A stretch of DNA of 64,000 bases from Obrimoposthia wandeli (lineage: Eukaryota), in contig CDROCS010001089.1 in the NCBI GenBank assembly GCA_977020255.1, positions 620,001-684,000 of the forward strand, in the 5' to 3' direction. Shown here piece by piece: positions 1 to 64,000 of the stretch. A model generated the notes under the pieces. That model worked only from the letters and a program-made list of their open reading frames with translations. It was not told the DNA's origin and made no database searches. Made by a program: the position numbers and the translations under genes. Position 1 is the stretch's first letter, and each line of letters begins with the position of its first letter.

Positions 1-694
1 TATCTATAAGGGTTGTGTAATCAAATACTAATCTGCCCGTCGCTTTTTGCACAGCATTCGCATAGGGAGGTAAATTTGAGCATTCAAGCAAAATAGGGCC
101 AACTTCAGGGTGCTCTTCAATCATTTTAAGTGCAGTGGCTACCACTTCTTGTTGGACTTTTTCAGGCTCTAAGGTGCCTGTTTCATCTAATATTGGTGCT
201 CGAAAATATGGCTGATCTTGTAAGCCGTAAATAACGGCGCTATCGGGGTTTTGCAAACCTGCTATAGCCAGTAATTCATGGCTTAAACGCTGTTTGTTCG
301 CACAGATTATGCCTATTTTTTGGTGTGCGCCTATAGTGCGTTCCAGCATAGGTAATTGCACTAAGCTTGATAGAATCACCGGGATATTAACGGCATCAGC
401 CACTTTTTTTTGATAGCGTACCATATAGCCGCAATCACTGGTGATCGCCTTTACACCCATACTCTCCATGTATTTAGCAACTTCAATCACATTATCGATT
501 AAAGACTCATCGCCTTGCTCAATTAGCCTTTCTAAAGTGACATCTGGTACTGTTTTATAAAGTACTGGGTAGTTGTAAGTAGAGGCATTGCCTACATCTC
601 CGGGTATAAAAGGAGTAGAGCAATCAATCAGCAAAATGCCGATGCCAAATCCGTAACTATCGGCTTGAGGGCGCACGTGATATTGAGTTGTCAT
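1..694 (-). CDS. Asp/Glu/hydantoin racemase family protein (3' end runs off the window)
   Basis: Hand translation from ATG at 694 is open to position 1: MTTQYHVRPQADSYGFGIGILLIDCSTPFIPGDVGNASTY...ITSDCG...ILLECSNLP. It carries both racemase-type Cys motifs. Not in the ORF track. Confidence 0.8.
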   Translation of the reverse strand, partial: MTTQYHVRPQADSYGFGIGILLIDCSTPFIPGDVGNASTYNYPVLYKTVPDVTLERLIEQGDESLIDNVIEVAKYMESMGVKAITSDCGYMVRYQKKVADAVNIPVILSSLVQLPMLERTIGAHQKIGIICANKQRLSHELLAIAGLQNPDSAVIYGLQDQPYFRAPILDETGTLEPEKVQQEVVATALKMIEEHPEVGPILLECSNLPPYANAVQKATGRLVFDYTTLID

Positions 695-852
695 TTAGCT
701 AATCTCCTATGCTGCTTAACTTAAAATGAGAGTTAAAAATAATCTTTTGCAGGAGTATATGGGAATTTGGAAGTGAACACGAGGCGGGTGAATGAGTGGT
801 AATTATGATTACGCGGGCTGGGATGTTTAGATCTAAAAAAGAGGGTTTAATT

Positions 853-890
853 TCTCTTAAACTCTCTTAAACTCTCTTAAACTCTCTTAA
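853..890. repeat. 10-bp tandem repeat (TCTCTTAAAC) x ~3.8
   Basis: tctcttaaac tctcttaaac tctcttaaac tctcttaa read directly. Confidence 0.9.
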
Positions 891-915
891 GCCCTGCCGT
901 TATAGGGCAGGGTTT
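889..915. terminator. GC-rich hairpin, probable terminator of the MCP gene
   Basis: CCCTGCC-gttatag-GGCAGGG, about 16 bp beyond the MCP stop; U-tract is weak. Confidence 0.5.
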
Positions 916-930
916 AAGAACTTGCTATTC

Positions 931-2577
931 TTACAACTTAAAGTAGCTCACTTGAGCTTTAAGTTGCGCTGAGAGTTCTTCTAGTGCGAAAGCAGCGCTA
1001 GAGTTATCTTGTAATGTCACGCCAGTATGTTGTGACATACTCGAAATCTCTTCAACACTTTGATTCACACTGGCAATAGTATCAACTTGATCATTGGTAG
1101 CCTCTACGACTTCTTTGATCTTTAGCAGTGAATCTTCAGCGTGATGTTGAATGTTTTCGAGTAGGTTGTTGGCTTCCTGTGTTAGAGCTAAGCCGCTGTC
1201 AACTTGTGGCACTGTGGTTTGCATGGCAGTAACCGTTTCTTGGGTATTAGTTTGTACTTGGCTAATCATCGTTTCGATTTCACCGGTTGCCGAGCCGGTA
1301 CGTTGTGCTAAGTGCCTGACCTCATCCGCAACCACTGCAAAGCCACGGCCTGATTCACCGGCTCTTGCCGCTTCAATAGCCGCGTTTAATGCTAGCAGAT
1401 TGGTTTGTTCAGAAATTTCACGAATCACATTGGCGATACTACCAATAGCCAATACTCTCTCTTGAAGAATATTAACTTGATCTACTGAGGCTTTAACTGT
1501 GTTGGATATTTTTTCGATTTCAGTGGCCACTTCAAGTACCGCAGCGCGTCCTTTTTGTGACAACTCAAAGGTTAAAGTCGAGTTTTCATCGGTTTGTTGT
1601 ACTTTATCAACAATCGAACTAAGGCTTTGATTCATTTGATCTAAGTTCTGGGCCGCGGTAGCGGTGACTGCATTTTGCTGTTGCGCCGCACTCAGTGCAC
1701 TCTTTGATCCAGAAGCAACCGTACTTGCCTGCTTAGAAAGCTGTGAAGAGGCAGTCATAATGCCAGTAACGGTTTGCTTGAGCTTTGTTTGCATCACCGA
1801 TACTGAGTGCATCATGCTATGTTGATTGCTGACCCCAATTTGCTGGCTTAAATCACCTTGTGAAATGCTCGCTACAACTGAAGAAGCGGTAGCCGGCTCG
1901 CCACCTAAAGCCAGCTTTATACTGCGCCCTATTAGTAAGGCGATAATCAAACCGAAAAATACTGCCACTGCTAACAGCGATATCATCCACCATTGAAAAC
2001 TACTCGCTACGTCTCTGGCAAGTGGCGTCGCCTTTTGATTCGCCGCCTCTTCATAATCAATAAACTGGTTGATGGCACCTAGCCAGTCTACGATTTTTTG
2101 CCTTGCTTGCGTTAACAGAATGTCAGTGGCTTTATCTATTTCTTGCGCGCGCTTATGTTCAATGATTTGGGTAATGAGGGGAAGCGTATCACGTTCTATT
2201 TGTTTTATATTCTTCATTATGCGGCTTTCGTTTTCGCTCATGTGCATTGAAGAGGATAAGAGCTTATCCATATCTTTAGCCGACATCTGATAAAAACCGT
2301 CTAAATCATCAATCAAAGTGACTAGGTTGTTCAATTCATTGGTTGATCTTGCCAATACTACATCGCGTATGGCGATCCCTCTGTCGTGAACGCTACCTCT
2401 AAAGTTGATTGCATAGCGCTGTTTTACCGAGTTAACGTCAGTTATTTCGGTTAAGGTAGCATCGATAAAATTGACTTTGTTAATACCAATAACCGTGAGC
2501 ATTAACATCATCAGTAGAACGAGTGAAAAGCCAGCCGCTAGTTTATGGCTGATTTTCATTGTCTTTTTAGAACTCAT
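931..2577 (-). CDS. Methyl-accepting chemotaxis protein (4-helix sensor domain, HAMP, MCP signal domain)
   Basis: Two TM segments; signature [31 protein letters not shown]. Start moved to MSSKK (GAGG RBS). Confidence 0.95.
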
Positions 2578-2963
2578 ATTCGCCTCGAAAGTTGCAACTT
2601 TGAATTTACAGAGAACAGCCAATAGGGAATTGACTCTATTCAGTGACAATTTAGAAAAGCATTAAAACTTGTAAATTGCTGTGATTATTTTACAGAATGA
2701 TTATTCTGAATAGTATTAAATATTGATTCAAAATAGAACTAACGATAGTGGTTTATTTTATATCAATTTTCAGCTTTGATGGCTGCAATGCGATGTATTG
2801 AATTTACTGTCGTATGAAATTGATGATTAACTCACAGATTATGTTTTTTGCAACGCCACTGCCTTGAAAAGGGCGGCTAAAGGCCATTTTCTGCAAGCCC
2901 GTTATATTTTTATCTTAATGCACCACGACTCTTACCTTACCTTGCCATGGTGCTGTGGATAAT

Positions 2964-3126
2964 TAGTGCTCATCTTGAAACGGGGTCGTCGTGAGAGCGT
3001 TTCAATGATTCAAGATACGTACTACTAGATATGGGCGTTTGGTTATTCCAAATAACTAAATCTTATAGTGGGTAAATTGAGTCAGTGGGGCGTTCGCAGT
3101 AGGCATCCGTTTCTGGATGGGCACTA
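2964..3126 (+). mobile_element. MITE family 1, copy 1 (163 bp; TIR TAGTGCYCATC)
   Basis: Near-identical to 14649-14810 and, reverse-complemented, to 33857-34019. Ends are TAGTGCTCATC / GATGGGCACTA, each terminating in TA. Confidence 0.85.
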
Positions 3127-3132
3127 ATTAGC

Positions 3133-3621
3133 CTATTGCTGCTCAAGACTGCTTAAAAATTTACTTAATAACACATTCAATTGCTGTTGTTCTTTAGCTG
3201 ATAGATCGCAAGTAAGCCTAGATTGAGTCGCGACATGCGACGTCACTGTCTTATCTATCAAGTTAAATCCTGACTCGGTTAGCGAGATAATAAAACCTCG
3301 TCCATCATTGGGGTTGGCGATACGATCAACTAGCCCAGCTTTAACTAATCTATCAATACGATTGGTCATAGTTCCAGAGGTAATCATCATAGTAGCCAGT
3401 AACTCATTGGGCGATAAGGCGTATGGTTTGCCGCTGCGACGTAACGTGGCCAAGACATCAAAACTTGCATAATTTAAATCATGAGCGGTAAAGGTTTTAT
3501 CCATCTCCTTGGCTAAGTGCCCATTAACTTTTTTTATCCGACCTATCAGTTCCATAGAGCTGACATCTAGATCGGGGCGCTCTTTATTCCACTGTTTAAT
3601 AATATTATCTACTTTATCCAT
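3133..3621 (-). CDS. pecS: MarR-family regulator, PecS/UrtR-like
   Basis: N-terminal W in QWNKERPDL, FDVLATLRRSG and MMITSGTMTNRIDRL; divergent from a DMT gene. Confidence 0.8.
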   Translation of the reverse strand: MDKVDNIIKQWNKERPDLDVSSMELIGRIKKVNGHLAKEMDKTFTAHDLNYASFDVLATLRRSGKPYALSPNELLATMMITSGTMTNRIDRLVKAGLVDRIANPNDGRGFIISLTESGFNLIDKTVTSHVATQSRLTCDLSAKEQQQLNVLLSKFLSSLEQQ

Positions 3622-3630
3622 TGCAATATG

Positions 3631-3685
3631 ATATCACAATATACCTTGACATCAAGATATATTGTGATATCTTGACGTCAAGATA
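3631..3685. promoter_or_regulatory. Paired palindromic MarR (PecS) operators
   Basis: TACCTTGACATCAAGATA (3642-3659) and the perfect TATCTTGACGTCAAGATA (3668-3685). 3631-3670 is itself a near-perfect 40-bp palindrome. Confidence 0.8.
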
Positions 3686-3702
3686 AATTTGGAATCGATA
3701 AC

Positions 3703-4608
3703 ATGTCTAACAAACTAATACTAATAACCACTGCATTAGCACCGATAATTTGGGGCAGCAGCTATATAGTCACTACTGAATATTTGCCTCAGGGTTACCC
3801 ATTAACTTTGGCTGTGTTACGCGCACTTCCAGTAGGGTTGTTGCTGCTAATGCTCTGCCGTCAATTACCTAGTGCCAATTGGTGGCTTAAAATTGTCATA
3901 CTAGGAGCACTCAATTTTTCTATTTTTTGGTGGTTACTGTTTGTCTCCGCTTATCGATTACCAGGTGGCGTTGCTGCCACTATTGGTGCTATTCAACCAC
4001 TACTGGTGCTTTTTTTAGCCCGAGGTTTTTTAGGGTCACAGATACATATATATGCTATTGCAGCTGCAATCTCTGGCGTCTTTGGAGTGGCATTATTGTT
4101 GTTAACAGCAATAATGCCACTAGATAAAATTGGCTTACTAGCAGGTGTAGGCGGGGCTATCTCTATGGCTTTTGGCACTGTGTTAAGTAAGAAATGGCTG
4201 AGCGAAAATCAGCAAAGTTCAGTCAGCCCTTTAACCTTCACCGCTTGGCAATTAGTGGCGGGAGGACTGCTATTACTACCCGCTGCGGTTATTTTAGAGC
4301 CCGCACTACCCAGCTTAAGCAACGAAAATATATTTGGCTTATTTTACTTAGGGTTAGTGGGTGCAGGGCTTACTTACCTACTTTGGTTCCGTGGTTTAGC
4401 CAAGCTATCACCAAACGCTATAGCACCTCTGGGTTTTTTAAGCCCGGTCACTGCTGTGTTCTTAGGCTGGATAGTTCTAGGACAAAGTTTATCAGTATTA
4501 CAATTTGTCGGTGCAGCCATTATCTTTTTTAGTATTTGGCTAAGCCAGCGAAAACCACCACAAACACCTTTGCAGCTGAGCCCTAGTGCTCATAAAAAAT
4601 ACAGTTAA
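3703..4608 (+). CDS. pecM: EamA/DMT transporter, PecM-like
   Basis: About 10 TM segments; TALAPIIWGSSYIVTTEYLP and YRLPGGVAA; divergent from pecS. Confidence 0.75.
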   Translation: MSNKLILITTALAPIIWGSSYIVTTEYLPQGYPLTLAVLRALPVGLLLLMLCRQLPSANWWLKIVILGALNFSIFWWLLFVSAYRLPGGVAATIGAIQPLLVLFLARGFLGSQIHIYAIAAAISGVFGVALLLLTAIMPLDKIGLLAGVGGAISMAFGTVLSKKWLSENQQSSVSPLTFTAWQLVAGGLLLLPAAVILEPALPSLSNENIFGLFYLGLVGAGLTYLLWFRGLAKLSPNAIAPLGFLSPVTAVFLGWIVLGQSLSVLQFVGAAIIFFSIWLSQRKPPQTPLQLSPSAHKKYS

Positions 4609-4644
4609 ATATTAATCAAACACTTTAAATTACAAGGAATACTC

Positions 4645-5286
4645 ATGAAAATTACAGTATTAGGCGCAACAGGTAATGCAGGTAGCCGAGTGGTCACTGA
4701 GGCTCTTTCTCGTGGCCACGAGGTCACCGCCGTGCTTAGAAACCCTGCCGCGATTAACAGTCTCCCTACCGGCATTAAGGTTATTACGGGCGATGCCAGT
4801 AATATAGAGGATGTAACGGCATTCAGCACTGGTCAGGATGTGGTGATTTCAGCTATTCGCCCTGCATCAGGGCTCGAGAGTAGCGTGATTGCGACAACCC
4901 GAACATTGATGGATGGTCTCTCGAAAACCGGTGCACGATTGCTGGTGGTTGGCGGGGCCTCAACACTTACAGTGCCAGGCACTGGTGGTAAGACGGTAAT
5001 TGAAGATGCAAATTATCTACCAGTTACGGCACGGCATATTGGCAAGGCGAGTGCTGACCAATTAGAAGCCTGCCTTGCAGAAAGCCGAGTGGACTGGGCA
5101 TATCTTAGTCCCGCTGCACAATTTTCTCCGGGAGAGCGCACTGGCAAATACCGACTGGGTACTGATGTACTGTTGGTTGATGGTGAGGGTAGATCAAAAA
5201 TCTCGATGGAGGATGCTGCGATTGCGCTTCTCGATGAAGCAGAACAACCCAAGCATTACCAAACTAGATTTACTGTTGGCTACTGA
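4645..5286 (+). CDS. NAD(P)-binding oxidoreductase (YwnB/flavin-reductase-like)
   Basis: Rossmann motif GATGNAG; LSPAAQFSPGERTGKYRLG; ISMEDAA. Confidence 0.9.
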   Translation: MKITVLGATGNAGSRVVTEALSRGHEVTAVLRNPAAINSLPTGIKVITGDASNIEDVTAFSTGQDVVISAIRPASGLESSVIATTRTLMDGLSKTGARLLVVGGASTLTVPGTGGKTVIEDANYLPVTARHIGKASADQLEACLAESRVDWAYLSPAAQFSPGERTGKYRLGTDVLLVDGEGRSKISMEDAAIALLDEAEQPKHYQTRFTVGY

Positions 5287-5611
5287 TTTTTTGGCAGGCT
5301 TAGCCTGCCTAACTGGCCCTTTAAGCTGAGCCCCAAAAAAGGAACAATGCTGAATACTATTATCACTATTACAGGGTAAGTAAAGCGCGCTTTAACCCTA
5401 TAGGCTGGTGTGTTCTCTTCTATTAGGTAAATGGCGCAAATGAGGCAGGGGGTTAGCTCTTTCTCATCTGGGCTGAAAAATAATTTTTACAATGACACTT
5501 TCTTCTAACATTGCAAAAGCCAATAGAGGGATACAAGGTAAGAAGAACCTTGTTTTTAAGTGGAAAACGTATCATTGCAGCGTGCATGCGTACAAAAAAT
5601 TCCCGGTTATA

Positions 5612-5628
5612 TTGGTACTATTTTTGCA
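5612..5628 (+). promoter_or_regulatory. Putative sigma54 promoter upstream of the VOC gene
   Basis: TTGGTACTATTTTTGCA, GG-N10-GC spacing. Confidence 0.5.
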
Positions 5629-5736
5629 GTGTTTAGCTAAGATAATAGGTGAATTGCTGCTTACGTAATATAGATATAAAATCAGGTTTCATATACTCGT
5701 TTCACTAATACTCCCACCAAAAATGAGAATTAACCA

Positions 5737-6120
5737 ATGCTAAAATCAATTCATCACGCTGCTATTATTTGCTCAAACTATGAGAAATCTAAGCACTTTT
5801 ATGTGCAGATTTTAGGCTTGCGGGTGTTAGCAGAGAATTACCGTGCGCAGCGCAACTCGTACAAATTAGATTTAGCGTTGCCAGATGGCGGCCAAATTGA
5901 GTTGTTCTCTTTTGCAAACAGCCCAACTAGGCCCAGCTACCCAGAGGCACAAGGGCTGCGCCATTTAGCATTTAGTGTCGATTCTATCACCCAAGTCATT
6001 GAGCATTTATCTAAGCATGGGATCAGCGTAGAAGAAGTGCGCGTAGATGAATACACGGGTAAACAGTTTACGTTTTTTGCAGATCCAGATGGCTTACCAT
6101 TAGAGTTGTATGAAGTATAA
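5737..6120 (+). CDS. VOC/glyoxalase family protein (YaeR-like)
   Basis: IHHAAIICSNYEKSKHFY, GLRHLAF, FFADPDGLPLELYE. Confidence 0.9.
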   Translation: MLKSIHHAAIICSNYEKSKHFYVQILGLRVLAENYRAQRNSYKLDLALPDGGQIELFSFANSPTRPSYPEAQGLRHLAFSVDSITQVIEHLSKHGISVEEVRVDEYTGKQFTFFADPDGLPLELYEV

Positions 6121-6149
6121 GTTACGATAGATAAGCTAAAAAATTTTAG

Positions 6150-7436
6150 CTAGCTGCTCACAAAAATATCAAATTTCTCCTGTAAATTGAGCTCCATTTC
6201 ATGGATGCGCTGGATAAGAGTGTCATCTAGCTTTTGCCCAGCGCTTAATAATAAACAATGGGCACTATTGGTGATGTCGCGGCTCAAGGTCATAGTCGTT
6301 TTCAATTGATCACTGGCCACTCGTGTGTCGTACACTAAAGTTTGTGCTTTCGCCATTTTAGGCATTAGCTCTTGCAGGGCGCTCACCACTTGCGCGTTAT
6401 AGCGGTTGGCTACATCATTTTGCATGTAGCTAAAGGCTTGCTCTGAGCTATCGGCTTGCTGTTTATAGAGGCCGCAGGTTAACTCGATGTAATCGTTTAG
6501 TACGCACATGATTTGTGCTCTTAAATCGATATCCTGCGCTTTTAAGCCCTTAGGATAACCACTGCCATCTAAGTATTCGCGATGTTGAGAAATGATTTGC
6601 CCCGATGGATACAGCGGCTTAACGCGTAAACAAACGGCTAGGGCGTGTAACGGGTGTAAGTGGAAGCTGCGTTGTTGTTGCACTGATAATAATAAATATG
6701 GGGTAGCCAGCAGCTCGTCACTAAAACTGAGCTTTCCTATGTGACGTAATTGCCATGCAAAATGCAGCTGTTTAAGCTCATTACCTGTTATTTCAAACTT
6801 AGCGGCTAAATCTAGCAGCAGCTGATTGAAAGGCAATGGGGTAGTGTTATTCAGTGTTTTTAATCTTGAATCGATCAAGGAAGAGAACATTTTTACGATG
6901 GCTCGGTAGCTCTCTTGAAGTTCACTATTAGTGCTTTGCAACTGCAGTGTGCGCTGGGCAACTTTTTGCTCTAGTGTGTGATTAAGCTCTGCTAATTCTT
7001 GATTCTTTTGCAACGTCAGCTTTTCTAATTGCTGGTTTTTTAGCATTAATTGCTTAAGTGAAAAGCTCTTGGTGACAGTGGTAATAACTTCTTGATCACT
7101 CCAAGGTTTCAGCAAAAATCGACTTATATTACCTTTATTGATAGCGTTGATGGTTGCATCGACATCCGCGTAACCACTAAGCACTACTCGCTCTGTGTTC
7201 GGCCATTTTTGCGCCACTTGCGCTAGTAGCTCATCACCTGACATTTGCGGCATGCGCATATCGCTAATCACGATATCGACCGTTTCATTAGCGAGTATAT
7301 TTAAAGCTTCATCACCTGAGCCGGCACAGTGAATTTTACATTTTAAAGGCATCAATAAGCGCTTGAGTGCGTTTAAAATAGGCTTTTCATCATCAACCAA
7401 TAATACGCTGTTTTGGGAGTAATCTTGATCAGTCAA
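6150..7436 (-). CDS. Response regulator with degenerate HD-GYP-like output domain
   Basis: REC domain (VDDE, SDMRMP, KPW); LRHIGK in place of HDIGK; HRE...DGSGYP. Confidence 0.85.
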   Translation of the reverse strand: MTDQDYSQNSVLLVDDEKPILNALKRLLMPLKCKIHCAGSGDEALNILANETVDIVISDMRMPQMSGDELLAQVAQKWPNTERVVLSGYADVDATINAINKGNISRFLLKPWSDQEVITTVTKSFSLKQLMLKNQQLEKLTLQKNQELAELNHTLEQKVAQRTLQLQSTNSELQESYRAIVKMFSSLIDSRLKTLNNTTPLPFNQLLLDLAAKFEITGNELKQLHFAWQLRHIGKLSFSDELLATPYLLLSVQQQRSFHLHPLHALAVCLRVKPLYPSGQIISQHREYLDGSGYPKGLKAQDIDLRAQIMCVLNDYIELTCGLYKQQADSSEQAFSYMQNDVANRYNAQVVSALQELMPKMAKAQTLVYDTRVASDQLKTTMTLSRDITNSAHCLLLSAGQKLDDTLIQRIHEMELNLQEKFDIFVSS

Positions 7437-7509
7437 AATGTCATTCCTTGCGGTTGCCGATAGCTATATTAATAGCTAAAATAATTGCTAATAAAAATAA
7501 ACAAGCAGG

Positions 7510-9153
7510 TTAAATTTTAGGTTGTGATTCCAAAGAGCTAGCATCTGTAATGATCGGCAGTTCAATAGTAAAACAGCTGCCCAAGCCTAATGTGCTCTCT
7601 ACTTTAATAGTCCCCTGGTGTTCTTCAACAATGCCATAAGAGATCGATAATCCAAGCCCAGTACCTTGGCCTACCGCTTTGGTTGTATAAAAAGGGTCAA
7701 AAATATTGGCTAGTTTTTCAGGGACGATACCTGCGCCATCATCGCTTATTTGGATGATTATTTTATCAGGCTGCGCTCGGCTACTAATTTTAATGAGGCC
7801 ACGCTCTTCAATGGCTTGTGATGCATTGATGATAATGTTGAGAAAAACTTGATTCATCTGCCCCACTGAAATCATGGTTAAAGGCAATGGTTGTAAATCG
7901 AGTTGTACTTCGCAGTGATATTTCAACTGGCTGTTGACCACTTTTAAAGTGCTTTGAATACATTGATCAATATCGTAAAGGGTGAATTTATTATCGTGAT
8001 CAACATGGGAAAACTCTTTTAGCCCTTTCACTATATCTTTAACCCGCAAGCTACCTTCTTGCGTATCTTTGAGTAATTCATCAATATCTTCCTCAATGAA
8101 AGGCATATCAAATTCCGCTTCTTTTGCGAGAATAGCGGTTAATTGTGCGCTACGTAGCTGCTCATCTGTTTCTAAACTGAGTGTGCGATAGTGCTCTATA
8201 AGCCATTGGTAACAAGTTTGGTAGCGCTGTAATGTTGCTATATTGCTGATCACAAAGCTCATAGGGTTATTTATTTCATGCGCAACTCCAGCGGCTAATA
8301 AACCCAGAGAAGCCATTTTTTCCGATTGCAGTAATTGAGCTTGCGCTGCTTTAATTTCTTTATTCGCCGCCGATAATTGCTGGTTACGTGCCTCTAACTG
8401 CGCGGTTCTGCTGATGACACTAGCTTCTAAAGAAAGATTTAATTCTTTTAGCGCAACCTCGGCGCTATCACGACGCTCGCTGGCAATACGCAAATTCTTA
8501 GCCATTGAATTAAACGCTTTAGCAACGTCAGCTATTTCATCGCGCCCTTTTACAGGCACATCAATATTTAAATCACCTTTTGCTATGCTTTTCGCGGCAG
8601 CGCGCAACACTTTTAATTGACCAGTTAAGTAGCTACCTAATATCAAAGAGAAAAGAGCAACCAAAGACATTTCAACTAAACCGATGATGGCGCTGCGTTG
8701 TTGAGCTTCACTGATAATCGCTATTATCGGCGCTATATCTAAACCCAGTTCAACTCTGCCATAAATGACACCCGCTTCTGATATTTCGGCAAAAGTATCG
8801 TAGATGCCGTCAGTAACTAACTCTACTTGTAAATCTTGTTTGAATTCACGCGCAAGTGCTACTTTATCTCCACCGCTGGCGAACAGCTGGTTTTGAGGGC
8901 CTAAAACACGAGCATATTTCAAATCGTGGTTTTTGAGCACTTCACTAACAAAAGCTTCTAAGGAAGCTAAATCGTAGGAGAGCACACCATCTTTGGTGGT
9001 GGTAGCAAACAGTGTTGCAGTGGTGGTTGCGCGCTTGGAAAGCGCGTCATAGTTACTTGATTTAAGATAATCTAAGGTCATAGAGATCAAAGCCAATAAG
9101 AGAATAGCTTCTATTAAAGCAATGCCTAATATCGTTTTTAATCTAAATGACAT
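7510..9153 (-). CDS. Sensor histidine kinase (TM, HAMP, HisKA, HATPase)
   Basis: H-box GVAHEINNP; N, D/F and G boxes (QVFLNIIINA, DDGAG, FDPFYTTK, GTGLGLS). Confidence 0.95.
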   Translation of the reverse strand: MSFRLKTILGIALIEAILLLALISMTLDYLKSSNYDALSKRATTTATLFATTTKDGVLSYDLASLEAFVSEVLKNHDLKYARVLGPQNQLFASGGDKVALAREFKQDLQVELVTDGIYDTFAEISEAGVIYGRVELGLDIAPIIAIISEAQQRSAIIGLVEMSLVALFSLILGSYLTGQLKVLRAAAKSIAKGDLNIDVPVKGRDEIADVAKAFNSMAKNLRIASERRDSAEVALKELNLSLEASVISRTAQLEARNQQLSAANKEIKAAQAQLLQSEKMASLGLLAAGVAHEINNPMSFVISNIATLQRYQTCYQWLIEHYRTLSLETDEQLRSAQLTAILAKEAEFDMPFIEEDIDELLKDTQEGSLRVKDIVKGLKEFSHVDHDNKFTLYDIDQCIQSTLKVVNSQLKYHCEVQLDLQPLPLTMISVGQMNQVFLNIIINASQAIEERGLIKISSRAQPDKIIIQISDDGAGIVPEKLANIFDPFYTTKAVGQGTGLGLSISYGIVEEHQGTIKVESTLGLGSCFTIELPIITDASSLESQPKI

Positions 9154-9198
9154 TGAAAATTACTCTCACTATGGCTGCTCGCTGTATCTACATTAAAT

Positions 9199-10044
9199 TT
9201 AGTTTAATAAGTGTTCTAAAAGTTTGATATCTAAAGCGCGGACATCATCCCAATCACTGCTGATAGCAGGGCCTAAATTCTTAAACTTTACACTCGCTAA
9301 TAATTTTTTCCCCTGTCCGGTATCGTACATACCGAGTAAAGCACTTTGTATCAGCTTTGCTGTTTCAGTGGTGAGCCTTGGGTGAACGGCCACCGCGTGG
9401 GGCGTATAGCCAGGAGTTGTCCAAAGCACCTTTAGCTTATCGCTCACGGTGGCATCCGTATTGTTAAAGGTGCGCATTACGCCGCCGCCAGCGGGGAAAA
9501 ATCCACGGGCAACACTTAAATAAACTGAATCGTGGGAAGAAACGTATTTCGGGGTTATTTTAATGCCATCAGCACGCATTTTGGCGCGCGGTAATACACT
9601 CGCCGCAAAAGCTGCAGGTGCTGGAAACGCTAAAGTTTTGCCATCAAGTTGCGAAAGCTGCGTAATTGGGCTGTCTTTAGGCACCACAATAATGCCTTTA
9701 ATACGTTTACTTTGCTCTTTAGCAATCGCTTGGTAGCCGGGCTTTTGGTTAAAAACAGTAAAGTGATAAGGATTCATATAGGCAATATCATACTCGCCTG
9801 CCAGTAAGCGTTTTTCAAATGTTGGGATATCACGCGCGGTACTGAAAATGATATTCATACCGGTTTTCTTGCTTAGATATTGGCTGATAGGCGTCCACAA
9901 CTTGGCCAGCACTTTAGCAGATTGTTGGGGGACCACGCCTAGTTTTAAGGTTTGCACGGTTGAAGTCGCTGTTTGGGCGGCAAATAGGGAATGGCTGAAA
10001 CTTAAAAAAAGTACCAACAAAACACTTAATCGTTTGGTATTCAT
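9199..10044 (-). CDS. PhnD-like phosphate/phosphite/phosphonate periplasmic binding protein with no permease
   Basis: Signal peptide; LKLGVVPQ, MNPYH, SHDSVY, PGYTPHAVAVHPR. Confidence 0.8.
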   Translation of the reverse strand: MNTKRLSVLLVLFLSFSHSLFAAQTATSTVQTLKLGVVPQQSAKVLAKLWTPISQYLSKKTGMNIIFSTARDIPTFEKRLLAGEYDIAYMNPYHFTVFNQKPGYQAIAKEQSKRIKGIIVVPKDSPITQLSQLDGKTLAFPAPAAFAASVLPRAKMRADGIKITPKYVSSHDSVYLSVARGFFPAGGGVMRTFNNTDATVSDKLKVLWTTPGYTPHAVAVHPRLTTETAKLIQSALLGMYDTGQGKKLLASVKFKNLGPAISSDWDDVRALDIKLLEHLLN

Positions 10045-10237
10045 ATTTTACTCCGCTGGGGCGAAAGTTATTAGAAAAAGGCCTTAAAGTGGTTAACTGA
10101 TAGCTGTTACACTTCAACTTTAGCTAAAAAAGTATTAAAAAGCTTGTTATTTACTACCTAAAAACAGATACATACCTAAATGGCAGCCATTAGATACAAT
10201 TACTTAAAGAATGTGATTTTCGGGTTAAAAATAATTA

Positions 10238-10254
10238 CGCAAGCGAAATGCCTA
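10238..10254 (-). promoter_or_regulatory. Possible weaker sigma54 promoter upstream of the PBP-HK-RR operon
   Basis: Minus strand TAGGCATTTCGCTTGCG, GG-N10-GC with TTGC, but AGG instead of TGG. Confidence 0.3.
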
Positions 10255-10258
10255 GCCA

Positions 10259-10669
10259 TTAAAATTCAATCTTAACAACTGCAGTGTCTGTCAACGCTAC
10301 CATGTGCTCAATCGGTGTGCTGACGACGGCTGAGCTAACCTGGAAATCTAAGAAAATACTGTATAGCAGTAATATGCTAAAAACCAAAAAAACGGTAGCG
10401 TACACGCCATGCTTAAACTGCCTGTCAGATACAGCTCGTGCGTTAGGGGTGAAATTTGCTTGCCTCGAATGGGTAACAGGGGAGCAAATATGTAAAGTGA
10501 TACCTGCAGCCGCACTCATCTCTGCATGAACTACATCATTACCCTGGGTGCTAAAACCAGCAAAACCTCCATCAATGACTGGATGTTTCTTTGCGTCGAA
10601 TGCTATTAATAAAGGCGCTGCAAAACAGTGGTGGTCTCTCCAGCTTAGCTGTTTAAGGATTATTATCAT
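10259..10669 (-). CDS. Small hypothetical membrane protein with one C-terminal TM segment
   Basis: 136-aa ORF; AAGGA RBS; hydrophobic GVYATVFLVFSILLLYSIFL; lies directly downstream of a sigma54 promoter. Confidence 0.55.
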   Translation of the reverse strand: MIIILKQLSWRDHHCFAAPLLIAFDAKKHPVIDGGFAGFSTQGNDVVHAEMSAAAGITLHICSPVTHSRQANFTPNARAVSDRQFKHGVYATVFLVFSILLLYSIFLDFQVSSAVVSTPIEHMVALTDTAVVKIEF

Positions 10670-10728
10670 CAGCTTATTTCCTTATCTATGGGATCGTTGT
10701 CTTTAAGAATTTATACATGTTTATATTT

Positions 10729-10745
10729 AGCAAAATTTGTACCAA
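10729..10745 (-). promoter_or_regulatory. sigma54 promoter
   Basis: Minus strand TTGGTACAAATTTTGCT, GG-N10-GC. Confidence 0.75.
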
Positions 10746-10763
10746 TACATCTTTGTATTTAAT

Positions 10764-10776
10764 TAAATAATTGATT
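10764..10776 (-). promoter_or_regulatory. IHF-like site between enhancer and sigma54 promoter
   Basis: Minus strand AATCAATTATTTA matches WATCAANNNNTTR. Confidence 0.55.
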
Positions 10777-10852
10777 TATAAGTTTTTAAACAAATATAAT
10801 AAGAGAAACTACTATTTTAAATAGAGTTGAAAAGTATTGTTTTCGAACTTGA

Positions 10853-10867
10853 TTTGCATTTTGCAAA
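10853..10867. promoter_or_regulatory. LuxO-type enhancer box
   Basis: TTTGCA-TTT-TGCAAA, an exact TTGCA-W3-TGCAA match about 110 bp upstream of the -24 element. Confidence 0.7.
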
Positions 10868-10902
10868 GCAGCTCAACATTGGCATTTTTAACTTCTTATG
10901 GT

Positions 10903-11913
10903 CTATGTAAATCCTTTGGGGTTATTTTTTTGCCAGCGCCAGTGATCAGTGATCATTTGTGCTAAATCAGCTTTAGCACTCCAATTTAGCGTTTTGGCAC
11001 TAAAACTCACATCGGCATAACAGGTGGCTATATCGCCTGCTCGTCTATCAACTATTTGCCAAGGTATTGCTCGCTTAGCTATCTCTGCGAAAGTATTAAT
11101 GACTTCTAAAACGGAATAACCTGTTCCGGTTCCTAAATTATAAACCTGCCAGCCCGCTTGTTGTTTTAACCGCTTTAAGGCCGCTAAATGCCCTGCAGCT
11201 AGATCAACTACATGAATATAGTCACGTACCCCTGTGCCGTCTTGAGTAGGGTAATCTCCACCAAATACATTCACTTTATCTAGTTCACCTACGGCAACTT
11301 TAGCGACAAAGGGCATTAAATTATTGGGTACTCCATGGGGATCCTCGCCTATTAAACCGCTGCTATGAGCCCCTACCGGATTAAAATAACGTAAAACAGC
11401 AATACACAAACTATCATCGGCGGCTGCCACGTCTTTGAGAATATTTTCAATCATCAACTTAGTTTGCCCGTAAGGGTTAGTGGCTGATAGTTGCGCCTGC
11501 TCAGTGATAGGCACTGTTTCGGGATCACCATAAACCGTCGCAGAGGAGCTAAAAACGAGTTCTTTACAACCCGAGCGCTGCATAGCATCCAGTAAAGCAA
11601 GCACTGAAATAATATTGTTTTGATAATACATCAAAGGTTTGGCAACAGATTCACCTACGGCTTTAAAGCCAGCAAAGTGAATAACACTTGTTATAGCGTA
11701 ATCTGCAAAAACTTTATTAAGAATCGCTTTATCACAAACATCACCTTCTACACAAACCGGCCTTTTCTGAGTGATTTGAAAGATGCGATCCATCACCTTA
11801 GAGTGGCTATTACAAAAGTTATCTAAAACGATAACATCTTCATTTTTCTCTAACAGTTGTACAACTGTGTGACTGCCGATATAACCGGCGCCACCTGTCA
11901 CTAAAATGGCCAT
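10903..11913 (-). CDS. galE: UDP-glucose 4-epimerase
   Basis: GGAGYIGSH, FSSSATVYG, YGQTK, LRYFNPVGAH, DGTGVRDYIHVVDLA. Confidence 0.97.
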   Translation of the reverse strand: MAILVTGGAGYIGSHTVVQLLEKNEDVIVLDNFCNSHSKVMDRIFQITQKRPVCVEGDVCDKAILNKVFADYAITSVIHFAGFKAVGESVAKPLMYYQNNIISVLALLDAMQRSGCKELVFSSSATVYGDPETVPITEQAQLSATNPYGQTKLMIENILKDVAAADDSLCIAVLRYFNPVGAHSSGLIGEDPHGVPNNLMPFVAKVAVGELDKVNVFGGDYPTQDGTGVRDYIHVVDLAAGHLAALKRLKQQAGWQVYNLGTGTGYSVLEVINTFAEIAKRAIPWQIVDRRAGDIATCYADVSFSAKTLNWSAKADLAQMITDHWRWQKNNPKGFT

Positions 11914-12086
11914 GTTGAGTCCTTTTTTAATGCTAACTGGCTCGTAATAAATATAAGAATTGAGCTAGTTGAAAGTTTGATAATTGCTATTAAATGCCAA
12001 GCGCGTATTTCGATGTAAATGTGAGAGTGGGTGATTCGGTCGATTGAGTTTAAAATTGTCAGTAGAGAAAGCTGCTGCTTTGGTTG

Positions 12087-13097
12087 CTAACTTATTTTCT
12101 TATGCCCTAAATAACTCATCGCGATGCGTTCAATACGCGCATACACTGCTGTCGGTAATAATTTTAGGCATGCACTAATAAACGTTATGCAAGTTCGGCT
12201 CGGCTCTTGCAACAATATTCTAAAATCGCAATATAGTGCGCGATGGATCAGTTTCACAGCATCGAACCGACTGCGTGTTTGTACCGCTCTGCGAGCCATG
12301 TAACGTAATTGGTATGCTTTGGCTAGCTGATAATATTGCTCAAAGAAAGCTGGGTGTTTATCTTGGTTAAGTTGCACAGCTTGCTGCCAAGAGGCGAATT
12401 GCTTTTCAACATTGGCGGATAAGCCACTATCGTTAACACGGTAGTAGGTTAAAGGCTGTGCTATTCCTTCAAACAACCATTGGGTCGACAATGCAATTCG
12501 CGTCCATAATTCGATATCTTCTGATTGTCTTAAATGTTCATTGAAATACATTTTGCGATACTTATCAGTGCCCAATCCGTAATAGCCAACTTCATCCAAT
12601 AATGAACGTCTAATCACTGCAGCGGATCCATTGCCAACAGGGTTTCTACAAAAGATGTGTTGCTGGCTAATGTTATCTAGCTTTGGATATTGGCCGATGC
12701 CGAGAAGCTGTCCCGCTTCGTCAATAAACAGTGAAGGGCAATAGCTCACACCTACATTAGGGTTGTTATTTAAATGCCGAATATGTTTTACGAGCTTATC
12801 TTTTGCCCAATAATCATCCGCATCTAGCAGTGCCACATAAATGCCGCGAGCGGCATCAATGCCGGTATTTCTGGCACCTGATAAACCACGGTTTTGTTGT
12901 GAAATCACTCTGATGCGTATGTCATCAAATTGCTCTACGATGGCCAATGTATTATCGCTGCAACCGTCGTCAACTAAGATTAATTCAAAGTGATGAAAGC
13001 TTTGGCCCAGCACCGACGAAATACTCTGAGCAATATACTTTTCTACGTTATACATAGGGATTACGACTGAAACGGTAGGAGCAGAATTAATATTCAT
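12087..13097 (-). CDS. Glycosyltransferase family 2
   Basis: VSVVIPMYNVE, VDDGCSD, ALLDADD, SEDIELW. Start MNINS overlaps the flippase stop. Confidence 0.9.
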   Translation of the reverse strand: MNINSAPTVSVVIPMYNVEKYIAQSISSVLGQSFHHFELILVDDGCSDNTLAIVEQFDDIRIRVISQQNRGLSGARNTGIDAARGIYVALLDADDYWAKDKLVKHIRHLNNNPNVGVSYCPSLFIDEAGQLLGIGQYPKLDNISQQHIFCRNPVGNGSAAVIRRSLLDEVGYYGLGTDKYRKMYFNEHLRQSEDIELWTRIALSTQWLFEGIAQPLTYYRVNDSGLSANVEKQFASWQQAVQLNQDKHPAFFEQYYQLAKAYQLRYMARRAVQTRSRFDAVKLIHRALYCDFRILLQEPSRTCITFISACLKLLPTAVYARIERIAMSYLGHKKIS

Positions 13098-14373
13098 GAG
13101 ATTTTCTCCGACTAAAAAAAGCAAGATAATGGGCAGCCTTGTGGATTAAACGGTGACCAAAATAAATAGCAGCGCACCACAGCAAACTACTAAAAAGTAT
13201 CACTAGGGCAAAATCCATTGGCTGCTGAGGTGAGTAAATAAATAACAGTGAGAGGCTGATGAAAAGGCACACAAAGCGAGTCACAATTTCGCGGTTGAAA
13301 TTGGCTTTTACCCGTTCGAAACTACAATAACTATCGACAATGATTGATGGCAATGCCACTAAGCACATGATGCTAACGATCGGGATCATGTCGTGCCATT
13401 TTTCATCAAACAGCACGGGTACATAAAAAGGCACCAGCCATGCTTGCACCACGAATAGCATCCCAACGGCCAGGGTAATTAAGTAGATTAAGCGCTGCTG
13501 GCTAGCTAAAGAGCCTTTGCGTTGTAATTTACACAGGAATGGGAATAACGCGCTATTGAATACATTGCTGATGGATTGACTCAAGCCAATGCCAGCGTTC
13601 TTGGCAAAGCTATATAAACCAAATAATTCGGGAGACATGATTTTTGCGGCGATAAAGGTATCAGCATGTAAACGTAAAGCGCGTAACAGCTCGCTACTAA
13701 ACAATTGACCAGAAGTATGTAATAACGCTTTAATGACTTTTAGATCAAAGCCTAAACCGTATGATTTAACATCTATGCAAGAGAACAGCACTAACCATAG
13801 TATCGAGAACACGATTTTACCGTAAGCCACCGCCATGAAGTCAGCATTGAGCCAGGCAAAAAGCGCGATTGAGATGTTTTCCGCTGAAATACAAATGCCA
13901 CTGCGAATGCTAAATTGACGCATATGGTTAGCTCTTTGCAACAAAAATATCTTAACGCTCACCCAAGGGTAAAATAGGTAAATGACCGCCATTACTTGTA
14001 ATAGCTGTACTAAGTTTGGGTTGTCATACCAGTTTGCAATGCTTTGGGCGAGGCAGTATTGAACACTGGCCAGTGTTAAACAAATGACCCATTGAATGGT
14101 GGCGCCATTTTTAGCAAAAGCAGATAAATCTTTGTCATCACAGCGAATAATTTGTGAACCAGCGCCTGCACGCAGCATCAATGCCAACATGTCATGGCAG
14201 GCTAATGCCAACATCGCGGTGCCGTAGGAAACGGCTGATAACTCAACGGCTAATACGATAATAGTGACCACGCGTGAGATCTTAGAAAGCAGCTCGGCAC
14301 TAAACAACCATACAGCGTTAGAAAAAAGCTGTAGCAGTGGATGAAGCATTATTTTTAAATCAGTAACTAGCAT
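13087..14373 (-). CDS. wzx: Wzx-type oligosaccharide flippase
   Basis: Polytopic membrane protein with flippase pattern, inside the EPS operon. Confidence 0.8.
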   Translation of the reverse strand: MLVTDLKIMLHPLLQLFSNAVWLFSAELLSKISRVVTIIVLAVELSAVSYGTAMLALACHDMLALMLRAGAGSQIIRCDDKDLSAFAKNGATIQWVICLTLASVQYCLAQSIANWYDNPNLVQLLQVMAVIYLFYPWVSVKIFLLQRANHMRQFSIRSGICISAENISIALFAWLNADFMAVAYGKIVFSILWLVLFSCIDVKSYGLGFDLKVIKALLHTSGQLFSSELLRALRLHADTFIAAKIMSPELFGLYSFAKNAGIGLSQSISNVFNSALFPFLCKLQRKGSLASQQRLIYLITLAVGMLFVVQAWLVPFYVPVLFDEKWHDMIPIVSIMCLVALPSIIVDSYCSFERVKANFNREIVTRFVCLFISLSLLFIYSPQQPMDFALVILFSSLLWCAAIYFGHRLIHKAAHYLAFFSRRKSHEY

Positions 14374-14412
14374 ATAACCCCACTTAATCTCAGTGATGTG
14401 TATAAATTAGTT

Positions 14413-14479
14413 CATTACTGTGCGGTTAAAAAATGTAAGCTTGCTAGGACAGCAACAAAAATTAGACCGCACACTATTG
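14413..14479 (+). repeat. Repeat family 2, internally deleted 67-bp copy
   Basis: CATTACTGTGCGGTTAAAAAATGTAAGC...CAACAAAAATTAGACCGCACACTATTG matches both ends of the 25180, 52801 and 57910 copies. Confidence 0.75.
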
Positions 14480-14495
14480 AACTTAGTTAAAGCTT

Positions 14496-14512
14496 TGCAA
14501 ATTACATTCCAA
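14496..14512 (-). promoter_or_regulatory. sigma54 promoter of the wzx-GT2(-galE) operon
   Basis: Minus strand TTGGAATGTAATTTGCA, GG-N10-GC. Confidence 0.7.
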
Positions 14513-14597
14513 TATCCAAAAAAAAGCCTAAAACACTATTTTACAAGGGAAAATAGGGTTTTAGGCTTTAGTTGTAAAATAATTAGTTAAGGTGAAT

Positions 14598-14642
14598 ATC
14601 GCATTATGCAACAGTGATATATAGAAATTCGCATTTTGAAAA
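14598..14642. promoter_or_regulatory. Two LuxO-type enhancer boxes
   Basis: ATCGCA-TTA-TGCAAC (14598-14612) and TTCGCA-TTT-TGAAAA (14628-14642). Confidence 0.6.
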
Positions 14643-14648
14643 ATTACT

Positions 14649-14810
14649 TAGTGCTCATCCTGAAACGGGGTCGTCGCGAGAGCGTCTCAATGATTCAAGA
14701 TACGTACTACTAGATATGGGCGTTTGGTTATTCCAAACAATTAGTTCTAGTAGTGAGTAGATTGAGTTAGTGAGCGTTCGCAGTAGACATCCATTTCTGG
14801 ATGGGCACTA
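14649..14810 (+). mobile_element. MITE family 1, copy 2
   Basis: Near-identical to 2964-3126. Its terminal CTA is the TAG stop of the sigma54 regulator. Confidence 0.85.
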
Positions 14811-16337
14811 CTTAGTCTGCAATTCTTCCCACTGTTGTATTTTTCGATATAGAGTTGATGGGCTCACTTCTAGCTCACTAGCGGCTTTCACTATATTGCC
14901 TTCACACTGATCAATCATTTGCTTAATGGCGCGGCGCTCAACGGCGGCTAACGATGTGGATTCGGCGACCAATAATGCTGCATCATTTGGTGTGCTATGA
15001 GCCAGTGATTGCGGATTGACGTTTGATGAAGATGGAAAAGATGAATTCAGAGTTGGCGATTCACTACCATGTGCTTGAACATCGTTATGATTGGCTACCT
15101 TCGGCTGATCAACACTGGTGCGCCTGTCACTGCCACGCCTCTCTAACTGGCTCGATAATATGTTACTTGATATTAATGGCCCATCCGACATGACAACGGC
15201 ACTATGAATGACGTTTTGTAATTGCCTAACATTACCAGGCCATGGGCAGCTCAAAATGAGTGCTTGGGCATCAGATGAAAATCCAGCAAAGTCCTTTTCT
15301 TCTATATCGCTGTAGTAACTTAGAAAATGTTCAGCGAGCTTTAAACTGTCGTTTTCACGTTCATGTAAGGGTGGTAAAAACAGGGAGATAACATTTAATC
15401 GATAAAATAAATCTTCTCTTAGCTTTTTATCAGCAATGGCTAAATGAGGGTCTCTGTTGGTGGCGCTAATAAAACGAATATTAGCGCACTCCTCTTTGCT
15501 GCTGCCCACTTTCTGAAATTTACCATCTTGAATGAAGCGCAATAACTTCGCTTGCAAATTGATGTCCATTTCACCTATTTCATCTAGAAATAAGGTCCCG
15601 CCATCCGCTAAAGACGCAGCACCATCGCGATTAGCCACCGCACCCGAGAAAGCACCTTTTATATGGCCAAATATTTCTGATTCCATTAACTCAGAGGGGA
15701 TAGCCGCACAGTTAAGCGCAATAAACGGCTTTTGGGCGCGTTTACTTAAACGATGAATAGCCTGCGCAGCAACCTCTTTTCCAGAACCACTAGGGCCGGT
15801 AATAAACACCGAGGCATTACTAGGAGCGCATTGCTCAATTGAAGAATAAACAAATTGCATCGCGACAGAATCACCAATGAAGCCTTCAAAATTATCTTTT
15901 CGATAGTGTTGATATTGCTCTATGGTACGGCGCATTAGCGTGCGTTCTGCAAGTACTTGCTGTAATTGCAGTGCTTGTTTTAATTTGATGATTAATTCGA
16001 AGTTATCCCAAGGCTTTTGTAAATAGCCCCAAATATGACCATCATTAATTGCCGATAAAACCATCTCCATGTCAGCAAACCCAGAGAGGATAATGCGCAC
16101 TGTTTCAGGCGTGATTTTTGCGACTTGCTCAAGTAGCTCGCTACCGTTCATTTGCGGCATTCTCATATCTGAAACGATAATATCTACCGGCGCTTGGTTA
16201 ATAATCTCTAATGCTATTTTACCGCTTTGTGCAGTTATTATTTCGGCATCCATCTTACGTGCGATACGTGCAAGCGCGCGCAAAATTTCAGGTTCGTCAT
16301 CGACGAATAATATTCTTGGCCCATTAAATTTCTGCAT
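14808..16337 (-). CDS. sigma54-dependent response regulator (REC-AAA+-HTH), LuxO/SypG-like
   Basis: GPSGSGKE Walker A, ESEIFGHIKGAFSGA, FLDEIGEM, WPGNVRQLQN, HTH VSPSTLYRKIQQW. Confidence 0.92.
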   Translation of the reverse strand: MQKFNGPRILFVDDEPEILRALARIARKMDAEIITAQSGKIALEIINQAPVDIIVSDMRMPQMNGSELLEQVAKITPETVRIILSGFADMEMVLSAINDGHIWGYLQKPWDNFELIIKLKQALQLQQVLAERTLMRRTIEQYQHYRKDNFEGFIGDSVAMQFVYSSIEQCAPSNASVFITGPSGSGKEVAAQAIHRLSKRAQKPFIALNCAAIPSELMESEIFGHIKGAFSGAVANRDGAASLADGGTLFLDEIGEMDINLQAKLLRFIQDGKFQKVGSSKEECANIRFISATNRDPHLAIADKKLREDLFYRLNVISLFLPPLHERENDSLKLAEHFLSYYSDIEEKDFAGFSSDAQALILSCPWPGNVRQLQNVIHSAVVMSDGPLISSNILSSQLERRGSDRRTSVDQPKVANHNDVQAHGSESPTLNSSFPSSSNVNPQSLAHSTPNDAALLVAESTSLAAVERRAIKQMIDQCEGNIVKAASELEVSPSTLYRKIQQWEELQTK

Positions 16338-16635
16338 AACTCACCTTATTACATCCAGTAATATGAGCAAACGTAGCACAACTTTTCTTAACAACGCCAA
16401 TAACAAAATATTGCTTACTAAAACAGTACCACTTAGTTTCGGGATGAGAGCTACCGAAGGTAGTGCCTTAAAATCGTTGAAAAATAAAAAAGAATGAAGC
16501 TCGCTCTCTCTATATTTTTGAACTATCTCATTTACTACATCCATTATCAAATCTAAGCAGCTGTTCTCTTTACTTGCACTGTTTCTTCTTAGTATCGCTA
16601 GCTGCGTTCGCAGGGCTCTGTGATATTCAAATTAC

Positions 16636-16650
16636 GTTGCAAAATGCAAA
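16636..16650. promoter_or_regulatory. LuxO-type enhancer box
   Basis: GTTGCA-AAA-TGCAAA, an exact TTGCA-W3-TGCAA match. Confidence 0.7.
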
Positions 16651-16753
16651 AAAATTCTTATTTCGCAACACTAACTCACACAATTAATATTCAATTCTTA
16701 TCTTTTTCTCTTTAAATTTATTTAAAAACAATGTGTTACATAAATAAAAAATA

Positions 16754-16770
16754 TTGGCACATGTTAAGCA
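16754..16770 (+). promoter_or_regulatory. sigma54 promoter of the WecB/sugar-transferase operon
   Basis: TTGGCACATGTTAAGCA, GG-N10-GC; IHF-like AAACAATGTGTTA at 16726-16738. Confidence 0.7.
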
Positions 16771-16811
16771 ATGGTATCAACAAGACCTTAAATAAATAAG
16801 GAGTTAACACC

Positions 16812-18095
16812 ATGAAAAGTCAAACTCAATCACTCGAAACGACAAGGGTCACTTTAAAACGTGAAAAACTGATTAGTGCTAGCTTATTGCCACGTATATT
16901 CGCGCTTGCGCTGGTGGTTTTTATCTCGCCAATTGTTGTTACTAATTTAATCATTGCTTTTTTTAAAGGTAATACGGTTTTATTTAATACCAAAAAACAA
17001 GATGCACTGGGTAGAACAGTATTGCTGCATGCCTTTAGTGGTGGTTTTTTCCGAAAAAGCGCATGGCTGTTCGATATCGTCAATGGTCATTTAAGTTTCA
17101 CGGGCGTTCCTCTAACTCATTCGTTAAAGCGTGCTGATCAATATGAAATACGTCGTAAATATTTATCTACGCCTGGTATCTTTAGCTTATTCGATTTACA
17201 TAAAAGCAGCGGGCTTGCAGTGGCCAATGAGAAACAGCTTTTGATACAACAGCTCAACGGATCTGTTTTACAAAACGCCGGCTTAATTATCAAAAGTATC
17301 CTGTGTTTATGCCTGTACTCACGTAATACTAAAAAACTTAACAATGGCGCTAACATTACGTTATTTGGTTTAAATATTACTAATTCAACTATCTCAGAGG
17401 CGGTTGATTGGGTGGTATTAGCACCGCGCAAAGCATCTCCTAATATTGGTTTTTATGTTAATGCCAACTCCATTAATTTAGGTTTGAGTAAACCTGCATT
17501 CATCAAACAGTTACAGCAAGCTGATACGTTATTTGCCGATGGCTCAGGCATGAGGATGGCGGCAAAGAGCGCAGGTTATCAGTTAAAAGATAACAATAAC
17601 GGAACCGACATGTTGCCCCATTTGTGTTGTAGTTGTATTAGTAACCAAAAATCTCTTTTCCTGTTAGGGGCAAAACCCGGTGTCGCCCAACAAGCTGCTG
17701 ATAATTTAACCAGCCAATATCCACAATTAAACATAGCGGGTGTACAGCATGGCTATACACCTGCAGATAAGACTGACGAATTAATCACGAAAATTAATGA
17801 TAGCCACTGCGATATTTTACTGGTCGCTTTGGGCTCACCCGTTCAAGAAGCATGGGTATTGAAGCATCGCAGTGACCTGAAATGCCAAACTATATTAGCG
17901 GTCGGTGGCCTGTTTGACTTCTATTCAGGTGAAATATCGCGCTCGCCAATGTGGTTAAGAGAGCTGGGATTAGAGTGGGTATGGCGTCTTATGAAAGAGC
18001 CTAAAAGTAAATTCTACCGTTATGTAATAGGTAATCCATTATTCTTATTTCGTATCCACGTATTAGGCTTAGCGTCTAAAGGAGCAAGATTATGA
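16812..18095 (+). CDS. WecB/TagA/CpsF glycosyltransferase with an N-terminal degenerate sugar-transferase-like region
   Basis: C-terminal ADGSG, NGTD, LGAKPGVA, LGSPVQE, VGGLFDF, LGLEWVWRL. Confidence 0.85.
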   Translation: MKSQTQSLETTRVTLKREKLISASLLPRIFALALVVFISPIVVTNLIIAFFKGNTVLFNTKKQDALGRTVLLHAFSGGFFRKSAWLFDIVNGHLSFTGVPLTHSLKRADQYEIRRKYLSTPGIFSLFDLHKSSGLAVANEKQLLIQQLNGSVLQNAGLIIKSILCLCLYSRNTKKLNNGANITLFGLNITNSTISEAVDWVVLAPRKASPNIGFYVNANSINLGLSKPAFIKQLQQADTLFADGSGMRMAAKSAGYQLKDNNNGTDMLPHLCCSCISNQKSLFLLGAKPGVAQQAADNLTSQYPQLNIAGVQHGYTPADKTDELITKINDSHCDILLVALGSPVQEAWVLKHRSDLKCQTILAVGGLFDFYSGEISRSPMWLRELGLEWVWRLMKEPKSKFYRYVIGNPLFLFRIHVLGLASKGARL

Positions 18096-18772
18096 ACATG
18101 CACACTTTTGATAAAATGATCCACAATGTTAACTTTTTTCACCCACAAAAAACGAAAGCCGTTAGTTATGGGCATCGAGGATTGCCCATAATATTGCAGC
18201 AGATAGCTGCTGGCATTGCATTATTATTGCTTAGCCCGCTAATTCTATTAGTGATGCTGCTGATCAGAATTGAGAGCCCAGGTAGTATTTTATTCTCGCA
18301 AATAAGAGTAGGAGAGCATGGCCGACATTTTAAAATGTATAAGTTTCGTTCCATGTATTTAGTAACGGATCCTCGTTATCAAGAACCTGATCCAAGCACT
18401 AGTTCTCGTGAAGGGGTGTGTAAAAAATACATCAATGATCCGCGTATTACCGTGATCGGCAGGTTTATTAGAAAGTACTCAATTGATGAATTGCCGCAGT
18501 TGTTTAATATTGTCAACAGAGATATGTGCTTGGTAGGGCCGCGTCCAGCTTTAGCTGTTGAAACTTACGCTTATGATTACGAAGATCAAGCAAGATTGTT
18601 TTCAAAGCCAGGCTTAACAGGATTGTGGCAAGTCTCAGGCCGCGCAGATACTGATTTTACGCAGCAATTACACTTGGATCTATCTTATATTAAACAGCAA
18701 AGTATCTGGTTGGATTGTAAAATTATTCTGTTAACCGTACCTGCCGTACTCAGCGCAAAAGGCGCATATTAG
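18092..18772 (+). CDS. Priming sugar transferase (WcaJ/SypR-like)
   Basis: YKFRSM, DPRIT, RKYSIDELPQL, VGPRP, KPGLTGLWQVSGR. Confidence 0.92.
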   Translation: MNMHTFDKMIHNVNFFHPQKTKAVSYGHRGLPIILQQIAAGIALLLLSPLILLVMLLIRIESPGSILFSQIRVGEHGRHFKMYKFRSMYLVTDPRYQEPDPSTSSREGVCKKYINDPRITVIGRFIRKYSIDELPQLFNIVNRDMCLVGPRPALAVETYAYDYEDQARLFSKPGLTGLWQVSGRADTDFTQQLHLDLSYIKQQSIWLDCKIILLTVPAVLSAKGAY

Positions 18773-18905
18773 TTAGGTTTTTTGCCCACCTTTGTAGGCG
18801 AATTTTTGTATCGTTTTAACTATATGCCCGCATAAACTGTACTAAAAGATAGCATAAACACATCACGGCTAACGGGCTTGGAGCACACAAAGAATGATGT
18901 ACATG

Positions 18906-19600
18906 CTAGCAACAATTTCTGCGGTATTCATCAGGGGTTGTATCGAGTAAGCGCCGAAACATGACGATAAAAGAGGAAGCCGTACTGTAGCCCAGATCTA
19001 GAGCGACACTCTCAATACTCGTGCCTTCTTGTAACATGGGAATGGCACGCATCACTTTCAGGCGCTGACGCCATTCACTTAATGCCATACCTAAATCACG
19101 CTGTGCTTTACGCGCTAAGGTTCTCTCTGAAGTTCCCAACTGCTCTGCTAATTCTTTGAGCGAGCAGTTATCCCCAGGGTTATCTTTCAAATATCCAAGC
19201 GCTCTGATCAATACAGGGTCATTGGAGTCGGGAAGGTAGCTACCTGCGATGGGGGCGATAACCAGTTGATCCAATATGACATCTAATAGTTTGCTTTCCT
19301 GCGGTGAATAAGGGGGCTGCGGTGGGTTAAGCCGTAAATGGTTTAACATCGCTCGGACCATTGGATTGACCATCAAGGCACAAGTCATTGCCGGCATATC
19401 GCGTTGAATCGCTAAGTCTTGATCTATATAGAAAGAGCAATGGAATGACGCCTGACGGTTGCCTCCATGATGCTCTGAGTTTGGTGGGTGCCATAACCCG
19501 AAGCTAGGAGGTACACGAAATTCTTTACCTTCAGCCTGCATTTCTAATACCCCGCTGAAGGAATAGACAAACTCTCCCCACAGGTGTTGATGACAGGGGG
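18906..19600 (-). pseudogene. AraC-family regulator with disrupted 5' end
   Basis: The frame extends upstream through CHQHLWGEFVYSFSGVLE and then meets TAG with no start codon. The C-terminal HTH is intact. Confidence 0.65.
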
Positions 19601-20215
19601 TAGACTAATTTCAGGCTCTCAATAAAATATTGAACGTTTTAGCGAGAGAAACTTATTCTCAACAGAGCATGAATTTTAATGATTTAGTATTCTATATGCT
19701 TTCTAGTTTTCTTGCGTCTGTAGGGTTGGTACCAAACTTTATATAACAAGTTCAACGGTAAGATATTTCTATTGTACAGATAAAAGCTTTGTTCGCATGG
19801 CTTAAGACATAAATATTAAAATTGGTTGATCCTAACTATAGCTTGTCTGATTTTAACTATATGCACTACTATCAAGTCAGATTGGGCTGAAGATAGGAAG
19901 GGCTTTAACGGCATTATAAACGAACTTGTGCAGCTGATATTTATTTTAAGCATATGCAAACGCGTTAATCTATTTCTGAGTCATGGGTAAACAAACGTTG
20001 ATTAAAATTTACTTTAGCCGATAAATTTCTGCACTAAATGCTCCCAGTGTGTAAAAGTGTATCCATCTAACGGGCGCATCAGCTAATAAATATGCTCAGT
20101 ACATTCCCCTATCGTTACATTTTTAATGACTTTATCTTTTTTTTTCATAACAACAAGTCGTTCGACAAAAGCAGACTTTTCCATATCCGTTAGCCAATTA
20201 CTAAAGAGCACCGTT

Positions 20216-21150
20216 ATGGATTCGCGTAAAGATATTGATGGTTTGGCGATTGGACTAGTAACTATCACCTGTTTGATTTGGGGTTTACAACAAGTTTTAA
20301 TAAAATCTGTTGAGGCTGACATGTCTCCGGTTTTACAAATAGGCCTAAGATCGGGTATCGCTGCACTATTACTGGCCATTGTTATGCTTATCCGCAAGGA
20401 TAAATTATTCAGTCGCGATACTTGGAAGCCAGGTTTACTGGCTGGACTATTTCTCCATAAGCACGAGTTCTTTTTTCGCCCTGGGGAAGGCCTAGATGTC
20501 AATGCTGGTAATTCAGGCGTCACATTCGTTGAAACATGGTGGTGTCATTTCTATATAGCACATATCCATCGCTATTTGTTCTATACAGGCCTGATATTAC
20601 CTGCGCATTTTAAAATTTTGGTACCATCTTCAGTTGAGCGCCTTAAACCATACAACGAGCAGTACAGTGGATATTAAAATAAAATCCAGTTATTTAGCAT
20701 AATCACCGCTTTTTTAGGGAATTGTTCTTTTTCCTTTTAAGGCGAGATACTCAAAATTTTACCGTTTCCTCATCACTGACGACAACAAGCTAATATGCTT
20801 TAGCCAGGGGTACATCCTAGCTGCCTTATTCGCTGCTATTTCGACAAGGGGTGGTCGCATTAGACAAGGCTTCCGTTGTGATTCGCAGCTCAAGCCTAGC
20901 AAGAGCGCCGGCCAGCCAAACTCTACTATATCAATTGATGGTGTGTTTCATCGTTGTACTGTTTGCCGCCGTTGCTATGGGGCAAACCGAGAATCTCAGC
21001 TTTCACAGTACAAGTCAGTAACTTGGTATTTCAGGGAGTGATCGTTTACTGTCTTTTGCAAGCCTGATACTGTGGTTATAGACTTTTTCAAAGTAGTTGC
21101 TTCGCCAATATTTCAGCAACCATCACAGATAGGTGTTATTGATACTTTTT
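20216..21150 (+). pseudogene. EamA/DMT transporter pseudogene
   Basis: Intact start MDSRKDIDGLAIGLVTITCLIWGLQQV, then repeated frameshifts and stops. End coordinate is approximate. Confidence 0.75.
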
Positions 21151-21562
21151 TCATGTGCGCCGCTCTTTGGTGTTTTCTACATTATTTGAAGCAGTGTATG
21201 GCTGTTAGGTCTAATTAAATAAATGAACCACTTGAAGAAAGGATTTAATGTTCGCATAATAATGGCAATGATGTGAAATAAATGCGGGTGTTTTTATAGT
21301 GAGTAGTCACAACAAAATACAACATCGCCTGGAAATTAATTTTTAACCTAACATCTTTAGCAACTAAAGATCTCCCTGCATATTAATATTGGCTAGCTTC
21401 CTCTCTCAATCACACAGCACGGAAGATAATTATATTGATAAGGGTGCACAAAGTAACTCTGACGCATAGTATTCAACTTCCACCGCTGAGTAGATGTTAA
21501 TGTTTGTTGATCTCAAAGGCCAAGCCAGCTCAAAGCTGTTTCTAGAAATAAAAATATAACTT

Positions 21563-21701
21563 GAGACCTTTGCACAAAGTAGCGAGCGACAGTGAGACAA
21601 GGCAAAAACAAGCGAAAAACCGGAGTTTATGCCTATAAATGAGGATTTTGAGCTTGTTTTTAACGCCGTATCACTGAGTGCAGTAATTGTGCAAAGGTCT
21701 C
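21563..21701. mobile_element. MITE family 3 (139 bp) with IS1106/IS5-like ends and an AACTT direct repeat
   Basis: TIR GAGACCTTTGCACAA / TTGTGCAAAGGTCTC; AACTT at 21558-21562 and 21702-21706. Confidence 0.8.
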
Positions 21702-21724
21702 AACTTAACCCAAGGGATTTGTTC

Positions 21725-22216
21725 ATGATTAAATCAATTAGCTCGGATATATCTAAAATTTTAGATGGCTTGAAGATCGAACATAGGGTCGTTGCATGTG
21801 AATCAAAATATTCGGATACTCATGAGTTTTGAAAACATTATGGTTATTGCGCTGACGAATCTGCTAACGTTTTATTGATCGCCTCTAAAAAAGGTGAGGT
21901 AAAGTATGCCGCTTGCGTCGTTTTAGCTACCACTAGGTTAGACGTAAATAAAACTGCTCGTAAGAAACTCGGTGTTTCGCGGATATCCTTTGCGAGCCCA
22001 GATCAAACAAGAGAGTTAACGGGCATGGAACTTGGTGGGGTGACGCCCTTTGGTATGCCAAATCACGTGCCAGTATGGATTGATTCGGGTGTAATGCAAT
22101 GCAGACAAGTTATTCTAGGTGGTGGAGATCGCATATCAAAAATAATTTTAACGCCGGATATGTTATTGAAAATTCCAAATATTGAAGTCGTAGATGAGCT
22201 TGCTTATGAAATGTGA
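21725..22216 (+). pseudogene. YbaK/EbsC (aminoacyl-tRNA editing-like) gene with in-frame TGA at codon 36
   Basis: MIKSISS...DTHEF*KHYGYCADESANVLLIASKK...GMELGGVTPFG. The two ORF-track pieces share one frame. Confidence 0.8.
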
Positions 22217-22678
22217 CAGCTGTTTTGTAACAGACTTTGGACTAGACGATAGTAGGTATCATGAGGGAGTTATCGGCATAAGTGGCAGTGGTAAGCTGTG
22301 GATCGCATAACGGCATGAATAGGCCTACTTGAAACAGCTTATTAAAACTAGTGATACGACGGGTATGTACAGCCATCAATTAACTCATCGATGAGCTAAG
22401 TGAAGGTCTATAAAGAAGTCGCAATGGTCGACAAAGAGGCCACATTCATTCATAATCTCGACTATCCAGGAAGGAAACGGTACTAGGCAGTAAATGGTAC
22501 TCAGTTCAATCTAGAACGTCTCAATCCTCAGTCTCGATTAGCTACTTCGTAGGCGCGAAGCCTTTTATTAAGCTATCTCGTATCCTTTTACAGCGTTATC
22601 CGCAGCTTTTTATAATACACGTAAAGCTGTACTAATATTGCTCGCCAAACAATGAATACTCAATGAAATATTGTGGAG

Positions 22679-22948
22679 ATGAATTTGGATTATTTTGAAG
22701 TGTTGGGAGTTGAGAAATCAGCTTCGCAAGATGATATTAAAAAGGCCTACAGACGTTTAGCCTCAAAGCTTCATCCAGATAGAAATAAATCGGAAGATGC
22801 CATTGAACGCTTCCAGAAAATCCAAGAGTCATACGATGTTATATCTGATCCGCAAAAGCGCAAATTATACATCGAACAGGAATACACTGAGGTCATGAAC
22901 CCCAAATCGTTCACTAAATCCTATTGGAACAGAGTGTTAAACACTTAA
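22679..22948 (+). CDS. atcJ: Short J-domain co-chaperone, AtcJ-like
   Basis: HPD motif, no other domains, C-terminal P-X7-W (PKSFTKSYW); first gene of a 4-gene operon. Confidence 0.75.
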
Positions 22949-22956
22949 GAGGCATC

Positions 22957-23460
22957 ATGTCTAAGATCGAATTTGTACCAGGCTATTTGGTAGACGACTA
23001 TCAACTGCTGACTGAAAATATAGAATCCTATCAGGATCCAGAAGAACCCGATTTATTTAATAATTATGTTGATAATTTATTAGCACAGTTAAATAAAACA
23101 CCGGGTTTTTTAGCGGGTATGCCTGACCAACTCGCGATGTGTTTACTGTTTGTGGTGAAGGTGGATTGTGCAAAATTAGCGCCCTTAAGTATGCAGCGCG
23201 AGCCTACATGGGATGACGTAAAAACCTGCGTGAGCATCCATAAGCGCTATCGGCCATTACTGTCGACGCTATCCGACAAATTTCAGCATCAATTAAAAAT
23301 TGCTTTACTGCTATTGTGCTTTTATCAATTAGGCGCAACCGCACAAGAGTTCAACGCTGAGGTAGATGACAGTGAAGAACAAGCAGAGCGCGACGAATAC
23401 GACGATCAAGATTACGAAGCATACCAAGGTCAAGACCAAGACAGCCTTGACCAATACTAA
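22957..23460 (+). CDS. atcA: AtcA-like protein (by synteny); acidic C-terminus
   Basis: Second gene after atcJ; AGAGG RBS. Confidence 0.55.
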   Translation: MSKIEFVPGYLVDDYQLLTENIESYQDPEEPDLFNNYVDNLLAQLNKTPGFLAGMPDQLAMCLLFVVKVDCAKLAPLSMQREPTWDDVKTCVSIHKRYRPLLSTLSDKFQHQLKIALLLLCFYQLGATAQEFNAEVDDSEEQAERDEYDDQDYEAYQGQDQDSLDQY

Positions 23461-23488
23461 CCTACACAGACGTTGACAGGATTATATT

Positions 23489-24139
23489 TTGAGCCAACAA
23501 ATAGCCGTTTTAGCGCAGAAGGTCGTTGCAATCATCCATGAGAGTGGTCGCAGTGGTGGTGATATTTTAGAGGAAATAGCCTCAACCGAGGGCGATGCAA
23601 CCATGATCGCTGTTATTTCTGAACTAGACATCATGAGTGTCGCAAAAATATTGCGCTCGTTCGATGCCACTATCCCGTCGATAGCGGCATGGTTGATGGA
23701 TCCAGAAACCATCGGCAATATGTTGGATGTAGAGCCTTCGTATTGGGAAAATGAACTGCAAAAAGGTGCTTTTAACGCGCAAGATTCAGTAAAATCCATG
23801 CTATCTCAAATATTTCTTACGCAAGCGGATGATGAAGAAAGAGAGCTGGCGATACTGGAGGCCATCGTAGAATCAGAAACGGGAATTTTGTATCTCTCGC
23901 TACCTTTCATAGGGTTAGATTTTGCTACTATCGATCAAACAGAAGAAGCTGTTTCTGGCAGCGATGAAGAATTACTGCTCAAGATAAAATCACTTAGCAC
24001 GCCAATTTATCAACAGATTCTTGCTACTGCTGAACGCGGTGATTTTGAGAAAATTGAAGCAATTCTTAAATCCCAAGCGAATAATATCAGAGTGGGCGAA
24101 ATCAGTAGTGATACTGACGATATGTTCGAGCCATTATAA
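23489..24139 (+). CDS. atcB: AtcB-like protein (by synteny)
   Basis: Third gene of the operon; TTG start with AGGA RBS. Confidence 0.55.
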   Translation: MSQQIAVLAQKVVAIIHESGRSGGDILEEIASTEGDATMIAVISELDIMSVAKILRSFDATIPSIAAWLMDPETIGNMLDVEPSYWENELQKGAFNAQDSVKSMLSQIFLTQADDEERELAILEAIVESETGILYLSLPFIGLDFATIDQTEEAVSGSDEELLLKIKSLSTPIYQQILATAERGDFEKIEAILKSQANNIRVGEISSDTDDMFEPL

Positions 24140-24153
24140 AAAGGGAATACCAG

Positions 24154-24972
24154 ATGAATCTTGATAAAGTCAGGGCGAGACCCTTTTTATTGCTGATGAT
24201 CAGTGATGGGGTTGAAAGCGGATCTCTGAGCTCAGAGCAACTAGCTAAAATAGAAAGCCAGTTGGTCGACATGTCGTTAAAAATAGCTAAGAACTTCTTT
24301 TCACCGGTGATTAGTCATGACCTTAAAAAGTCATGTGCTATTGTGATGGGCGTCACTACACTTGGGCTGTTGAAATTATGTGAAGGCGATACGCTTAAGG
24401 CAAAACAGCTGCTACTAGAAGATTCAATCGTCAGCTGTTTTCGCAAGGGATGGGAGAGCGTAAACAGCCTGTTCAAAGCACATGGTGAACAAGTAAATCG
24501 TGGAGCGTTATTGGCGCATTACCAATACAGCGATAGCGAATACAAAGACATAGCATCGATTCATGAATCGCTGATGTCTGAACAGCTCGACGCTAACTTG
24601 CTAAAACAGATTGCGGCTCTATTTAAAAATCCTATATCAAATATGGACATGGATCCCGATTATATTGATGAAACATCAATAAAATCGGATGTTCAGCTAT
24701 CGATATTTGAAGCGCTACTGAAGCGCCATGATATCGGTCATCGAGATTACGATAACTTCAAAGACTTGCTGTTTAATTACCTTGATGAACCCGATGTCTT
24801 TTTCAATGAATTCAGTGAGGCTGCAGAGTCGATCTTAAACAAACTTGATACCAATATAAGCCTTAGAATAGAAGGGTGGCTTGAAAGTATTGAGGATGAC
24901 TTCGTTGAGAACTTTGAGCTATTAGCTATTGAAAACAGCGGGCCGAGGTGCATGCAGTATTTTCACAGCTAA
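24154..24972 (+). CDS. atcC: AtcC-like protein (by synteny), possibly C-terminally truncated
   Basis: Fourth gene. The same frame continues past two stops into a protein-like acidic tail ending at 25152. Confidence 0.55.
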   Translation: MNLDKVRARPFLLLMISDGVESGSLSSEQLAKIESQLVDMSLKIAKNFFSPVISHDLKKSCAIVMGVTTLGLLKLCEGDTLKAKQLLLEDSIVSCFRKGWESVNSLFKAHGEQVNRGALLAHYQYSDSEYKDIASIHESLMSEQLDANLLKQIAALFKNPISNMDMDPDYIDETSIKSDVQLSIFEALLKRHDIGHRDYDNFKDLLFNYLDEPDVFFNEFSEAAESILNKLDTNISLRIEGWLESIEDDFVENFELLAIENSGPRCMQYFHS

Positions 24973-25179
24973 AAATTCATTGAAGGCACGTCACTAAAAA
25001 CCTGAAAGAGGCTTCAACTGCACCCAAATCTAAAAGACCAAATAGACGTAGAGTACTCTTACCAAGACTTGGTAGAAGAGGAGGACGACTACTTGACGGA
25101 AGAAGAAGTGCTTGGCGAACTCAGTGAGAACATCACTGATGATGATTACTAAGGGCCATATTAAATTCTTTTAGTAAGT

Positions 25180-25316
25180 CATTAGTGTCCGGTTTAATTT
25201 TTGTTGTTCTATAACTCATTGATTTTACGTTAAACACCAAATTTCAGAATTAACTATGCTAGAAAACCGCAAATCAATGAGTTAGAGAGCTTACATTTTT
25301 TAACCGGACAGTAATG
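25180..25316 (-). repeat. Repeat family 2 copy (137 bp; TIR CATTRSTGTCCGGTT)
   Basis: CATTAGTGTCCGGTTT ... AACCGGACAGTAATG; reverse orientation relative to 57910-58062. Confidence 0.8.
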
Positions 25317-25472
25317 TTAGTAAGTGTTAAAAGACAGGATTCAAGGGTCTGATCTATCTGCTTGCTATACAGTTAGAAGGGAAGATTCCGTGCCTTTTGA
25401 GTGTTTTTTTAGGTTGCTTTTTTACAGCTTTTTGATCAGTGTTTCGCCAGTAGGTAAAACACTGATTAAACG

Positions 25473-26051
25473 CTAAGCTCCTCCCAGCATCATCTTCACC
25501 TGACTTTTACAAGAGGTTAGAACACTTTCAATCAAATGCCTATCATCAATATTCCTTGCTATCGCCACCGCTCCAATAATCATCGACGTTAAAGCAAAAA
25601 CACTCTCCTTATCAAAAGCAGCCTCCTCACCGGCATAACCCATAATGAGCCTATTCATATTCCTATAAGTATCGGTATAAGTGCCTTTTGTAGCCTCATC
25701 GCGCAATGCAATATCTGTTGCCATAAAAGCCAATGGACATGGCCTATCGCCACTGACATGCTCAAAGCTAAGATACGCATCTAAAAGCTGAGATAGCCAC
25801 TGCTGTGATGAAACTCCTGCAGGCTTCACCTTGGCTAGCTCGGTATGCATCGCTGAGTACTTTAATGCTTGTTGGTATAACTCGGCCTTACTTTTAAAGT
25901 GCGCATAAAAGGCACCTCGAGTGAGTGAGCAATCACTCATAACATCATTAACTGTCACCGCATCAAACCCTTTCATCGAAAAAAGAGCACGAGCACTGCG
26001 TAGAATACTATCTCTGGTTCTTTCTTTATGTTCTATAGAGTAGGGCATCAT
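25473..26051 (-). CDS. TetR/AcrR family regulator
   Basis: HTH ARALFSMKGFDAVTVNDVMSDCSLTRGAFYAHFKSK. Confidence 0.9.
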   Translation of the reverse strand: MMPYSIEHKERTRDSILRSARALFSMKGFDAVTVNDVMSDCSLTRGAFYAHFKSKAELYQQALKYSAMHTELAKVKPAGVSSQQWLSQLLDAYLSFEHVSGDRPCPLAFMATDIALRDEATKGTYTDTYRNMNRLIMGYAGEEAAFDKESVFALTSMIIGAVAIARNIDDRHLIESVLTSCKSQVKMMLGGA

Positions 26052-26133
26052 GGAATCCAATAATTTAAATATGACCTTGATCATATATAGATAATAGTTA
26101 AGATCAAGCTCTACCAATCAACCAAAAGGCTCA

Positions 26134-26480
26134 ATGATGATTTATCCAATGTTTGTTCTTTGTTTACTGACGATGTTGGTCGGTTTTTTACTGAGGGGCA
26201 GGGTTTGAAAGGCGGTGGCTCCCCAAGTGTTTTTAAAATAATGCAGGGTGTGAAATGTGTAGGCCGCTGTTTAAACAATCTTTTTGAGATGCCAGTTCTT
26301 TTTTATGTTGCTTGCACTTTGTATCTTGTTTTAGAGGTTGAAAGTGTTTTTGGATGTATTATTGCTTGGTTATTCGTGATCTGCAGATGTTTTCAAGCTT
26401 ATATCCATATGGCGCGGCCCGCGCAGGGCAATGAAGATGTTGGCGTTTGGCTGCTCTTTGCGCATTGGCTATGCAGTTGA
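26134..26480 (+). pseudogene. MAPEG family membrane protein, frameshifted
   Basis: MMIYPMFVLCLLTMLVGF in one frame; NNLFEMPVLFYVAC...AWLFVICR..QAYIH in another; divergent from TetR. Confidence 0.75.
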
Positions 26481-26655
26481 TTTGAAATCATTATATAACC
26501 GGACAACAATGAGCTGAAGTAAGGGCTTAAAGGTGAAAATAATTAAAATTTGCAAAAAGAGTGGAATCTTTCTTGTGCTTTAAAGTCAAAAGGAAAGGCT
26601 TCTCTAAGTAAGAAACAAGATCTGCTTTCAATTACAGTTATTTGTGCTTTATTGC

Positions 26656-26995
26656 TTTAAATGATTAGAAGACTTTAAGTGATTTATTTTTTGAAGTTTT
26701 AGGTCAAGGGATTAAAGATATTTAAGGGCTTTCGTCTTCGTCGAGTTCATTTCTTTTGAGTGGCCAAAGCCAGACGAAAGACACTTGTTGCCGAAACAGA
26801 TCCTGCGCTTGCAGTAAAATTATTGGCCGCTCGTAGAAACTTGCGTCATGGCGCACTCGCTCTACGCAACATCCTGTTGCTCCGCTTCAATAATTTCACC
26901 CAAAGCTCCGGCGGCAATACAAGGGATTCAGGCAGCTTCGTAGCTAGGTTCGAGAGCAGTAGTTTTTCCGTCTATATATTGTACTAATAATAGAG
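26656..26995 (+). repeat. Repeat family 4, copy A (~340 bp, palindrome-rich)
   Basis: Core 26847-26995 is near-identical to 37224-37372. The left part matches 37084 onward and, reverse-complemented, about 29990-30105. Confidence 0.85.
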
Positions 26996-27372
26996 GAAAA
27001 ATCCGAAAACCTAAAAAGTATTTCCTACAGCGTCTATTCAAAACAGCATGCTAATAATTAAAGTTCCGGGAGGATCTAGGTTCGTAGAAACTATAAATGG
27101 TCAAAAGATAGTGCGTAGAACCGATTCTTTTTTGTATTTTAGTTCTGATAAGAAAAAATACTTTTGATTTTATAGGGTAGTGGCACCTTAATAGAATTCT
27201 TTGAGGAAAGTTATGAGTATTAAAAGCTATTGGATTCGTAGTGGCGAAGAAGGCAATTAAAGAAGTAGCTCTTTTTGACTAATTTGCCACTACTATTAAA
27301 GTTGTTTGTTGTGATGAAATGTATCTATTGTTGGGTTGGGTTGTTTTTCATTAAGCAACGCCATAATTTTAT

Positions 27373-27535
27373 TCAACGTCTGCCGCCAGGCGGCGCGTCT
27401 TCTGGTATCCATTTAGCATAATGATCATCAAGCATCTTGAGTAGCAATATGGCCCATTCTGTGCTAACCAATCCTTGCGAATATCATCCTGTGAATAACA
27501 ACTGTAGAAGCAAATGTATGTCTATAGCGCCTCAT
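27373..27535 (-). pseudogene. C-terminal remnant of a tyrosine recombinase (phage-type integrase)
   Basis: YRHTFAS ... DHYAKWIPEDAP (HxxR-box remnant and catalytic Tyr), with stops or frameshifts between them. Confidence 0.65.
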
Positions 27536-27545
27536 ATTCTAAATA

Positions 27546-28877
27546 TCATGAGAATAGTTTTTTAATTTCATCTCTCGATATCTTCTTTAAACCTTCAAAA
27601 GTAATTGTTTCATCTACAGAGGAGGTAGGAAATGCCTCGTAAAAAGCTGATTTGTAACGTTCAAGGCTTTCGCCCTCGTCTTCACCCATTTCTGCATAAT
27701 CATTGCCGCACCAGATTTTCCAATATATATTTCCATGTAGCATTTGTGCTTCATTTGAAGTCAAGTGTATAGGCCTACTGCGGTCTTTGTCTAAAAGTAT
27801 AGAAGCGATTTTACAAATCAAGTGGTCGCCGGAGAGCTGGTCTCCAAGAGGGGTTCTTAAATCAGATAAAACTATAGGATTTACTGCATTCGGATGCGTC
27901 GTTACAAATACATAGTTTTTGCCGTCATGATTAGCTGCTTTAGGCCATTTTTGTTTCATATCATAAACCTCTGTGCCCTCTATGAGCTCATCAGGTATTT
28001 TGTAAATGCTCCATAAATTAGAAGTATTACCCTTTTGCAGCGCAGCTTCATTATCTTTAGATAGTCTAATAAATTCTTGAATATAATTTGAGTAACTGTT
28101 TAGTTTAATTCTTTTTGTAGGTTTTGACGGCGCATTAGAAGGAGTAGTTAAAGTTGTAAAATAGTCGAATTCCAGTTCGTATTTTGATGTGGACTTCTTC
28201 AAGAGAGAATAGAAAACCTTGGATGAATTTCTTTTAATATATTTTGAAAGGAGCCTTATCATTAATGCTTGATTTGATTTACTTGTTTTACATCCGAAAA
28301 TAACACCCTGTAGAGCATCACTAAAATCATAAAAGTAATTTGAATTAGTATATTTTAAATCTTTGTTCTCCCTAAATATATCGATAATTATCCTTGACTC
28401 ATTTTCATACTCCCAAGCTTTTCCCTTCGTCAGCAAAGTATCTTCAATGATCTTATTTTGTCTTACAATATTGGCTATTGATAATTCGTTTTGAATATCT
28501 AGTGGAGGTCTTACATCAGAATACTGTACGCTAGATAAAGGGATATAGGGGACTTTTGATTCCAGATCGAATATCAAACAAAAGCCTTGATGACTATCTG
28601 CATAATGACTCCATAGCAAATGGTTCAAAAGAGGGTATTGATGGTTATCGGTGAAGTTACATTTAGTAAAACATGTCATTACATAATGAGATTCAATTTC
28701 ATCCATGTCATGCAGACCTTCAGATGTTTCAAATGGATCGTTGAAGTTACATGGGCTGTTCAAGAAAAGCTTAGTGTTTTCGATTAAATCCGACGTATAT
28801 TCGTCAAACTTAAAAAACTTTCCGTATAAAGTTTTATCCATAAAATTACCGTCTGTCATCCTATTGCATTGGGTCAA
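27546..28877 (-). CDS. DUF2971-domain protein with an extra ~190-aa C-terminal domain
   Basis: TCFT...LLWSHYADSHQGFCLIF...VQYSD...KGKAWEYENESR; visibly AT-rich. The start may be Met13. Confidence 0.75.
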   Translation of the reverse strand: MTQCNRMTDGNFMDKTLYGKFFKFDEYTSDLIENTKLFLNSPCNFNDPFETSEGLHDMDEIESHYVMTCFTKCNFTDNHQYPLLNHLLWSHYADSHQGFCLIFDLESKVPYIPLSSVQYSDVRPPLDIQNELSIANIVRQNKIIEDTLLTKGKAWEYENESRIIIDIFRENKDLKYTNSNYFYDFSDALQGVIFGCKTSKSNQALMIRLLSKYIKRNSSKVFYSLLKKSTSKYELEFDYFTTLTTPSNAPSKPTKRIKLNSYSNYIQEFIRLSKDNEAALQKGNTSNLWSIYKIPDELIEGTEVYDMKQKWPKAANHDGKNYVFVTTHPNAVNPIVLSDLRTPLGDQLSGDHLICKIASILLDKDRSRPIHLTSNEAQMLHGNIYWKIWCGNDYAEMGEDEGESLERYKSAFYEAFPTSSVDETITFEGLKKISRDEIKKLFS

Positions 28878-28974
28878 GTAAATGCTTTATTTTAGGGTAT
28901 ACTTTAAATAATTGTATTAAATAGTTAATGGTGGCTGTTGAAAGCTACTATGCCAAGTCATCTAGTTGCTGAAT

Positions 28975-29267
28975 TCAAAAAAATTGACTGAAGAAAGCTT
29001 GTCTCTCTTTATCGTTGTGGAGGTCATGTTTTGCAAGATGTTTGTGTTTTTTTTCTATTAAATCAGAGCCTAGCATGAATGGTAAATCATCTATAACAAT
29101 CTCTGTTATTATTGAAGAAAAATCTTTGCTATAGCAATCTTGAAGAATTTTATATTTGGTGGATGGGAAGGAATTCTTGAACTCCTTATTAAACTGAGGA
29201 GAAAAACAGCGGATCATTGAAGCTTAAAATAGTGCTATCCTTTCCCTTTCAGTTGTATTAAAGAACT
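28975..29267 (-). pseudogene. AT-rich gene remnant cut off by the IS66 end
   Basis: An 80-aa open frame plus a frameshifted upstream piece that abuts the IS66 terminus. Confidence 0.4.
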
Positions 29268-29665
29268 GTAAGCGCCTAACCAACTACCTCCACTACATTC
29301 CAAGGCAGTAATGCCTCAATATCTTCAACGCAGGTGGCTTGCGGTAGTCTCGTGAATACTTCTTTCAGATAAATACTTGGTTCAACGTTATTAGCTTTGG
29401 CAGTCTCGACCAAGCTATAAAGATTAGCACTTGCCTTTGCGCCTTTTTCTGTGACTGCAAATAACCAATTTTTCCTTCCGATTACCAGGGGACGAATTGC
29501 GTTTTCAGCAGCATTATTATCAATTGGCCACGCGCCTTTCTCCGTATATCGAATTAATTTTGGCCATTGATTGTGTAAATACATCACTGCTTTTTTGAGC
29601 TTTTCCGAATTTATCGGCCGCTCAATACTTTTATCTAATCATTGCCGTAACTGGTCAAGGGGCAT
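29268..29665 (-). mobile_element. IS66 remnant (transposase C-terminus plus one terminal IR)
   Basis: QWPKLIRYTE..PIDNNAAENAIRPLVIGRKNWLF..SLVETAKANNVEP; terminal GTAAGCGCC at 29268. Confidence 0.9.
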
Positions 29666-29723
29666 AGATATGGGACAGTCACTTTTAAGAACGAAGCCAT
29701 TAAGGTTTTATAGCTCCTTCTGT

Positions 29724-30105
29724 TCTATTAGATAAATAGATAGACAGAAGCACTATTACATTCGAATCAAACTACGAAGCTGCCTAATCCCTTGTATTGC
29801 CGCCGAAGCTTTGGGTGAAATTATTGAAGTGTAGCAACAGGATGTTGCGTAAAGTGAGTGCGCCATGGATGGCGTTTACGAGCAGCCAATAATTTTTTTA
29901 AGCGCAGGAAGTAATCGCTTTAATGAGTAATTCAGCTTTCTTTCATGTACAGGATGTACGGTATTAAGCGGTGCCATGGATGGCAAAGAGCGCTTTGGTT
30001 CGGTTTCTTTTGGCCACACAAAAGAAATGAACTCGACGAAGTCGAAAGCCCTTAAACATCTTTAATCTATAGGCCTTAAATCATAAAAAATAAATCAGTA
30101 AAAAT
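29724..30105 (-). repeat. Repeat family 4, copy B (inverted relative to A)
   Basis: Reverse complement contains GCCATCCATGGCGCACTC, GCAACATCCTGTTGC, CAATAATTTCACCCAAAGC, GGCGGCAATACAAGGGATT and GGGCTTTCGACTTCGTCGAGTTCATTTCTTTTG. Confidence 0.85.
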
Positions 30106-30243
30106 ATTTTGACCTAAGAGATTCATATCTCCGCTTTATATCAACTACACATCCACAATCTAAAAATCTCCTCTATCACCTACAAACCAACCTATTTATC
30201 ACGCTACGCAAAAAGCTAATTTCAAAGAAACGATGTTTAGCTA

Positions 30244-31032
30244 TTACTTCTTCCTATATGCATCAAGGGATATGACGTTACTTGGTAAATTAGCCAGCTT
30301 ATCGCTAGAGTTACTAGATGCAAATTGTATATTCGATGGTGCTTTTGTTGGTTGTACTAAATCTGGGTCAGAAAGTAGAGCGTTAAAATTGATACGATCT
30401 TGTGCTTGAAGGAAGTCAATACAGGCGTCAGCCTCTGCGATGTTGTAATCGCCGTAATCCTTTAACCAGCGGTGTAAAAACTCATGTTTTGGATAAAAAT
30501 AGTCTTTGTCATCTTTGCGTTTTCGCAGTAGTTTATTGACGAACACATCCTCAGTGATCAGATCGACTCCGCTGGGAACTTCTCCTATATCATCTACCCA
30601 ATTGCGAAAATGCCAAGCCACATTATTGATATGCGCTTGTGCACTGCGATCTGTACGTATATAAAATGCACAGTCATTGTGTTGCTTAAAATAGCGCTCA
30701 AGGCTCGCTTCAATCAGTTGTTGCCCGGCATCGATGGCATTCATCATTTCATGAATATGAACCGTAAGGTGCTGTTCTAAAACCGTCAGAAATCCCATAT
30801 CATCGCCTTTGCGGATGTCAGTTAAGGCAATACTAAAACGGGATTGATAATCCATTACTATCAACACATTTTTACCTTTCACTTTGATGGCATGTACAAG
30901 TAATTGCCATTGCAGTGCAGCCGTTGGTTCAGCTATGGCTTCAGGCAAGGTTTGCTTAGGCGAAATCTTTTTACCTTTTTTAATGCAGCTAAAAAAGTCA
31001 GCTGCCGCTTTAGTACAGTTAAGGATTAACAT
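30244..31032 (-). CDS. Hypothetical protein, DUF6933-like
   Basis: MLILNCTK...WQLLVHAIKVKGKNVLIVMDYQSRFSI pattern; C-terminal NVISLDAYRKK. Confidence 0.6.
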   Translation of the reverse strand: MLILNCTKAAADFFSCIKKGKKISPKQTLPEAIAEPTAALQWQLLVHAIKVKGKNVLIVMDYQSRFSIALTDIRKGDDMGFLTVLEQHLTVHIHEMMNAIDAGQQLIEASLERYFKQHNDCAFYIRTDRSAQAHINNVAWHFRNWVDDIGEVPSGVDLITEDVFVNKLLRKRKDDKDYFYPKHEFLHRWLKDYGDYNIAEADACIDFLQAQDRINFNALLSDPDLVQPTKAPSNIQFASSNSSDKLANLPSNVISLDAYRKK

Positions 31033-31057
31033 GGCTACCTTTGATAAATAATTGATA

Positions 31058-31460
31058 TTAAGACTCTAGTTCGACCTTCAGTTCATCCTCAGCGGGTAGA
31101 AAGCTTAAATACTTTGAGGCGAACAATTGTTTTTCATCTGCTAATACAGAGTATTTTGCAACCGCTTCACTCTTTTGATTGCATAAGATCAGTCCTATGG
31201 TTGGGTTATCATCAGGCTGCTTTGTGAGCCGACCATACATGCGCACATAAGCATCCATTTGCCCGATATTTTGATGGTTAAGTTTACCTATTTTAAAATT
31301 GATCGATAAGCAGCATTTCAGTTTAAAGTTATAAAATACCAAATCGATATAATAATCCTGATCTTCGATGCTTAGGCACTGCTGCCTTTCTATGAATGCA
31401 AAGCCATTCCCTAATTCCAGCAGAAGCTTCTGTAAGTTGTTAATCAGCGTTTGTTCTATC
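31058..31460 (-). pseudogene. PDDEXK nuclease (YhcG/DUF1016) C-terminal fragment
   Basis: LINNLQKLLLELGNGFAFIERQ..YYIDLVFYN..GQMDAYV..DDNPTIGLILC..YSVL..LFASKY; the 5' half is absent. Confidence 0.85.
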
Positions 31461-32195
31461 TTGCCTACAACCTAGATTCGGCGATTGAGCGCGGAAAAGA
31501 AGTGCAAGATATTGGTGTGCATAGGAAAACAAAAAATTTGTGGTCACCTTATTGGTGATGAAAATATTTTCTGGTTTTCTAGGTGCATCAAGAGCTTGTG
31601 CTTACTTTCGTGATTCAACTGCCGAATTTAGGTTCAAGGACACTTTGTGATGGCAGCCCTAAGAAATCAAAAATATAAGGATCGCGTAGATAGTCTTTAG
31701 CGGTTTGTGCTAGCGGCGCGGCCTTTTCAGTGGCTTCTGTTATCACTGGCTATTTGTTTTTGCTGGTTAGTAAGCGTTCATAATAAAGTGTGCCGATTTT
31801 CCTATCTAAAGCACGAGCAGACCAGTTTTGTGATAACTCTTGCATATATCACTGTCTGGCTTGTTTGTTTTCAATTCGGCTCAAAGTGCGGTAGTGATTC
31901 CAACGCAAAGTGTGACGCAGTTGTAGTGATGATAACGTCAAAAAACACTTGTCATTTCTAGTGCAGCTGGATATCTCGGCGCAGTATGACATCAGTTCTG
32001 CCTTATTTTTACAAAGCTATAAAGAAAGGTTTGATAATTTTCCCCACATAAAAAGAGCAATCAGCTGACTAAGCAATATAAAATAGCTTTCGACTATTGC
32101 CGGCCAGCTGATTAACACGCACAATCATGGCTATTCAATATCTTATAATCCCTTTACGGCACTCTGTTTAAGAAGATGGGCTATGGATAGACACG

Positions 32196-33053
32196 ATGAT
32201 AGATAGACTCTCTCCTCTACTGAGAGGCTTTGGCCAGCTCATTTTTATGCCACACGCCGGTGCCGGTGTTTTGGTATTATTCGCTATCTTGATTAACTCA
32301 CCCTTGATGCTGATAGCGGGCTTTGTGGGAGGGCTTGGCGGAACCTTAGTTGGACAGTTCGTGATGGAAAAGGAACCCTACCAGCAAGGACTCGCTGGTT
32401 TTAACGGTGTACTGCTCGGCTTAGCGGCGGCTATCTTTATGCAACCTTCAGCACTGCTCTGGCTATTGATCTTTTTGGGAGGCGCTATCAGCGCTTATTG
32501 CTTCAACTGGGGCATGAAGCGCAATTTACCGCTGCTTACCACACCCTATATTTGTGCGATGCTACTAATTTGGTGGTTGCTACCAACGCTTACCCAGCCC
32601 GATGGCGGTTACCAATTACATTGGTCTGATGCCTACTTTGCATCCGCCATCATTACGGGTATTGGTCAAATGGGCTTTCAGGGAAACCTTATTTCTGCGG
32701 CCTTTCTGCTGGCTGGGTTATATTTAGGCGGCGGTTGGCGAGCCGTTAGCTGGGCGCTGGCTGGCAGCCTCTGCGGCGCACTACTTGGGTTTATTGCAGG
32801 AACTGATCAACACACAATGGCCGTTGGCTTTGCAGGCTATAACGGTGCATTAATCGCTGTTGCACTGACGGTGGTCTCTGGACATCGGATAAGAAGTTGG
32901 CAACCTTGGTTGGGAATAGTTGTCGCTGTTTTACTGACATTACTGGGGTTGCATTTAGCGTTGGTTCCAGTGTTGACTATTCCTTTTGTGTTAGCGATGT
33001 GGGTAGTAATTGCATTGGAGAGGTTGAAAGTAGGGGGAAGACAGACAAAGTGA
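32196..33053 (+). CDS. Urea transporter (UT/Yut family)
   Basis: Duplicated motifs RGFGQLIF / GIGQMGF, GLAGFNG / GFAGYNG and LPLLTTPY / VPVLTIPF. Confidence 0.9.
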   Translation: MIDRLSPLLRGFGQLIFMPHAGAGVLVLFAILINSPLMLIAGFVGGLGGTLVGQFVMEKEPYQQGLAGFNGVLLGLAAAIFMQPSALLWLLIFLGGAISAYCFNWGMKRNLPLLTTPYICAMLLIWWLLPTLTQPDGGYQLHWSDAYFASAIITGIGQMGFQGNLISAAFLLAGLYLGGGWRAVSWALAGSLCGALLGFIAGTDQHTMAVGFAGYNGALIAVALTVVSGHRIRSWQPWLGIVVAVLLTLLGLHLALVPVLTIPFVLAMWVVIALERLKVGGRQTK

Positions 33054-33190
33054 CACTGTGCGAAGCTGAGTAAGTTCCGCTCATTCATCTACAGAAAGTG
33101 TCTCGTCGTGGCCCAATTCATTGTGCTTTGCAACCCAGTTGTAGAGTATCTTAAGCAATTATTGGCTTAGATAACTAAGCCAATAAGCGA

Positions 33191-33658
33191 TTACACTCTA
33201 TTAACTTTAGCGGCATAACAGCCTTGTTTAGCAAAATGCAGGTGTACGTATTCAGCTGTTTCATCCCTTAGCATATCTAAAATTTTCACTGTAATATCAT
33301 CACCTTGTGCCAAATCTGCATTTATCATCATATGCTGCTTATCAAAAGCGCGTAATGATATGATTCGCTTGGTAATCATCTGCGGTATTTGGTTTTTCTG
33401 CGGTGATGCTTCCTTTACGTTTTCTCTAATATAAATAGCATGACTGGCTTGAAAAGGGCTAGAATCCGGCAAGTGTTGATAGTTTACTAACAAAACCTTG
33501 TCACCAATATCAGCATCTTCAAGGCTAATACGACAAGGTGTATCATGCTTTTCAGTGACTAATTTGCTAACAATATTACGCTGGTTAAGTTCAGCATCAC
33601 TTAAGCTAAAAAGATCTTGAAAAGATTTTTCTGGTAAAGCCGAGAGTTGAAAATTCAT
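33191..33658 (-). CDS. DUF1203 family protein
   Basis: PCRISLEDA..G.KVLLVNY.H..SPF.ASHAIY, SLRAFD, YVHLHFAKQGCYAA. Confidence 0.85.
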   Translation of the reverse strand: MNFQLSALPEKSFQDLFSLSDAELNQRNIVSKLVTEKHDTPCRISLEDADIGDKVLLVNYQHLPDSSPFQASHAIYIRENVKEASPQKNQIPQMITKRIISLRAFDKQHMMINADLAQGDDITVKILDMLRDETAEYVHLHFAKQGCYAAKVNRV

Positions 33659-33856
33659 AGTGTTATCCCTAATTAATTTTCTCAATCTTAAATAATCGCC
33701 AGTGTAGGGAACACCCGATTCTTGCTCAAATCCGCAATGACTTGCAATGCTTACCTTTCTTTTCCTTAGAATAACCCGTCACTTGCATCTGAGGATGCTG
33801 GTGACGGGCGCATATTTTGGGAATAGGTTATCTATTCAACAGACAGCTCAATTAGC

Positions 33857-34019
33857 TAGTGTCCATCCAGAAACGGATGTCTACTGCGAATGCCTCACTA
33901 ACTCAATCTACTCACTACTAGATGTAATTATTTGGAATAATCAAACGCCCATATCTAGTAGTACCTATCTTGAATCATTGAGACGCTCTCCGGATGACCC
34001 CGTTTCAGGATGAGTGCTA
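33857..34019 (-). mobile_element. MITE family 1, copy 3
   Basis: Reverse-complement match to copies 1 and 2. Its terminal CTA is the TAG stop of the CoA-transferase gene. Confidence 0.85.
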
Positions 34020-36530
34020 GCTAGGCAAGTATTCTTTACTCCAGCTCTCACTAAGATCGCCACTGTCTATGAGTGAGTTTATTGCCTGTGCGTCATAACC
34101 TAATTCTGCAAGCACTTGGCGGGTAGACTGGCCAAATTTTTGCGGACGCGAAAGAGCGATCACGGCACTGCGCGTTGGACGTACAGCATAAGGGTCAAGT
34201 TGGGTGACTTTGTGCCCGCTTGGGTGGTCTTCAAAAACCGAAAAAGAAAAACTCCCTTGATCTATACCCGGCGTGTTATCAGCGGGTCGACTGTAGTTTA
34301 CTCGAAGTGAATCTATATTTTCACAGATCACCGCACCGATATCTACCGCCTGAAGTCGCTCCACCCAATCGGAGCCACTCGCCCCAAAAAAGGCATACGA
34401 CAGAAATTGCGCTCTGTCTGCAACAGCAATATCGGTAAATCCTTTGAGACCTTCAACTAGCTCTAAGCGAGGTATGTCATTTTCATAAACACTTAACAAC
34501 AAATGCTCACCTGAGGCGGTGTAATAAAACCGGGTGAGTGCATCGTAGCCGCTAACTTCACGCCCAGAAGGTTCATCGAACAAGCCTCGCTTGTGATAGT
34601 CATAACAAAATGGAATTTGTAATAATGCGCTGTTCGATGTCAGTGACGTTCTACCTCGACCCACACGACCTGTTTTGTATTTTTGATAGAGGGCTGTGGC
34701 AACACTCATGGCCCCGCCAAAACCGCACATAACATCAATCGTACCTACATGGGCATGCTCCTCGGGTGAATCCATTGCACCACCAAATCTAAGCATGATA
34801 CCCGTAGACGCCTGAACCAGGTCATCGTAGCCGACGAAGTTGGAACAGGGGCCTCGATTTACACCACTAAAGCAATCCAGCTTACAAAAAATGGCATCCG
34901 GGTTTAATTCACGTAAGCGCTCGCTATCAAGCCCCATCTTTTTCACTTGAATATCCGGTGCATTCCAAATAATAACGTCGACGGATGCAACCAGTTTTTC
35001 AAAGACCTCTCGTCCCTTTTCTGATTGTATATCCGCTAGAATCGAGCACTTACCCTGCATTTGTGACATGCCATAGATCACCGTATTCCAGCTATCATAC
35101 ATAGGCGTAGCAGGTTCGAGTTTGATAACTTCGGCACCGAACCGGGCGAGGTAGCAAGCTGCGTGAGGCCCAGCGATGACATTGCAGAGGTCAAGTATCT
35201 TGACTCCCTCAAGCCAACCGCTGTTATCATCAAAGTTGGTGATCGCCGGCAGCTTGGTCTTAATAGACTTAAACGCTCGCAGTGCGGTATCGAAGTCGAC
35301 CCATTGGCGTGGCATTGGCGTCAGCATCTGCTCGCCGCTTTCTTCTAACCAAACAATCGGGCCCGGCTGGATCATCATTCCATATACAGGGTCAGCCACT
35401 TCTATCATTAAGCCCGCGGTTTCTGCGTAGTCATCGTGAATCCATTCTTGTAACCAACGCTGTGGAGCGCCTGGAACCCCTGCTTTTCCAAAAAGTTTTT
35501 GCCACTCTTTTGAGGTTCGAGTTAAAATAACTTCTTTCATTCTCTCCGCGATCTTATCCGCCCAAAACTTTGGCATCGGATAAACACCCAGTGAAGTATC
35601 TGTCTCCCATTCGCAATAAGTCAAATAGGTATCTTCTTCTTCCGTCAGTCCTTCAGCGACCAATTCATCGTAAATATCTAGCACGTCAAGACAACGCTTT
35701 GCATGTTTATTATGGCTTGGGCAAACCACGTAAAACATGCGCCCGTCTTTACACATATAACTACGATAAAAAGGGTCCATGAGCTCTTGGACAACGTCAT
35801 ATCCGACATTCATTGGCAGCCCTTCAATCCTACGCCGTGTAATCTCTTGTTCTCGTTGAGTAAGATAGCGCTCAGGCAGCCCTTCGATATCAATGGAGTT
35901 GTAACATAGCCCCTCCATAGCGGCTGCAGCGAGCGGGACTTCTATGGAATCACCTAGCCCCGACTCTTCTCGTGCCTGAAGTGCCATCACCACAGATGAC
36001 CCACCAAGCATGGCACCATAGGCTGAAGGTAATGGCAGAGGAGAGAATGATGGGTTGACGCCCATCAACACTCTATTGAGGCCCATGTCAGTAAAAACTC
36101 CGCAACTTGCCGATATAACACTCTCATAAGCTCGCAAATCCCGGCGCAGCTCGTCGTTAGAAGCAAAGCCTGGGATCGAAAGCGTAATTAATTGGGGGCG
36201 TTCCTTTCTAAGCACACTAAAATCAATGCCAAGCTTGGCCATTTTTCCAGGTCTAAAACCTTCAATCACGACATCACTGGCTGCAATCAACGTTTTAGCC
36301 TGAGCGAGGCCCTCTTCAGTCTTCAAATCTAAATTGATAATCAACTTGTTTCGATTCAAAATTGCGTTAGCTGGGTTATCCCAGCTAGGACCATTAGGTG
36401 GGTCTATGTGAACAACCGTTGCACCTAAGTCAGCCAACATCATCGCTACCGCTGGCCCGGCAATATACTGTCCAAAATCAACGACCTTAACCCCACTTAG
36501 AGGTAGTTTGGATGGTTCGCTGCGTATCAT
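34017..36530 (-). CDS. DddD-like double-domain class III CoA-transferase, paralog 1
   Basis: ~837 aa, two CaiB domains (DFGQYIAGP / DLCNVIAGP); MGLNRVLMG.NPSFSPLPL; GYDDLVQA; PEEHAH.G; ends YLPS. Confidence 0.85.
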   Translation of the reverse strand: MIRSEPSKLPLSGVKVVDFGQYIAGPAVAMMLADLGATVVHIDPPNGPSWDNPANAILNRNKLIINLDLKTEEGLAQAKTLIAASDVVIEGFRPGKMAKLGIDFSVLRKERPQLITLSIPGFASNDELRRDLRAYESVISASCGVFTDMGLNRVLMGVNPSFSPLPLPSAYGAMLGGSSVVMALQAREESGLGDSIEVPLAAAAMEGLCYNSIDIEGLPERYLTQREQEITRRRIEGLPMNVGYDVVQELMDPFYRSYMCKDGRMFYVVCPSHNKHAKRCLDVLDIYDELVAEGLTEEEDTYLTYCEWETDTSLGVYPMPKFWADKIAERMKEVILTRTSKEWQKLFGKAGVPGAPQRWLQEWIHDDYAETAGLMIEVADPVYGMMIQPGPIVWLEESGEQMLTPMPRQWVDFDTALRAFKSIKTKLPAITNFDDNSGWLEGVKILDLCNVIAGPHAACYLARFGAEVIKLEPATPMYDSWNTVIYGMSQMQGKCSILADIQSEKGREVFEKLVASVDVIIWNAPDIQVKKMGLDSERLRELNPDAIFCKLDCFSGVNRGPCSNFVGYDDLVQASTGIMLRFGGAMDSPEEHAHVGTIDVMCGFGGAMSVATALYQKYKTGRVGRGRTSLTSNSALLQIPFCYDYHKRGLFDEPSGREVSGYDALTRFYYTASGEHLLLSVYENDIPRLELVEGLKGFTDIAVADRAQFLSYAFFGASGSDWVERLQAVDIGAVICENIDSLRVNYSRPADNTPGIDQGSFSFSVFEDHPSGHKVTQLDPYAVRPTRSAVIALSRPQKFGQSTRQVLAELGYDAQAINSLIDSGDLSESWSKEYLPS

Positions 36531-37083
36531 CTTATTCTCCAAAAAAATCTATATTCCAATTTAACACTAGCCAATTACCCTACCGAGCAGCGCTAAAGTG
36601 ACGCTGCAGTGGTGGGCTGATGTATTTTTTATGTTTAGCGCCCCGCTTGTGTAAATACACATAGATTTTAATATGCAGCATTTGGTGATGATTAGATTAT
36701 GTGAGACGCAACATAGCGGGGGGATATTAAGAGTGAATGCGAAAGCTAGCCAGCAATAAAAAGAACCCCTGAGACACGTTTTTTTTTATAGGGGCATCGG
36801 CAAGATTTTAAGAGCAAAATAATTGCTTATTCACAACAATCCGACACAAGGTGTTATAAAATTAGCGTGCATGTTGCTCTGCGATCCGAAAGGTGAGTTG
36901 TGCTAAACAATTGACGTCAGAAACCGGTATTTTCGCTGTCACAAATCCGCTGATGGCAATAGGTTCGGGGTTGCAGCTTGATCAGAAACTTCTAACGGGT
37001 GATCCCATTCACACAGGTCATTGAGAGTTGAGTTTGCAGGAGAGCTCTAAAAATCAAGCAACAGGACGTGAGTCCAATTACCT

Positions 37084-37372
37084 TTTAAATGATTAGAAGA
37101 TTTTAAGTGATTTATTTTTTGAGGTTTTAGGTCAAAGGATTAAAGAGGGCTTTCATATGACTTTCTTTGGCGACCAGAAAGTAAGCTCGCCCTACATTGC
37201 CAAAAGGTCTCGTAAACGCCATCCATGGCGCACTCGCTCTACGCAACATCCTGTTGCTCCGCTTCAATAATTTCACACAAAGCTCCGGCGGCAATACAAG
37301 GGATTCAGTCAGCTTCGTAGTTAGGTTCGAGAGTAGTAGTTTTTCCGTCTATATATTGTGCTAATAATAGAG
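37084..37372 (+). repeat. Repeat family 4, copy C
   Basis: Shares the left end and the 149-bp right core with copy A; the middle differs. Confidence 0.85.
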
Positions 37373-37746
37373 AATAAATCTAAAAGTCTAAGAGTATTTA
37401 GTTGTAAAAAATGGTTGTCCCTTTTAGTTCTTATTAGAGAACGTACTTTATTTCCTATATAGCGCAATGACTTGATCCTGAAATCACACGCTATTGTATT
37501 AAAGCGTGTGCTTTTTAAGATACTTCTCTTACGAGCATTTCGTGCTAAATATCTCATCATAGGTTTAAGCGAAATGTCTACTTTGTGTCATCGAGGTAAA
37601 TAGAGGATATCCCGAGAGATTGTTCTACTTACAGTGAGTACAATATATTAAGTATTAAATATATTAGTTACATAAATGCAAGTAAGTGGTGATTCTGGTG
37701 CTTATCAGGCCAATAGTTGTTTGGGAGTCCTTTAGTTTCAGTACTC

Positions 37747-38367
37747 TCAGTCATGTAGTGTCCAATAAGGGTTATCAATAAACAACCACGCGGCGACAGT
37801 TGTTAGGCATAAAAAATATATAATACTTTGAATTCTATGGTTTTCCTTGCTAGATGTCATGCGCGTAATTATTTCTCCGGCCCATATCCAAAGTATGTGG
37901 ACTGAGATATTAAGTACTGCTAGTAAGGCTATCAGCACTAGAATTGCCAAGTCTCCAAACGCAATTTGTGCTGATTCAGTAAACAGTGAAAACATAAGCA
38001 CAATCATGATCCAACCTTTAGCGTTTAAGAGCTGGATAACCATGCCATCTTTAAAGCTGAGGCGTTTATATGATTGATCGTGATTTAATAGCCCGCTTTT
38101 AAGGAATACAACAGCTAAATATGCAATATAGACTGAACCAGCAAACTGTAATATGTGTAGGATCAATGGGTATTGTTCGATCACGTTACCAAAGCCATAG
38201 CCTATCAGCACGGATTTGAGAATAAAGACAAAATCAATGCCTAGCATTAGAGGTAATGATTTTTTTACACCCACGCTTGCCCCTGATGCTGCAAAAACAA
38301 TATTGGCAGGCCCTGGACTAAAAACCAGCGGGAACATCACAGCTAGCCACAAAACGATAAAACTCAT
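37747..38367 (-). CDS. LysE/RhtB family exporter
   Basis: FSPGPAN, GSVYIAYLA, QLLNAKG; about 6 TM segments. Confidence 0.9.
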   Translation of the reverse strand: MSFIVLWLAVMFPLVFSPGPANIVFAASGASVGVKKSLPLMLGIDFVFILKSVLIGYGFGNVIEQYPLILHILQFAGSVYIAYLAVVFLKSGLLNHDQSYKRLSFKDGMVIQLLNAKGWIMIVLMFSLFTESAQIAFGDLAILVLIALLAVLNISVHILWIWAGEIITRMTSSKENHRIQSIIYFLCLTTVAAWLFIDNPYWTLHD

Positions 38368-38496
38368 AAATATATACCCTTAATAAGATCAAAGAGAACA
38401 ATGTAGGGTCTTTTATGGAGGAGTTCTTGTATGAAATTGCAGAATAGTATTTTTTCTTTATCGCTTTAAGTAGCATAGCAAATCTACTAAAGGGAG

Positions 38497-39300
38497 CTAG
38501 ATAGCAATATATCTCTTGGGCGATACGCCAAAAGCACGTTTGAAATTGCGATTAAAGTGGCTTTGATCGAAGAAGCCGCAATGCAATGCAGTATCAGCAC
38601 AACTGTTACCAAGTAGCAGTAAATCCTTTGCTTTGTTAATTTTGACCAAGAGCGAAAATTGATGAGGAGTGACGCCAAATTGTTCACCAAAGCCGCGAAT
38701 AACCTGATATTTGCTGCGTCCGCTCAAAGCTTCTAACTCAAGCAAGGTGGTGTTTTTTTGCCAGTTATCAAGTAAGTAATCACGGATATGGATGTTACTG
38801 TTGTGTGTTTCATAGGCATTGCTCTCTATATTTTTATAATTACCATACCGATTAAAAAGTGTTTCAAATACCAGTGTGAGTAAGCTTTGTTTACTCAAAT
38901 CAAAACTAGGCTGTTCAAAACTCAAATGTAAATTGTATAGGAGCTTAAATAGTTGAGGATCTGCTATGTTTGGATTGTCGATAAAAGGTAACACTTCATT
39001 TTTAGCGTTCGAAAAGTGATCGGCTATTAGCGCAGGATCGAAATAAAACATCCGATAACTCCAGCCACGATCACAACCAGAAAAACCAGTGTGCACTTCA
39101 GCAGGATTGATCGTGACGATATTGTTTTGCGGAATGATTAAGGAGTTTCCTCTATAATTCAGCCCCTCCGCACCTTGCTCAATAATGCCTATCGCGAGCT
39201 CGTCATGCCAGTGCTTGCAAAACTCGAAAGATTGGAAAGATGCTGTCAGTAGCTCAATACCCTCGATTTCTTTGCATTGCCAAAGTTTCGAATACTCCAC
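38497..39300 (-). CDS. AraC family regulator
   Basis: KHWHDE ligand domain; GFFDQSHFNRNFKRAFGVSP. Confidence 0.92.
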   Translation of the reverse strand: MEYSKLWQCKEIEGIELLTASFQSFEFCKHWHDELAIGIIEQGAEGLNYRGNSLIIPQNNIVTINPAEVHTGFSGCDRGWSYRMFYFDPALIADHFSNAKNEVLPFIDNPNIADPQLFKLLYNLHLSFEQPSFDLSKQSLLTLVFETLFNRYGNYKNIESNAYETHNSNIHIRDYLLDNWQKNTTLLELEALSGRSKYQVIRGFGEQFGVTPHQFSLLVKINKAKDLLLLGNSCADTALHCGFFDQSHFNRNFKRAFGVSPKRYIAI

Positions 39301-39700
39301 TAGTAGAATCGCCTTTTTTCATGTGTTTAATAAATCAATTTGATTATCAGGATATAGCACAGGCTTATTTAACCTATTAGATCCATATAGTAAATGAATA
39401 ACTTGTAATGAACACAACGACGGCTAGTTATTTATAAGCTAACTGCTTTTCTTCTAGCAAGAGATGAGACGATGCAAAAGAAAAGACGCCAAAGAACTAA
39501 ATAGCTTGCCTACTAGTAAAAGGGCACTAAAAGTAGTTTCTGAATGGACACAAGTATCTCGAGTCACTCACATTTTTATACTAAGAATATTGAGAAAATC
39601 ATAAATATTGAGTAGTGGGGCAGTGCTAATGAGGCTTGTCGGTGAGAGTTTGATTACCTCTGTTAGTGAAGTAATCAAATTGGAGTTTCTGACTAAATAA

Positions 39701-42220
39701 CTAACTAGGTAAGTAACGTTCACTCCAGCTGGTAGCTGCCACACTTTGGCTGAGCATGTCCTTGATTTGAGTTTGGCTAAAATCGAGAGATTCGAGCAGT
39801 GTTAGTGTATCGGTACCATATTTGGGCATGGTACATGGCAAAACAACTTTTGCTTGTTGCAGGCGAATAGAATTAGGTGCGATCAAATCGACAGGGTAGC
39901 CGCAGGGATGGTTTGGGTAATGAACAAATGCGACGCTGCTCTCACCAGCCAAATCAACAGAGTCACGGCTGTCCATCAGGTTATGCTCGCGTAACTCTCC
40001 CATAGTGACCAGCGGCTGGCAGGCGATATCTATTTGGCGGCATAATGTTTGCCAATGACTCAGTGGCTCAGTTTGAAATAGCTGCTCCAGTATCACCTCG
40101 GCTGAGGCGTTGTCGCTCATATCAAGCCCTGGAGCAATAGTGTCACAGAATATGTTTAGTTGTAGCGGCAGGTCGAGCGCGAGGAAGAACCAGCTATCTG
40201 CTGCGCGATAGCAGCGATACAGTGCGTGAGCCCCTTTAATATCGCGACCACTAGGTTCATTGAATGCTGCGCGAGCGGGGTAATCGTACATAAAAGGTGT
40301 TTGGATTAACTGCCCAGCGGCGATCAGCGAACTGCGTGCGAGTGAGCCGCCATTGCCTTTAGCACGATTGACCAGCGCCACCGCGATCGCTTGAGCGGCA
40401 CAGTAGCCACCGAGTACATCGATAGTGCCAAAATGAGCATGCTCTTCGGGTGTCTTCATAGAGCCACCGAACCTGCTCATAATGCCAGTCGTCGCCTGCA
40501 CTAAGTCATCGTAGCCTAAGTGGTTACTACGTGGTCCAATTTTTGGCCCGCCGTAGGCATCAAACTGGCAGAGAATGATTTCTGGATTAATCGCTTTTAA
40601 CTCTTGTAAAGAGAGGCCTAGACGCTGTAACTGTGCATCACTGGCATTGACGGTGACAATGTCAACTTGCGGTAGTAAGCGTTTAATGGCCTCGCGTCCT
40701 TGAGGGCTCTTTAAGTCGAGGAGCAGACTTTTTTTTCCTTGATTGGCTTGAATGCCGAAGACCGTACTATTCCAAGGATCTAAAGCAGGTACGGGAGGGT
40801 CGATACTGATGACCTCGGCACCAAAACGCGCCAATGTGCCCGCAATGGTAGGTCCGGCAATAACATTGGTCAGGTCGAGGATAGTGATTCCATCGAGTAG
40901 TGCACCAGGCTCACGTTTCTCAGTGTTGATACCGCTGCGAGGTTGGCTTTTCCAGCGTGTTAAAATTTCTGTTAATTCTGGGTCGGATAATGTAATTTCC
41001 TGCGCTGCACGCTTGTCTAATACCCCTTCATCCTCTGCAAGCCAACAAATATTACCCAACTGGCGCATCGTGCCATATTTTGGCTCTTCCACTTCTATAA
41101 TACTACCGCAGGCGAGAGCGTGTTCACTGTTGATCCACTCGCGGGTTAGTTGGTGTGCGCAGCCTGGGACTCCAGCAATACCAAAAATTTCTTGCCACTG
41201 GTATGCGCTCTTCGTGATAAATACTGCTTTCATCTTGTCTGATACTAATGCTGCCCATTGAGGTGATAGAGGGTAGGAAACCAAAGTACACTGTGCATCA
41301 TTGGGCCAATTCTCTTTGTCTAAATAGGCACTGTGAGTGGGAATGCCAAGCGCTTTGATCTCATCCCACAGCCCAAGTGCTTCAAGGCACGCTTGAGGGT
41401 GACGGGTGTGCGATGAGCACACTGTATAGAAAGGGCGGTCATCTGCGCATTGGTAGGTGCGATAGAAGGGGTCGAGAAACTCTTGCAATCCCTGATAGTT
41501 CATATCGAAGGCTTCTCCCTCGCGCTTGCGTCGCTCAATTTCCAGTTCACGCGGTGATTTGTAGCGATCTGGCAAGCCGTGAATGTGCATTGAGTTGTAC
41601 GCCAAACCTTCCATTAAAGCGGCAGAAATGGGAACTTCAATGGTTTCACCGCAGCCATTGTTATGGCGAGCAAAAAGAGCGAGAGTTACGGCGGTGGCAC
41701 CGAGCACTGATGCGTAAGCAGAAGCCAGCGGCAACGGTGAGAAAGAAGGATTTATACCCATTAAAATGCGGTTTAAGCCCATATCGGTATACTGGCCAAC
41801 GGCGGCGGCAATGACACCCTCCCATGCAGGAATGGATGCCATTTCACTATCTTTTTCTGCAAAGCCCGGTAGAGATAAATATACCAGTTCCGGGTTATCC
41901 GTGCGGCACTGTGCAGCGCAGAGGCCTAAAGATTTCATCACGCCTGGGCGAAAATTTTCCACCACTACGTCAGCATTAACTATCAATTGGCGGGCACAGC
42001 TCAAGCCCTCGAGTGATTTTAAGTCGAGAGTCAAGCGTTGCTTACCCCGATTCAGCACCGCATCGGCTGGGTTGTTCCAGCGCGGGCCGCTAGGAGGGTC
42101 GATATGAATGACTTCAGCTCCTTGATCGGCCAGCATCATCGCCACCGCAGGACCAGCTATGTATTGACCAAAATCAACGACGCGATAGCCACTAAGCGGC
42201 CTTTCAGTTTGTTTGTTCAT
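39701..42220 (-). CDS. DddD-like double-domain class III CoA-transferase, paralog 2
   Basis: 839 aa; same motifs as paralog 1 (DFGQYIAGPAVAM, NRILMGINPSFSPLPL, GYDDLVQA, PEEHAHFG, YLPS). Confidence 0.85.
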   Translation of the reverse strand: MNKQTERPLSGYRVVDFGQYIAGPAVAMMLADQGAEVIHIDPPSGPRWNNPADAVLNRGKQRLTLDLKSLEGLSCARQLIVNADVVVENFRPGVMKSLGLCAAQCRTDNPELVYLSLPGFAEKDSEMASIPAWEGVIAAAVGQYTDMGLNRILMGINPSFSPLPLASAYASVLGATAVTLALFARHNNGCGETIEVPISAALMEGLAYNSMHIHGLPDRYKSPRELEIERRKREGEAFDMNYQGLQEFLDPFYRTYQCADDRPFYTVCSSHTRHPQACLEALGLWDEIKALGIPTHSAYLDKENWPNDAQCTLVSYPLSPQWAALVSDKMKAVFITKSAYQWQEIFGIAGVPGCAHQLTREWINSEHALACGSIIEVEEPKYGTMRQLGNICWLAEDEGVLDKRAAQEITLSDPELTEILTRWKSQPRSGINTEKREPGALLDGITILDLTNVIAGPTIAGTLARFGAEVISIDPPVPALDPWNSTVFGIQANQGKKSLLLDLKSPQGREAIKRLLPQVDIVTVNASDAQLQRLGLSLQELKAINPEIILCQFDAYGGPKIGPRSNHLGYDDLVQATTGIMSRFGGSMKTPEEHAHFGTIDVLGGYCAAQAIAVALVNRAKGNGGSLARSSLIAAGQLIQTPFMYDYPARAAFNEPSGRDIKGAHALYRCYRAADSWFFLALDLPLQLNIFCDTIAPGLDMSDNASAEVILEQLFQTEPLSHWQTLCRQIDIACQPLVTMGELREHNLMDSRDSVDLAGESSVAFVHYPNHPCGYPVDLIAPNSIRLQQAKVVLPCTMPKYGTDTLTLLESLDFSQTQIKDMLSQSVAATSWSERYLPS

Positions 42221-42412
42221 AGCGAACTCCTCAAATTGTATAGTTCTCCATCATAAGCAATCTTGAATTTAGCAAATAGCGGATAATTCAGGACAGTATG
42301 TACGATATTATTTGACACTTAATTATCTGAATTTAAGCGACAATCGTGTTATAAATCACTTGAATCATCATAACTAAGCGATATTGTCGTATGACAGTGA
42401 CTGAGAGAAACT

Positions 42413-43276
42413 ATGGATGTCTGGTCTATCAAAACATTTTTAACGCTCGCTGAAGTTAAGCGATTGAACGAATGTGCTCAACTATTATGCATCACTAAAT
42501 CAGCGGTTAGTTCGCGCATTAAACAGCTTGAGAGGCACTTGGATCAAGAATTGTTCAGCCGCAGTAGTCAGGGAATGTCACTCACTCCTGCCGGCCGTCG
42601 TTTTCATCAGCACGCTCAGGTACTGCAGCGTGGCTGGGAGCAAGCCAAGACGGATGTAAAGTTAGATGCTGGCAGCGATGGTATTCTGCGTATTGCTACT
42701 CACACCACGCTGGCGCAAGAATTTTTACCTGAATGGGGACGGCTAGTAAAAAATAAAAAACCTAACGTCACACTGCACATGAGCGCGGACTACTCGGTGG
42801 AAGTGGTTAGCCAAGTGGCTGCTGGAAAGCTCGATATTGGTTTGGTATTTGTTGCAGACACCACTTCAGGCCTCATAGTCGAACAAGTGTGTATCGATGA
42901 TTTGATCATGGTGTCTAGCCAGCAATATGCGGTAGCTGATGTAAAACCTGAGGATTATCTCTATATCGATTGGGGCTGGGGTTACAACGCGGCACATAGC
43001 GAACGTTTACCGCATTTACAATATAGTTTGCAGAGCAGTGGTCTAGGAGATATAGGCTTGTCTTGGCTGCTTTCCAATGGAGGTAGTGCCTATCTACCAA
43101 AACGGATAGTGGTACAGCACTTAGCGCGGGGGCAGTTATTCGCAGTGCGTGATGCACCTGTTTTTAATCGTCCTATTTTTGTTACTTATGCTCGTGAATC
43201 ACACAATAGTGAATTGTTGAGTTGTGCCCGACAAGTTTTGAGCGAGTACATTGAGTGTGGCGGTTTTAAGGCTTAA
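42413..43276 (+). CDS. LysR family regulator divergent from paralog 2
   Basis: HTH ITKSAVSSRIKQLE..LF.R; LysR substrate domain. Confidence 0.92.
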   Translation: MDVWSIKTFLTLAEVKRLNECAQLLCITKSAVSSRIKQLERHLDQELFSRSSQGMSLTPAGRRFHQHAQVLQRGWEQAKTDVKLDAGSDGILRIATHTTLAQEFLPEWGRLVKNKKPNVTLHMSADYSVEVVSQVAAGKLDIGLVFVADTTSGLIVEQVCIDDLIMVSSQQYAVADVKPEDYLYIDWGWGYNAAHSERLPHLQYSLQSSGLGDIGLSWLLSNGGSAYLPKRIVVQHLARGQLFAVRDAPVFNRPIFVTYARESHNSELLSCARQVLSEYIECGGFKA

Positions 43277-43336
43277 GCAGCTATATGCTTTTATTTGGTA
43301 GCGCGAGCTACCGGTCGGTAGTAACGGACTGCTAAT

Positions 43337-43371
43337 AAAAAGCCCCGCCGATAATGCTCGGGGCTTTTTTT
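43337..43371. terminator. Bidirectional rho-independent terminator
   Basis: AAAAAGCCCCG...CGGGGCTTTTTTT between the convergent LysR and BCCT genes. Confidence 0.85.
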
Positions 43372-43419
43372 AAGTTAAGGTAACCTATCTGGCATCACCC
43401 TGAAAATATTCATTTAGTG

Positions 43420-45096
43420 TTACTGCCTTTCCTCTACCACCAGATTTTCACGGTTATCGTCAACGGTAGATCTGGCTTCTTCGAACAGCGATTTCAATAC
43501 TGCCAAGGTCATGATAATAATGATAATGCTCAAAGGCAGGGCCGCGGCAATGTTGGCGGTTTGCAGAGCACTGAGCCCTCCGGATACTAACAGCACTGCG
43601 GCGACTAGGCCGATAACGACCCCCCAAAACACTCTGAATTTATGTGGAGGCTCTTCGTTGCCGAAAGAGAGAATGGTGGTTAATACTAACGTACTGGAAT
43701 CAGCGGAAGTGACGAACCAACTGAGGAGGAGAAAGACCATAGTAGCAGAGAGAATCCATCCAAAAGTACCATCACCAGCAATGCCGTCTGAACTAGCGAA
43801 GAGTGCTGCGGGTAAGTTCCACGCCATGACAAGATCTATGATACCAGCACTGCCAGGACCGTTGGCTGCATGTAGCTCTTGATAGAGTGCGACACCGCCG
43901 AAGATAGCTAGCCAGATGAAGATGATAGTAGTGGGGACAAAGAGTACGCCGATTATAAATTCGCGTAAGGTACGTCCTTTAGAAATACGCGCGATAAACA
44001 AACCAATAAAAGGTGCCCAAGCTATCCACCATCCCCAGTAAAAAACTGTCCAGCTGTTTTGCCATTTCGCAGGTTCTTTCTCCTCTGGAAACCATAGTCC
44101 CATCTGCAAAAAATTGGCCAAGTAATCACCTAAAGAATCGGCAAAAATGGTCAGAAGCCAGGTAGTGGGGCCGCCAAAGAGAAAAAATGCGACTACTACC
44201 ATTGAAATAATAATATTCCACTCTGAAATCACTTTGATGCCTTTTTTCACTCCCGATATCGCGGAGATGATTGAAATAATTGAGATAACCGCGATTAACA
44301 GTAATTGAGTAGCGGTACCCGGGTCTGTGCCGATTAATCGCTCTAAGCCAACGGCCATTTGGCTGACGCCCAGACCTAGAGAAGTCGCGACACCAAAGAC
44401 ACAACCGAGTACGCCAAAGAGGTCGACTGCATGGCCTATCGGTCCATAAATACGATTGCCAATAAAAGGATAGAGACACGAGCGCAGTGCCAGCGGCAGT
44501 TTTTTACGATAGGCGAAATAAGCTAGTGACAGGCCTACTATCACATAAACCGCCCAGCCATGAAACCCCCAGTGAAAGAATGTGACGCGCAGTGCATCGA
44601 CCGCACGTTCATAGGTCAGAGCAGTGGCGCCTTCCATATCTGCGTATGGATTGTTCGGGTAACCAAAGCCGGCACTATTATCGAGGTAGAAGATAGGCTC
44701 AGCAACGCCGAAGAATAAAATTCCGATGCCGATGCCCGCTGAGAAAAGCATTGAAAACCAAGCAAAGTTACTGAATTCAGGGCGGCTGTCATCATCGCCT
44801 AAACGAATTTTACCAAAGGGGCTGAGAACGATAAAAAAGCAGATCGCGATCAGAAAAACCACAGTAATTAGGTAATACCAACCAAAAGTAACTTCTATCC
44901 AGCCTCGAGCGGTACCGAAGATGCTTGCTGCTAATTTAGTATTACTACCAGTGAAGGCTACAAAAGCGAGCACTAACAGTGCTGAAGTAATAGTCATACC
45001 TTTGTGCATGTGTTTAAACAAGCCCTTACTTTCAAGTAACTGTGCTTTGAATATACTACTGTCTACGCTTTCGGGCTGTGGCCGGTTTGACGCCAT
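43420..45096 (-). CDS. BCCT family transporter (DddT-like candidate)
   Basis: WFSMLFSAGIGIGILFFG, FFHWGFHGW, WTVFYWGWWIAWAPFIG, FVTSADS. Confidence 0.93.
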   Translation of the reverse strand: MASNRPQPESVDSSIFKAQLLESKGLFKHMHKGMTITSALLVLAFVAFTGSNTKLAASIFGTARGWIEVTFGWYYLITVVFLIAICFFIVLSPFGKIRLGDDDSRPEFSNFAWFSMLFSAGIGIGILFFGVAEPIFYLDNSAGFGYPNNPYADMEGATALTYERAVDALRVTFFHWGFHGWAVYVIVGLSLAYFAYRKKLPLALRSCLYPFIGNRIYGPIGHAVDLFGVLGCVFGVATSLGLGVSQMAVGLERLIGTDPGTATQLLLIAVISIISIISAISGVKKGIKVISEWNIIISMVVVAFFLFGGPTTWLLTIFADSLGDYLANFLQMGLWFPEEKEPAKWQNSWTVFYWGWWIAWAPFIGLFIARISKGRTLREFIIGVLFVPTTIIFIWLAIFGGVALYQELHAANGPGSAGIIDLVMAWNLPAALFASSDGIAGDGTFGWILSATMVFLLLSWFVTSADSSTLVLTTILSFGNEEPPHKFRVFWGVVIGLVAAVLLVSGGLSALQTANIAAALPLSIIIIIMTLAVLKSLFEEARSTVDDNRENLVVEERQ

Positions 45097-45617
45097 AAGT
45101 TAATCCTCTGTTTTTGTTTTTCTTCTGTGCGGGCAACGCTCGCAGGCTTTGTAGCCGATGCCATCATAGAGGTAGGTGAAAGGGGTGAATATCGAAAATT
45201 TATTGACGCAGTGTCCGATTATTTTAGTCCCTTCGCGAAAGAATAGAGATTGACTCACAAAGTTTACATATAACGTTAAAACACTAATCCCTAGGCGTGA
45301 TTACGTTACGAGTTCTAAAATTTATCAGGTTAATTTCGAATAGTTAAAATTCATGCCAAAGCACACAGTTCACTTAAAGTTTGCCTTATGTCAGTTTTTA
45401 ACCTTATTGCACTGTAGGGGCTTGAATAAGTATACGATCACAACCACTCTTTTACCGCATGCGCATGCTTTAAATCAGATACAACCTATGAATACTTACA
45501 AGAGGCGCTATGTGGGATCAAAGCACAAGCCACTCTCTTTTATCAATATCCTAACTCCGCCTTCTTGCCCAGCATTATTGCCTAAAAACCAACCTGTTTA
45601 TCACACTACGCTACCCC

Positions 45618-45694
45618 CACGCAAAATGCGAAAAGCTAATTTCTAGTTCGCAAAACGAAAAAATCCATCAAAAAACACTTTCGCATTTCACAAA
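45618..45694. promoter_or_regulatory. Cluster of degenerate LuxO-type boxes
   Basis: CACGCA-AAA-TGCGAA (45618), TTCGCA-AAA-CGAAAA (45647), TTCGCA-TTT-CACAAA (45680). Confidence 0.5.
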
Positions 45695-45744
45695 TAAAAA
45701 CAAATAAATAGTTTTATATCAGTGGTTTAAAATAATTCTATAAG

Positions 45745-45761
45745 TTGGTACGCTTTCTGCT
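45745..45761 (+). promoter_or_regulatory. sigma54 promoter of the EPS export/polymerisation operon
   Basis: TTGGTACGCTTTCTGCT, GG-N10-GC; IHF-like TATCAGTGGTTTA at 45717-45729. Confidence 0.7.
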
Positions 45762-45799
45762 GCCTATAACAAAAGCGCGTTAATACCCAGGAGTACAAT

Positions 45800-47068
45800 A
45801 TGCCAAATATCCAGAGTCCTAAACATCATCATATCGTTGTCACTAGTGTGTTTACGGTGCTTTTATCTGGCTGTGCTCAACACTCTTCTCTAGATTTAGA
45901 CAAGGGGGATGTGCAGTTTTATGGCACGCCGGGTCATAAGGGCGACTTCCCTATTCATCAACAATCTTCAGCTGATTTATTCTCGGCAAATCAAAATTGT
46001 AGGAAGCAGAAAGATTTAGGAGCTGCATTAAGTTACCGCGCTGATAAAGCTTTAAGACTAAAAACTGCAAAGAGTATTACAGAGAAAGTAGACCCTGTGC
46101 TGGCACAAGGTTTACTGCTTAGCCCAGGTGATTTAATTGAATTACATATCGAAGATGGTGAGGGCTTTAATGGTCGCTATATTGTTAGTAATACTGGCTC
46201 GGTAAAAATACCTATTATTGGTAATTTAGCCGCTGCGGGTGCGACGACTAATACTTTAGAAACAAACATTGAATTAGCTTTAATACGCCAGCGAATATTT
46301 CAGCCAAGCAGCGCTATTGTTACCATTCAAGTGCTGCATTGGTCATCGATAGAAGTGTCTGTTGGGGGGGCTGTGTTTCAGCCCGGCAGAGTGCTGATTA
46401 ATAACAAAGGGCCTAAAGCGATACGCGAAGATCATCTTGATGCGATGGGTGATTATTCTACGACTCGGTTGTTGTCAGAATCGCTAAGGGCGGCAGCGGG
46501 TATCAGGCCAGATGCAAAGTTAGATCAAATCATTTTGGTCCGCAAGGGATGGCAGGTTCGGATTGATATGACCGGTATTCTCTCTGGCAAGCCTGTGCAA
46601 GATTACCCATTAGTAGCAGGTGATCGTGTGATTGTGCCAAGCACTGGCTGCTTTCAGCCTCACCTTGTAAGGCCTAGCCAGATTACGCCAAAAGGCTTTC
46701 GCGTTTTCATGTCAAACCTCATCGATTCGGCCAACGATAACAGTGGTGCTGCAATTGGTAAATACGCCACAAACTTACCTTATGGCACGCGTTTATTACA
46801 AGCGGCGGTATCGGCAAACTGCGTGGGTGGCAAGAGCTTAACCAATGCGTCACGCAGGGTAGTACTATCAAGTAAAAACCCAATTACCGGGAAAACCCAA
46901 GTGATTGAACGCTCTGTTGAACGCCTTTTAACCATGCCGAGCAAAGGTGAAATTAATCCGTACTTGATGCCCAATGATGCGATTGCTTGTTATGACTCTA
47001 ACATCACTAACTTTCGCGATATCGCCCGTACCATCACCGATTTCCTAACACCGTTAAAGTTACTGTAG
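45800..47068 (+). CDS. Polysaccharide export lipoprotein (Wza-like, SLBB domains)
   Basis: Lipobox LSGC; LLSPGDLIEL; VSVGGAVFQPG; LVAGDRVIVP. Confidence 0.85.
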   Translation: MPNIQSPKHHHIVVTSVFTVLLSGCAQHSSLDLDKGDVQFYGTPGHKGDFPIHQQSSADLFSANQNCRKQKDLGAALSYRADKALRLKTAKSITEKVDPVLAQGLLLSPGDLIELHIEDGEGFNGRYIVSNTGSVKIPIIGNLAAAGATTNTLETNIELALIRQRIFQPSSAIVTIQVLHWSSIEVSVGGAVFQPGRVLINNKGPKAIREDHLDAMGDYSTTRLLSESLRAAAGIRPDAKLDQIILVRKGWQVRIDMTGILSGKPVQDYPLVAGDRVIVPSTGCFQPHLVRPSQITPKGFRVFMSNLIDSANDNSGAAIGKYATNLPYGTRLLQAAVSANCVGGKSLTNASRRVVLSSKNPITGKTQVIERSVERLLTMPSKGEINPYLMPNDAIACYDSNITNFRDIARTITDFLTPLKLL

Positions 47069-47075
47069 GTGTATT

Positions 47076-48467
47076 ATGAAATATCCCATTGCAACACGTA
47101 GCCCGTTTAATATATTTCGCGCTCATGTTTATCGTATCTTAAAACGTCCGTATTTAGTGGTTAGTTTAACTTCATATACCTTGGTTGGTTTACTGGTAAC
47201 GCTCTACCTAATGAAAACGCCGGTATATACCAGCAATATGGAACTTGTGCTTCCAGGCACCGGCAATAGTAGTAGCGTATCGTTAAATGGCATCGGGCAG
47301 ATTGTGTCGAAAACAGATACCCCCTTTGCAGGTGGGGGGTTTAACCCGCGCATCAACTATAAAGAAATGCTTTCAAGTAGAAGAATCGTTGACGGTGCTG
47401 CCGCTAGCTTAGATATTTCTCTTAAAGATTTTGGCAAAGCTAAAGTTAAGTTGACCGAGCAGACATCGATTATTTTGTTAACGGTTAAAGGTACAACGCG
47501 CAGTATTGCGCAAGCCAAAGCCTTGGCTTTGTATGAGTCATTACAACAAGAGCTAGATAACCTTCGTGCTGATGAAGTGCTACGTCGCGATCAAAGTATT
47601 CAAAGTACGCTCAAGCAATATCAAATACGTATGGACATTACCCGTAACGCTATTATTGATTTCCAACAAAGCTCAATGCTCGTTTCTGATAGCCAATTGG
47701 AGCAGTTAATTTTAACACTGGCGAGCCTTAAAGAGCGCAAAATTTATGCGGCAGCGGATGCAAAAAAACTAAAAGCATATGTTAAGCAGTTAAGTAAAGA
47801 GTTGGGGGTATCTCCTAAACTAGCAGGGCAAGCCTTTGCTTTACAATCAGATGTAGCGTTTAGGGCTTACTCACAAGAACTTGAAAAAAGTATAACTAAG
47901 CTCACTGAATACAGTTCGCGCTGGGGTGTAAATCACCCGAAGGTGATTGCTCAGCAAAAGCGTTTAAATTTAACGCGCAGTTCGATTAATAAGCGCAGTA
48001 GAAAGTTGTTCGGCGTTAAAACTGCTGCCATCTTTAGCAACTTAAACTTAGAGACAACGCCAAAACGTTCTAAATTGTTTGCTGATTTGATTGATGCCTA
48101 TGCCAATTATAAAGGACAGGTATCTATGCTAGCTGAGCTCGATAGCTCTATTAAACGCTTATCTATCAATTTGAAAATTTGTTCTAGTGAAATTATTGAA
48201 TTAGAAAATCGACAACGAAAATTCAATATGGCTGAAGCTATCTATACTTCCGCCGCCGCAAGAATAGAGGCCAGCAGAGCAGATATTTTCGCGTCTTATC
48301 CCGTTATACAAATGTTAGCTAACCCATCCTATCCAGAGTTACATAGTAGCCCTAATAAAATGATCGCACTCGCGGCGGCCATTGCAGGCTTTTCACTCAT
48401 TACTTTTGGACTTTTCCTAATATGGCAACGAGCGCGGTTAATAAAACTACTACTGAAGAAAAGCTAG
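47076..48467 (+). CDS. Chain-length determinant / co-polymerase (Wzz/GumC-like, no kinase domain)
   Basis: Two TM segments flanking a coiled coil; YGVNHPKV-like motif (WGVNHPKV). Confidence 0.8.
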   Translation: MKYPIATRSPFNIFRAHVYRILKRPYLVVSLTSYTLVGLLVTLYLMKTPVYTSNMELVLPGTGNSSSVSLNGIGQIVSKTDTPFAGGGFNPRINYKEMLSSRRIVDGAAASLDISLKDFGKAKVKLTEQTSIILLTVKGTTRSIAQAKALALYESLQQELDNLRADEVLRRDQSIQSTLKQYQIRMDITRNAIIDFQQSSMLVSDSQLEQLILTLASLKERKIYAAADAKKLKAYVKQLSKELGVSPKLAGQAFALQSDVAFRAYSQELEKSITKLTEYSSRWGVNHPKVIAQQKRLNLTRSSINKRSRKLFGVKTAAIFSNLNLETTPKRSKLFADLIDAYANYKGQVSMLAELDSSIKRLSINLKICSSEIIELENRQRKFNMAEAIYTSAAARIEASRADIFASYPVIQMLANPSYPELHSSPNKMIALAAAIAGFSLITFGLFLIWQRARLIKLLLKKS

Positions 48468-49690
48468 TCTGGTACGCCATAGTGCTTACTTATCCATTCT
48501 TTGCTTTCGGCGGTTTGTATGTAACAGGGTCATTAATAGGCTGGCTGATTTTCGCGGTTGCGATGTTGCGTTGGTATTTTAATGGCAAAGAGGAAAACGC
48601 TTTTATTCCCGCCATTATTTGGTTGTGGATGGTGTCTGGTTTGATACTACTTATCGCGCTAATCATCGCACATGCAAACTGGGAGCTAGGACTTGCCAAA
48701 ACCATAAAATCGTCTATTGGTTGGGCGAAGGGCTGGGCGCTAATGCCGTTATTTTTGTTATTAGGTGCCCTAGTTGATATTAAGCCCAGCATGATGGTGA
48801 GAGCGGCTTGTGTTGTTTCTTTGCATACGCTTATTTTTGCTTTCTTTTCAGTGGGTCTTTATTTTGTGGGAGCGCCAGCAGATTTATTCGTCTCACCATT
48901 ACAAGCCATTGGTGGACCTGGGCCGGATTTTTTTAAAGTCAGCCTTTATGGGTTAAACCCAGAGACGGGAGCAGGGCGCTGGCGCTTTTTTGCACCTTGG
49001 GCCCCCGCCGCAGGGTTTATGGCTTGTATCTTATTAATTTTTTGCTCACAAGAGAAAAACCGTTTTTGGAGAAACTTTGGAATAGCGGGCAGTGTAGCAA
49101 TGTGTTTATTGTCGCAATCACGCGCGGGGTGGGCCATTTTCTTAATGTTAATGCCACTGTTGTTCTTGCTAGGAAAGTTTAAAAATCCACTAGGGTTGGT
49201 ATTTATGGGTATCGCCATGTGCTGCTTATTTCTAGTGAGTGAAATGATATACGATTTGATCAATACCGCTTATATGGATGTTAAAGCGGCGCGCCCTGAA
49301 TCATCACGAGTACGCTCAGCACTGGCTAAAATAGCATTAGGGCGCTGGGAAAGCGAAGCACCTATATGGGGACATGGCATTGTAGAGCGCGGCCCTAAAA
49401 TAGTTGAATTTATGCCGATTGGCACTCACCACAGCTGGTATGGCTTATTATTTGTAAAAGGCGCTGTCGGTATGCTGGCGCTGGCAATCCCGATGCTTAT
49501 CACTTCGTTATATTTATTGTGCCAGAGCCAGAAAACACCGCTTTTTGGTAGTGCATTTTGCATGATCTTAGTTTTTATTTGTTATTCATTTTTTGAGAAT
49601 TTGGAGATTTTAGCCTACATATACTGGCCAGCATTATTGTGGATTGGTATGGCGCTGAACCCTCTTAAAGCAGGAGAAAAGTATGTTTAA
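48422..49690 (+). CDS. Wzy-like polymerase / O-antigen ligase family
   Basis: Polytopic membrane protein; SQSRAG, SSRVR, IWGHG, GTHHSW. Confidence 0.8.
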   Translation: MATSAVNKTTTEEKLVWYAIVLTYPFFAFGGLYVTGSLIGWLIFAVAMLRWYFNGKEENAFIPAIIWLWMVSGLILLIALIIAHANWELGLAKTIKSSIGWAKGWALMPLFLLLGALVDIKPSMMVRAACVVSLHTLIFAFFSVGLYFVGAPADLFVSPLQAIGGPGPDFFKVSLYGLNPETGAGRWRFFAPWAPAAGFMACILLIFCSQEKNRFWRNFGIAGSVAMCLLSQSRAGWAIFLMLMPLLFLLGKFKNPLGLVFMGIAMCCLFLVSEMIYDLINTAYMDVKAARPESSRVRSALAKIALGRWESEAPIWGHGIVERGPKIVEFMPIGTHHSWYGLLFVKGAVGMLALAIPMLITSLYLLCQSQKTPLFGSAFCMILVFICYSFFENLEILAYIYWPALLWIGMALNPLKAGEKYV

Positions 49691-50804
49691 AAAATACGAT
49701 GCTCATATCGCCGGCTACTACGGCATGCAAAATAGCGGTGACGACGCGCTCATGTACGCTACGGTTTGGGGCGCTAAAAAAATCTTGCACTGTGAATCTA
49801 CAAGTATTGGGTTGTATAACATTGATAATAGCGCTCAGGATCAGCCATTGCAGGTTAATCGCCAACGTCCTTTGTATTACAAACAAGCCTTTGCAGGGCA
49901 AAATAGATTAGCTCAATACCAAGCCGCTATCCAAAGTAAAGGCGTTATATTTGGCGGAGGCTCAGTATTGCATAGTGTGTCTGATATTAATCTTAAACGC
50001 CATTTGATGCTGCTGGCGGGCAGAGCGAATAGCCGCGCTGTCGGTGTCAGCTTAGGCCCTTTTCAATCAATCGCGGCTGAAAAAGCCTGCACTGCTTTTT
50101 TAAACGAATGTGGCTTTGTGGGGGTAAGGGATCAGAAAAGTTTCGAGCTTGCGCAATCTTTAGCGCCACAAGCAAACATAAAGAAAACTTTTGATCTAGC
50201 GCCTTTATTACTTTGTGCAAATAAACAAATACTCAGCAATAAGTCGCGCCAAGGAGTTGCTCTATCGCTATGTCCTGTGGCGGTTGATCCATCGGGATGT
50301 GTTGATGAGAAGGCAGAGAAAAAGCGGTTGTCAGAGCTTTGCCATTTGCTTGAAACCCTTTATAAAAGCACTGGTGAAGTGATTACCCTATTAACCTTTA
50401 ACGGCCATGATCAATTAGGCGATTGGAAAATAAACCACGACATCAAATCATGTTTAGGGAGCAAAGTGCCGATCGCTATCAAAGCGTATAACCCTAACCC
50501 ATTTGCGGTTTTACAAGATTTAGCCAATTACAAAGCCGTTATCAGCATGCGCTTACATGGCTCTATTTTGAGTTATTTAAAGAACACCCCAGTGATTTCA
50601 TTAAATTATCATGAGAAATGCCAGGGTTGGTGCACACAGATCGGCCTTGCAAAAAACTATCAATTTAATCCTCAATGTTTAGATGTTGAGGGTATCAGGC
50701 AGCAAATAGAGCAAGGCTTAGAATACGGCTTTACTCAGTCATCATTAACCGTTGCCGACGCCTTAAAAAGTGCCTTATCAAATTGGAGTACTAGCCATGA
50801 ATAA
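49683..50804 (+). CDS. Polysaccharide pyruvyl transferase family
   Basis: GYYGMQNSGDD, FGGGS, VGVRD, SMRLHG. Confidence 0.88.
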   Translation: MFKKYDAHIAGYYGMQNSGDDALMYATVWGAKKILHCESTSIGLYNIDNSAQDQPLQVNRQRPLYYKQAFAGQNRLAQYQAAIQSKGVIFGGGSVLHSVSDINLKRHLMLLAGRANSRAVGVSLGPFQSIAAEKACTAFLNECGFVGVRDQKSFELAQSLAPQANIKKTFDLAPLLLCANKQILSNKSRQGVALSLCPVAVDPSGCVDEKAEKKRLSELCHLLETLYKSTGEVITLLTFNGHDQLGDWKINHDIKSCLGSKVPIAIKAYNPNPFAVLQDLANYKAVISMRLHGSILSYLKNTPVISLNYHEKCQGWCTQIGLAKNYQFNPQCLDVEGIRQQIEQGLEYGFTQSSLTVADALKSALSNWSTSHE

Positions 50805-51747
50805 CCCAAATTTCACCGTCATTATTCCACTTTATAATAAAGCAGAACATATCCTGCGCGCTTTAGAGAGCATAAAGTGTCAAAAATACGCAGCGGCGCA
50901 AATCATCGTCATTGATGATGGCTCTACTGATGCTGGGGCGGCGCTTGTTAAAGCCGCTAATATTGAAAATTTACAGTTGGTTCAACAAGCTAATGCGGGT
51001 GTCTCTAGTGCCAGAAACAAAGGCATTGCTTTAGCCAAATATAAATATATCGCTTTTTTAGATGCCGATGACCAGTGGCTACCTTTATATCTTGAAGAGA
51101 CAGCAAGATTGATTAAAAAATTCCCACAGGCGGGTGTCTTTGGCACACGTTATCAAATTGTTGAAGCGGACAAAGCTGGGGGAGAGCGCTATGTAGATGC
51201 AAAAATTTATATTGATGACATTGATCCTACGGGTGAAATACTAACCGATTATTTTGATATGGCGTCACGCGGTGATTTGCCGTTCACCATGTCTAGCGTC
51301 ACGATCAGGAAATCATTATTTGATAATATCGGAGTTTTCCCTGAAGGTGAGCGACTTGGAGAGGATCAGGACTTGTTTTGTCGTGCGGCTTTGAATACCT
51401 ACATTGCGTATTCAAACAACATCCACTCTTTATATCATCGTGATGCACAAAATCGAGCTTGCCTACTAAATATTGTGCAACAAGAATGTCCTTTTAGCAT
51501 TCGATTAACCAAGAAAGCACTGCAAATGCCGCATCGTAAAGCTATTCAAATCAGCATGTTGCGCTGCAGTGCTGCTCATTTATGTCATATAGCGAAAATA
51601 AATATCAAGGTTGGGCGCTTTCAACAAGCAAGATCATTGCTGGCAGACCCGCGATGTAAATTAAAGCTTAAGCATTTGTGTGTTCTGTACACTTTATCTT
51701 GGGCAAAGCAGATAACAGGTTCATTTTTCGGATTACGACATAGTTAA
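50797..51747 (+). CDS. Glycosyltransferase family 2
   Basis: VIIPLYNK, IDDGSTD, AFLDADD, GEDQD. Confidence 0.9.
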   Translation: MNNPNFTVIIPLYNKAEHILRALESIKCQKYAAAQIIVIDDGSTDAGAALVKAANIENLQLVQQANAGVSSARNKGIALAKYKYIAFLDADDQWLPLYLEETARLIKKFPQAGVFGTRYQIVEADKAGGERYVDAKIYIDDIDPTGEILTDYFDMASRGDLPFTMSSVTIRKSLFDNIGVFPEGERLGEDQDLFCRAALNTYIAYSNNIHSLYHRDAQNRACLLNIVQQECPFSIRLTKKALQMPHRKAIQISMLRCSAAHLCHIAKINIKVGRFQQARSLLADPRCKLKLKHLCVLYTLSWAKQITGSFFGLRHS

Positions 51748-51913
51748 ACTGTGTTTGATATTACACTCCTATATCTTTGTAAAATTCATCCAAAGAGCTC
51801 ATTTTGTCACTGCAATACAAATTGCAGTGACATCACTCTGGGTGTTGCTTATAAGGCCGGTTCTAGCAAAGCAGGTTGAAGTTGCAGAAGATACCGAGCA
51901 AAAAATTTAGATT

Positions 51914-52762
51914 TTAATCAGGCGATTTCAATTGTCTAAGGTATTGGGGATTGCGAAAATCCCGCAAAGCTTGTTCAATCTCTTCATGTTTATTCATCAC
52001 AAAAGGACCGTATTGCACTAATGGCTCATCAATTGGTTGGCCACTTAATACTAGCAAGTCAGCACCTTCTGCCCCTGCTTTTAGCGCTAAGGTTTCACCT
52101 GTGCTGTAAATACCTAGCTGACGCTGGTTGACGCAATCGGTATAACCTCTATAGACATATACCACTGCAGGGTTCTTTTCACCAAAAGATAAATCAATAC
52201 TTTCATTAGGCTTTAGCTGCACATCCAAAAACACCGCCTGCGCCGAGCTTTTAGGCAACGGGCCTTGATAAGCTTTTTGATCGATATTTATAGCGCCTGC
52301 AATAACCCGCACTAGACCACCCTCGGGTAATTGTTGTTCTATAATATTGTGGCTGCCAATTTCTTGATAAGCCGCGGGTTTCATCTTTTGCGCTGCAGGT
52401 AAATTCAGCCAAATTTGAAAACCATGTAATAAACCTTCTTCTTGCTCGGGCATTTCTGAGTGCAATACACCTGCACCCGCGGTCATCCATTGCACATCAC
52501 CAGGTGCAATTACTCCCTCATTACCCATGTGATCACGATGGCGCATACGCCCGGCTTTCATATAAGTGATGGTTTCAAAACCTCGGTGAGGGTGCTCTGG
52601 GAAGCCAGCTAAATAATCGTCGGCTTGGTCAGAGTTAATTTCATCGATCATCAAAAAAGGGTTCATCAGCTGTTGTACTTGACGGCCACCTAAGCGATGA
52701 ATTTTTACACCCGCGCCATCTTGTGTTGGCTGTGCATCCAATACTTTCGTTAACGTTCTCAT
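51914..52762 (-). CDS. Pirin family protein
   Basis: PFLMID, HPHRGFET, QWMTAGAGVLHSE, FQIWLNLP, YGPFVMN. Confidence 0.95.
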   Translation of the reverse strand: MRTLTKVLDAQPTQDGAGVKIHRLGGRQVQQLMNPFLMIDEINSDQADDYLAGFPEHPHRGFETITYMKAGRMRHRDHMGNEGVIAPGDVQWMTAGAGVLHSEMPEQEEGLLHGFQIWLNLPAAQKMKPAAYQEIGSHNIIEQQLPEGGLVRVIAGAINIDQKAYQGPLPKSSAQAVFLDVQLKPNESIDLSFGEKNPAVVYVYRGYTDCVNQRQLGIYSTGETLALKAGAEGADLLVLSGQPIDEPLVQYGPFVMNKHEEIEQALRDFRNPQYLRQLKSPD

Positions 52763-52800
52763 CTGGGGTCTCCTGCTATTGATTACAGTGTATCTCTGTT

Positions 52801-52953
52801 CATTGCTGTCAGGTTAAAAAATGTAAGCCCTGTAACTCATTGATTTGTGGACTTCTGCTATGATTAAAGAAGCACTCTTCTACAAAATAAGACTTGTCGT
52901 TAGCGTAAAATCAGCGAGTTACAAAGCAACAAAAATTAAACTGGAAAGCAATG
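52801..52953 (+). repeat. Repeat family 2 copy overlapping the GST 3' end
   Basis: CATTGCTGTCAGGTTAAAAAATGTAAGC...CAACAAAAATTAAACTGGAAAGCAATG. Confidence 0.8.
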
Positions 52954-53901
52954 ATCTCTGTTGTGAGCCAGTGTTAAATCTTGAGCCGGGCCAACAGGGA
53001 TTACACCAGTGGGATTGATCATTAAGTGGCTCGCATAATAGTGAGTTTTTATATGCTCAAAATTGACGGTTTCAGCGATCCCAGCAATTTGGTAAAGCTC
53101 ACGAACATAGCCACTTAATGCTGGGTAATCGGCTATTTGCTGGCGATTGGTTTTAAAATGGCCAAAGTACACTGCGTCAAAGCGAATCAGGGTTGAAAAT
53201 AAACGCCAATCGGCTTCTGTTATCTGAGCACCGGCTAAGTAGCGCTGTTTACTCAAAATATTTTCGATCCAATCAAGCGAATCAAACAAACTATAAAATG
53301 CCTGTTCATAAGCGGGTTGTGTCGTCGCAAAACCTGCGCGATATACACCGTTATTGATCGTTTCGTAAATACGCTCATTCAACGTATGAATGGTGCTATG
53401 TAAATGTTCAGGATAGTAATCATCAGTATTACCGGTTAGATGATTAAATGCGCTATTGAACATACGAATAATTTCTGAGGATTCATTGCTAACAATGGTT
53501 TGTGTTTGCTTATCCCATAACACAGGGACTGTTACTCGACCTTCATAGGCGCTATCCGCTTTTAAATACAATTCGTAAACGTAATCTAAGCCGTACAACT
53601 CATCATTCATTTCCCAACCGTTTTCGAGCATTATTGGCTCAACCACAGTGACGTCGATGTAGTCTTGGAGCTGCTTAAGCTCGCGAAAAATGAGGGTGCG
53701 ATGCGCCCAAGGGCAGGCCAGTGACACATATAAATGGTAGCGCCCTTTTTCAGCTTTAAAACCTTGCTCACCATTAGGGCCAGCACTGCCATCAGCGGTT
53801 AGCCAATTTCTAAAACGACTATCTTGGCGGCGAAACTCACCTGAGCTATCTTTCGTGTCATACCACTGATCTACCCATTTACCTTGTTGTAATAAACCCA
53901 T
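52936..53901 (-). CDS. yqjG: Glutathionyl-hydroquinone reductase (omega-like GST)
   Basis: RYHLYVSLACPWAHR, VTVPVLWDK, NNESS-like SNESS, NNGVYRAGF, NPTGVIPVGP. Confidence 0.92.
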   Translation of the reverse strand: MGLLQQGKWVDQWYDTKDSSGEFRRQDSRFRNWLTADGSAGPNGEQGFKAEKGRYHLYVSLACPWAHRTLIFRELKQLQDYIDVTVVEPIMLENGWEMNDELYGLDYVYELYLKADSAYEGRVTVPVLWDKQTQTIVSNESSEIIRMFNSAFNHLTGNTDDYYPEHLHSTIHTLNERIYETINNGVYRAGFATTQPAYEQAFYSLFDSLDWIENILSKQRYLAGAQITEADWRLFSTLIRFDAVYFGHFKTNRQQIADYPALSGYVRELYQIAGIAETVNFEHIKTHYYASHLMINPTGVIPVGPAQDLTLAHNRDHCFPV

Positions 53902-54009
53902 TGTCCTATTCCTTATCAAATTTCAATTCTTGATTGCTAAAGGTTAAAACGCGCGCTTTAAAATTAGCGCGCCGTGCTTTTAACCATTAGTTAAATTAAT
54001 GCGCTTGGT

Positions 54010-54459
54010 TTAGCGTGCTTGTAGTAAACGGTCCGCGCTGAAACTACCGGCACCGCGTATTGCCAAAGCAACGCTCAGAGCTAATAGAGCCAAGCCAAAT
54101 TCGTAACCGTTGTTCGCCATAAAAAGACCATTTGGTAAATGCACCGTGAAAATGGCTACCAGCATGGTAATAGCCAGCAATAAAGCGGCTGGGCGTACCA
54201 GAAACCCGATGATCAATAGTAAGCCGCCTAAGAATTCAGCGCCGCCTGCCATTAGAGCCATAAGTAAACCAGGATCAAGGCCGATAGATGTCATCCATCC
54301 CGCTGTGCCTTCTAAGCCGTAGCCACCGAACCGGCCGAATAATTTTTGGCTGCCGTGAGCGGCGAATATAACGCCAGCACCGATGCGAATTGCTAAAGTA
54401 TCGAAGCCAGAAGCGGTGTTAATCAGTTTGTTAATAGGGTTTGCAATGAGTGCATTCAT
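54010..54459 (-). CDS. DoxX family membrane protein
   Basis: HGSQKLFG, AEFLGGLLL, GYEFGL, GAGSFSAD. Confidence 0.92.
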   Translation of the reverse strand: MNALIANPINKLINTASGFDTLAIRIGAGVIFAAHGSQKLFGRFGGYGLEGTAGWMTSIGLDPGLLMALMAGGAEFLGGLLLIIGFLVRPAALLLAITMLVAIFTVHLPNGLFMANNGYEFGLALLALSVALAIRGAGSFSADRLLQAR

Positions 54460-54602
54460 GTTCTATCTCCAAAATTTCTGTGTGAGTTTGTGTAGTTGAT
54501 GGAGTTAGTATATCGATCTGAATAATTGTAATAAGTCCTGTTTTTTGTTTAGAATGATCTAATTTTCAGAACAATTAAAAATCGCTACTTTCTTAACTAA
54601 AA

Positions 54603-54765
54603 GTGTTCATAAACCTGAGGCGTCGCGAGGCGTTTCAATGATCGTAACAGGTAGCGAGCGATAAGTGGGCAAAAACTCGGCGAAATAGCGGAGTTTATAG
54701 TTTATAAATGAGCACATTGAGTGAGGCCGTTCGCAGTAGACATCCGTTCCCTGGATTATTGAACA
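54603..54765 (+). repeat. Mosaic element: family-1-like ends with a family-3-like core
   Basis: Left GTCGCGAG-GCGTTTCAATGAT and right CGTTCGCAGTAGACATCCGTT match family 1. The middle GTAGCGAGCGA..GGCAAAAAC..GGAGTTTAT..TATAAATGAG matches 21580-21650. Confidence 0.7.
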
Positions 54766-54816
54766 GCAGTAGTTAAATACGCCCAACCAAGGTCCCCTAA
54801 AGGGGGCTGCTTAATT

Positions 54817-55713
54817 ATGAGCAGGAATCCAATAACCATAGAAGTTCTTGAGACTTTAGATGCCATTGAGCGTCGTGGCAGTTTTGCTAAAGCCGCTGAA
54901 GAATTGAACAAAGCTACATCAGCAATTTCTTATGCAGTGCAAAAGCTAGAAGAGCAACTAGATATCTCCTTATTCCAACGCCAAGGGCGTCGCTCAGTGC
55001 TGACCCCTGCAGGTCGGCTTATTCTCGATGAAGGCCGCGAAATCCTCCATACAACCAGCCGATTGGCGCATAAGGCAAAAGAGCTCGCGACAGGTTGGGA
55101 GCCACGCATCAGCATTGCAGTTGAATCGATGCAATCTTACACTGCATTTTTCTGCGTGATAAACACCTTCCTCAAACAGTACCCCACGATAGAAATTGAT
55201 ATTCGCGAGTCAGTGCTTAACGGTGGTTGGGAAGCGCTGGAACATGATCGAGTGGCACTGATTGTAGGATCACCAGGGCCAGTGCCGTTACAAAAAGGCT
55301 ACCGATCAATACCCATAAATCGCCCTGAATTAATCCCAGTGATTGGCGCACAACATGAACTAGCAGCACTGGCAACACAACCTGAAAAGCTTACAACACT
55401 GCTGCCTAGCATTCGGCGCGTCATCACGCACGATACATCGCAACAAGATATTACCCGCAGTGCGGGTTTAAGCAGCGATGGGCAAAAATTTTATGTGCAA
55501 AATATCGATCAAAAAGTAACAGCCATTCTTGCAGGCATCGGTATTGGCCACTTGCCGAAAGAACGTGCACAGCAATATATCAAAGCAGGGCAGTTAATCG
55601 CCCTACCATTAGCGCAAGGAGACAAGGACGAGAACTTTTTAGCATGGAAAATAAATAACAAAGGTATGGGCTTGCAGGCATTAACTAGGCTACTGGCCTC
55701 TGCGTTAGGGTGA
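54817..55713 (+). CDS. LysR family regulator (YhaJ-like) divergent from doxX-gst-pirin
   Basis: SFAKAAEELNKATSAISYAVQKLEEQLDISLF.R.GRR. Confidence 0.92.
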   Translation: MSRNPITIEVLETLDAIERRGSFAKAAEELNKATSAISYAVQKLEEQLDISLFQRQGRRSVLTPAGRLILDEGREILHTTSRLAHKAKELATGWEPRISIAVESMQSYTAFFCVINTFLKQYPTIEIDIRESVLNGGWEALEHDRVALIVGSPGPVPLQKGYRSIPINRPELIPVIGAQHELAALATQPEKLTTLLPSIRRVITHDTSQQDITRSAGLSSDGQKFYVQNIDQKVTAILAGIGIGHLPKERAQQYIKAGQLIALPLAQGDKDENFLAWKINNKGMGLQALTRLLASALG

Positions 55714-55787
55714 TGGTTAGATTAATAAGTGGTAGTAGGTTGCAGTATAAGATCTCGTAAGTAATTACATTTATTACCAGTAAAAAG

Positions 55788-56183
55788 TTAGCTAGGCGAT
55801 TGCTGCTGCCAGAGTCCATATAGAATGTCAGCGAACTGTGATTCAGATATTTCATTAATAATAGTTCCAACCATCGCGTTAGCTAATTGGTCATTGTCAT
55901 CTGTCAATTCATAATCATTAAGTGATAAATATTCTAGACTAACCGCAAGTCCAGTGCGTTTGTTCGCATCAGAGAAAGAATGGCTTATGCCAATGGCAAC
56001 TGCGTATTTGGCTGCTATATCAAAAATATCATCAAGGCCGCTGTACATAATAGCGTTGTCTATTCGCCCTAAAGCACCTTCCAGCTTGGCTATATCAATA
56101 CCACCTTGAAGACCTTTGCCAGTAGTAAGGATAAAATTATTAATTTCGACAACCCGCGAAGCAGGGAATTGAATAATATTCAT
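55788..56183 (-). CDS. doc: Doc (Fic-family) toxin
   Basis: HSFSDANKRTG motif; LEGALGRIDN..Y. Confidence 0.88.
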   Translation of the reverse strand: MNIIQFPASRVVEINNFILTTGKGLQGGIDIAKLEGALGRIDNAIMYSGLDDIFDIAAKYAVAIGISHSFSDANKRTGLAVSLEYLSLNDYELTDDNDQLANAMVGTIINEISESQFADILYGLWQQQSPS

Positions 56184-56350
56184 TACATATCAGCCAATTT
56201 TTCGAATGTTTTTTTGTGTGTGCGTAGAGCAAGTTTTGTTTCAGATAGAACTATTTGCTGGCCCTCCAAAGAAGATAAATCAAGTTTTTTGTGAGCTTTT
56301 ATGTGGGGACGTTTCTGTGCTTGCGGTAGGCCATATTTGTTTGTGTTCAT
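56183..56350 (-). CDS. phd: 55-aa Phd-type antitoxin (absent from the ORF track)
   Basis: MNTNKYGLPQAQKRPHIKAHKKLDLSSLEGQQIVLSETKLALRTHKKTFEKLADM; TAATG overlap with doc; AGGAG RBS. Resembles my recollection of the V. cholerae superintegron Phd. Confidence 0.8.
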   Translation of the reverse strand: MNTNKYGLPQAQKRPHIKAHKKLDLSSLEGQQIVLSETKLALRTHKKTFEKLADM

Positions 56351-56916
56351 AAGAGCTCCTCATTTTATTTATTCATAATAACCTAATTGTATGACAACGA
56401 TGGGTAAAAATAAATTGTTTATCAATAAGCTACTCCATACCCTGATTCTATGCTAGTTTATCAATTCGAGCGGGCAGCTCGCGGTCGTTACTTCATCATC
56501 TGTTAGGTTTTTTTGTTCTCTGTGTTATATACAGCTCTTCTTACCTAGTCTTCCCTTAGAAATATCACAGGTTCGTTCATAATGATGAATATAGTGGATA
56601 GCATTCATGACTTTTCTAGCGTTTTCAAATTACGTTTAATCGAAATTTTTAGCTCTAGTACAAGATAAATTTCAGTTCCCCCAGTAATATATACATCTAC
56701 ATGAACCGCTGTTGTCGATCCATCTCCGGGCTAGGATATATCTACCTCCAAAGCCGATACACTGGCGTTGCTCTGATGCTTCGCACAGATAAGTGAGTGA
56801 ACTATAATGATGGGATTTAATATTTTATCTACATCTGCTAACACTGCTTGTATCTCTAAAGTAAACACAGGTGTAAAAATATCTGACTTCGCTTGGTAAT
56901 TTGCAATGCTCATAAT

Positions 56917-57759
56917 TCATTCCCTAAATGCGTTAGCTTTATTTTGTGGGAGGATGTTATAAAAAACCGCGATCAACACTAATCCTCCGCCGATCCAAGT
57001 GGCAGCAGATGGGAGTTGCATAAAAACCAGCCAAGCCCACAAAGGCGCTAGCGGTGCCTCCAGTGTGCTTATTAGGGAGGATTGGGAAGCTGGAATTAAA
57101 CGCGTACCTTCCACCATTAATATTGTCGCTAGTGCGAAAACTACACCAAACCCCACTAATAAAACTAAATCCACAGCACTGGAAGCAACAGCATTAACGG
57201 CAAAAGGGTCACTTAACATGAAGCTAAGTAAGACGTGAATTACTGCTGCAATAAGAGTGGATAAAATCATCGGCTTGTTGGGGAATTTTCTAAATAAAAC
57301 CACTAAGGCAGACATTCCTAAGGCCATAAATAGTGCCAGTACATCTCCGATCAGATTAATAGATCCACCTGATCCACCCACCATAATCACAACGCCAACT
57401 AAAGCGAGCGTGGCACAAATAATGGCTCTAGTCTTAATTCTTTCTCGTAGAAATACCCAGGCTAATACGGAGACTATGAAAGGGGTAATAGCGTAGATTA
57501 TCGATACATTAGCGATGCTTGTGTACTTAAAGGCGCTGATAAAACAGATAGTTGAAGCTGCGCCAATGACAGCGGATAACCAACCAGGCCACCCTAGGTT
57601 TTTAAACTCATGCGTTATACCTTGTTCACTTTTCTTGTGGACGTATAAGCCTAAAATCAATATTGAGAATAGCCCTCTGTAAAATAAAATGACCCACACA
57701 CTGGCTTCTATTCCTTTTGCGAACAAACCAAGCGTGCTCCAAACTAAGTGAGATACCAA
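56917..57759 (-). CDS. EamA/DMT transporter; N-terminus possibly broken
   Basis: Ten-TM DMT pattern. An upstream in-frame ATG (about 57822) is separated from it by TGA-TGA. Confidence 0.75.
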   Translation of the reverse strand: MVSHLVWSTLGLFAKGIEASVWVILFYRGLFSILILGLYVHKKSEQGITHEFKNLGWPGWLSAVIGAASTICFISAFKYTSIANVSIIYAITPFIVSVLAWVFLRERIKTRAIICATLALVGVVIMVGGSGGSINLIGDVLALFMALGMSALVVLFRKFPNKPMILSTLIAAVIHVLLSFMLSDPFAVNAVASSAVDLVLLVGFGVVFALATILMVEGTRLIPASQSSLISTLEAPLAPLWAWLVFMQLPSAATWIGGGLVLIAVFYNILPQNKANAFRE

Positions 57760-57909
57760 CGATATTACGCTGATTTGGTAAGTACCTCATCAGCTGGCAG
57801 CACTTGTGTTCGAAAATTGCATACTAATGCTCCAGCTATGTTTTAAATACATCTCTGAGAGGCTTAAATTATCGGTAGTCTGAGATGTGTCCATTTTGTT
57901 ATCCTCGCT

Positions 57910-58062
57910 CATTGCTGTCCGGTTAAAAAATGTAAGCTCTCTAACTCATTGATTTGTGGTTTTCTATCATGGGAAAATAGATGCTTTTTAGCTAAGGAGT
58001 AGTTTCCCTTAACGTAAAATAAATGAGTTAGAGAGCAACAAAAATTAAACCGGACACTAATG
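57910..58062 (+). repeat. Repeat family 2 copy (153 bp)
   Basis: CATTGCTGTCCGGTTAAAAAATG...AAAATTAAACCGGACACTAATG. Confidence 0.85.
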
Positions 58063-58140
58063 ATCCTCACTATAGTATTATTTACTTCTAATCGAAGTAT
58101 AAGCTATTATTATTACTCATACATCGAGGAGTATCGAACT

Positions 58141-58820
58141 ATGGTTGTAACTAAAAACATGGCGGCCATCGCCGCAGCTATGGCATCTCCAGAATTTAAT
58201 ATGCTTCAGCGACTTAAGGAGAATCACCGTCAGCTATTGAGATCTGCAGGTATTGCTGATATACAAACCAATACCGCCACCACACATTTACAAATCTTGT
58301 GCAAAGCCGATTTAATTAAGGTCGTGAAACAAGGGCGATATCGCTACTTCAAAATCAAAGATGAAAGTGTCAGTGATTTGATAGAAGCTTAGAGAGCAAT
58401 CATGTAAGCTCTTTAAAGCCACCGGTCATAAAGCGATGCTGCATATGGCCTTCCTTTGGCAGAACTTGCTACGACCATCTAGCAGGATGGTTAGGGGTGC
58501 AACTCACTGAAAGCTTGATACACAATCAGCATCTAATTCAGCGCGAAAAATCTTTTGACTTGACTGAGAAGGGAACTGATTTTCTGACAAAACTAGGGGT
58601 TGTCTTAAACAGTCCTAAAAACACGCGCCGCGTTTTCGCCCGTGCTTGCCTCGATTGGACTGAAGGCGAAATGCATGTAGGCGGCGCTCTCGGGGCAGAA
58701 TTATTTGCCTTCTTTGCCGCTGAAAAATGGGTCGCTAAGAATGATGATTATCGAGAGGTTGCTGTTTTACCTAAAGGTAAGGAAAATTTTCATCAATATT
58801 TTGGGATTTCGTTTTCTTAA
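58141..58820 (+). pseudogene. ArsR-family wHTH regulator, split
   Basis: KQGRYRYF (5' piece), RTCYDHLAG.LGV (shifted frame) and RACLDWTE..HVGGALG (3' piece). Confidence 0.85.
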
Positions 58821-58923
58821 TTTCGATAGAGATAACAGATAGTGTCTGTAATCATCAGCTAGATAACTTCATAATACTGTTAATCTAGGCGTTAAAATCG
58901 AGGTATAAAAGTATGGGGTTTAC

Positions 58924-59361
58924 ATGACTTTCGATTTTTTAATTATTGCTGGCGCATTTAGTTTGTTAGCCGCCACTTTACATATCGGTGTTGTTATCGG
59001 CGGCTCTCGCTGGTATATATTTTTCGGCGCTGGGCAAAAAATGGCAAAGATGGCTGAAAATGGCTCATTAAGGCCAGCGGTTGTCACATGTGTTATAGCT
59101 GCTGCTTTAGCTATTTGGGCTGCCTATGCGTGGTCTGGTGCGGGTTTGTTACCGGATATGCCTTTTACTAAACTGGCTTTATCAGTAATAACTTCGATCT
59201 ATTTAATACGCGGAATAGCAGGCTTAATTGCTCCGTTTATTACTAATCATGCTTCAATACAACAAAACAGTAGAGCTTTTTGGCTTTGGAGTTCATTAAT
59301 TTGCTTGATGATTGGTGGGCTTCATTTAATGGGTATATTGACGGCCTGGTCGAGGTTGTAG
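58924..59361 (+). CDS. Hypothetical membrane protein (4 TM)
   Basis: LHIGVVIGGSRWYIFFGAG...AYAWSGAG...IYLIRG; AGG RBS. Confidence 0.75.
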   Translation: MTFDFLIIAGAFSLLAATLHIGVVIGGSRWYIFFGAGQKMAKMAENGSLRPAVVTCVIAAALAIWAAYAWSGAGLLPDMPFTKLALSVITSIYLIRGIAGLIAPFITNHASIQQNSRAFWLWSSLICLMIGGLHLMGILTAWSRL

Positions 59362-59580
59362 CATTAAGGTTTGGGGCTCTTTACGTTTGCTGAGATATGA
59401 TGCATGTAAGGATAAATGTAAGGATAAATGAAAGAAAGCAACGCCGCTCTTTGAATCATCGAGTTCGTGTACCTTTACTATTATTAAAGCCCCTGAGATA
59501 ACAGAAAAATAACGGTAATTCATACTGTATAACGGCCTAAAATTTTAGTAAAATCAGGCTTTTAATTAGCGGCCAACGTC

Positions 59581-60099
59581 ATGTCGAAACAGCAAACTCC
59601 TTCTTATAAAACTAGTGATAGTCTTACAGATCATCCTCAATATATTGGCGAAAAACGTGCACACCAACATATCGCAATTTTAGCTAAGTGTTATCAAACA
59701 TATTTCGCAGCACCATTATTCAATGACAGCACAGATGACACTGAACTTTTAGCTAAGGCGTGGCAGGCAGATTTTGTATTGTTATCCCATGGCACAGGCG
59801 ATGATCCTGTTTTTAATTTTGCTAATATAGCCGCACAACAGCTGTTTGAAATGGATTACCTCGCGTTAACGAGCTTACCTTCGCGCAAATCAGCAGGTAG
59901 TAGTACGCAAGCCGAGCGCGATAAACTACTTGCTGAAGTTAGTAGTAAAGGCTGTATTGATGATTATTCTGGGGTTCGGGTTTCTGCTAGCGGTAAGCAG
60001 TTTTTTATTGAGCGCGCTAAAGTATGGAACCTAACAGATGAAAATGGCAATTATTATGGCCAAGCTGCAATGTTTAATTCATGGACAGCGATTACTTAA
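59581..60099 (+). CDS. Stand-alone MEKHLA-domain protein
   Basis: FVLLSHGT.DDPVFNFAN, LPSRKSA, DDYSGVRVS..G..F.IE...WN...GQAAMF. Confidence 0.85.
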   Translation: MSKQQTPSYKTSDSLTDHPQYIGEKRAHQHIAILAKCYQTYFAAPLFNDSTDDTELLAKAWQADFVLLSHGTGDDPVFNFANIAAQQLFEMDYLALTSLPSRKSAGSSTQAERDKLLAEVSSKGCIDDYSGVRVSASGKQFFIERAKVWNLTDENGNYYGQAAMFNSWTAIT

Positions 60100-60107
60100 G
60101 GGCAACC

Positions 60108-60803
60108 ATGCACACTATTTTGCTAGCAGATATTTTTGGTGAAACTGAGGCGCTACAAAAATTTTCAGCGGCGTTAGCTGCAGAACCTGTCATTATTTCG
60201 CCTTACGATGAAATGTTAGATTTCGCCGATGAAGCACAAGCGTATGCGCATTTTACTCAGCATGTGGGTCTGGAGAAATACTGCCAAAAAATCATCGATC
60301 ACCTTCACACATGTGAAGCGCCTGTCTCTGTGATTGCTTTTAGTATCGGCGCTTCTGCTATTTGGAAAATTAGTGCAATGGCGCAAGAAGAGGGTAATGT
60401 TGTTGCGAAGATTAGCGCTGAGGCGGTAATGAATGGAGCGGCGAAAATAAGCGCTGCGGTTAAGGTAAGTGCCGCGGCGAAAATAAAAGGAGCGTTGTGT
60501 TTTTACAGTTCGCAAATTCGTCACCTAACTGATTTGCAAAATAGCTTTCCCATCCAATTAGTCTTCGCCAAACACGAAGTACAGTTCTCAGTCACTGATG
60601 TAATAAAACAGTTATCCACAAAACAGCAGCTGCAGGTTCATAAGTCAGATTATTTACACGGATTTATGAATGTTCAATCGAGCAATTTTGATGCACTCGC
60701 TTATCAGGGATATATTGAGTGTATTCTAGCTGTGCCGAAAAATAGCAGTTATCATTTAACAAAGTTTACTGATAAGGGGGAAATACCACGTGGCTGTGAT
60801 TAA
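60108..60803 (+). CDS. Dienelactone-hydrolase-like alpha/beta protein
   Basis: ADIFG, AFSIGA nucleophile elbow, FYSSQIR, HGFMN. Confidence 0.75.
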   Translation: MHTILLADIFGETEALQKFSAALAAEPVIISPYDEMLDFADEAQAYAHFTQHVGLEKYCQKIIDHLHTCEAPVSVIAFSIGASAIWKISAMAQEEGNVVAKISAEAVMNGAAKISAAVKVSAAAKIKGALCFYSSQIRHLTDLQNSFPIQLVFAKHEVQFSVTDVIKQLSTKQQLQVHKSDYLHGFMNVQSSNFDALAYQGYIECILAVPKNSSYHLTKFTDKGEIPRGCD

Positions 60804-60917
60804 CCGTGCATCATGTACTTTATTTTCTCAGCTTTTAAGAAGCCTTTTTTGCAATAGAGCCGTACCACCCATTTATGACGATGCATTAATGGGCGATAAA
60901 CTGATTTACGGTTAAGG

Positions 60918-62036
60918 CTACTGTGTTAATGTAAAACGAAGCTGATTCTGTTGCGTGATGATGCCACCCCGATTACCTACTTCAATTGATCCATAGCGCT
61001 GTTTAAAACACTCAGGCAACTCCCTGTCATTTTCTAGTGATAGCCATAGTCGAAATAAATGGCGTCTATCATCGGCATCAGGCCAATCTGTGAACCCTTC
61101 TCTGTCATGTAACAATGCATGGTTATAGACGAACTGCATATCACCCGGTTGCAATTGCATCGAAAAATGTAGATCAGGGTTATTCGCCAATGCATCAAAG
61201 GTATCTAGTGCTTCAATGTGTGCATCCGTTAAGCGTAAAGCCTCGGGGAAGCGCTGGGCGCTATCAATATATTGGCGCTGATAAATACTTGTTAGTTTTT
61301 CTTGGTGCCAATTAAATACTGGAATTTCAAAGTAAGGTTTTTCTCCTTCTGGAATTTCTCCGCGCCTATCTGTGGCAATAGGCTCAAATAATAATGCCAG
61401 TAGATCAGGGCGCGTGACGCGCATTTGGTTATAAATAGTTTCGCTGCTCACTAACAGTGATTTACCGCCAACTTTTGCCGTTTTTAAGCAGAGTAAACCT
61501 ACCACATCAGCAGAATCTGTATGGAATGTCTGGCGTTCAGCAGTTTGGTAAATACGTGTATTGTGATCTTTTGCGCTCATGCCTAGATTACGAACATGCC
61601 CTAGAATATGACCTTGTGCATTTTGTGATCTGGCTTTACCTAAATAACAACCGAGACCACAGAATATAACCGCTGCCATTTTTTGGTCGTATTGATTAAC
61701 AGGTAAGCCTCTTATGACTTCAAAGCCAATGCCATTGATTAAGCTTTGTTGCAGTGCTACTAACTTAGATCTTAGCGTGGGTAATAAAAAGTTCTGAATA
61801 TTTATATCGGCAATATCAGTGCCTGCTTTGATAAAGTGTTTAGCAGCGGTTTCTAATTCATCTATTTCACAAGGCGTTAGCTGCGTTAACCAGCGTTCAG
61901 GGTGATTTGCCATCTCTTTGCCTAGCCAAGCGGAGGGTCTAGTAATGAATACATCGGGTGTCTTTATCGTGTTCAATCTAAGTTCCTTTAGCTTTGGGGG
62001 TATGAAAATCGGTTGAATAGCTGATGAAATAAGCAT
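60918..62036 (-). CDS. TauD/TfdA (clavaminate-synthase-like) Fe/2OG dioxygenase
   Basis: FHTDSADVVGLLC (HxD), NHALLHDR, RHLFRLWL. Confidence 0.9.
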   Translation of the reverse strand: MLISSAIQPIFIPPKLKELRLNTIKTPDVFITRPSAWLGKEMANHPERWLTQLTPCEIDELETAAKHFIKAGTDIADINIQNFLLPTLRSKLVALQQSLINGIGFEVIRGLPVNQYDQKMAAVIFCGLGCYLGKARSQNAQGHILGHVRNLGMSAKDHNTRIYQTAERQTFHTDSADVVGLLCLKTAKVGGKSLLVSSETIYNQMRVTRPDLLALLFEPIATDRRGEIPEGEKPYFEIPVFNWHQEKLTSIYQRQYIDSAQRFPEALRLTDAHIEALDTFDALANNPDLHFSMQLQPGDMQFVYNHALLHDREGFTDWPDADDRRHLFRLWLSLENDRELPECFKQRYGSIEVGNRGGIITQQNQLRFTLTQ

Positions 62037-62122
62037 TTGTCGTTAATTGACAGATTATAACTTAACACTTAATCTTAGAATAAATTAGCTTGTTTAAGTT
62101 ATTTCAAACAGAAGAAATTACT

Positions 62123-62989
62123 ATGGATATTCGTTTTTTACAGAGTTTGGTGGCCGTTGTTGAACAAGGTTCTATTGCAGGTGCCGCCCGTGAACAAAAT
62201 TTGACGGCAACCGCCGTCAGCCAAAGAATTAAAAGCCTCGAAGAACAGCTCAATTGTGTGCTGCTTTCTCGCATTGGCCACAATGCCTTACCGACAGAAG
62301 CCTGTAATCACATGTTGGCACGTGCTAAAAATATTATTGCTGATAGTCTGTTACTGAAAACGGATGTGAAGCCTCAGGGGCTAGTAGGTAAATTAAGATT
62401 AGGCACTATTCCCACAGCGCTCACTGATTATGTACCGATGCTAGTGAATGAATTTTCGCAAAAAGCACCTGATGCTGAGTTAATTATTATTCCCGGTGCG
62501 TCTGCTGATTTGTACGATCGCTTACTTGAGCAAAAAATTGATGCGGCGTTAATGATAGCGCCTTATTTTACGGTTCCCAAAAAATACCACGCCACAGAAA
62601 TTGCGATCGAGTCACTGTGTTTGATTTCTAGCAAGCCATTAAACGGCAGTATTAGTGATATTTTAGCGCAGCATCCATTGATACTGTTTGATAGAAATAC
62701 ATGGGGAGGAAAGCTCACCTGGCAGTGGCTACTGAATCAAAAAACACTCTTTAATACCTTGTGCGAAATAGATGCATTTGAAACGATGATTGCGATGGTA
62801 CAGGCAGGTTTGGGCATCACTATCTTACCCAAATGGCAGGGGTTGGCCTTACATAAGAATATATCAGTACGTGATTTACCGACGCCAGCAGAGCAGTGCC
62901 GAAAAGTCATGTTTGTGTCTGATCGTGCATCCCCAGTGCAAAGCTTGATCGCACTAGGCAGGAAGAAACTGTTAAAAATGCCGGTTTAG
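62123..62989 (+). CDS. LysR family regulator divergent from the TauD gene
   Basis: GSIAGAAREQNLTATAVSQRIKSLE. Confidence 0.92.
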   Translation: MDIRFLQSLVAVVEQGSIAGAAREQNLTATAVSQRIKSLEEQLNCVLLSRIGHNALPTEACNHMLARAKNIIADSLLLKTDVKPQGLVGKLRLGTIPTALTDYVPMLVNEFSQKAPDAELIIIPGASADLYDRLLEQKIDAALMIAPYFTVPKKYHATEIAIESLCLISSKPLNGSISDILAQHPLILFDRNTWGGKLTWQWLLNQKTLFNTLCEIDAFETMIAMVQAGLGITILPKWQGLALHKNISVRDLPTPAEQCRKVMFVSDRASPVQSLIALGRKKLLKMPV

Positions 62990-63139
62990 CATTGTCTTTA
63001 AACAGTTTTATTTGAATTATACCTACTAGTTCAACACTAGAAAGAGTGGCACATGCTGAATAGAATGACTAAAACTCATCATCGGCTTCGTTATTATTCT
63101 TAATAAAACGGTGATCTTGCGTGATGAGGTTATCTCTTA

Positions 63140-64000
63140 TCATCGTTTCGCGTTATACCCCAAGTAATGCTTTATCAGCTGATAGAAGCGGGTGACATGC
63201 ACTGGTTTATCTCCCTGAAACGGATGAACAAAATAAAATGGCCAAACTTCTCCATGGAAATTTTTCATAATATGCACCATAAGCCCTTGGTTTATTAGAG
63301 ATTGACTAGCGATTTCAGGTATTAGCACATAGCCCATATCTTGCAGAGCCATTGATATAGCACATGATAAGCTATTGCTTTGGGCAAAACGGTGTAGCGG
63401 CGTAATTTTTTCTATGGATGCTTCGTCATCATCTCGCCTTAGTTTGCTACGACAGACGGATAGCTCCGCATTTTGCCAGGACGCTGATATCCATCGGTGT
63501 TGGGTTAATTCTTCTAGTGTCTCAGGTGATCCGAATTTTTGAATATAGCTGGGCGAAGCACAAAATATTTCGCTGGCTTTGCCCAATGGTAATGCTCGGT
63601 AGTTGCTGTCTCGTAGTTCGCCTCCATAGATCGCAACATCCAATTTATCGTTTATCAAGTCTAAAGGTTCATCGGTTATTAGCACCTTTATCTCGATCTT
63701 TGGGAACTCTTTACAAAGTTGGCCAAGTGCAGGTGCTACAACGTCTTTTTCTAGCAGATGGGGAGCGGTGACAGAAAATAGCCCCGAGGGTGTCTGTTCT
63801 GCGCTGCTGAGCTCTTGAAATGCCAAATCCACCTGATCTTTTAACAACACACTGCGCGAGAGCAGTTTGGCACCGTTGGCAGTTAATGCCACACCACGCG
63901 TATTACGAGATAATAACTGAATCCCGGTTTGTTCCTCCAAACGGCTGATATGTTGGCTTACTGCTGACTTGCTTATGCCTAGATGCTGCGCTGCAAGGGT
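63140..64000 (-). CDS. LysR family regulator (5' end outside the window)
   Basis: The frame is open to the window edge: AAQHLGISKSAVSQHISRLEEQTGIQLLSRNTR. Confidence 0.9.
   Translation of the reverse strand, partial: TLAAQHLGISKSAVSQHISRLEEQTGIQLLSRNTRGVALTANGAKLLSRSVLLKDQVDLAFQELSSAEQTPSGLFSVTAPHLLEKDVVAPALGQLCKEFPKIEIKVLITDEPLDLINDKLDVAIYGGELRDSNYRALPLGKASEIFCASPSYIQKFGSPETLEELTQHRWISASWQNAELSVCRSKLRRDDDEASIEKITPLHRFAQSNSLSCAISMALQDMGYVLIPEIASQSLINQGLMVHIMKNFHGEVWPFYFVHPFQGDKPVHVTRFYQLIKHYLGYNAKR

Follow-up and report, generated by a model that had tools for sequence, protein, structure and literature searches.

Which regulator controls the exopolysaccharide (EPS) genes gathered on this stretch of DNA, and does it act on them directly? 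The window, that is, the whole stretch of 64,000 nucleotides (64 kb) that we analysed, carries an EPS cluster whose host is a Colwellia-like marine bacterium. In the explanation that we consider probable as a whole, this is a Wzx/Wzy-type EPS locus equipped with a sigma-54 control circuit of its own, in which a LuxO-related activator encoded in the locus would drive four sigma-54 promoters without a small RNA step. The genes are as follows.

10903..14373, minus strand: flippase-GT2-galE operon (NCBIfam)
13087-14373, minus strand: MOP/Wzx flippase (NCBIfam)
12087-13124, minus strand: family-2 glycosyltransferase of the flippase operon (NCBIfam)
10903-11913, minus strand: UDP-glucose 4-epimerase GalE (NCBIfam)
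14808..16337, minus strand: sigma-54 enhancer-binding response regulator, the activator (Pfam, NCBIfam, translation)
16812..18772, plus strand: WecG-PGT operon (NCBIfam and Pfam)
16812-18095, plus strand: WecG/TagA-family glycosyltransferase (NCBIfam and Pfam)
18092-18772, plus strand: polyprenyl glycosylphosphotransferase, PGT (NCBIfam and Pfam)
18906..45096, no strand assigned: unrelated genes, about 26 kb, between the PGT gene and the Wza enhancer (Pfam)
45800..51747, plus strand: Wza operon of five genes (Pfam and NCBIfam)

The Wza operon encodes a Wza-like export protein, a Wzz-like membrane protein of 463 aa with no family match in Pfam or NCBIfam, a Wzy-like polymerase, a polysaccharide pyruvyl transferase and a family-2 glycosyltransferase, and the related loci L081 and L083 keep all five genes in unchanged order. 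In relatives about 290 bp separate the PGT gene from the Wza enhancer; here the distance is about 26 kb. Because the loci of the relatives L081, L083 and L003 are contiguous, the two EPS clusters are a single locus parted by an insert (18906..45096), in which no tRNA was found and, among the ORFs scanned, no integrase or transposase domain. A sequence-only reading had assigned the span 10729-45761 to one regulon wired directly to EPS genes; the span does belong to one EPS locus, but it is split by these unrelated genes.

The same reading had placed four promoters with exact GG-N10-GC spacing at 10745 and 14512 (minus strand) and at 16754 and 45745 (plus strand), and all four are present, each 54-138 nt 5' of an operon start. 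They agree with the arrangement expected of sigma-54 promoters, in which GG-N10-GC at -24/-12 stands 30-150 nt before a gene and is preceded by an enhancer. The rpoN gene itself is absent from the 64-kb window. Taking WATCARNNNNTTR as the IHF consensus, we found the following elements.

10729-10744, minus strand: "10745" sigma-54-type promoter TGGTACAAATTTTGCT (sequence and L085)
10764..10776, minus strand: exact IHF consensus AATCAATTATTTA of the 10745 promoter, 27 bp before GG
10854..10866, no strand assigned: exact box TTGCATTTTGCAA of the 10745 promoter, 117 bp before GG, exact in L085 too
14497-14512, minus strand: sigma-54-type promoter TGGAATGTAATTTGCA of the flippase-GT2-galE operon (sequence and relatives)
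14517..14566, minus strand: hairpin and T-run, likely terminator of the activator gene, between enhancer and flippase promoter (sequence)
14599..14641, no strand assigned: candidate enhancer of the flippase operon, two boxes, conserved islands in the alignment of relatives
16637..16669, no strand assigned: candidate enhancer of the divergent activator/WecG region, box and half-site
16726..16738, plus strand: IHF-like site AAACAATGTGTTA of the WecG promoter, one mismatch to the consensus, 24 bp before GG
16755-16770, plus strand: sigma-54-type promoter TGGCACATGTTAAGCA of the WecG-PGT operon (sequence and relatives)
45618..45693, no strand assigned: candidate enhancer of the Wza operon, palindrome and two further sites
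45717..45729, plus strand: exact IHF consensus TATCAGTGGTTTA of the Wza operon, 24 bp before GG
45746-45761, plus strand: sigma-54-type promoter TGGTACGCTTTCTGCT of the Wza operon (sequence and relatives)

Boxes of the form T(T/C)GCA-W3-TGC(A/G)A lie upstream of all four promoters, 60-125 bp before GG, within the range of roughly 50-130 bp given earlier. Counted against the LuxO consensus TTGCAWWWTGCAA, the boxes at 10853-10867 and 16636-16650 have no mismatch, that at 14598-14612 has one and that at 45618-45632 has three, and TTCGCA-type sites occur additionally at 14629, 16661, 45647 and 45680. At the flippase operon, TCGCATTATGCAA (14599-14611) and TCGCATTTTGAAA (14629-14641) precede GG by 95 and 125 bp; the WecG enhancer combines the exact box TTGCAAAATGCAA (16637-16649) with the half-site TTTCGCAAC (16661-16669); and the Wza operon has the perfect palindrome CGCAAAATGCG (45620-45630), TTCGCAAAACGAA (45647) and TTCGCATTTCACA (45680), about 122, 93 and 60 bp before GG. 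The earlier proposal that the LuxO operator is used agrees with the consensus of the putative upstream activating sequences, which is the LuxO box and not the SypG enhancer TTCTCANNNTGMDWN. An IHF-like site between box and promoter had been noted at three promoters and was recovered at these three, centred 24-27 bp before GG (two exact, one differing at one position). No IHF-like site accompanies the flippase promoter; the hairpin of the activator-gene terminator occupies that place, gives weak hairpin-type Rfam matches, and recurs with its T-run at the matching position in L085, L081 and L083.

The activator contains the Pfam domains Response_reg, Sigma54_activat, AAA_lid_14 and HTH_8. Its translation shows a receiver with the phospho-acceptor D57, an AAA+ domain with intact Walker motifs (GPSGSGKE, DEIGEM) and a Fis-type HTH ending in VSPSTLYRKIQQW, with the C-terminus reading ...EVSPSTLYRKIQQWEEL, which is the make-up of a sigma-54 response regulator. 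In its loop, GAFSGA, S replaces the T of the canonical GAFTGA. The LuxO-like HTH noticed earlier was borne out, since LuxO is the best model both for the whole protein (NCBIfam NF041946, 459.8 bits against a cut-off of 800; orthologues 460-474 bits) and when the DNA-binding end is scored by itself (58.6 bits; runner-up 37). We nevertheless rejected its identity as a true LuxO, given the score of 460 versus 800 bits, the lack of an adjoining luxU, the RpfG/NosR-type receiver and the GAFSGA loop; immediately 3' of the gene no luxU (HPt) was found, and the terminator hairpin and flippase operon stand there instead. Identity as PrsR was rejected as well (TIGR02915, 347.3 bits, cut-off 502.6), that model leaving the DNA-binding end uncovered.

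In a tree made up solely of unnamed LuxO-like relatives, a long branch with full support sets the activator and its closest kin off from the remaining LuxO-like proteins as a distinct clade, marked by an invariant GAFSGA loop. Members of this clade occupy the same EPS locus in Colwellia, Thalassotalea, Pseudoalteromonas, Alteromonas, Paraglaciecola, Marinibactrum and Oceanospirillaceae. Gene order on both sides (activator next to flippase-GT2, and WecG-PGT next to Wza and the genes following it) is kept in 20 of the 22 clade members, and the order activator, flippase, GT2 is retained in L001-L018, L081, L083 and L085.

Conservation of the boxes in orthologous loci was a check set beforehand that could have refuted the proposal by computation, and it came out in favour: boxes and promoters with equal spacing are present in at least seven genera: 125 and 95 bp at the flippase operon, 113 bp at WecG and 54 nt from promoter to ATG. 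The alignment with relatives shows conserved boxes and promoter in otherwise diverged spacers. TTGGAAT-N5-TTG of the flippase promoter is invariant in seven relatives, in most of which GG-N10-GA (TTGA at -12) replaces GG-N10-GC. The WecG promoter has its counterpart TGGCAYnnnTTAAGCA in the same place in L003, L081, L083 and L085; its 113 bp from box to GG are identical in L081, and the box is exact in L085. Counterparts of the Wza promoter are TGGTAYGCTTACTGCA in L081 and L083 and TGGTACGTTAAGTGCA in L003, with TTGCA-type boxes at 71-112 bp in the Wza regions of relatives and the IHF site at a position common to L081, L008, L010 and L018.

The fourth promoter probably serves the system's own sensor and not EPS genes. 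Behind it lies a probable sensor operon.

6150..10669, minus strand: probable sensor operon behind the 10745 promoter (Pfam and NCBIfam)
10259-10669, minus strand: 136-aa protein with a predicted membrane helix
9199-10044, minus strand: PhnD-like periplasmic binding protein (Pfam and NCBIfam)
7510-9153, minus strand: HAMP histidine kinase (Pfam and NCBIfam)
6150-7436, minus strand: receiver/HD-GYP response regulator (Pfam and NCBIfam)

Homologues of the 136-aa ORF (64-69% identical), followed by PhnD and kinase, occur in L085 and L086. A 10745-type promoter, TGGTATGCATTTTGCT, precedes the hyp137-PhnD genes together with a box in L085, and hyp137, PhnD and kinase are adjacent in L086. Kinase and HD-GYP regulator adjoin the activator in eight relatives, the receivers of activator and HD-GYP regulator share 43% identity, and a separate box and sigma-54 promoter belong to the RR-HD genes of Alteromonas. 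This neighbourhood and receiver similarity suggest that the kinase pairs with the activator, and the fourth operon may reach as far as the kinase gene, which lies about 700 nt, with several genes between, from the 10745 promoter. Of the proposal that the regulon is wired to EPS genes, the three promoters of EPS operons stand; the 10745 promoter probably belongs to the sensor operon.

From these sequences we infer the binding of the activator, its dependence on sigma-54, its kinase partner and the sign of regulation, and the circuit would run as follows. The HAMP kinase, acting together with the PhnD-like binding protein, would be the most likely donor for phosphorylation of D57; the phosphorylated activator would bind the inverted repeats T(T/C)GCA-W3-TGC(A/G)A 60-125 bp upstream, with looping assisted at three of the four promoters by an IHF bend at about -50, and would spend ATP to open sigma-54 holoenzyme complexes at all four. 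Three promoters would directly drive all EPS synthesis and export operons, and the fourth an operon for the presumed sensor kinase and the HD-GYP regulator, providing feedback and a c-di-GMP link. No small RNA would stand between activator and EPS operons; consistent with the absence of a Qrr step proposed earlier, no Qrr or other Rfam RNA was found in the 64-kb window.

Instead, a genuine quorum-sensing LuxO whose gene lies at another place in the genome might be the main user, or a further user, of the boxes, with the EPS operons as direct LuxO targets and the local activator as co-user or competitor. Box sequence and LuxO consensus are the same, PSTxYRK..W at the core of the recognition helix does not vary among the LuxO-like proteins compared, and at the qrr1 promoter the sites of SypG and LuxO overlap (PMC10162802); but in all related EPS loci, from at least seven genera, the boxes occur together with the local activator gene, and we regard this explanation as unlikely.

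Just as unlikely is that we are dealing with a diverged syp locus whose activator is the SypG orthologue of Alteromonadales. The logic is shared, in that an EPS locus containing several sigma-54 promoters also encodes a response-regulator activator, SypG is itself LuxO-like, and some boxes (TTCGCATTTTG) are one mismatch off the SypG enhancer pattern, three such one-mismatch matches overlapping TTCGCA-type boxes. Against this, the pattern has no exact match in the window and is at chance level at one mismatch (17 versus 16.5 expected), no SypA STAS protein, SypE or hybrid kinase SypF was found among the window gene products scanned, the glycosyltransferases are others and are joined by a pyruvyl transferase, and the activator receiver is of RpfG/NosR type.

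Somewhat more doubtful still is that the GG-N10-GC sites do not function as sigma-54 promoters, and that sigma-70 reads the operons while the palindromes bind the activator or another factor classically, as with VpsR. VpsR works without sigma-54 and shows that activators of such architecture can; GAFSGA is non-canonical, and the relatives' flippase promoters lack the C at -12. However, the AAA+ motifs are intact, the -24 TGG and -12 TTG are invariant at fixed distance to box and ATG in diverged surroundings, and a consensus scan lists, among the matches nearest these starts, only weak sigma-70-like ones (9 of 12). Against the explanation by a LuxO-related activator acting through sigma-54 count the GAFSGA loop, GA at -12 in relatives, the three mismatches of the Wza box, the absence of rpoN from the 64-kb window and the chance that a true LuxO in the cell uses these boxes too.

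Matches with at most one mismatch to the LuxO consensus number three in 64 kb (two exact, one single-mismatch), and all lie inside these promoter regions. The combination of a sigma-54-like site and a YGCAWWWTGCR box located 40-220 bp upstream of it was seen four times, against a mean of 0.022 per window in 1000 dinucleotide shuffles, none of which reached three. The search patterns were chosen after inspecting the sites, so conservation in relatives is a stronger argument than the shuffles: boxes with at most one mismatch number 10 in 5.5 kb of the relatives' EPS promoter regions versus 3 in 147 kb elsewhere, an enrichment of about 77-fold, and in an unbiased palindrome count TGCA-N3-TGCA came jointly top, and top among palindromes not purely A/T. 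That palindromes rich in A and T coincide with GG-N10-GC strings by chance, in intergenic DNA that is itself AT-rich, is very improbable: even though the single patterns taken alone are not significantly enriched in the window and were picked after the fact, their joint occurrence (4 versus 0.022), the enrichment and the kept spacing in relatives not used for pattern definition speak against it.

Since this layout is conserved across many marine genera, the locus that we attribute to a LuxO-related activator is a solid but unsurprising further case of known, SypG-like control. The LuxO box is also present beside other LuxO-like activators outside Vibrionaceae. It is possible, as a tentative joint proposal, that TTGCA-W3-TGCAA is the family-wide operator of a large group of LuxO-like enhancer-binding proteins with the PSTxYRK..W helix in Gamma- and Alphaproteobacteria, that direct control of envelope and EPS operons is common and the LuxO-to-Qrr relay derived, and that the EPS-dedicated clade is a separate, unnamed family. 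If so, the LuxO box would be no speciality of Vibrio quorum sensing, and the EPS clade would be marked by the invariant GAFSGA, the RpfG-type receiver and promoters tolerating TTGA at -12, and would link EPS synthesis and an HD-GYP regulator to a kinase that depends on a binding protein.

Compared with known systems, the locus resembles SypG/syp of Vibrio fischeri, where a LuxO-like, sigma-54-dependent response regulator is likewise encoded among the EPS genes and directly activates several sigma-54 promoters there from enhancer sites upstream. In place of the SypA/SypE partner switch and the hybrid SypF kinase it has a classical HAMP kinase and a PhnD-like protein; its enhancer is the LuxO-type palindrome instead of TTCTCANNNTGMDWN; and its activator, with the RpfG/NosR-type receiver and the invariant GAFSGA loop, belongs to a clade of Alteromonadales, Oceanospirillales and Cellvibrionales, not of Vibrionaceae. 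The LuxO box TTGCAWWWTGCAA and the SypG enhancer are published (PMC10162802), as is the ability of the LuxO-like SypG to use LuxO-type boxes too and the action of both regulators via overlapping sites at the qrr1 promoter. LuxO/LuxU/Qrr of Vibrionaceae shares the activator architecture, the best family model and the UAS consensus, but the targets here are protein-coding EPS and sensor operons. PrsR/PrsK, a sigma-54 response regulator system tied to PEP-CTERM/exosortase EPS loci, likewise links such a regulator with an EPS locus; none of the gene products scanned here reached the trusted level of an exosortase-specific model. VpsR of Vibrio cholerae is also an activator-type regulator of an EPS (vps) locus, with a far weaker solved-structure match (7v2b, 154 bits, versus 310 for LuxO), but here the loop and -24/-12 promoters are present. 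In Burkholderia cenocepacia, according to PMC5552954, the enhancer-binding protein BerB and RpoN similarly regulate an EPS cluster (Bep), with BerB as a c-di-GMP effector, whereas the activator of this locus combines a phospho-receiver with a DNA-binding end of LuxO type.

Four sigma-54-type promoters with exact GG-N10-GC spacing are present in the window, as the sequence-only reading had claimed, each 54 to 138 nt ahead of an ORF start and each with a palindromic box upstream:

10729-10744, minus strand: sigma-54-type promoter TGGTACAAATTTTGCT (the 10745 promoter)
14497-14512, minus strand: sigma-54-type promoter TGGAATGTAATTTGCA, flippase operon
16755-16770, plus strand: sigma-54-type promoter TGGCACATGTTAAGCA, WecG operon
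45746-45761, plus strand: sigma-54-type promoter TGGTACGCTTTCTGCT, Wza operon
10853-10867: palindromic box
14598-14612: palindromic box
16636-16650: palindromic box
45618-45632: palindromic box
14629, 16661, 45647 and 45680: extra TTCGCA-type sites flanking these boxes

Two of the boxes match TTGCAWWWTGCAA exactly and one with a single mismatch, and the box at 45618-45632 is a perfect CGCAAAATGCG palindrome. Taken alone, neither the promoter nor the box pattern is enriched in the window, which contains no N bases and showed nothing resembling human sequence. Across the 64 kb, three box matches have one mismatch or none, and all of them lie in the four promoter regions; the combination of a sigma-54-like site with a box 40 to 220 bp upstream occurs four times, against a mean of 0.022 in 1000 dinucleotide shuffles, none of which reached three. 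The strict pattern TGGC-N8-TGC matched none of the four promoters, because the sites read TGGTAC, TGGAAT and AAGCA; finding them took a looser pattern. The IHF-like sites reported at three of the promoters were also found, two of them exact (10764-10776, minus strand; 45717-45729, plus strand) and one with a single mismatch (16726-16738), each centred 24 to 27 bp ahead of the GG. The best sigma-54 consensus match of the window is TGGTACTATTTTTGCA at 5613-5628 (plus strand), 124 nt ahead of a glyoxalase-family gene (5737-6120), and a two-mismatch box, TTGCAAAAGCCAA (5511-5523), lies 97 bp ahead of its GG; the activator may have a fifth target here, or the site may belong to a different activator.

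The boxes are conserved at orthologous loci, which the sequence-only reading had named as a test of its proposal. Counting boxes with no more than one mismatch, the relatives have 10 in 5.5 kb of EPS (exopolysaccharide) promoter regions and 3 in the remaining 147 kb, which is a 77-fold enrichment. When all 4+4 palindromes with any spacer were ranked by regions with no prior pattern, TGCA-N3-TGCA was jointly top (7 regions), tied with the A/T-only TAAA-N4-TTTA and first among palindromes not made of A and T alone. The spacing is kept as well: the flippase boxes stand 125 and 95 bp from the GG in the window and the related locus L081, 124 and 93 bp in L001 and 94 bp in L083, the WecG box lies 113 bp from the GG in both the window and L081, and many loci share a 54-nt distance from promoter to ATG. 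When the flippase upstream regions of seven loci were aligned, three islands stood out as conserved against a diverged background: both boxes and TTGGAAT-N5-TTG. The -12 element of this promoter reads TTGA, not TTGC, in most relatives. The terminal hairpin and T-run of the activator gene sit between enhancer and promoter in the window, L085, L081 and L083.

The published consensus sequences are TTGCAWWWTGCAA for the LuxO site and TTCTCANNNTGMDWN for the SypG site, and SypG is able to act via LuxO-type sites at qrr1 (PMC10162802). As the window's operator, the SypG enhancer pattern can be set aside, being at chance level here; with two exact LuxO boxes present, the earlier assignment of the operator to the LuxO rather than the SypG type holds. 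Exact LuxO boxes were also seen next to LuxO-like activators of the GAFTGA type in Aeromonadaceae, Lysobacterales, Methylococcaceae and Rhodospirillales, often 117 to 153 bp ahead of sigma-54-like sites (for example, among loci L021-L080 of these other activators, L033:722, L039:3213, L058:3055, L063:2929, L072:1947, L055:11448-11502 and L059:11413-11465), and in two Aeromonadaceae loci three boxes follow one another at intervals of about 20 bp. From these occurrences, the LuxO box seems to be a family-wide operator of LuxO-like activators.

The activator itself is a 509-aa protein (14808-16337, minus strand) made up of a D57-containing receiver, an AAA+ domain for sigma-54 interaction, whose Walker motifs are intact and whose loop reads GAFSGA, and a C-terminal HTH_8 ending in VSPSTLYRKIQQW. 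The LuxO-like HTH noted earlier was verified, since LuxO is the best model for the last 70 residues (58.6 bits versus 37 for DhaR). For the whole protein LuxO is again the best curated model (459.8 bits; cut-off 800), and the best solved-structure match is LuxO 5EP0, slightly above NtrC1. That the activator is a true LuxO, PrsR, AtoC, NtrC or GlrR was rejected, as every curated cut-off was missed; no luxU directly follows the activator gene. Aeromonas, Enterovibrio and Grimontia proteins were considered as possible stand-ins for LuxO or SypG in a tree, but they score 640 to 680 bits on the LuxO model, below the cut-off, and their genes have an adjoining hybrid kinase or no luxU, so they count as unnamed LuxO-like proteins. 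The resulting maximum-likelihood tree of 62 LuxO-like proteins, which therefore contains no authenticated LuxO or SypG, assigns the window protein to a 22-member clade, split from the 40 others by a branch with 100% SH-aLRT support. The GAFSGA loop is found in 22/22 clade members and in the best 120 database matches, versus GAFTGA in all 40 proteins outside the clade, and the recognition-helix core S-T-x-Y-R-K...W is invariant in both groups. EPS genes lie within 6 kb of the activator in 20 of the 22. JGI names several clade members 'LuxO'; such automatic labels are misleading, and the family tests do not support them. Orthologues at 52 to 94% identity occur in Colwellia, Thalassotalea, Pseudoalteromonas, Alteromonas, Paraglaciecola, Brumicola, Marinibactrum, Oleiphilus and Oceanospirillaceae.

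The earlier claim that all four promoters serve EPS genes stood for three of them and failed for the 10745 promoter, behind which sensor-type genes lie:

14373 down to 10903, minus strand: flippase, GT2 and GalE, on one side of the activator
16812-18772, plus strand: WecG-type glycosyltransferase and polyprenyl glycosylphosphotransferase (PGT), on the other side
45800-51747, plus strand: Wza-like exporter, 463-aa Wzz-like protein, Wzy, pyruvyl transferase and GT2, behind the 45746 promoter
Behind the 10745 promoter: 136-aa ORF with a predicted membrane helix, PhnD-like periplasmic binding protein, HAMP histidine kinase and receiver/HD-GYP regulator

Metagenome contigs whose activators are 76% identical carry the EPS gene set as one contiguous block. 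Its order is GT2, pyruvyl transferase, Wzy, the 463-aa protein and Wza, then PGT and WecG, then a 266-aa GT8-like gene, all reading away from the activator, followed on the opposite strand by the activator, flippase and GT2. The same gene blocks are kept in Colwellia, Pseudoalteromonas and others, so the window reads as a single EPS locus, split by an insert that separates the PGT gene from the Wza enhancer. The corresponding stretch spans about 290 bp in relatives; the insert (18906-45096) brings about 26 kb of unrelated genes, including AraC, TetR and LysR regulators, transporters, two DddD-like CoA-transferases, a urea transporter and a BCCT carrier. A search of the insert for mobility genes gave no tRNA, no integrase or transposase domain among the scanned ORFs, and only internal repeats. 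The insert contains three copies (26656-27014, 29718-30108, 37084-37391) of a non-coding repeat of about 170 to 450 nt, 84 to 95% alike and one inverted, which may be MITE-like. The 266-aa gene, conserved between activator and WecG in relatives (L081:8637-9437, L083:8721-9518), is lost from the window; it has a DxD motif, weak GT8/nucleotide-sugar-transferase matches and its own GG-N10-GC site, aGGAATaaataTTGCt. The flippase leader of the window (14385-14470) and of L085 contains an additional 84 nt or so with the inverted repeat tgtgcggt...accgcaca, which other relatives lack, and similar short palindromic units with AATCAATGAGTTA recur at 25180-25316, 52833-52845 and 57942-57954. L085 is the closest relative (activator 92% identical); there galE is cut to a short N-terminal remnant (4720-4790), and the box and promoter beyond it are intact.

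A Qrr-like RNA behind the 10745 promoter is disfavoured by the downstream ORF with real homologues, and Rfam was blank at permissive E-values (9.9-17 kb) and at gathering scores (whole window). The 136-aa ORF is not spurious: two same-length homologues (64 to 69% identity) are each followed by a PhnD-like gene, in L086 with the kinase after it, and in L085 the box, IHF-like site and promoter all precede the homologue. The receiver/HD-GYP regulator (6150-7436, minus strand) scores above the NosR-family cut-off. It has RH as its HD dyad (LRHIGK) and retains the GYP motif HREYLDGSGYP; it may be a c-di-GMP binder and not a hydrolase. Eight relatives have the kinase and HD-GYP regulator genes beside the activator, three of them as an operon immediately upstream of it, the HD-GYP gene has its own box and sigma-54 promoter in two Alteromonas loci, and the receivers of the two regulators are 43% identical. 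On these grounds, the HAMP kinase is the likely phosphorylation input for both activator and HD-GYP regulator, and the 10745 promoter would likely provide feedback onto the sensor module.

Overall, the observation of the sequence-only reading is confirmed and its interpretation supported with corrections: the local activator quite probably drives all four promoters directly. This offers a testable EPS control model, comprising activator, operator, four promoters and candidate kinase, for Colwellia, Pseudoalteromonas, Alteromonas and their kin, groups that rank among the main colonisers of marine biofilms and particles; outside Vibrionaceae, LuxO-type boxes should not be taken to indicate quorum-sensing control. 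We found no description in the literature of the regulator of this EPS locus in Pseudoalteromonas, Colwellia or Alteromonas. SypG, BerB and others already exemplify the principle of a locus-encoded sigma-54 activator of EPS operons, and the gain is therefore in breadth. PEP-CTERM systems also have sigma-54 activators tied to EPS loci. Burkholderia BerB is described as such an activator (PMC5552954). The likeness to SypG and syp lies in a locus-encoded LuxO-like sigma-54 response regulator that would switch on several EPS operons directly. Unlike syp, however, the present locus combines a different gene content and taxonomic range with a LuxO-type operator, a GAFSGA loop, an RpfG/NosR-type receiver, and a classical kinase with a binding protein.
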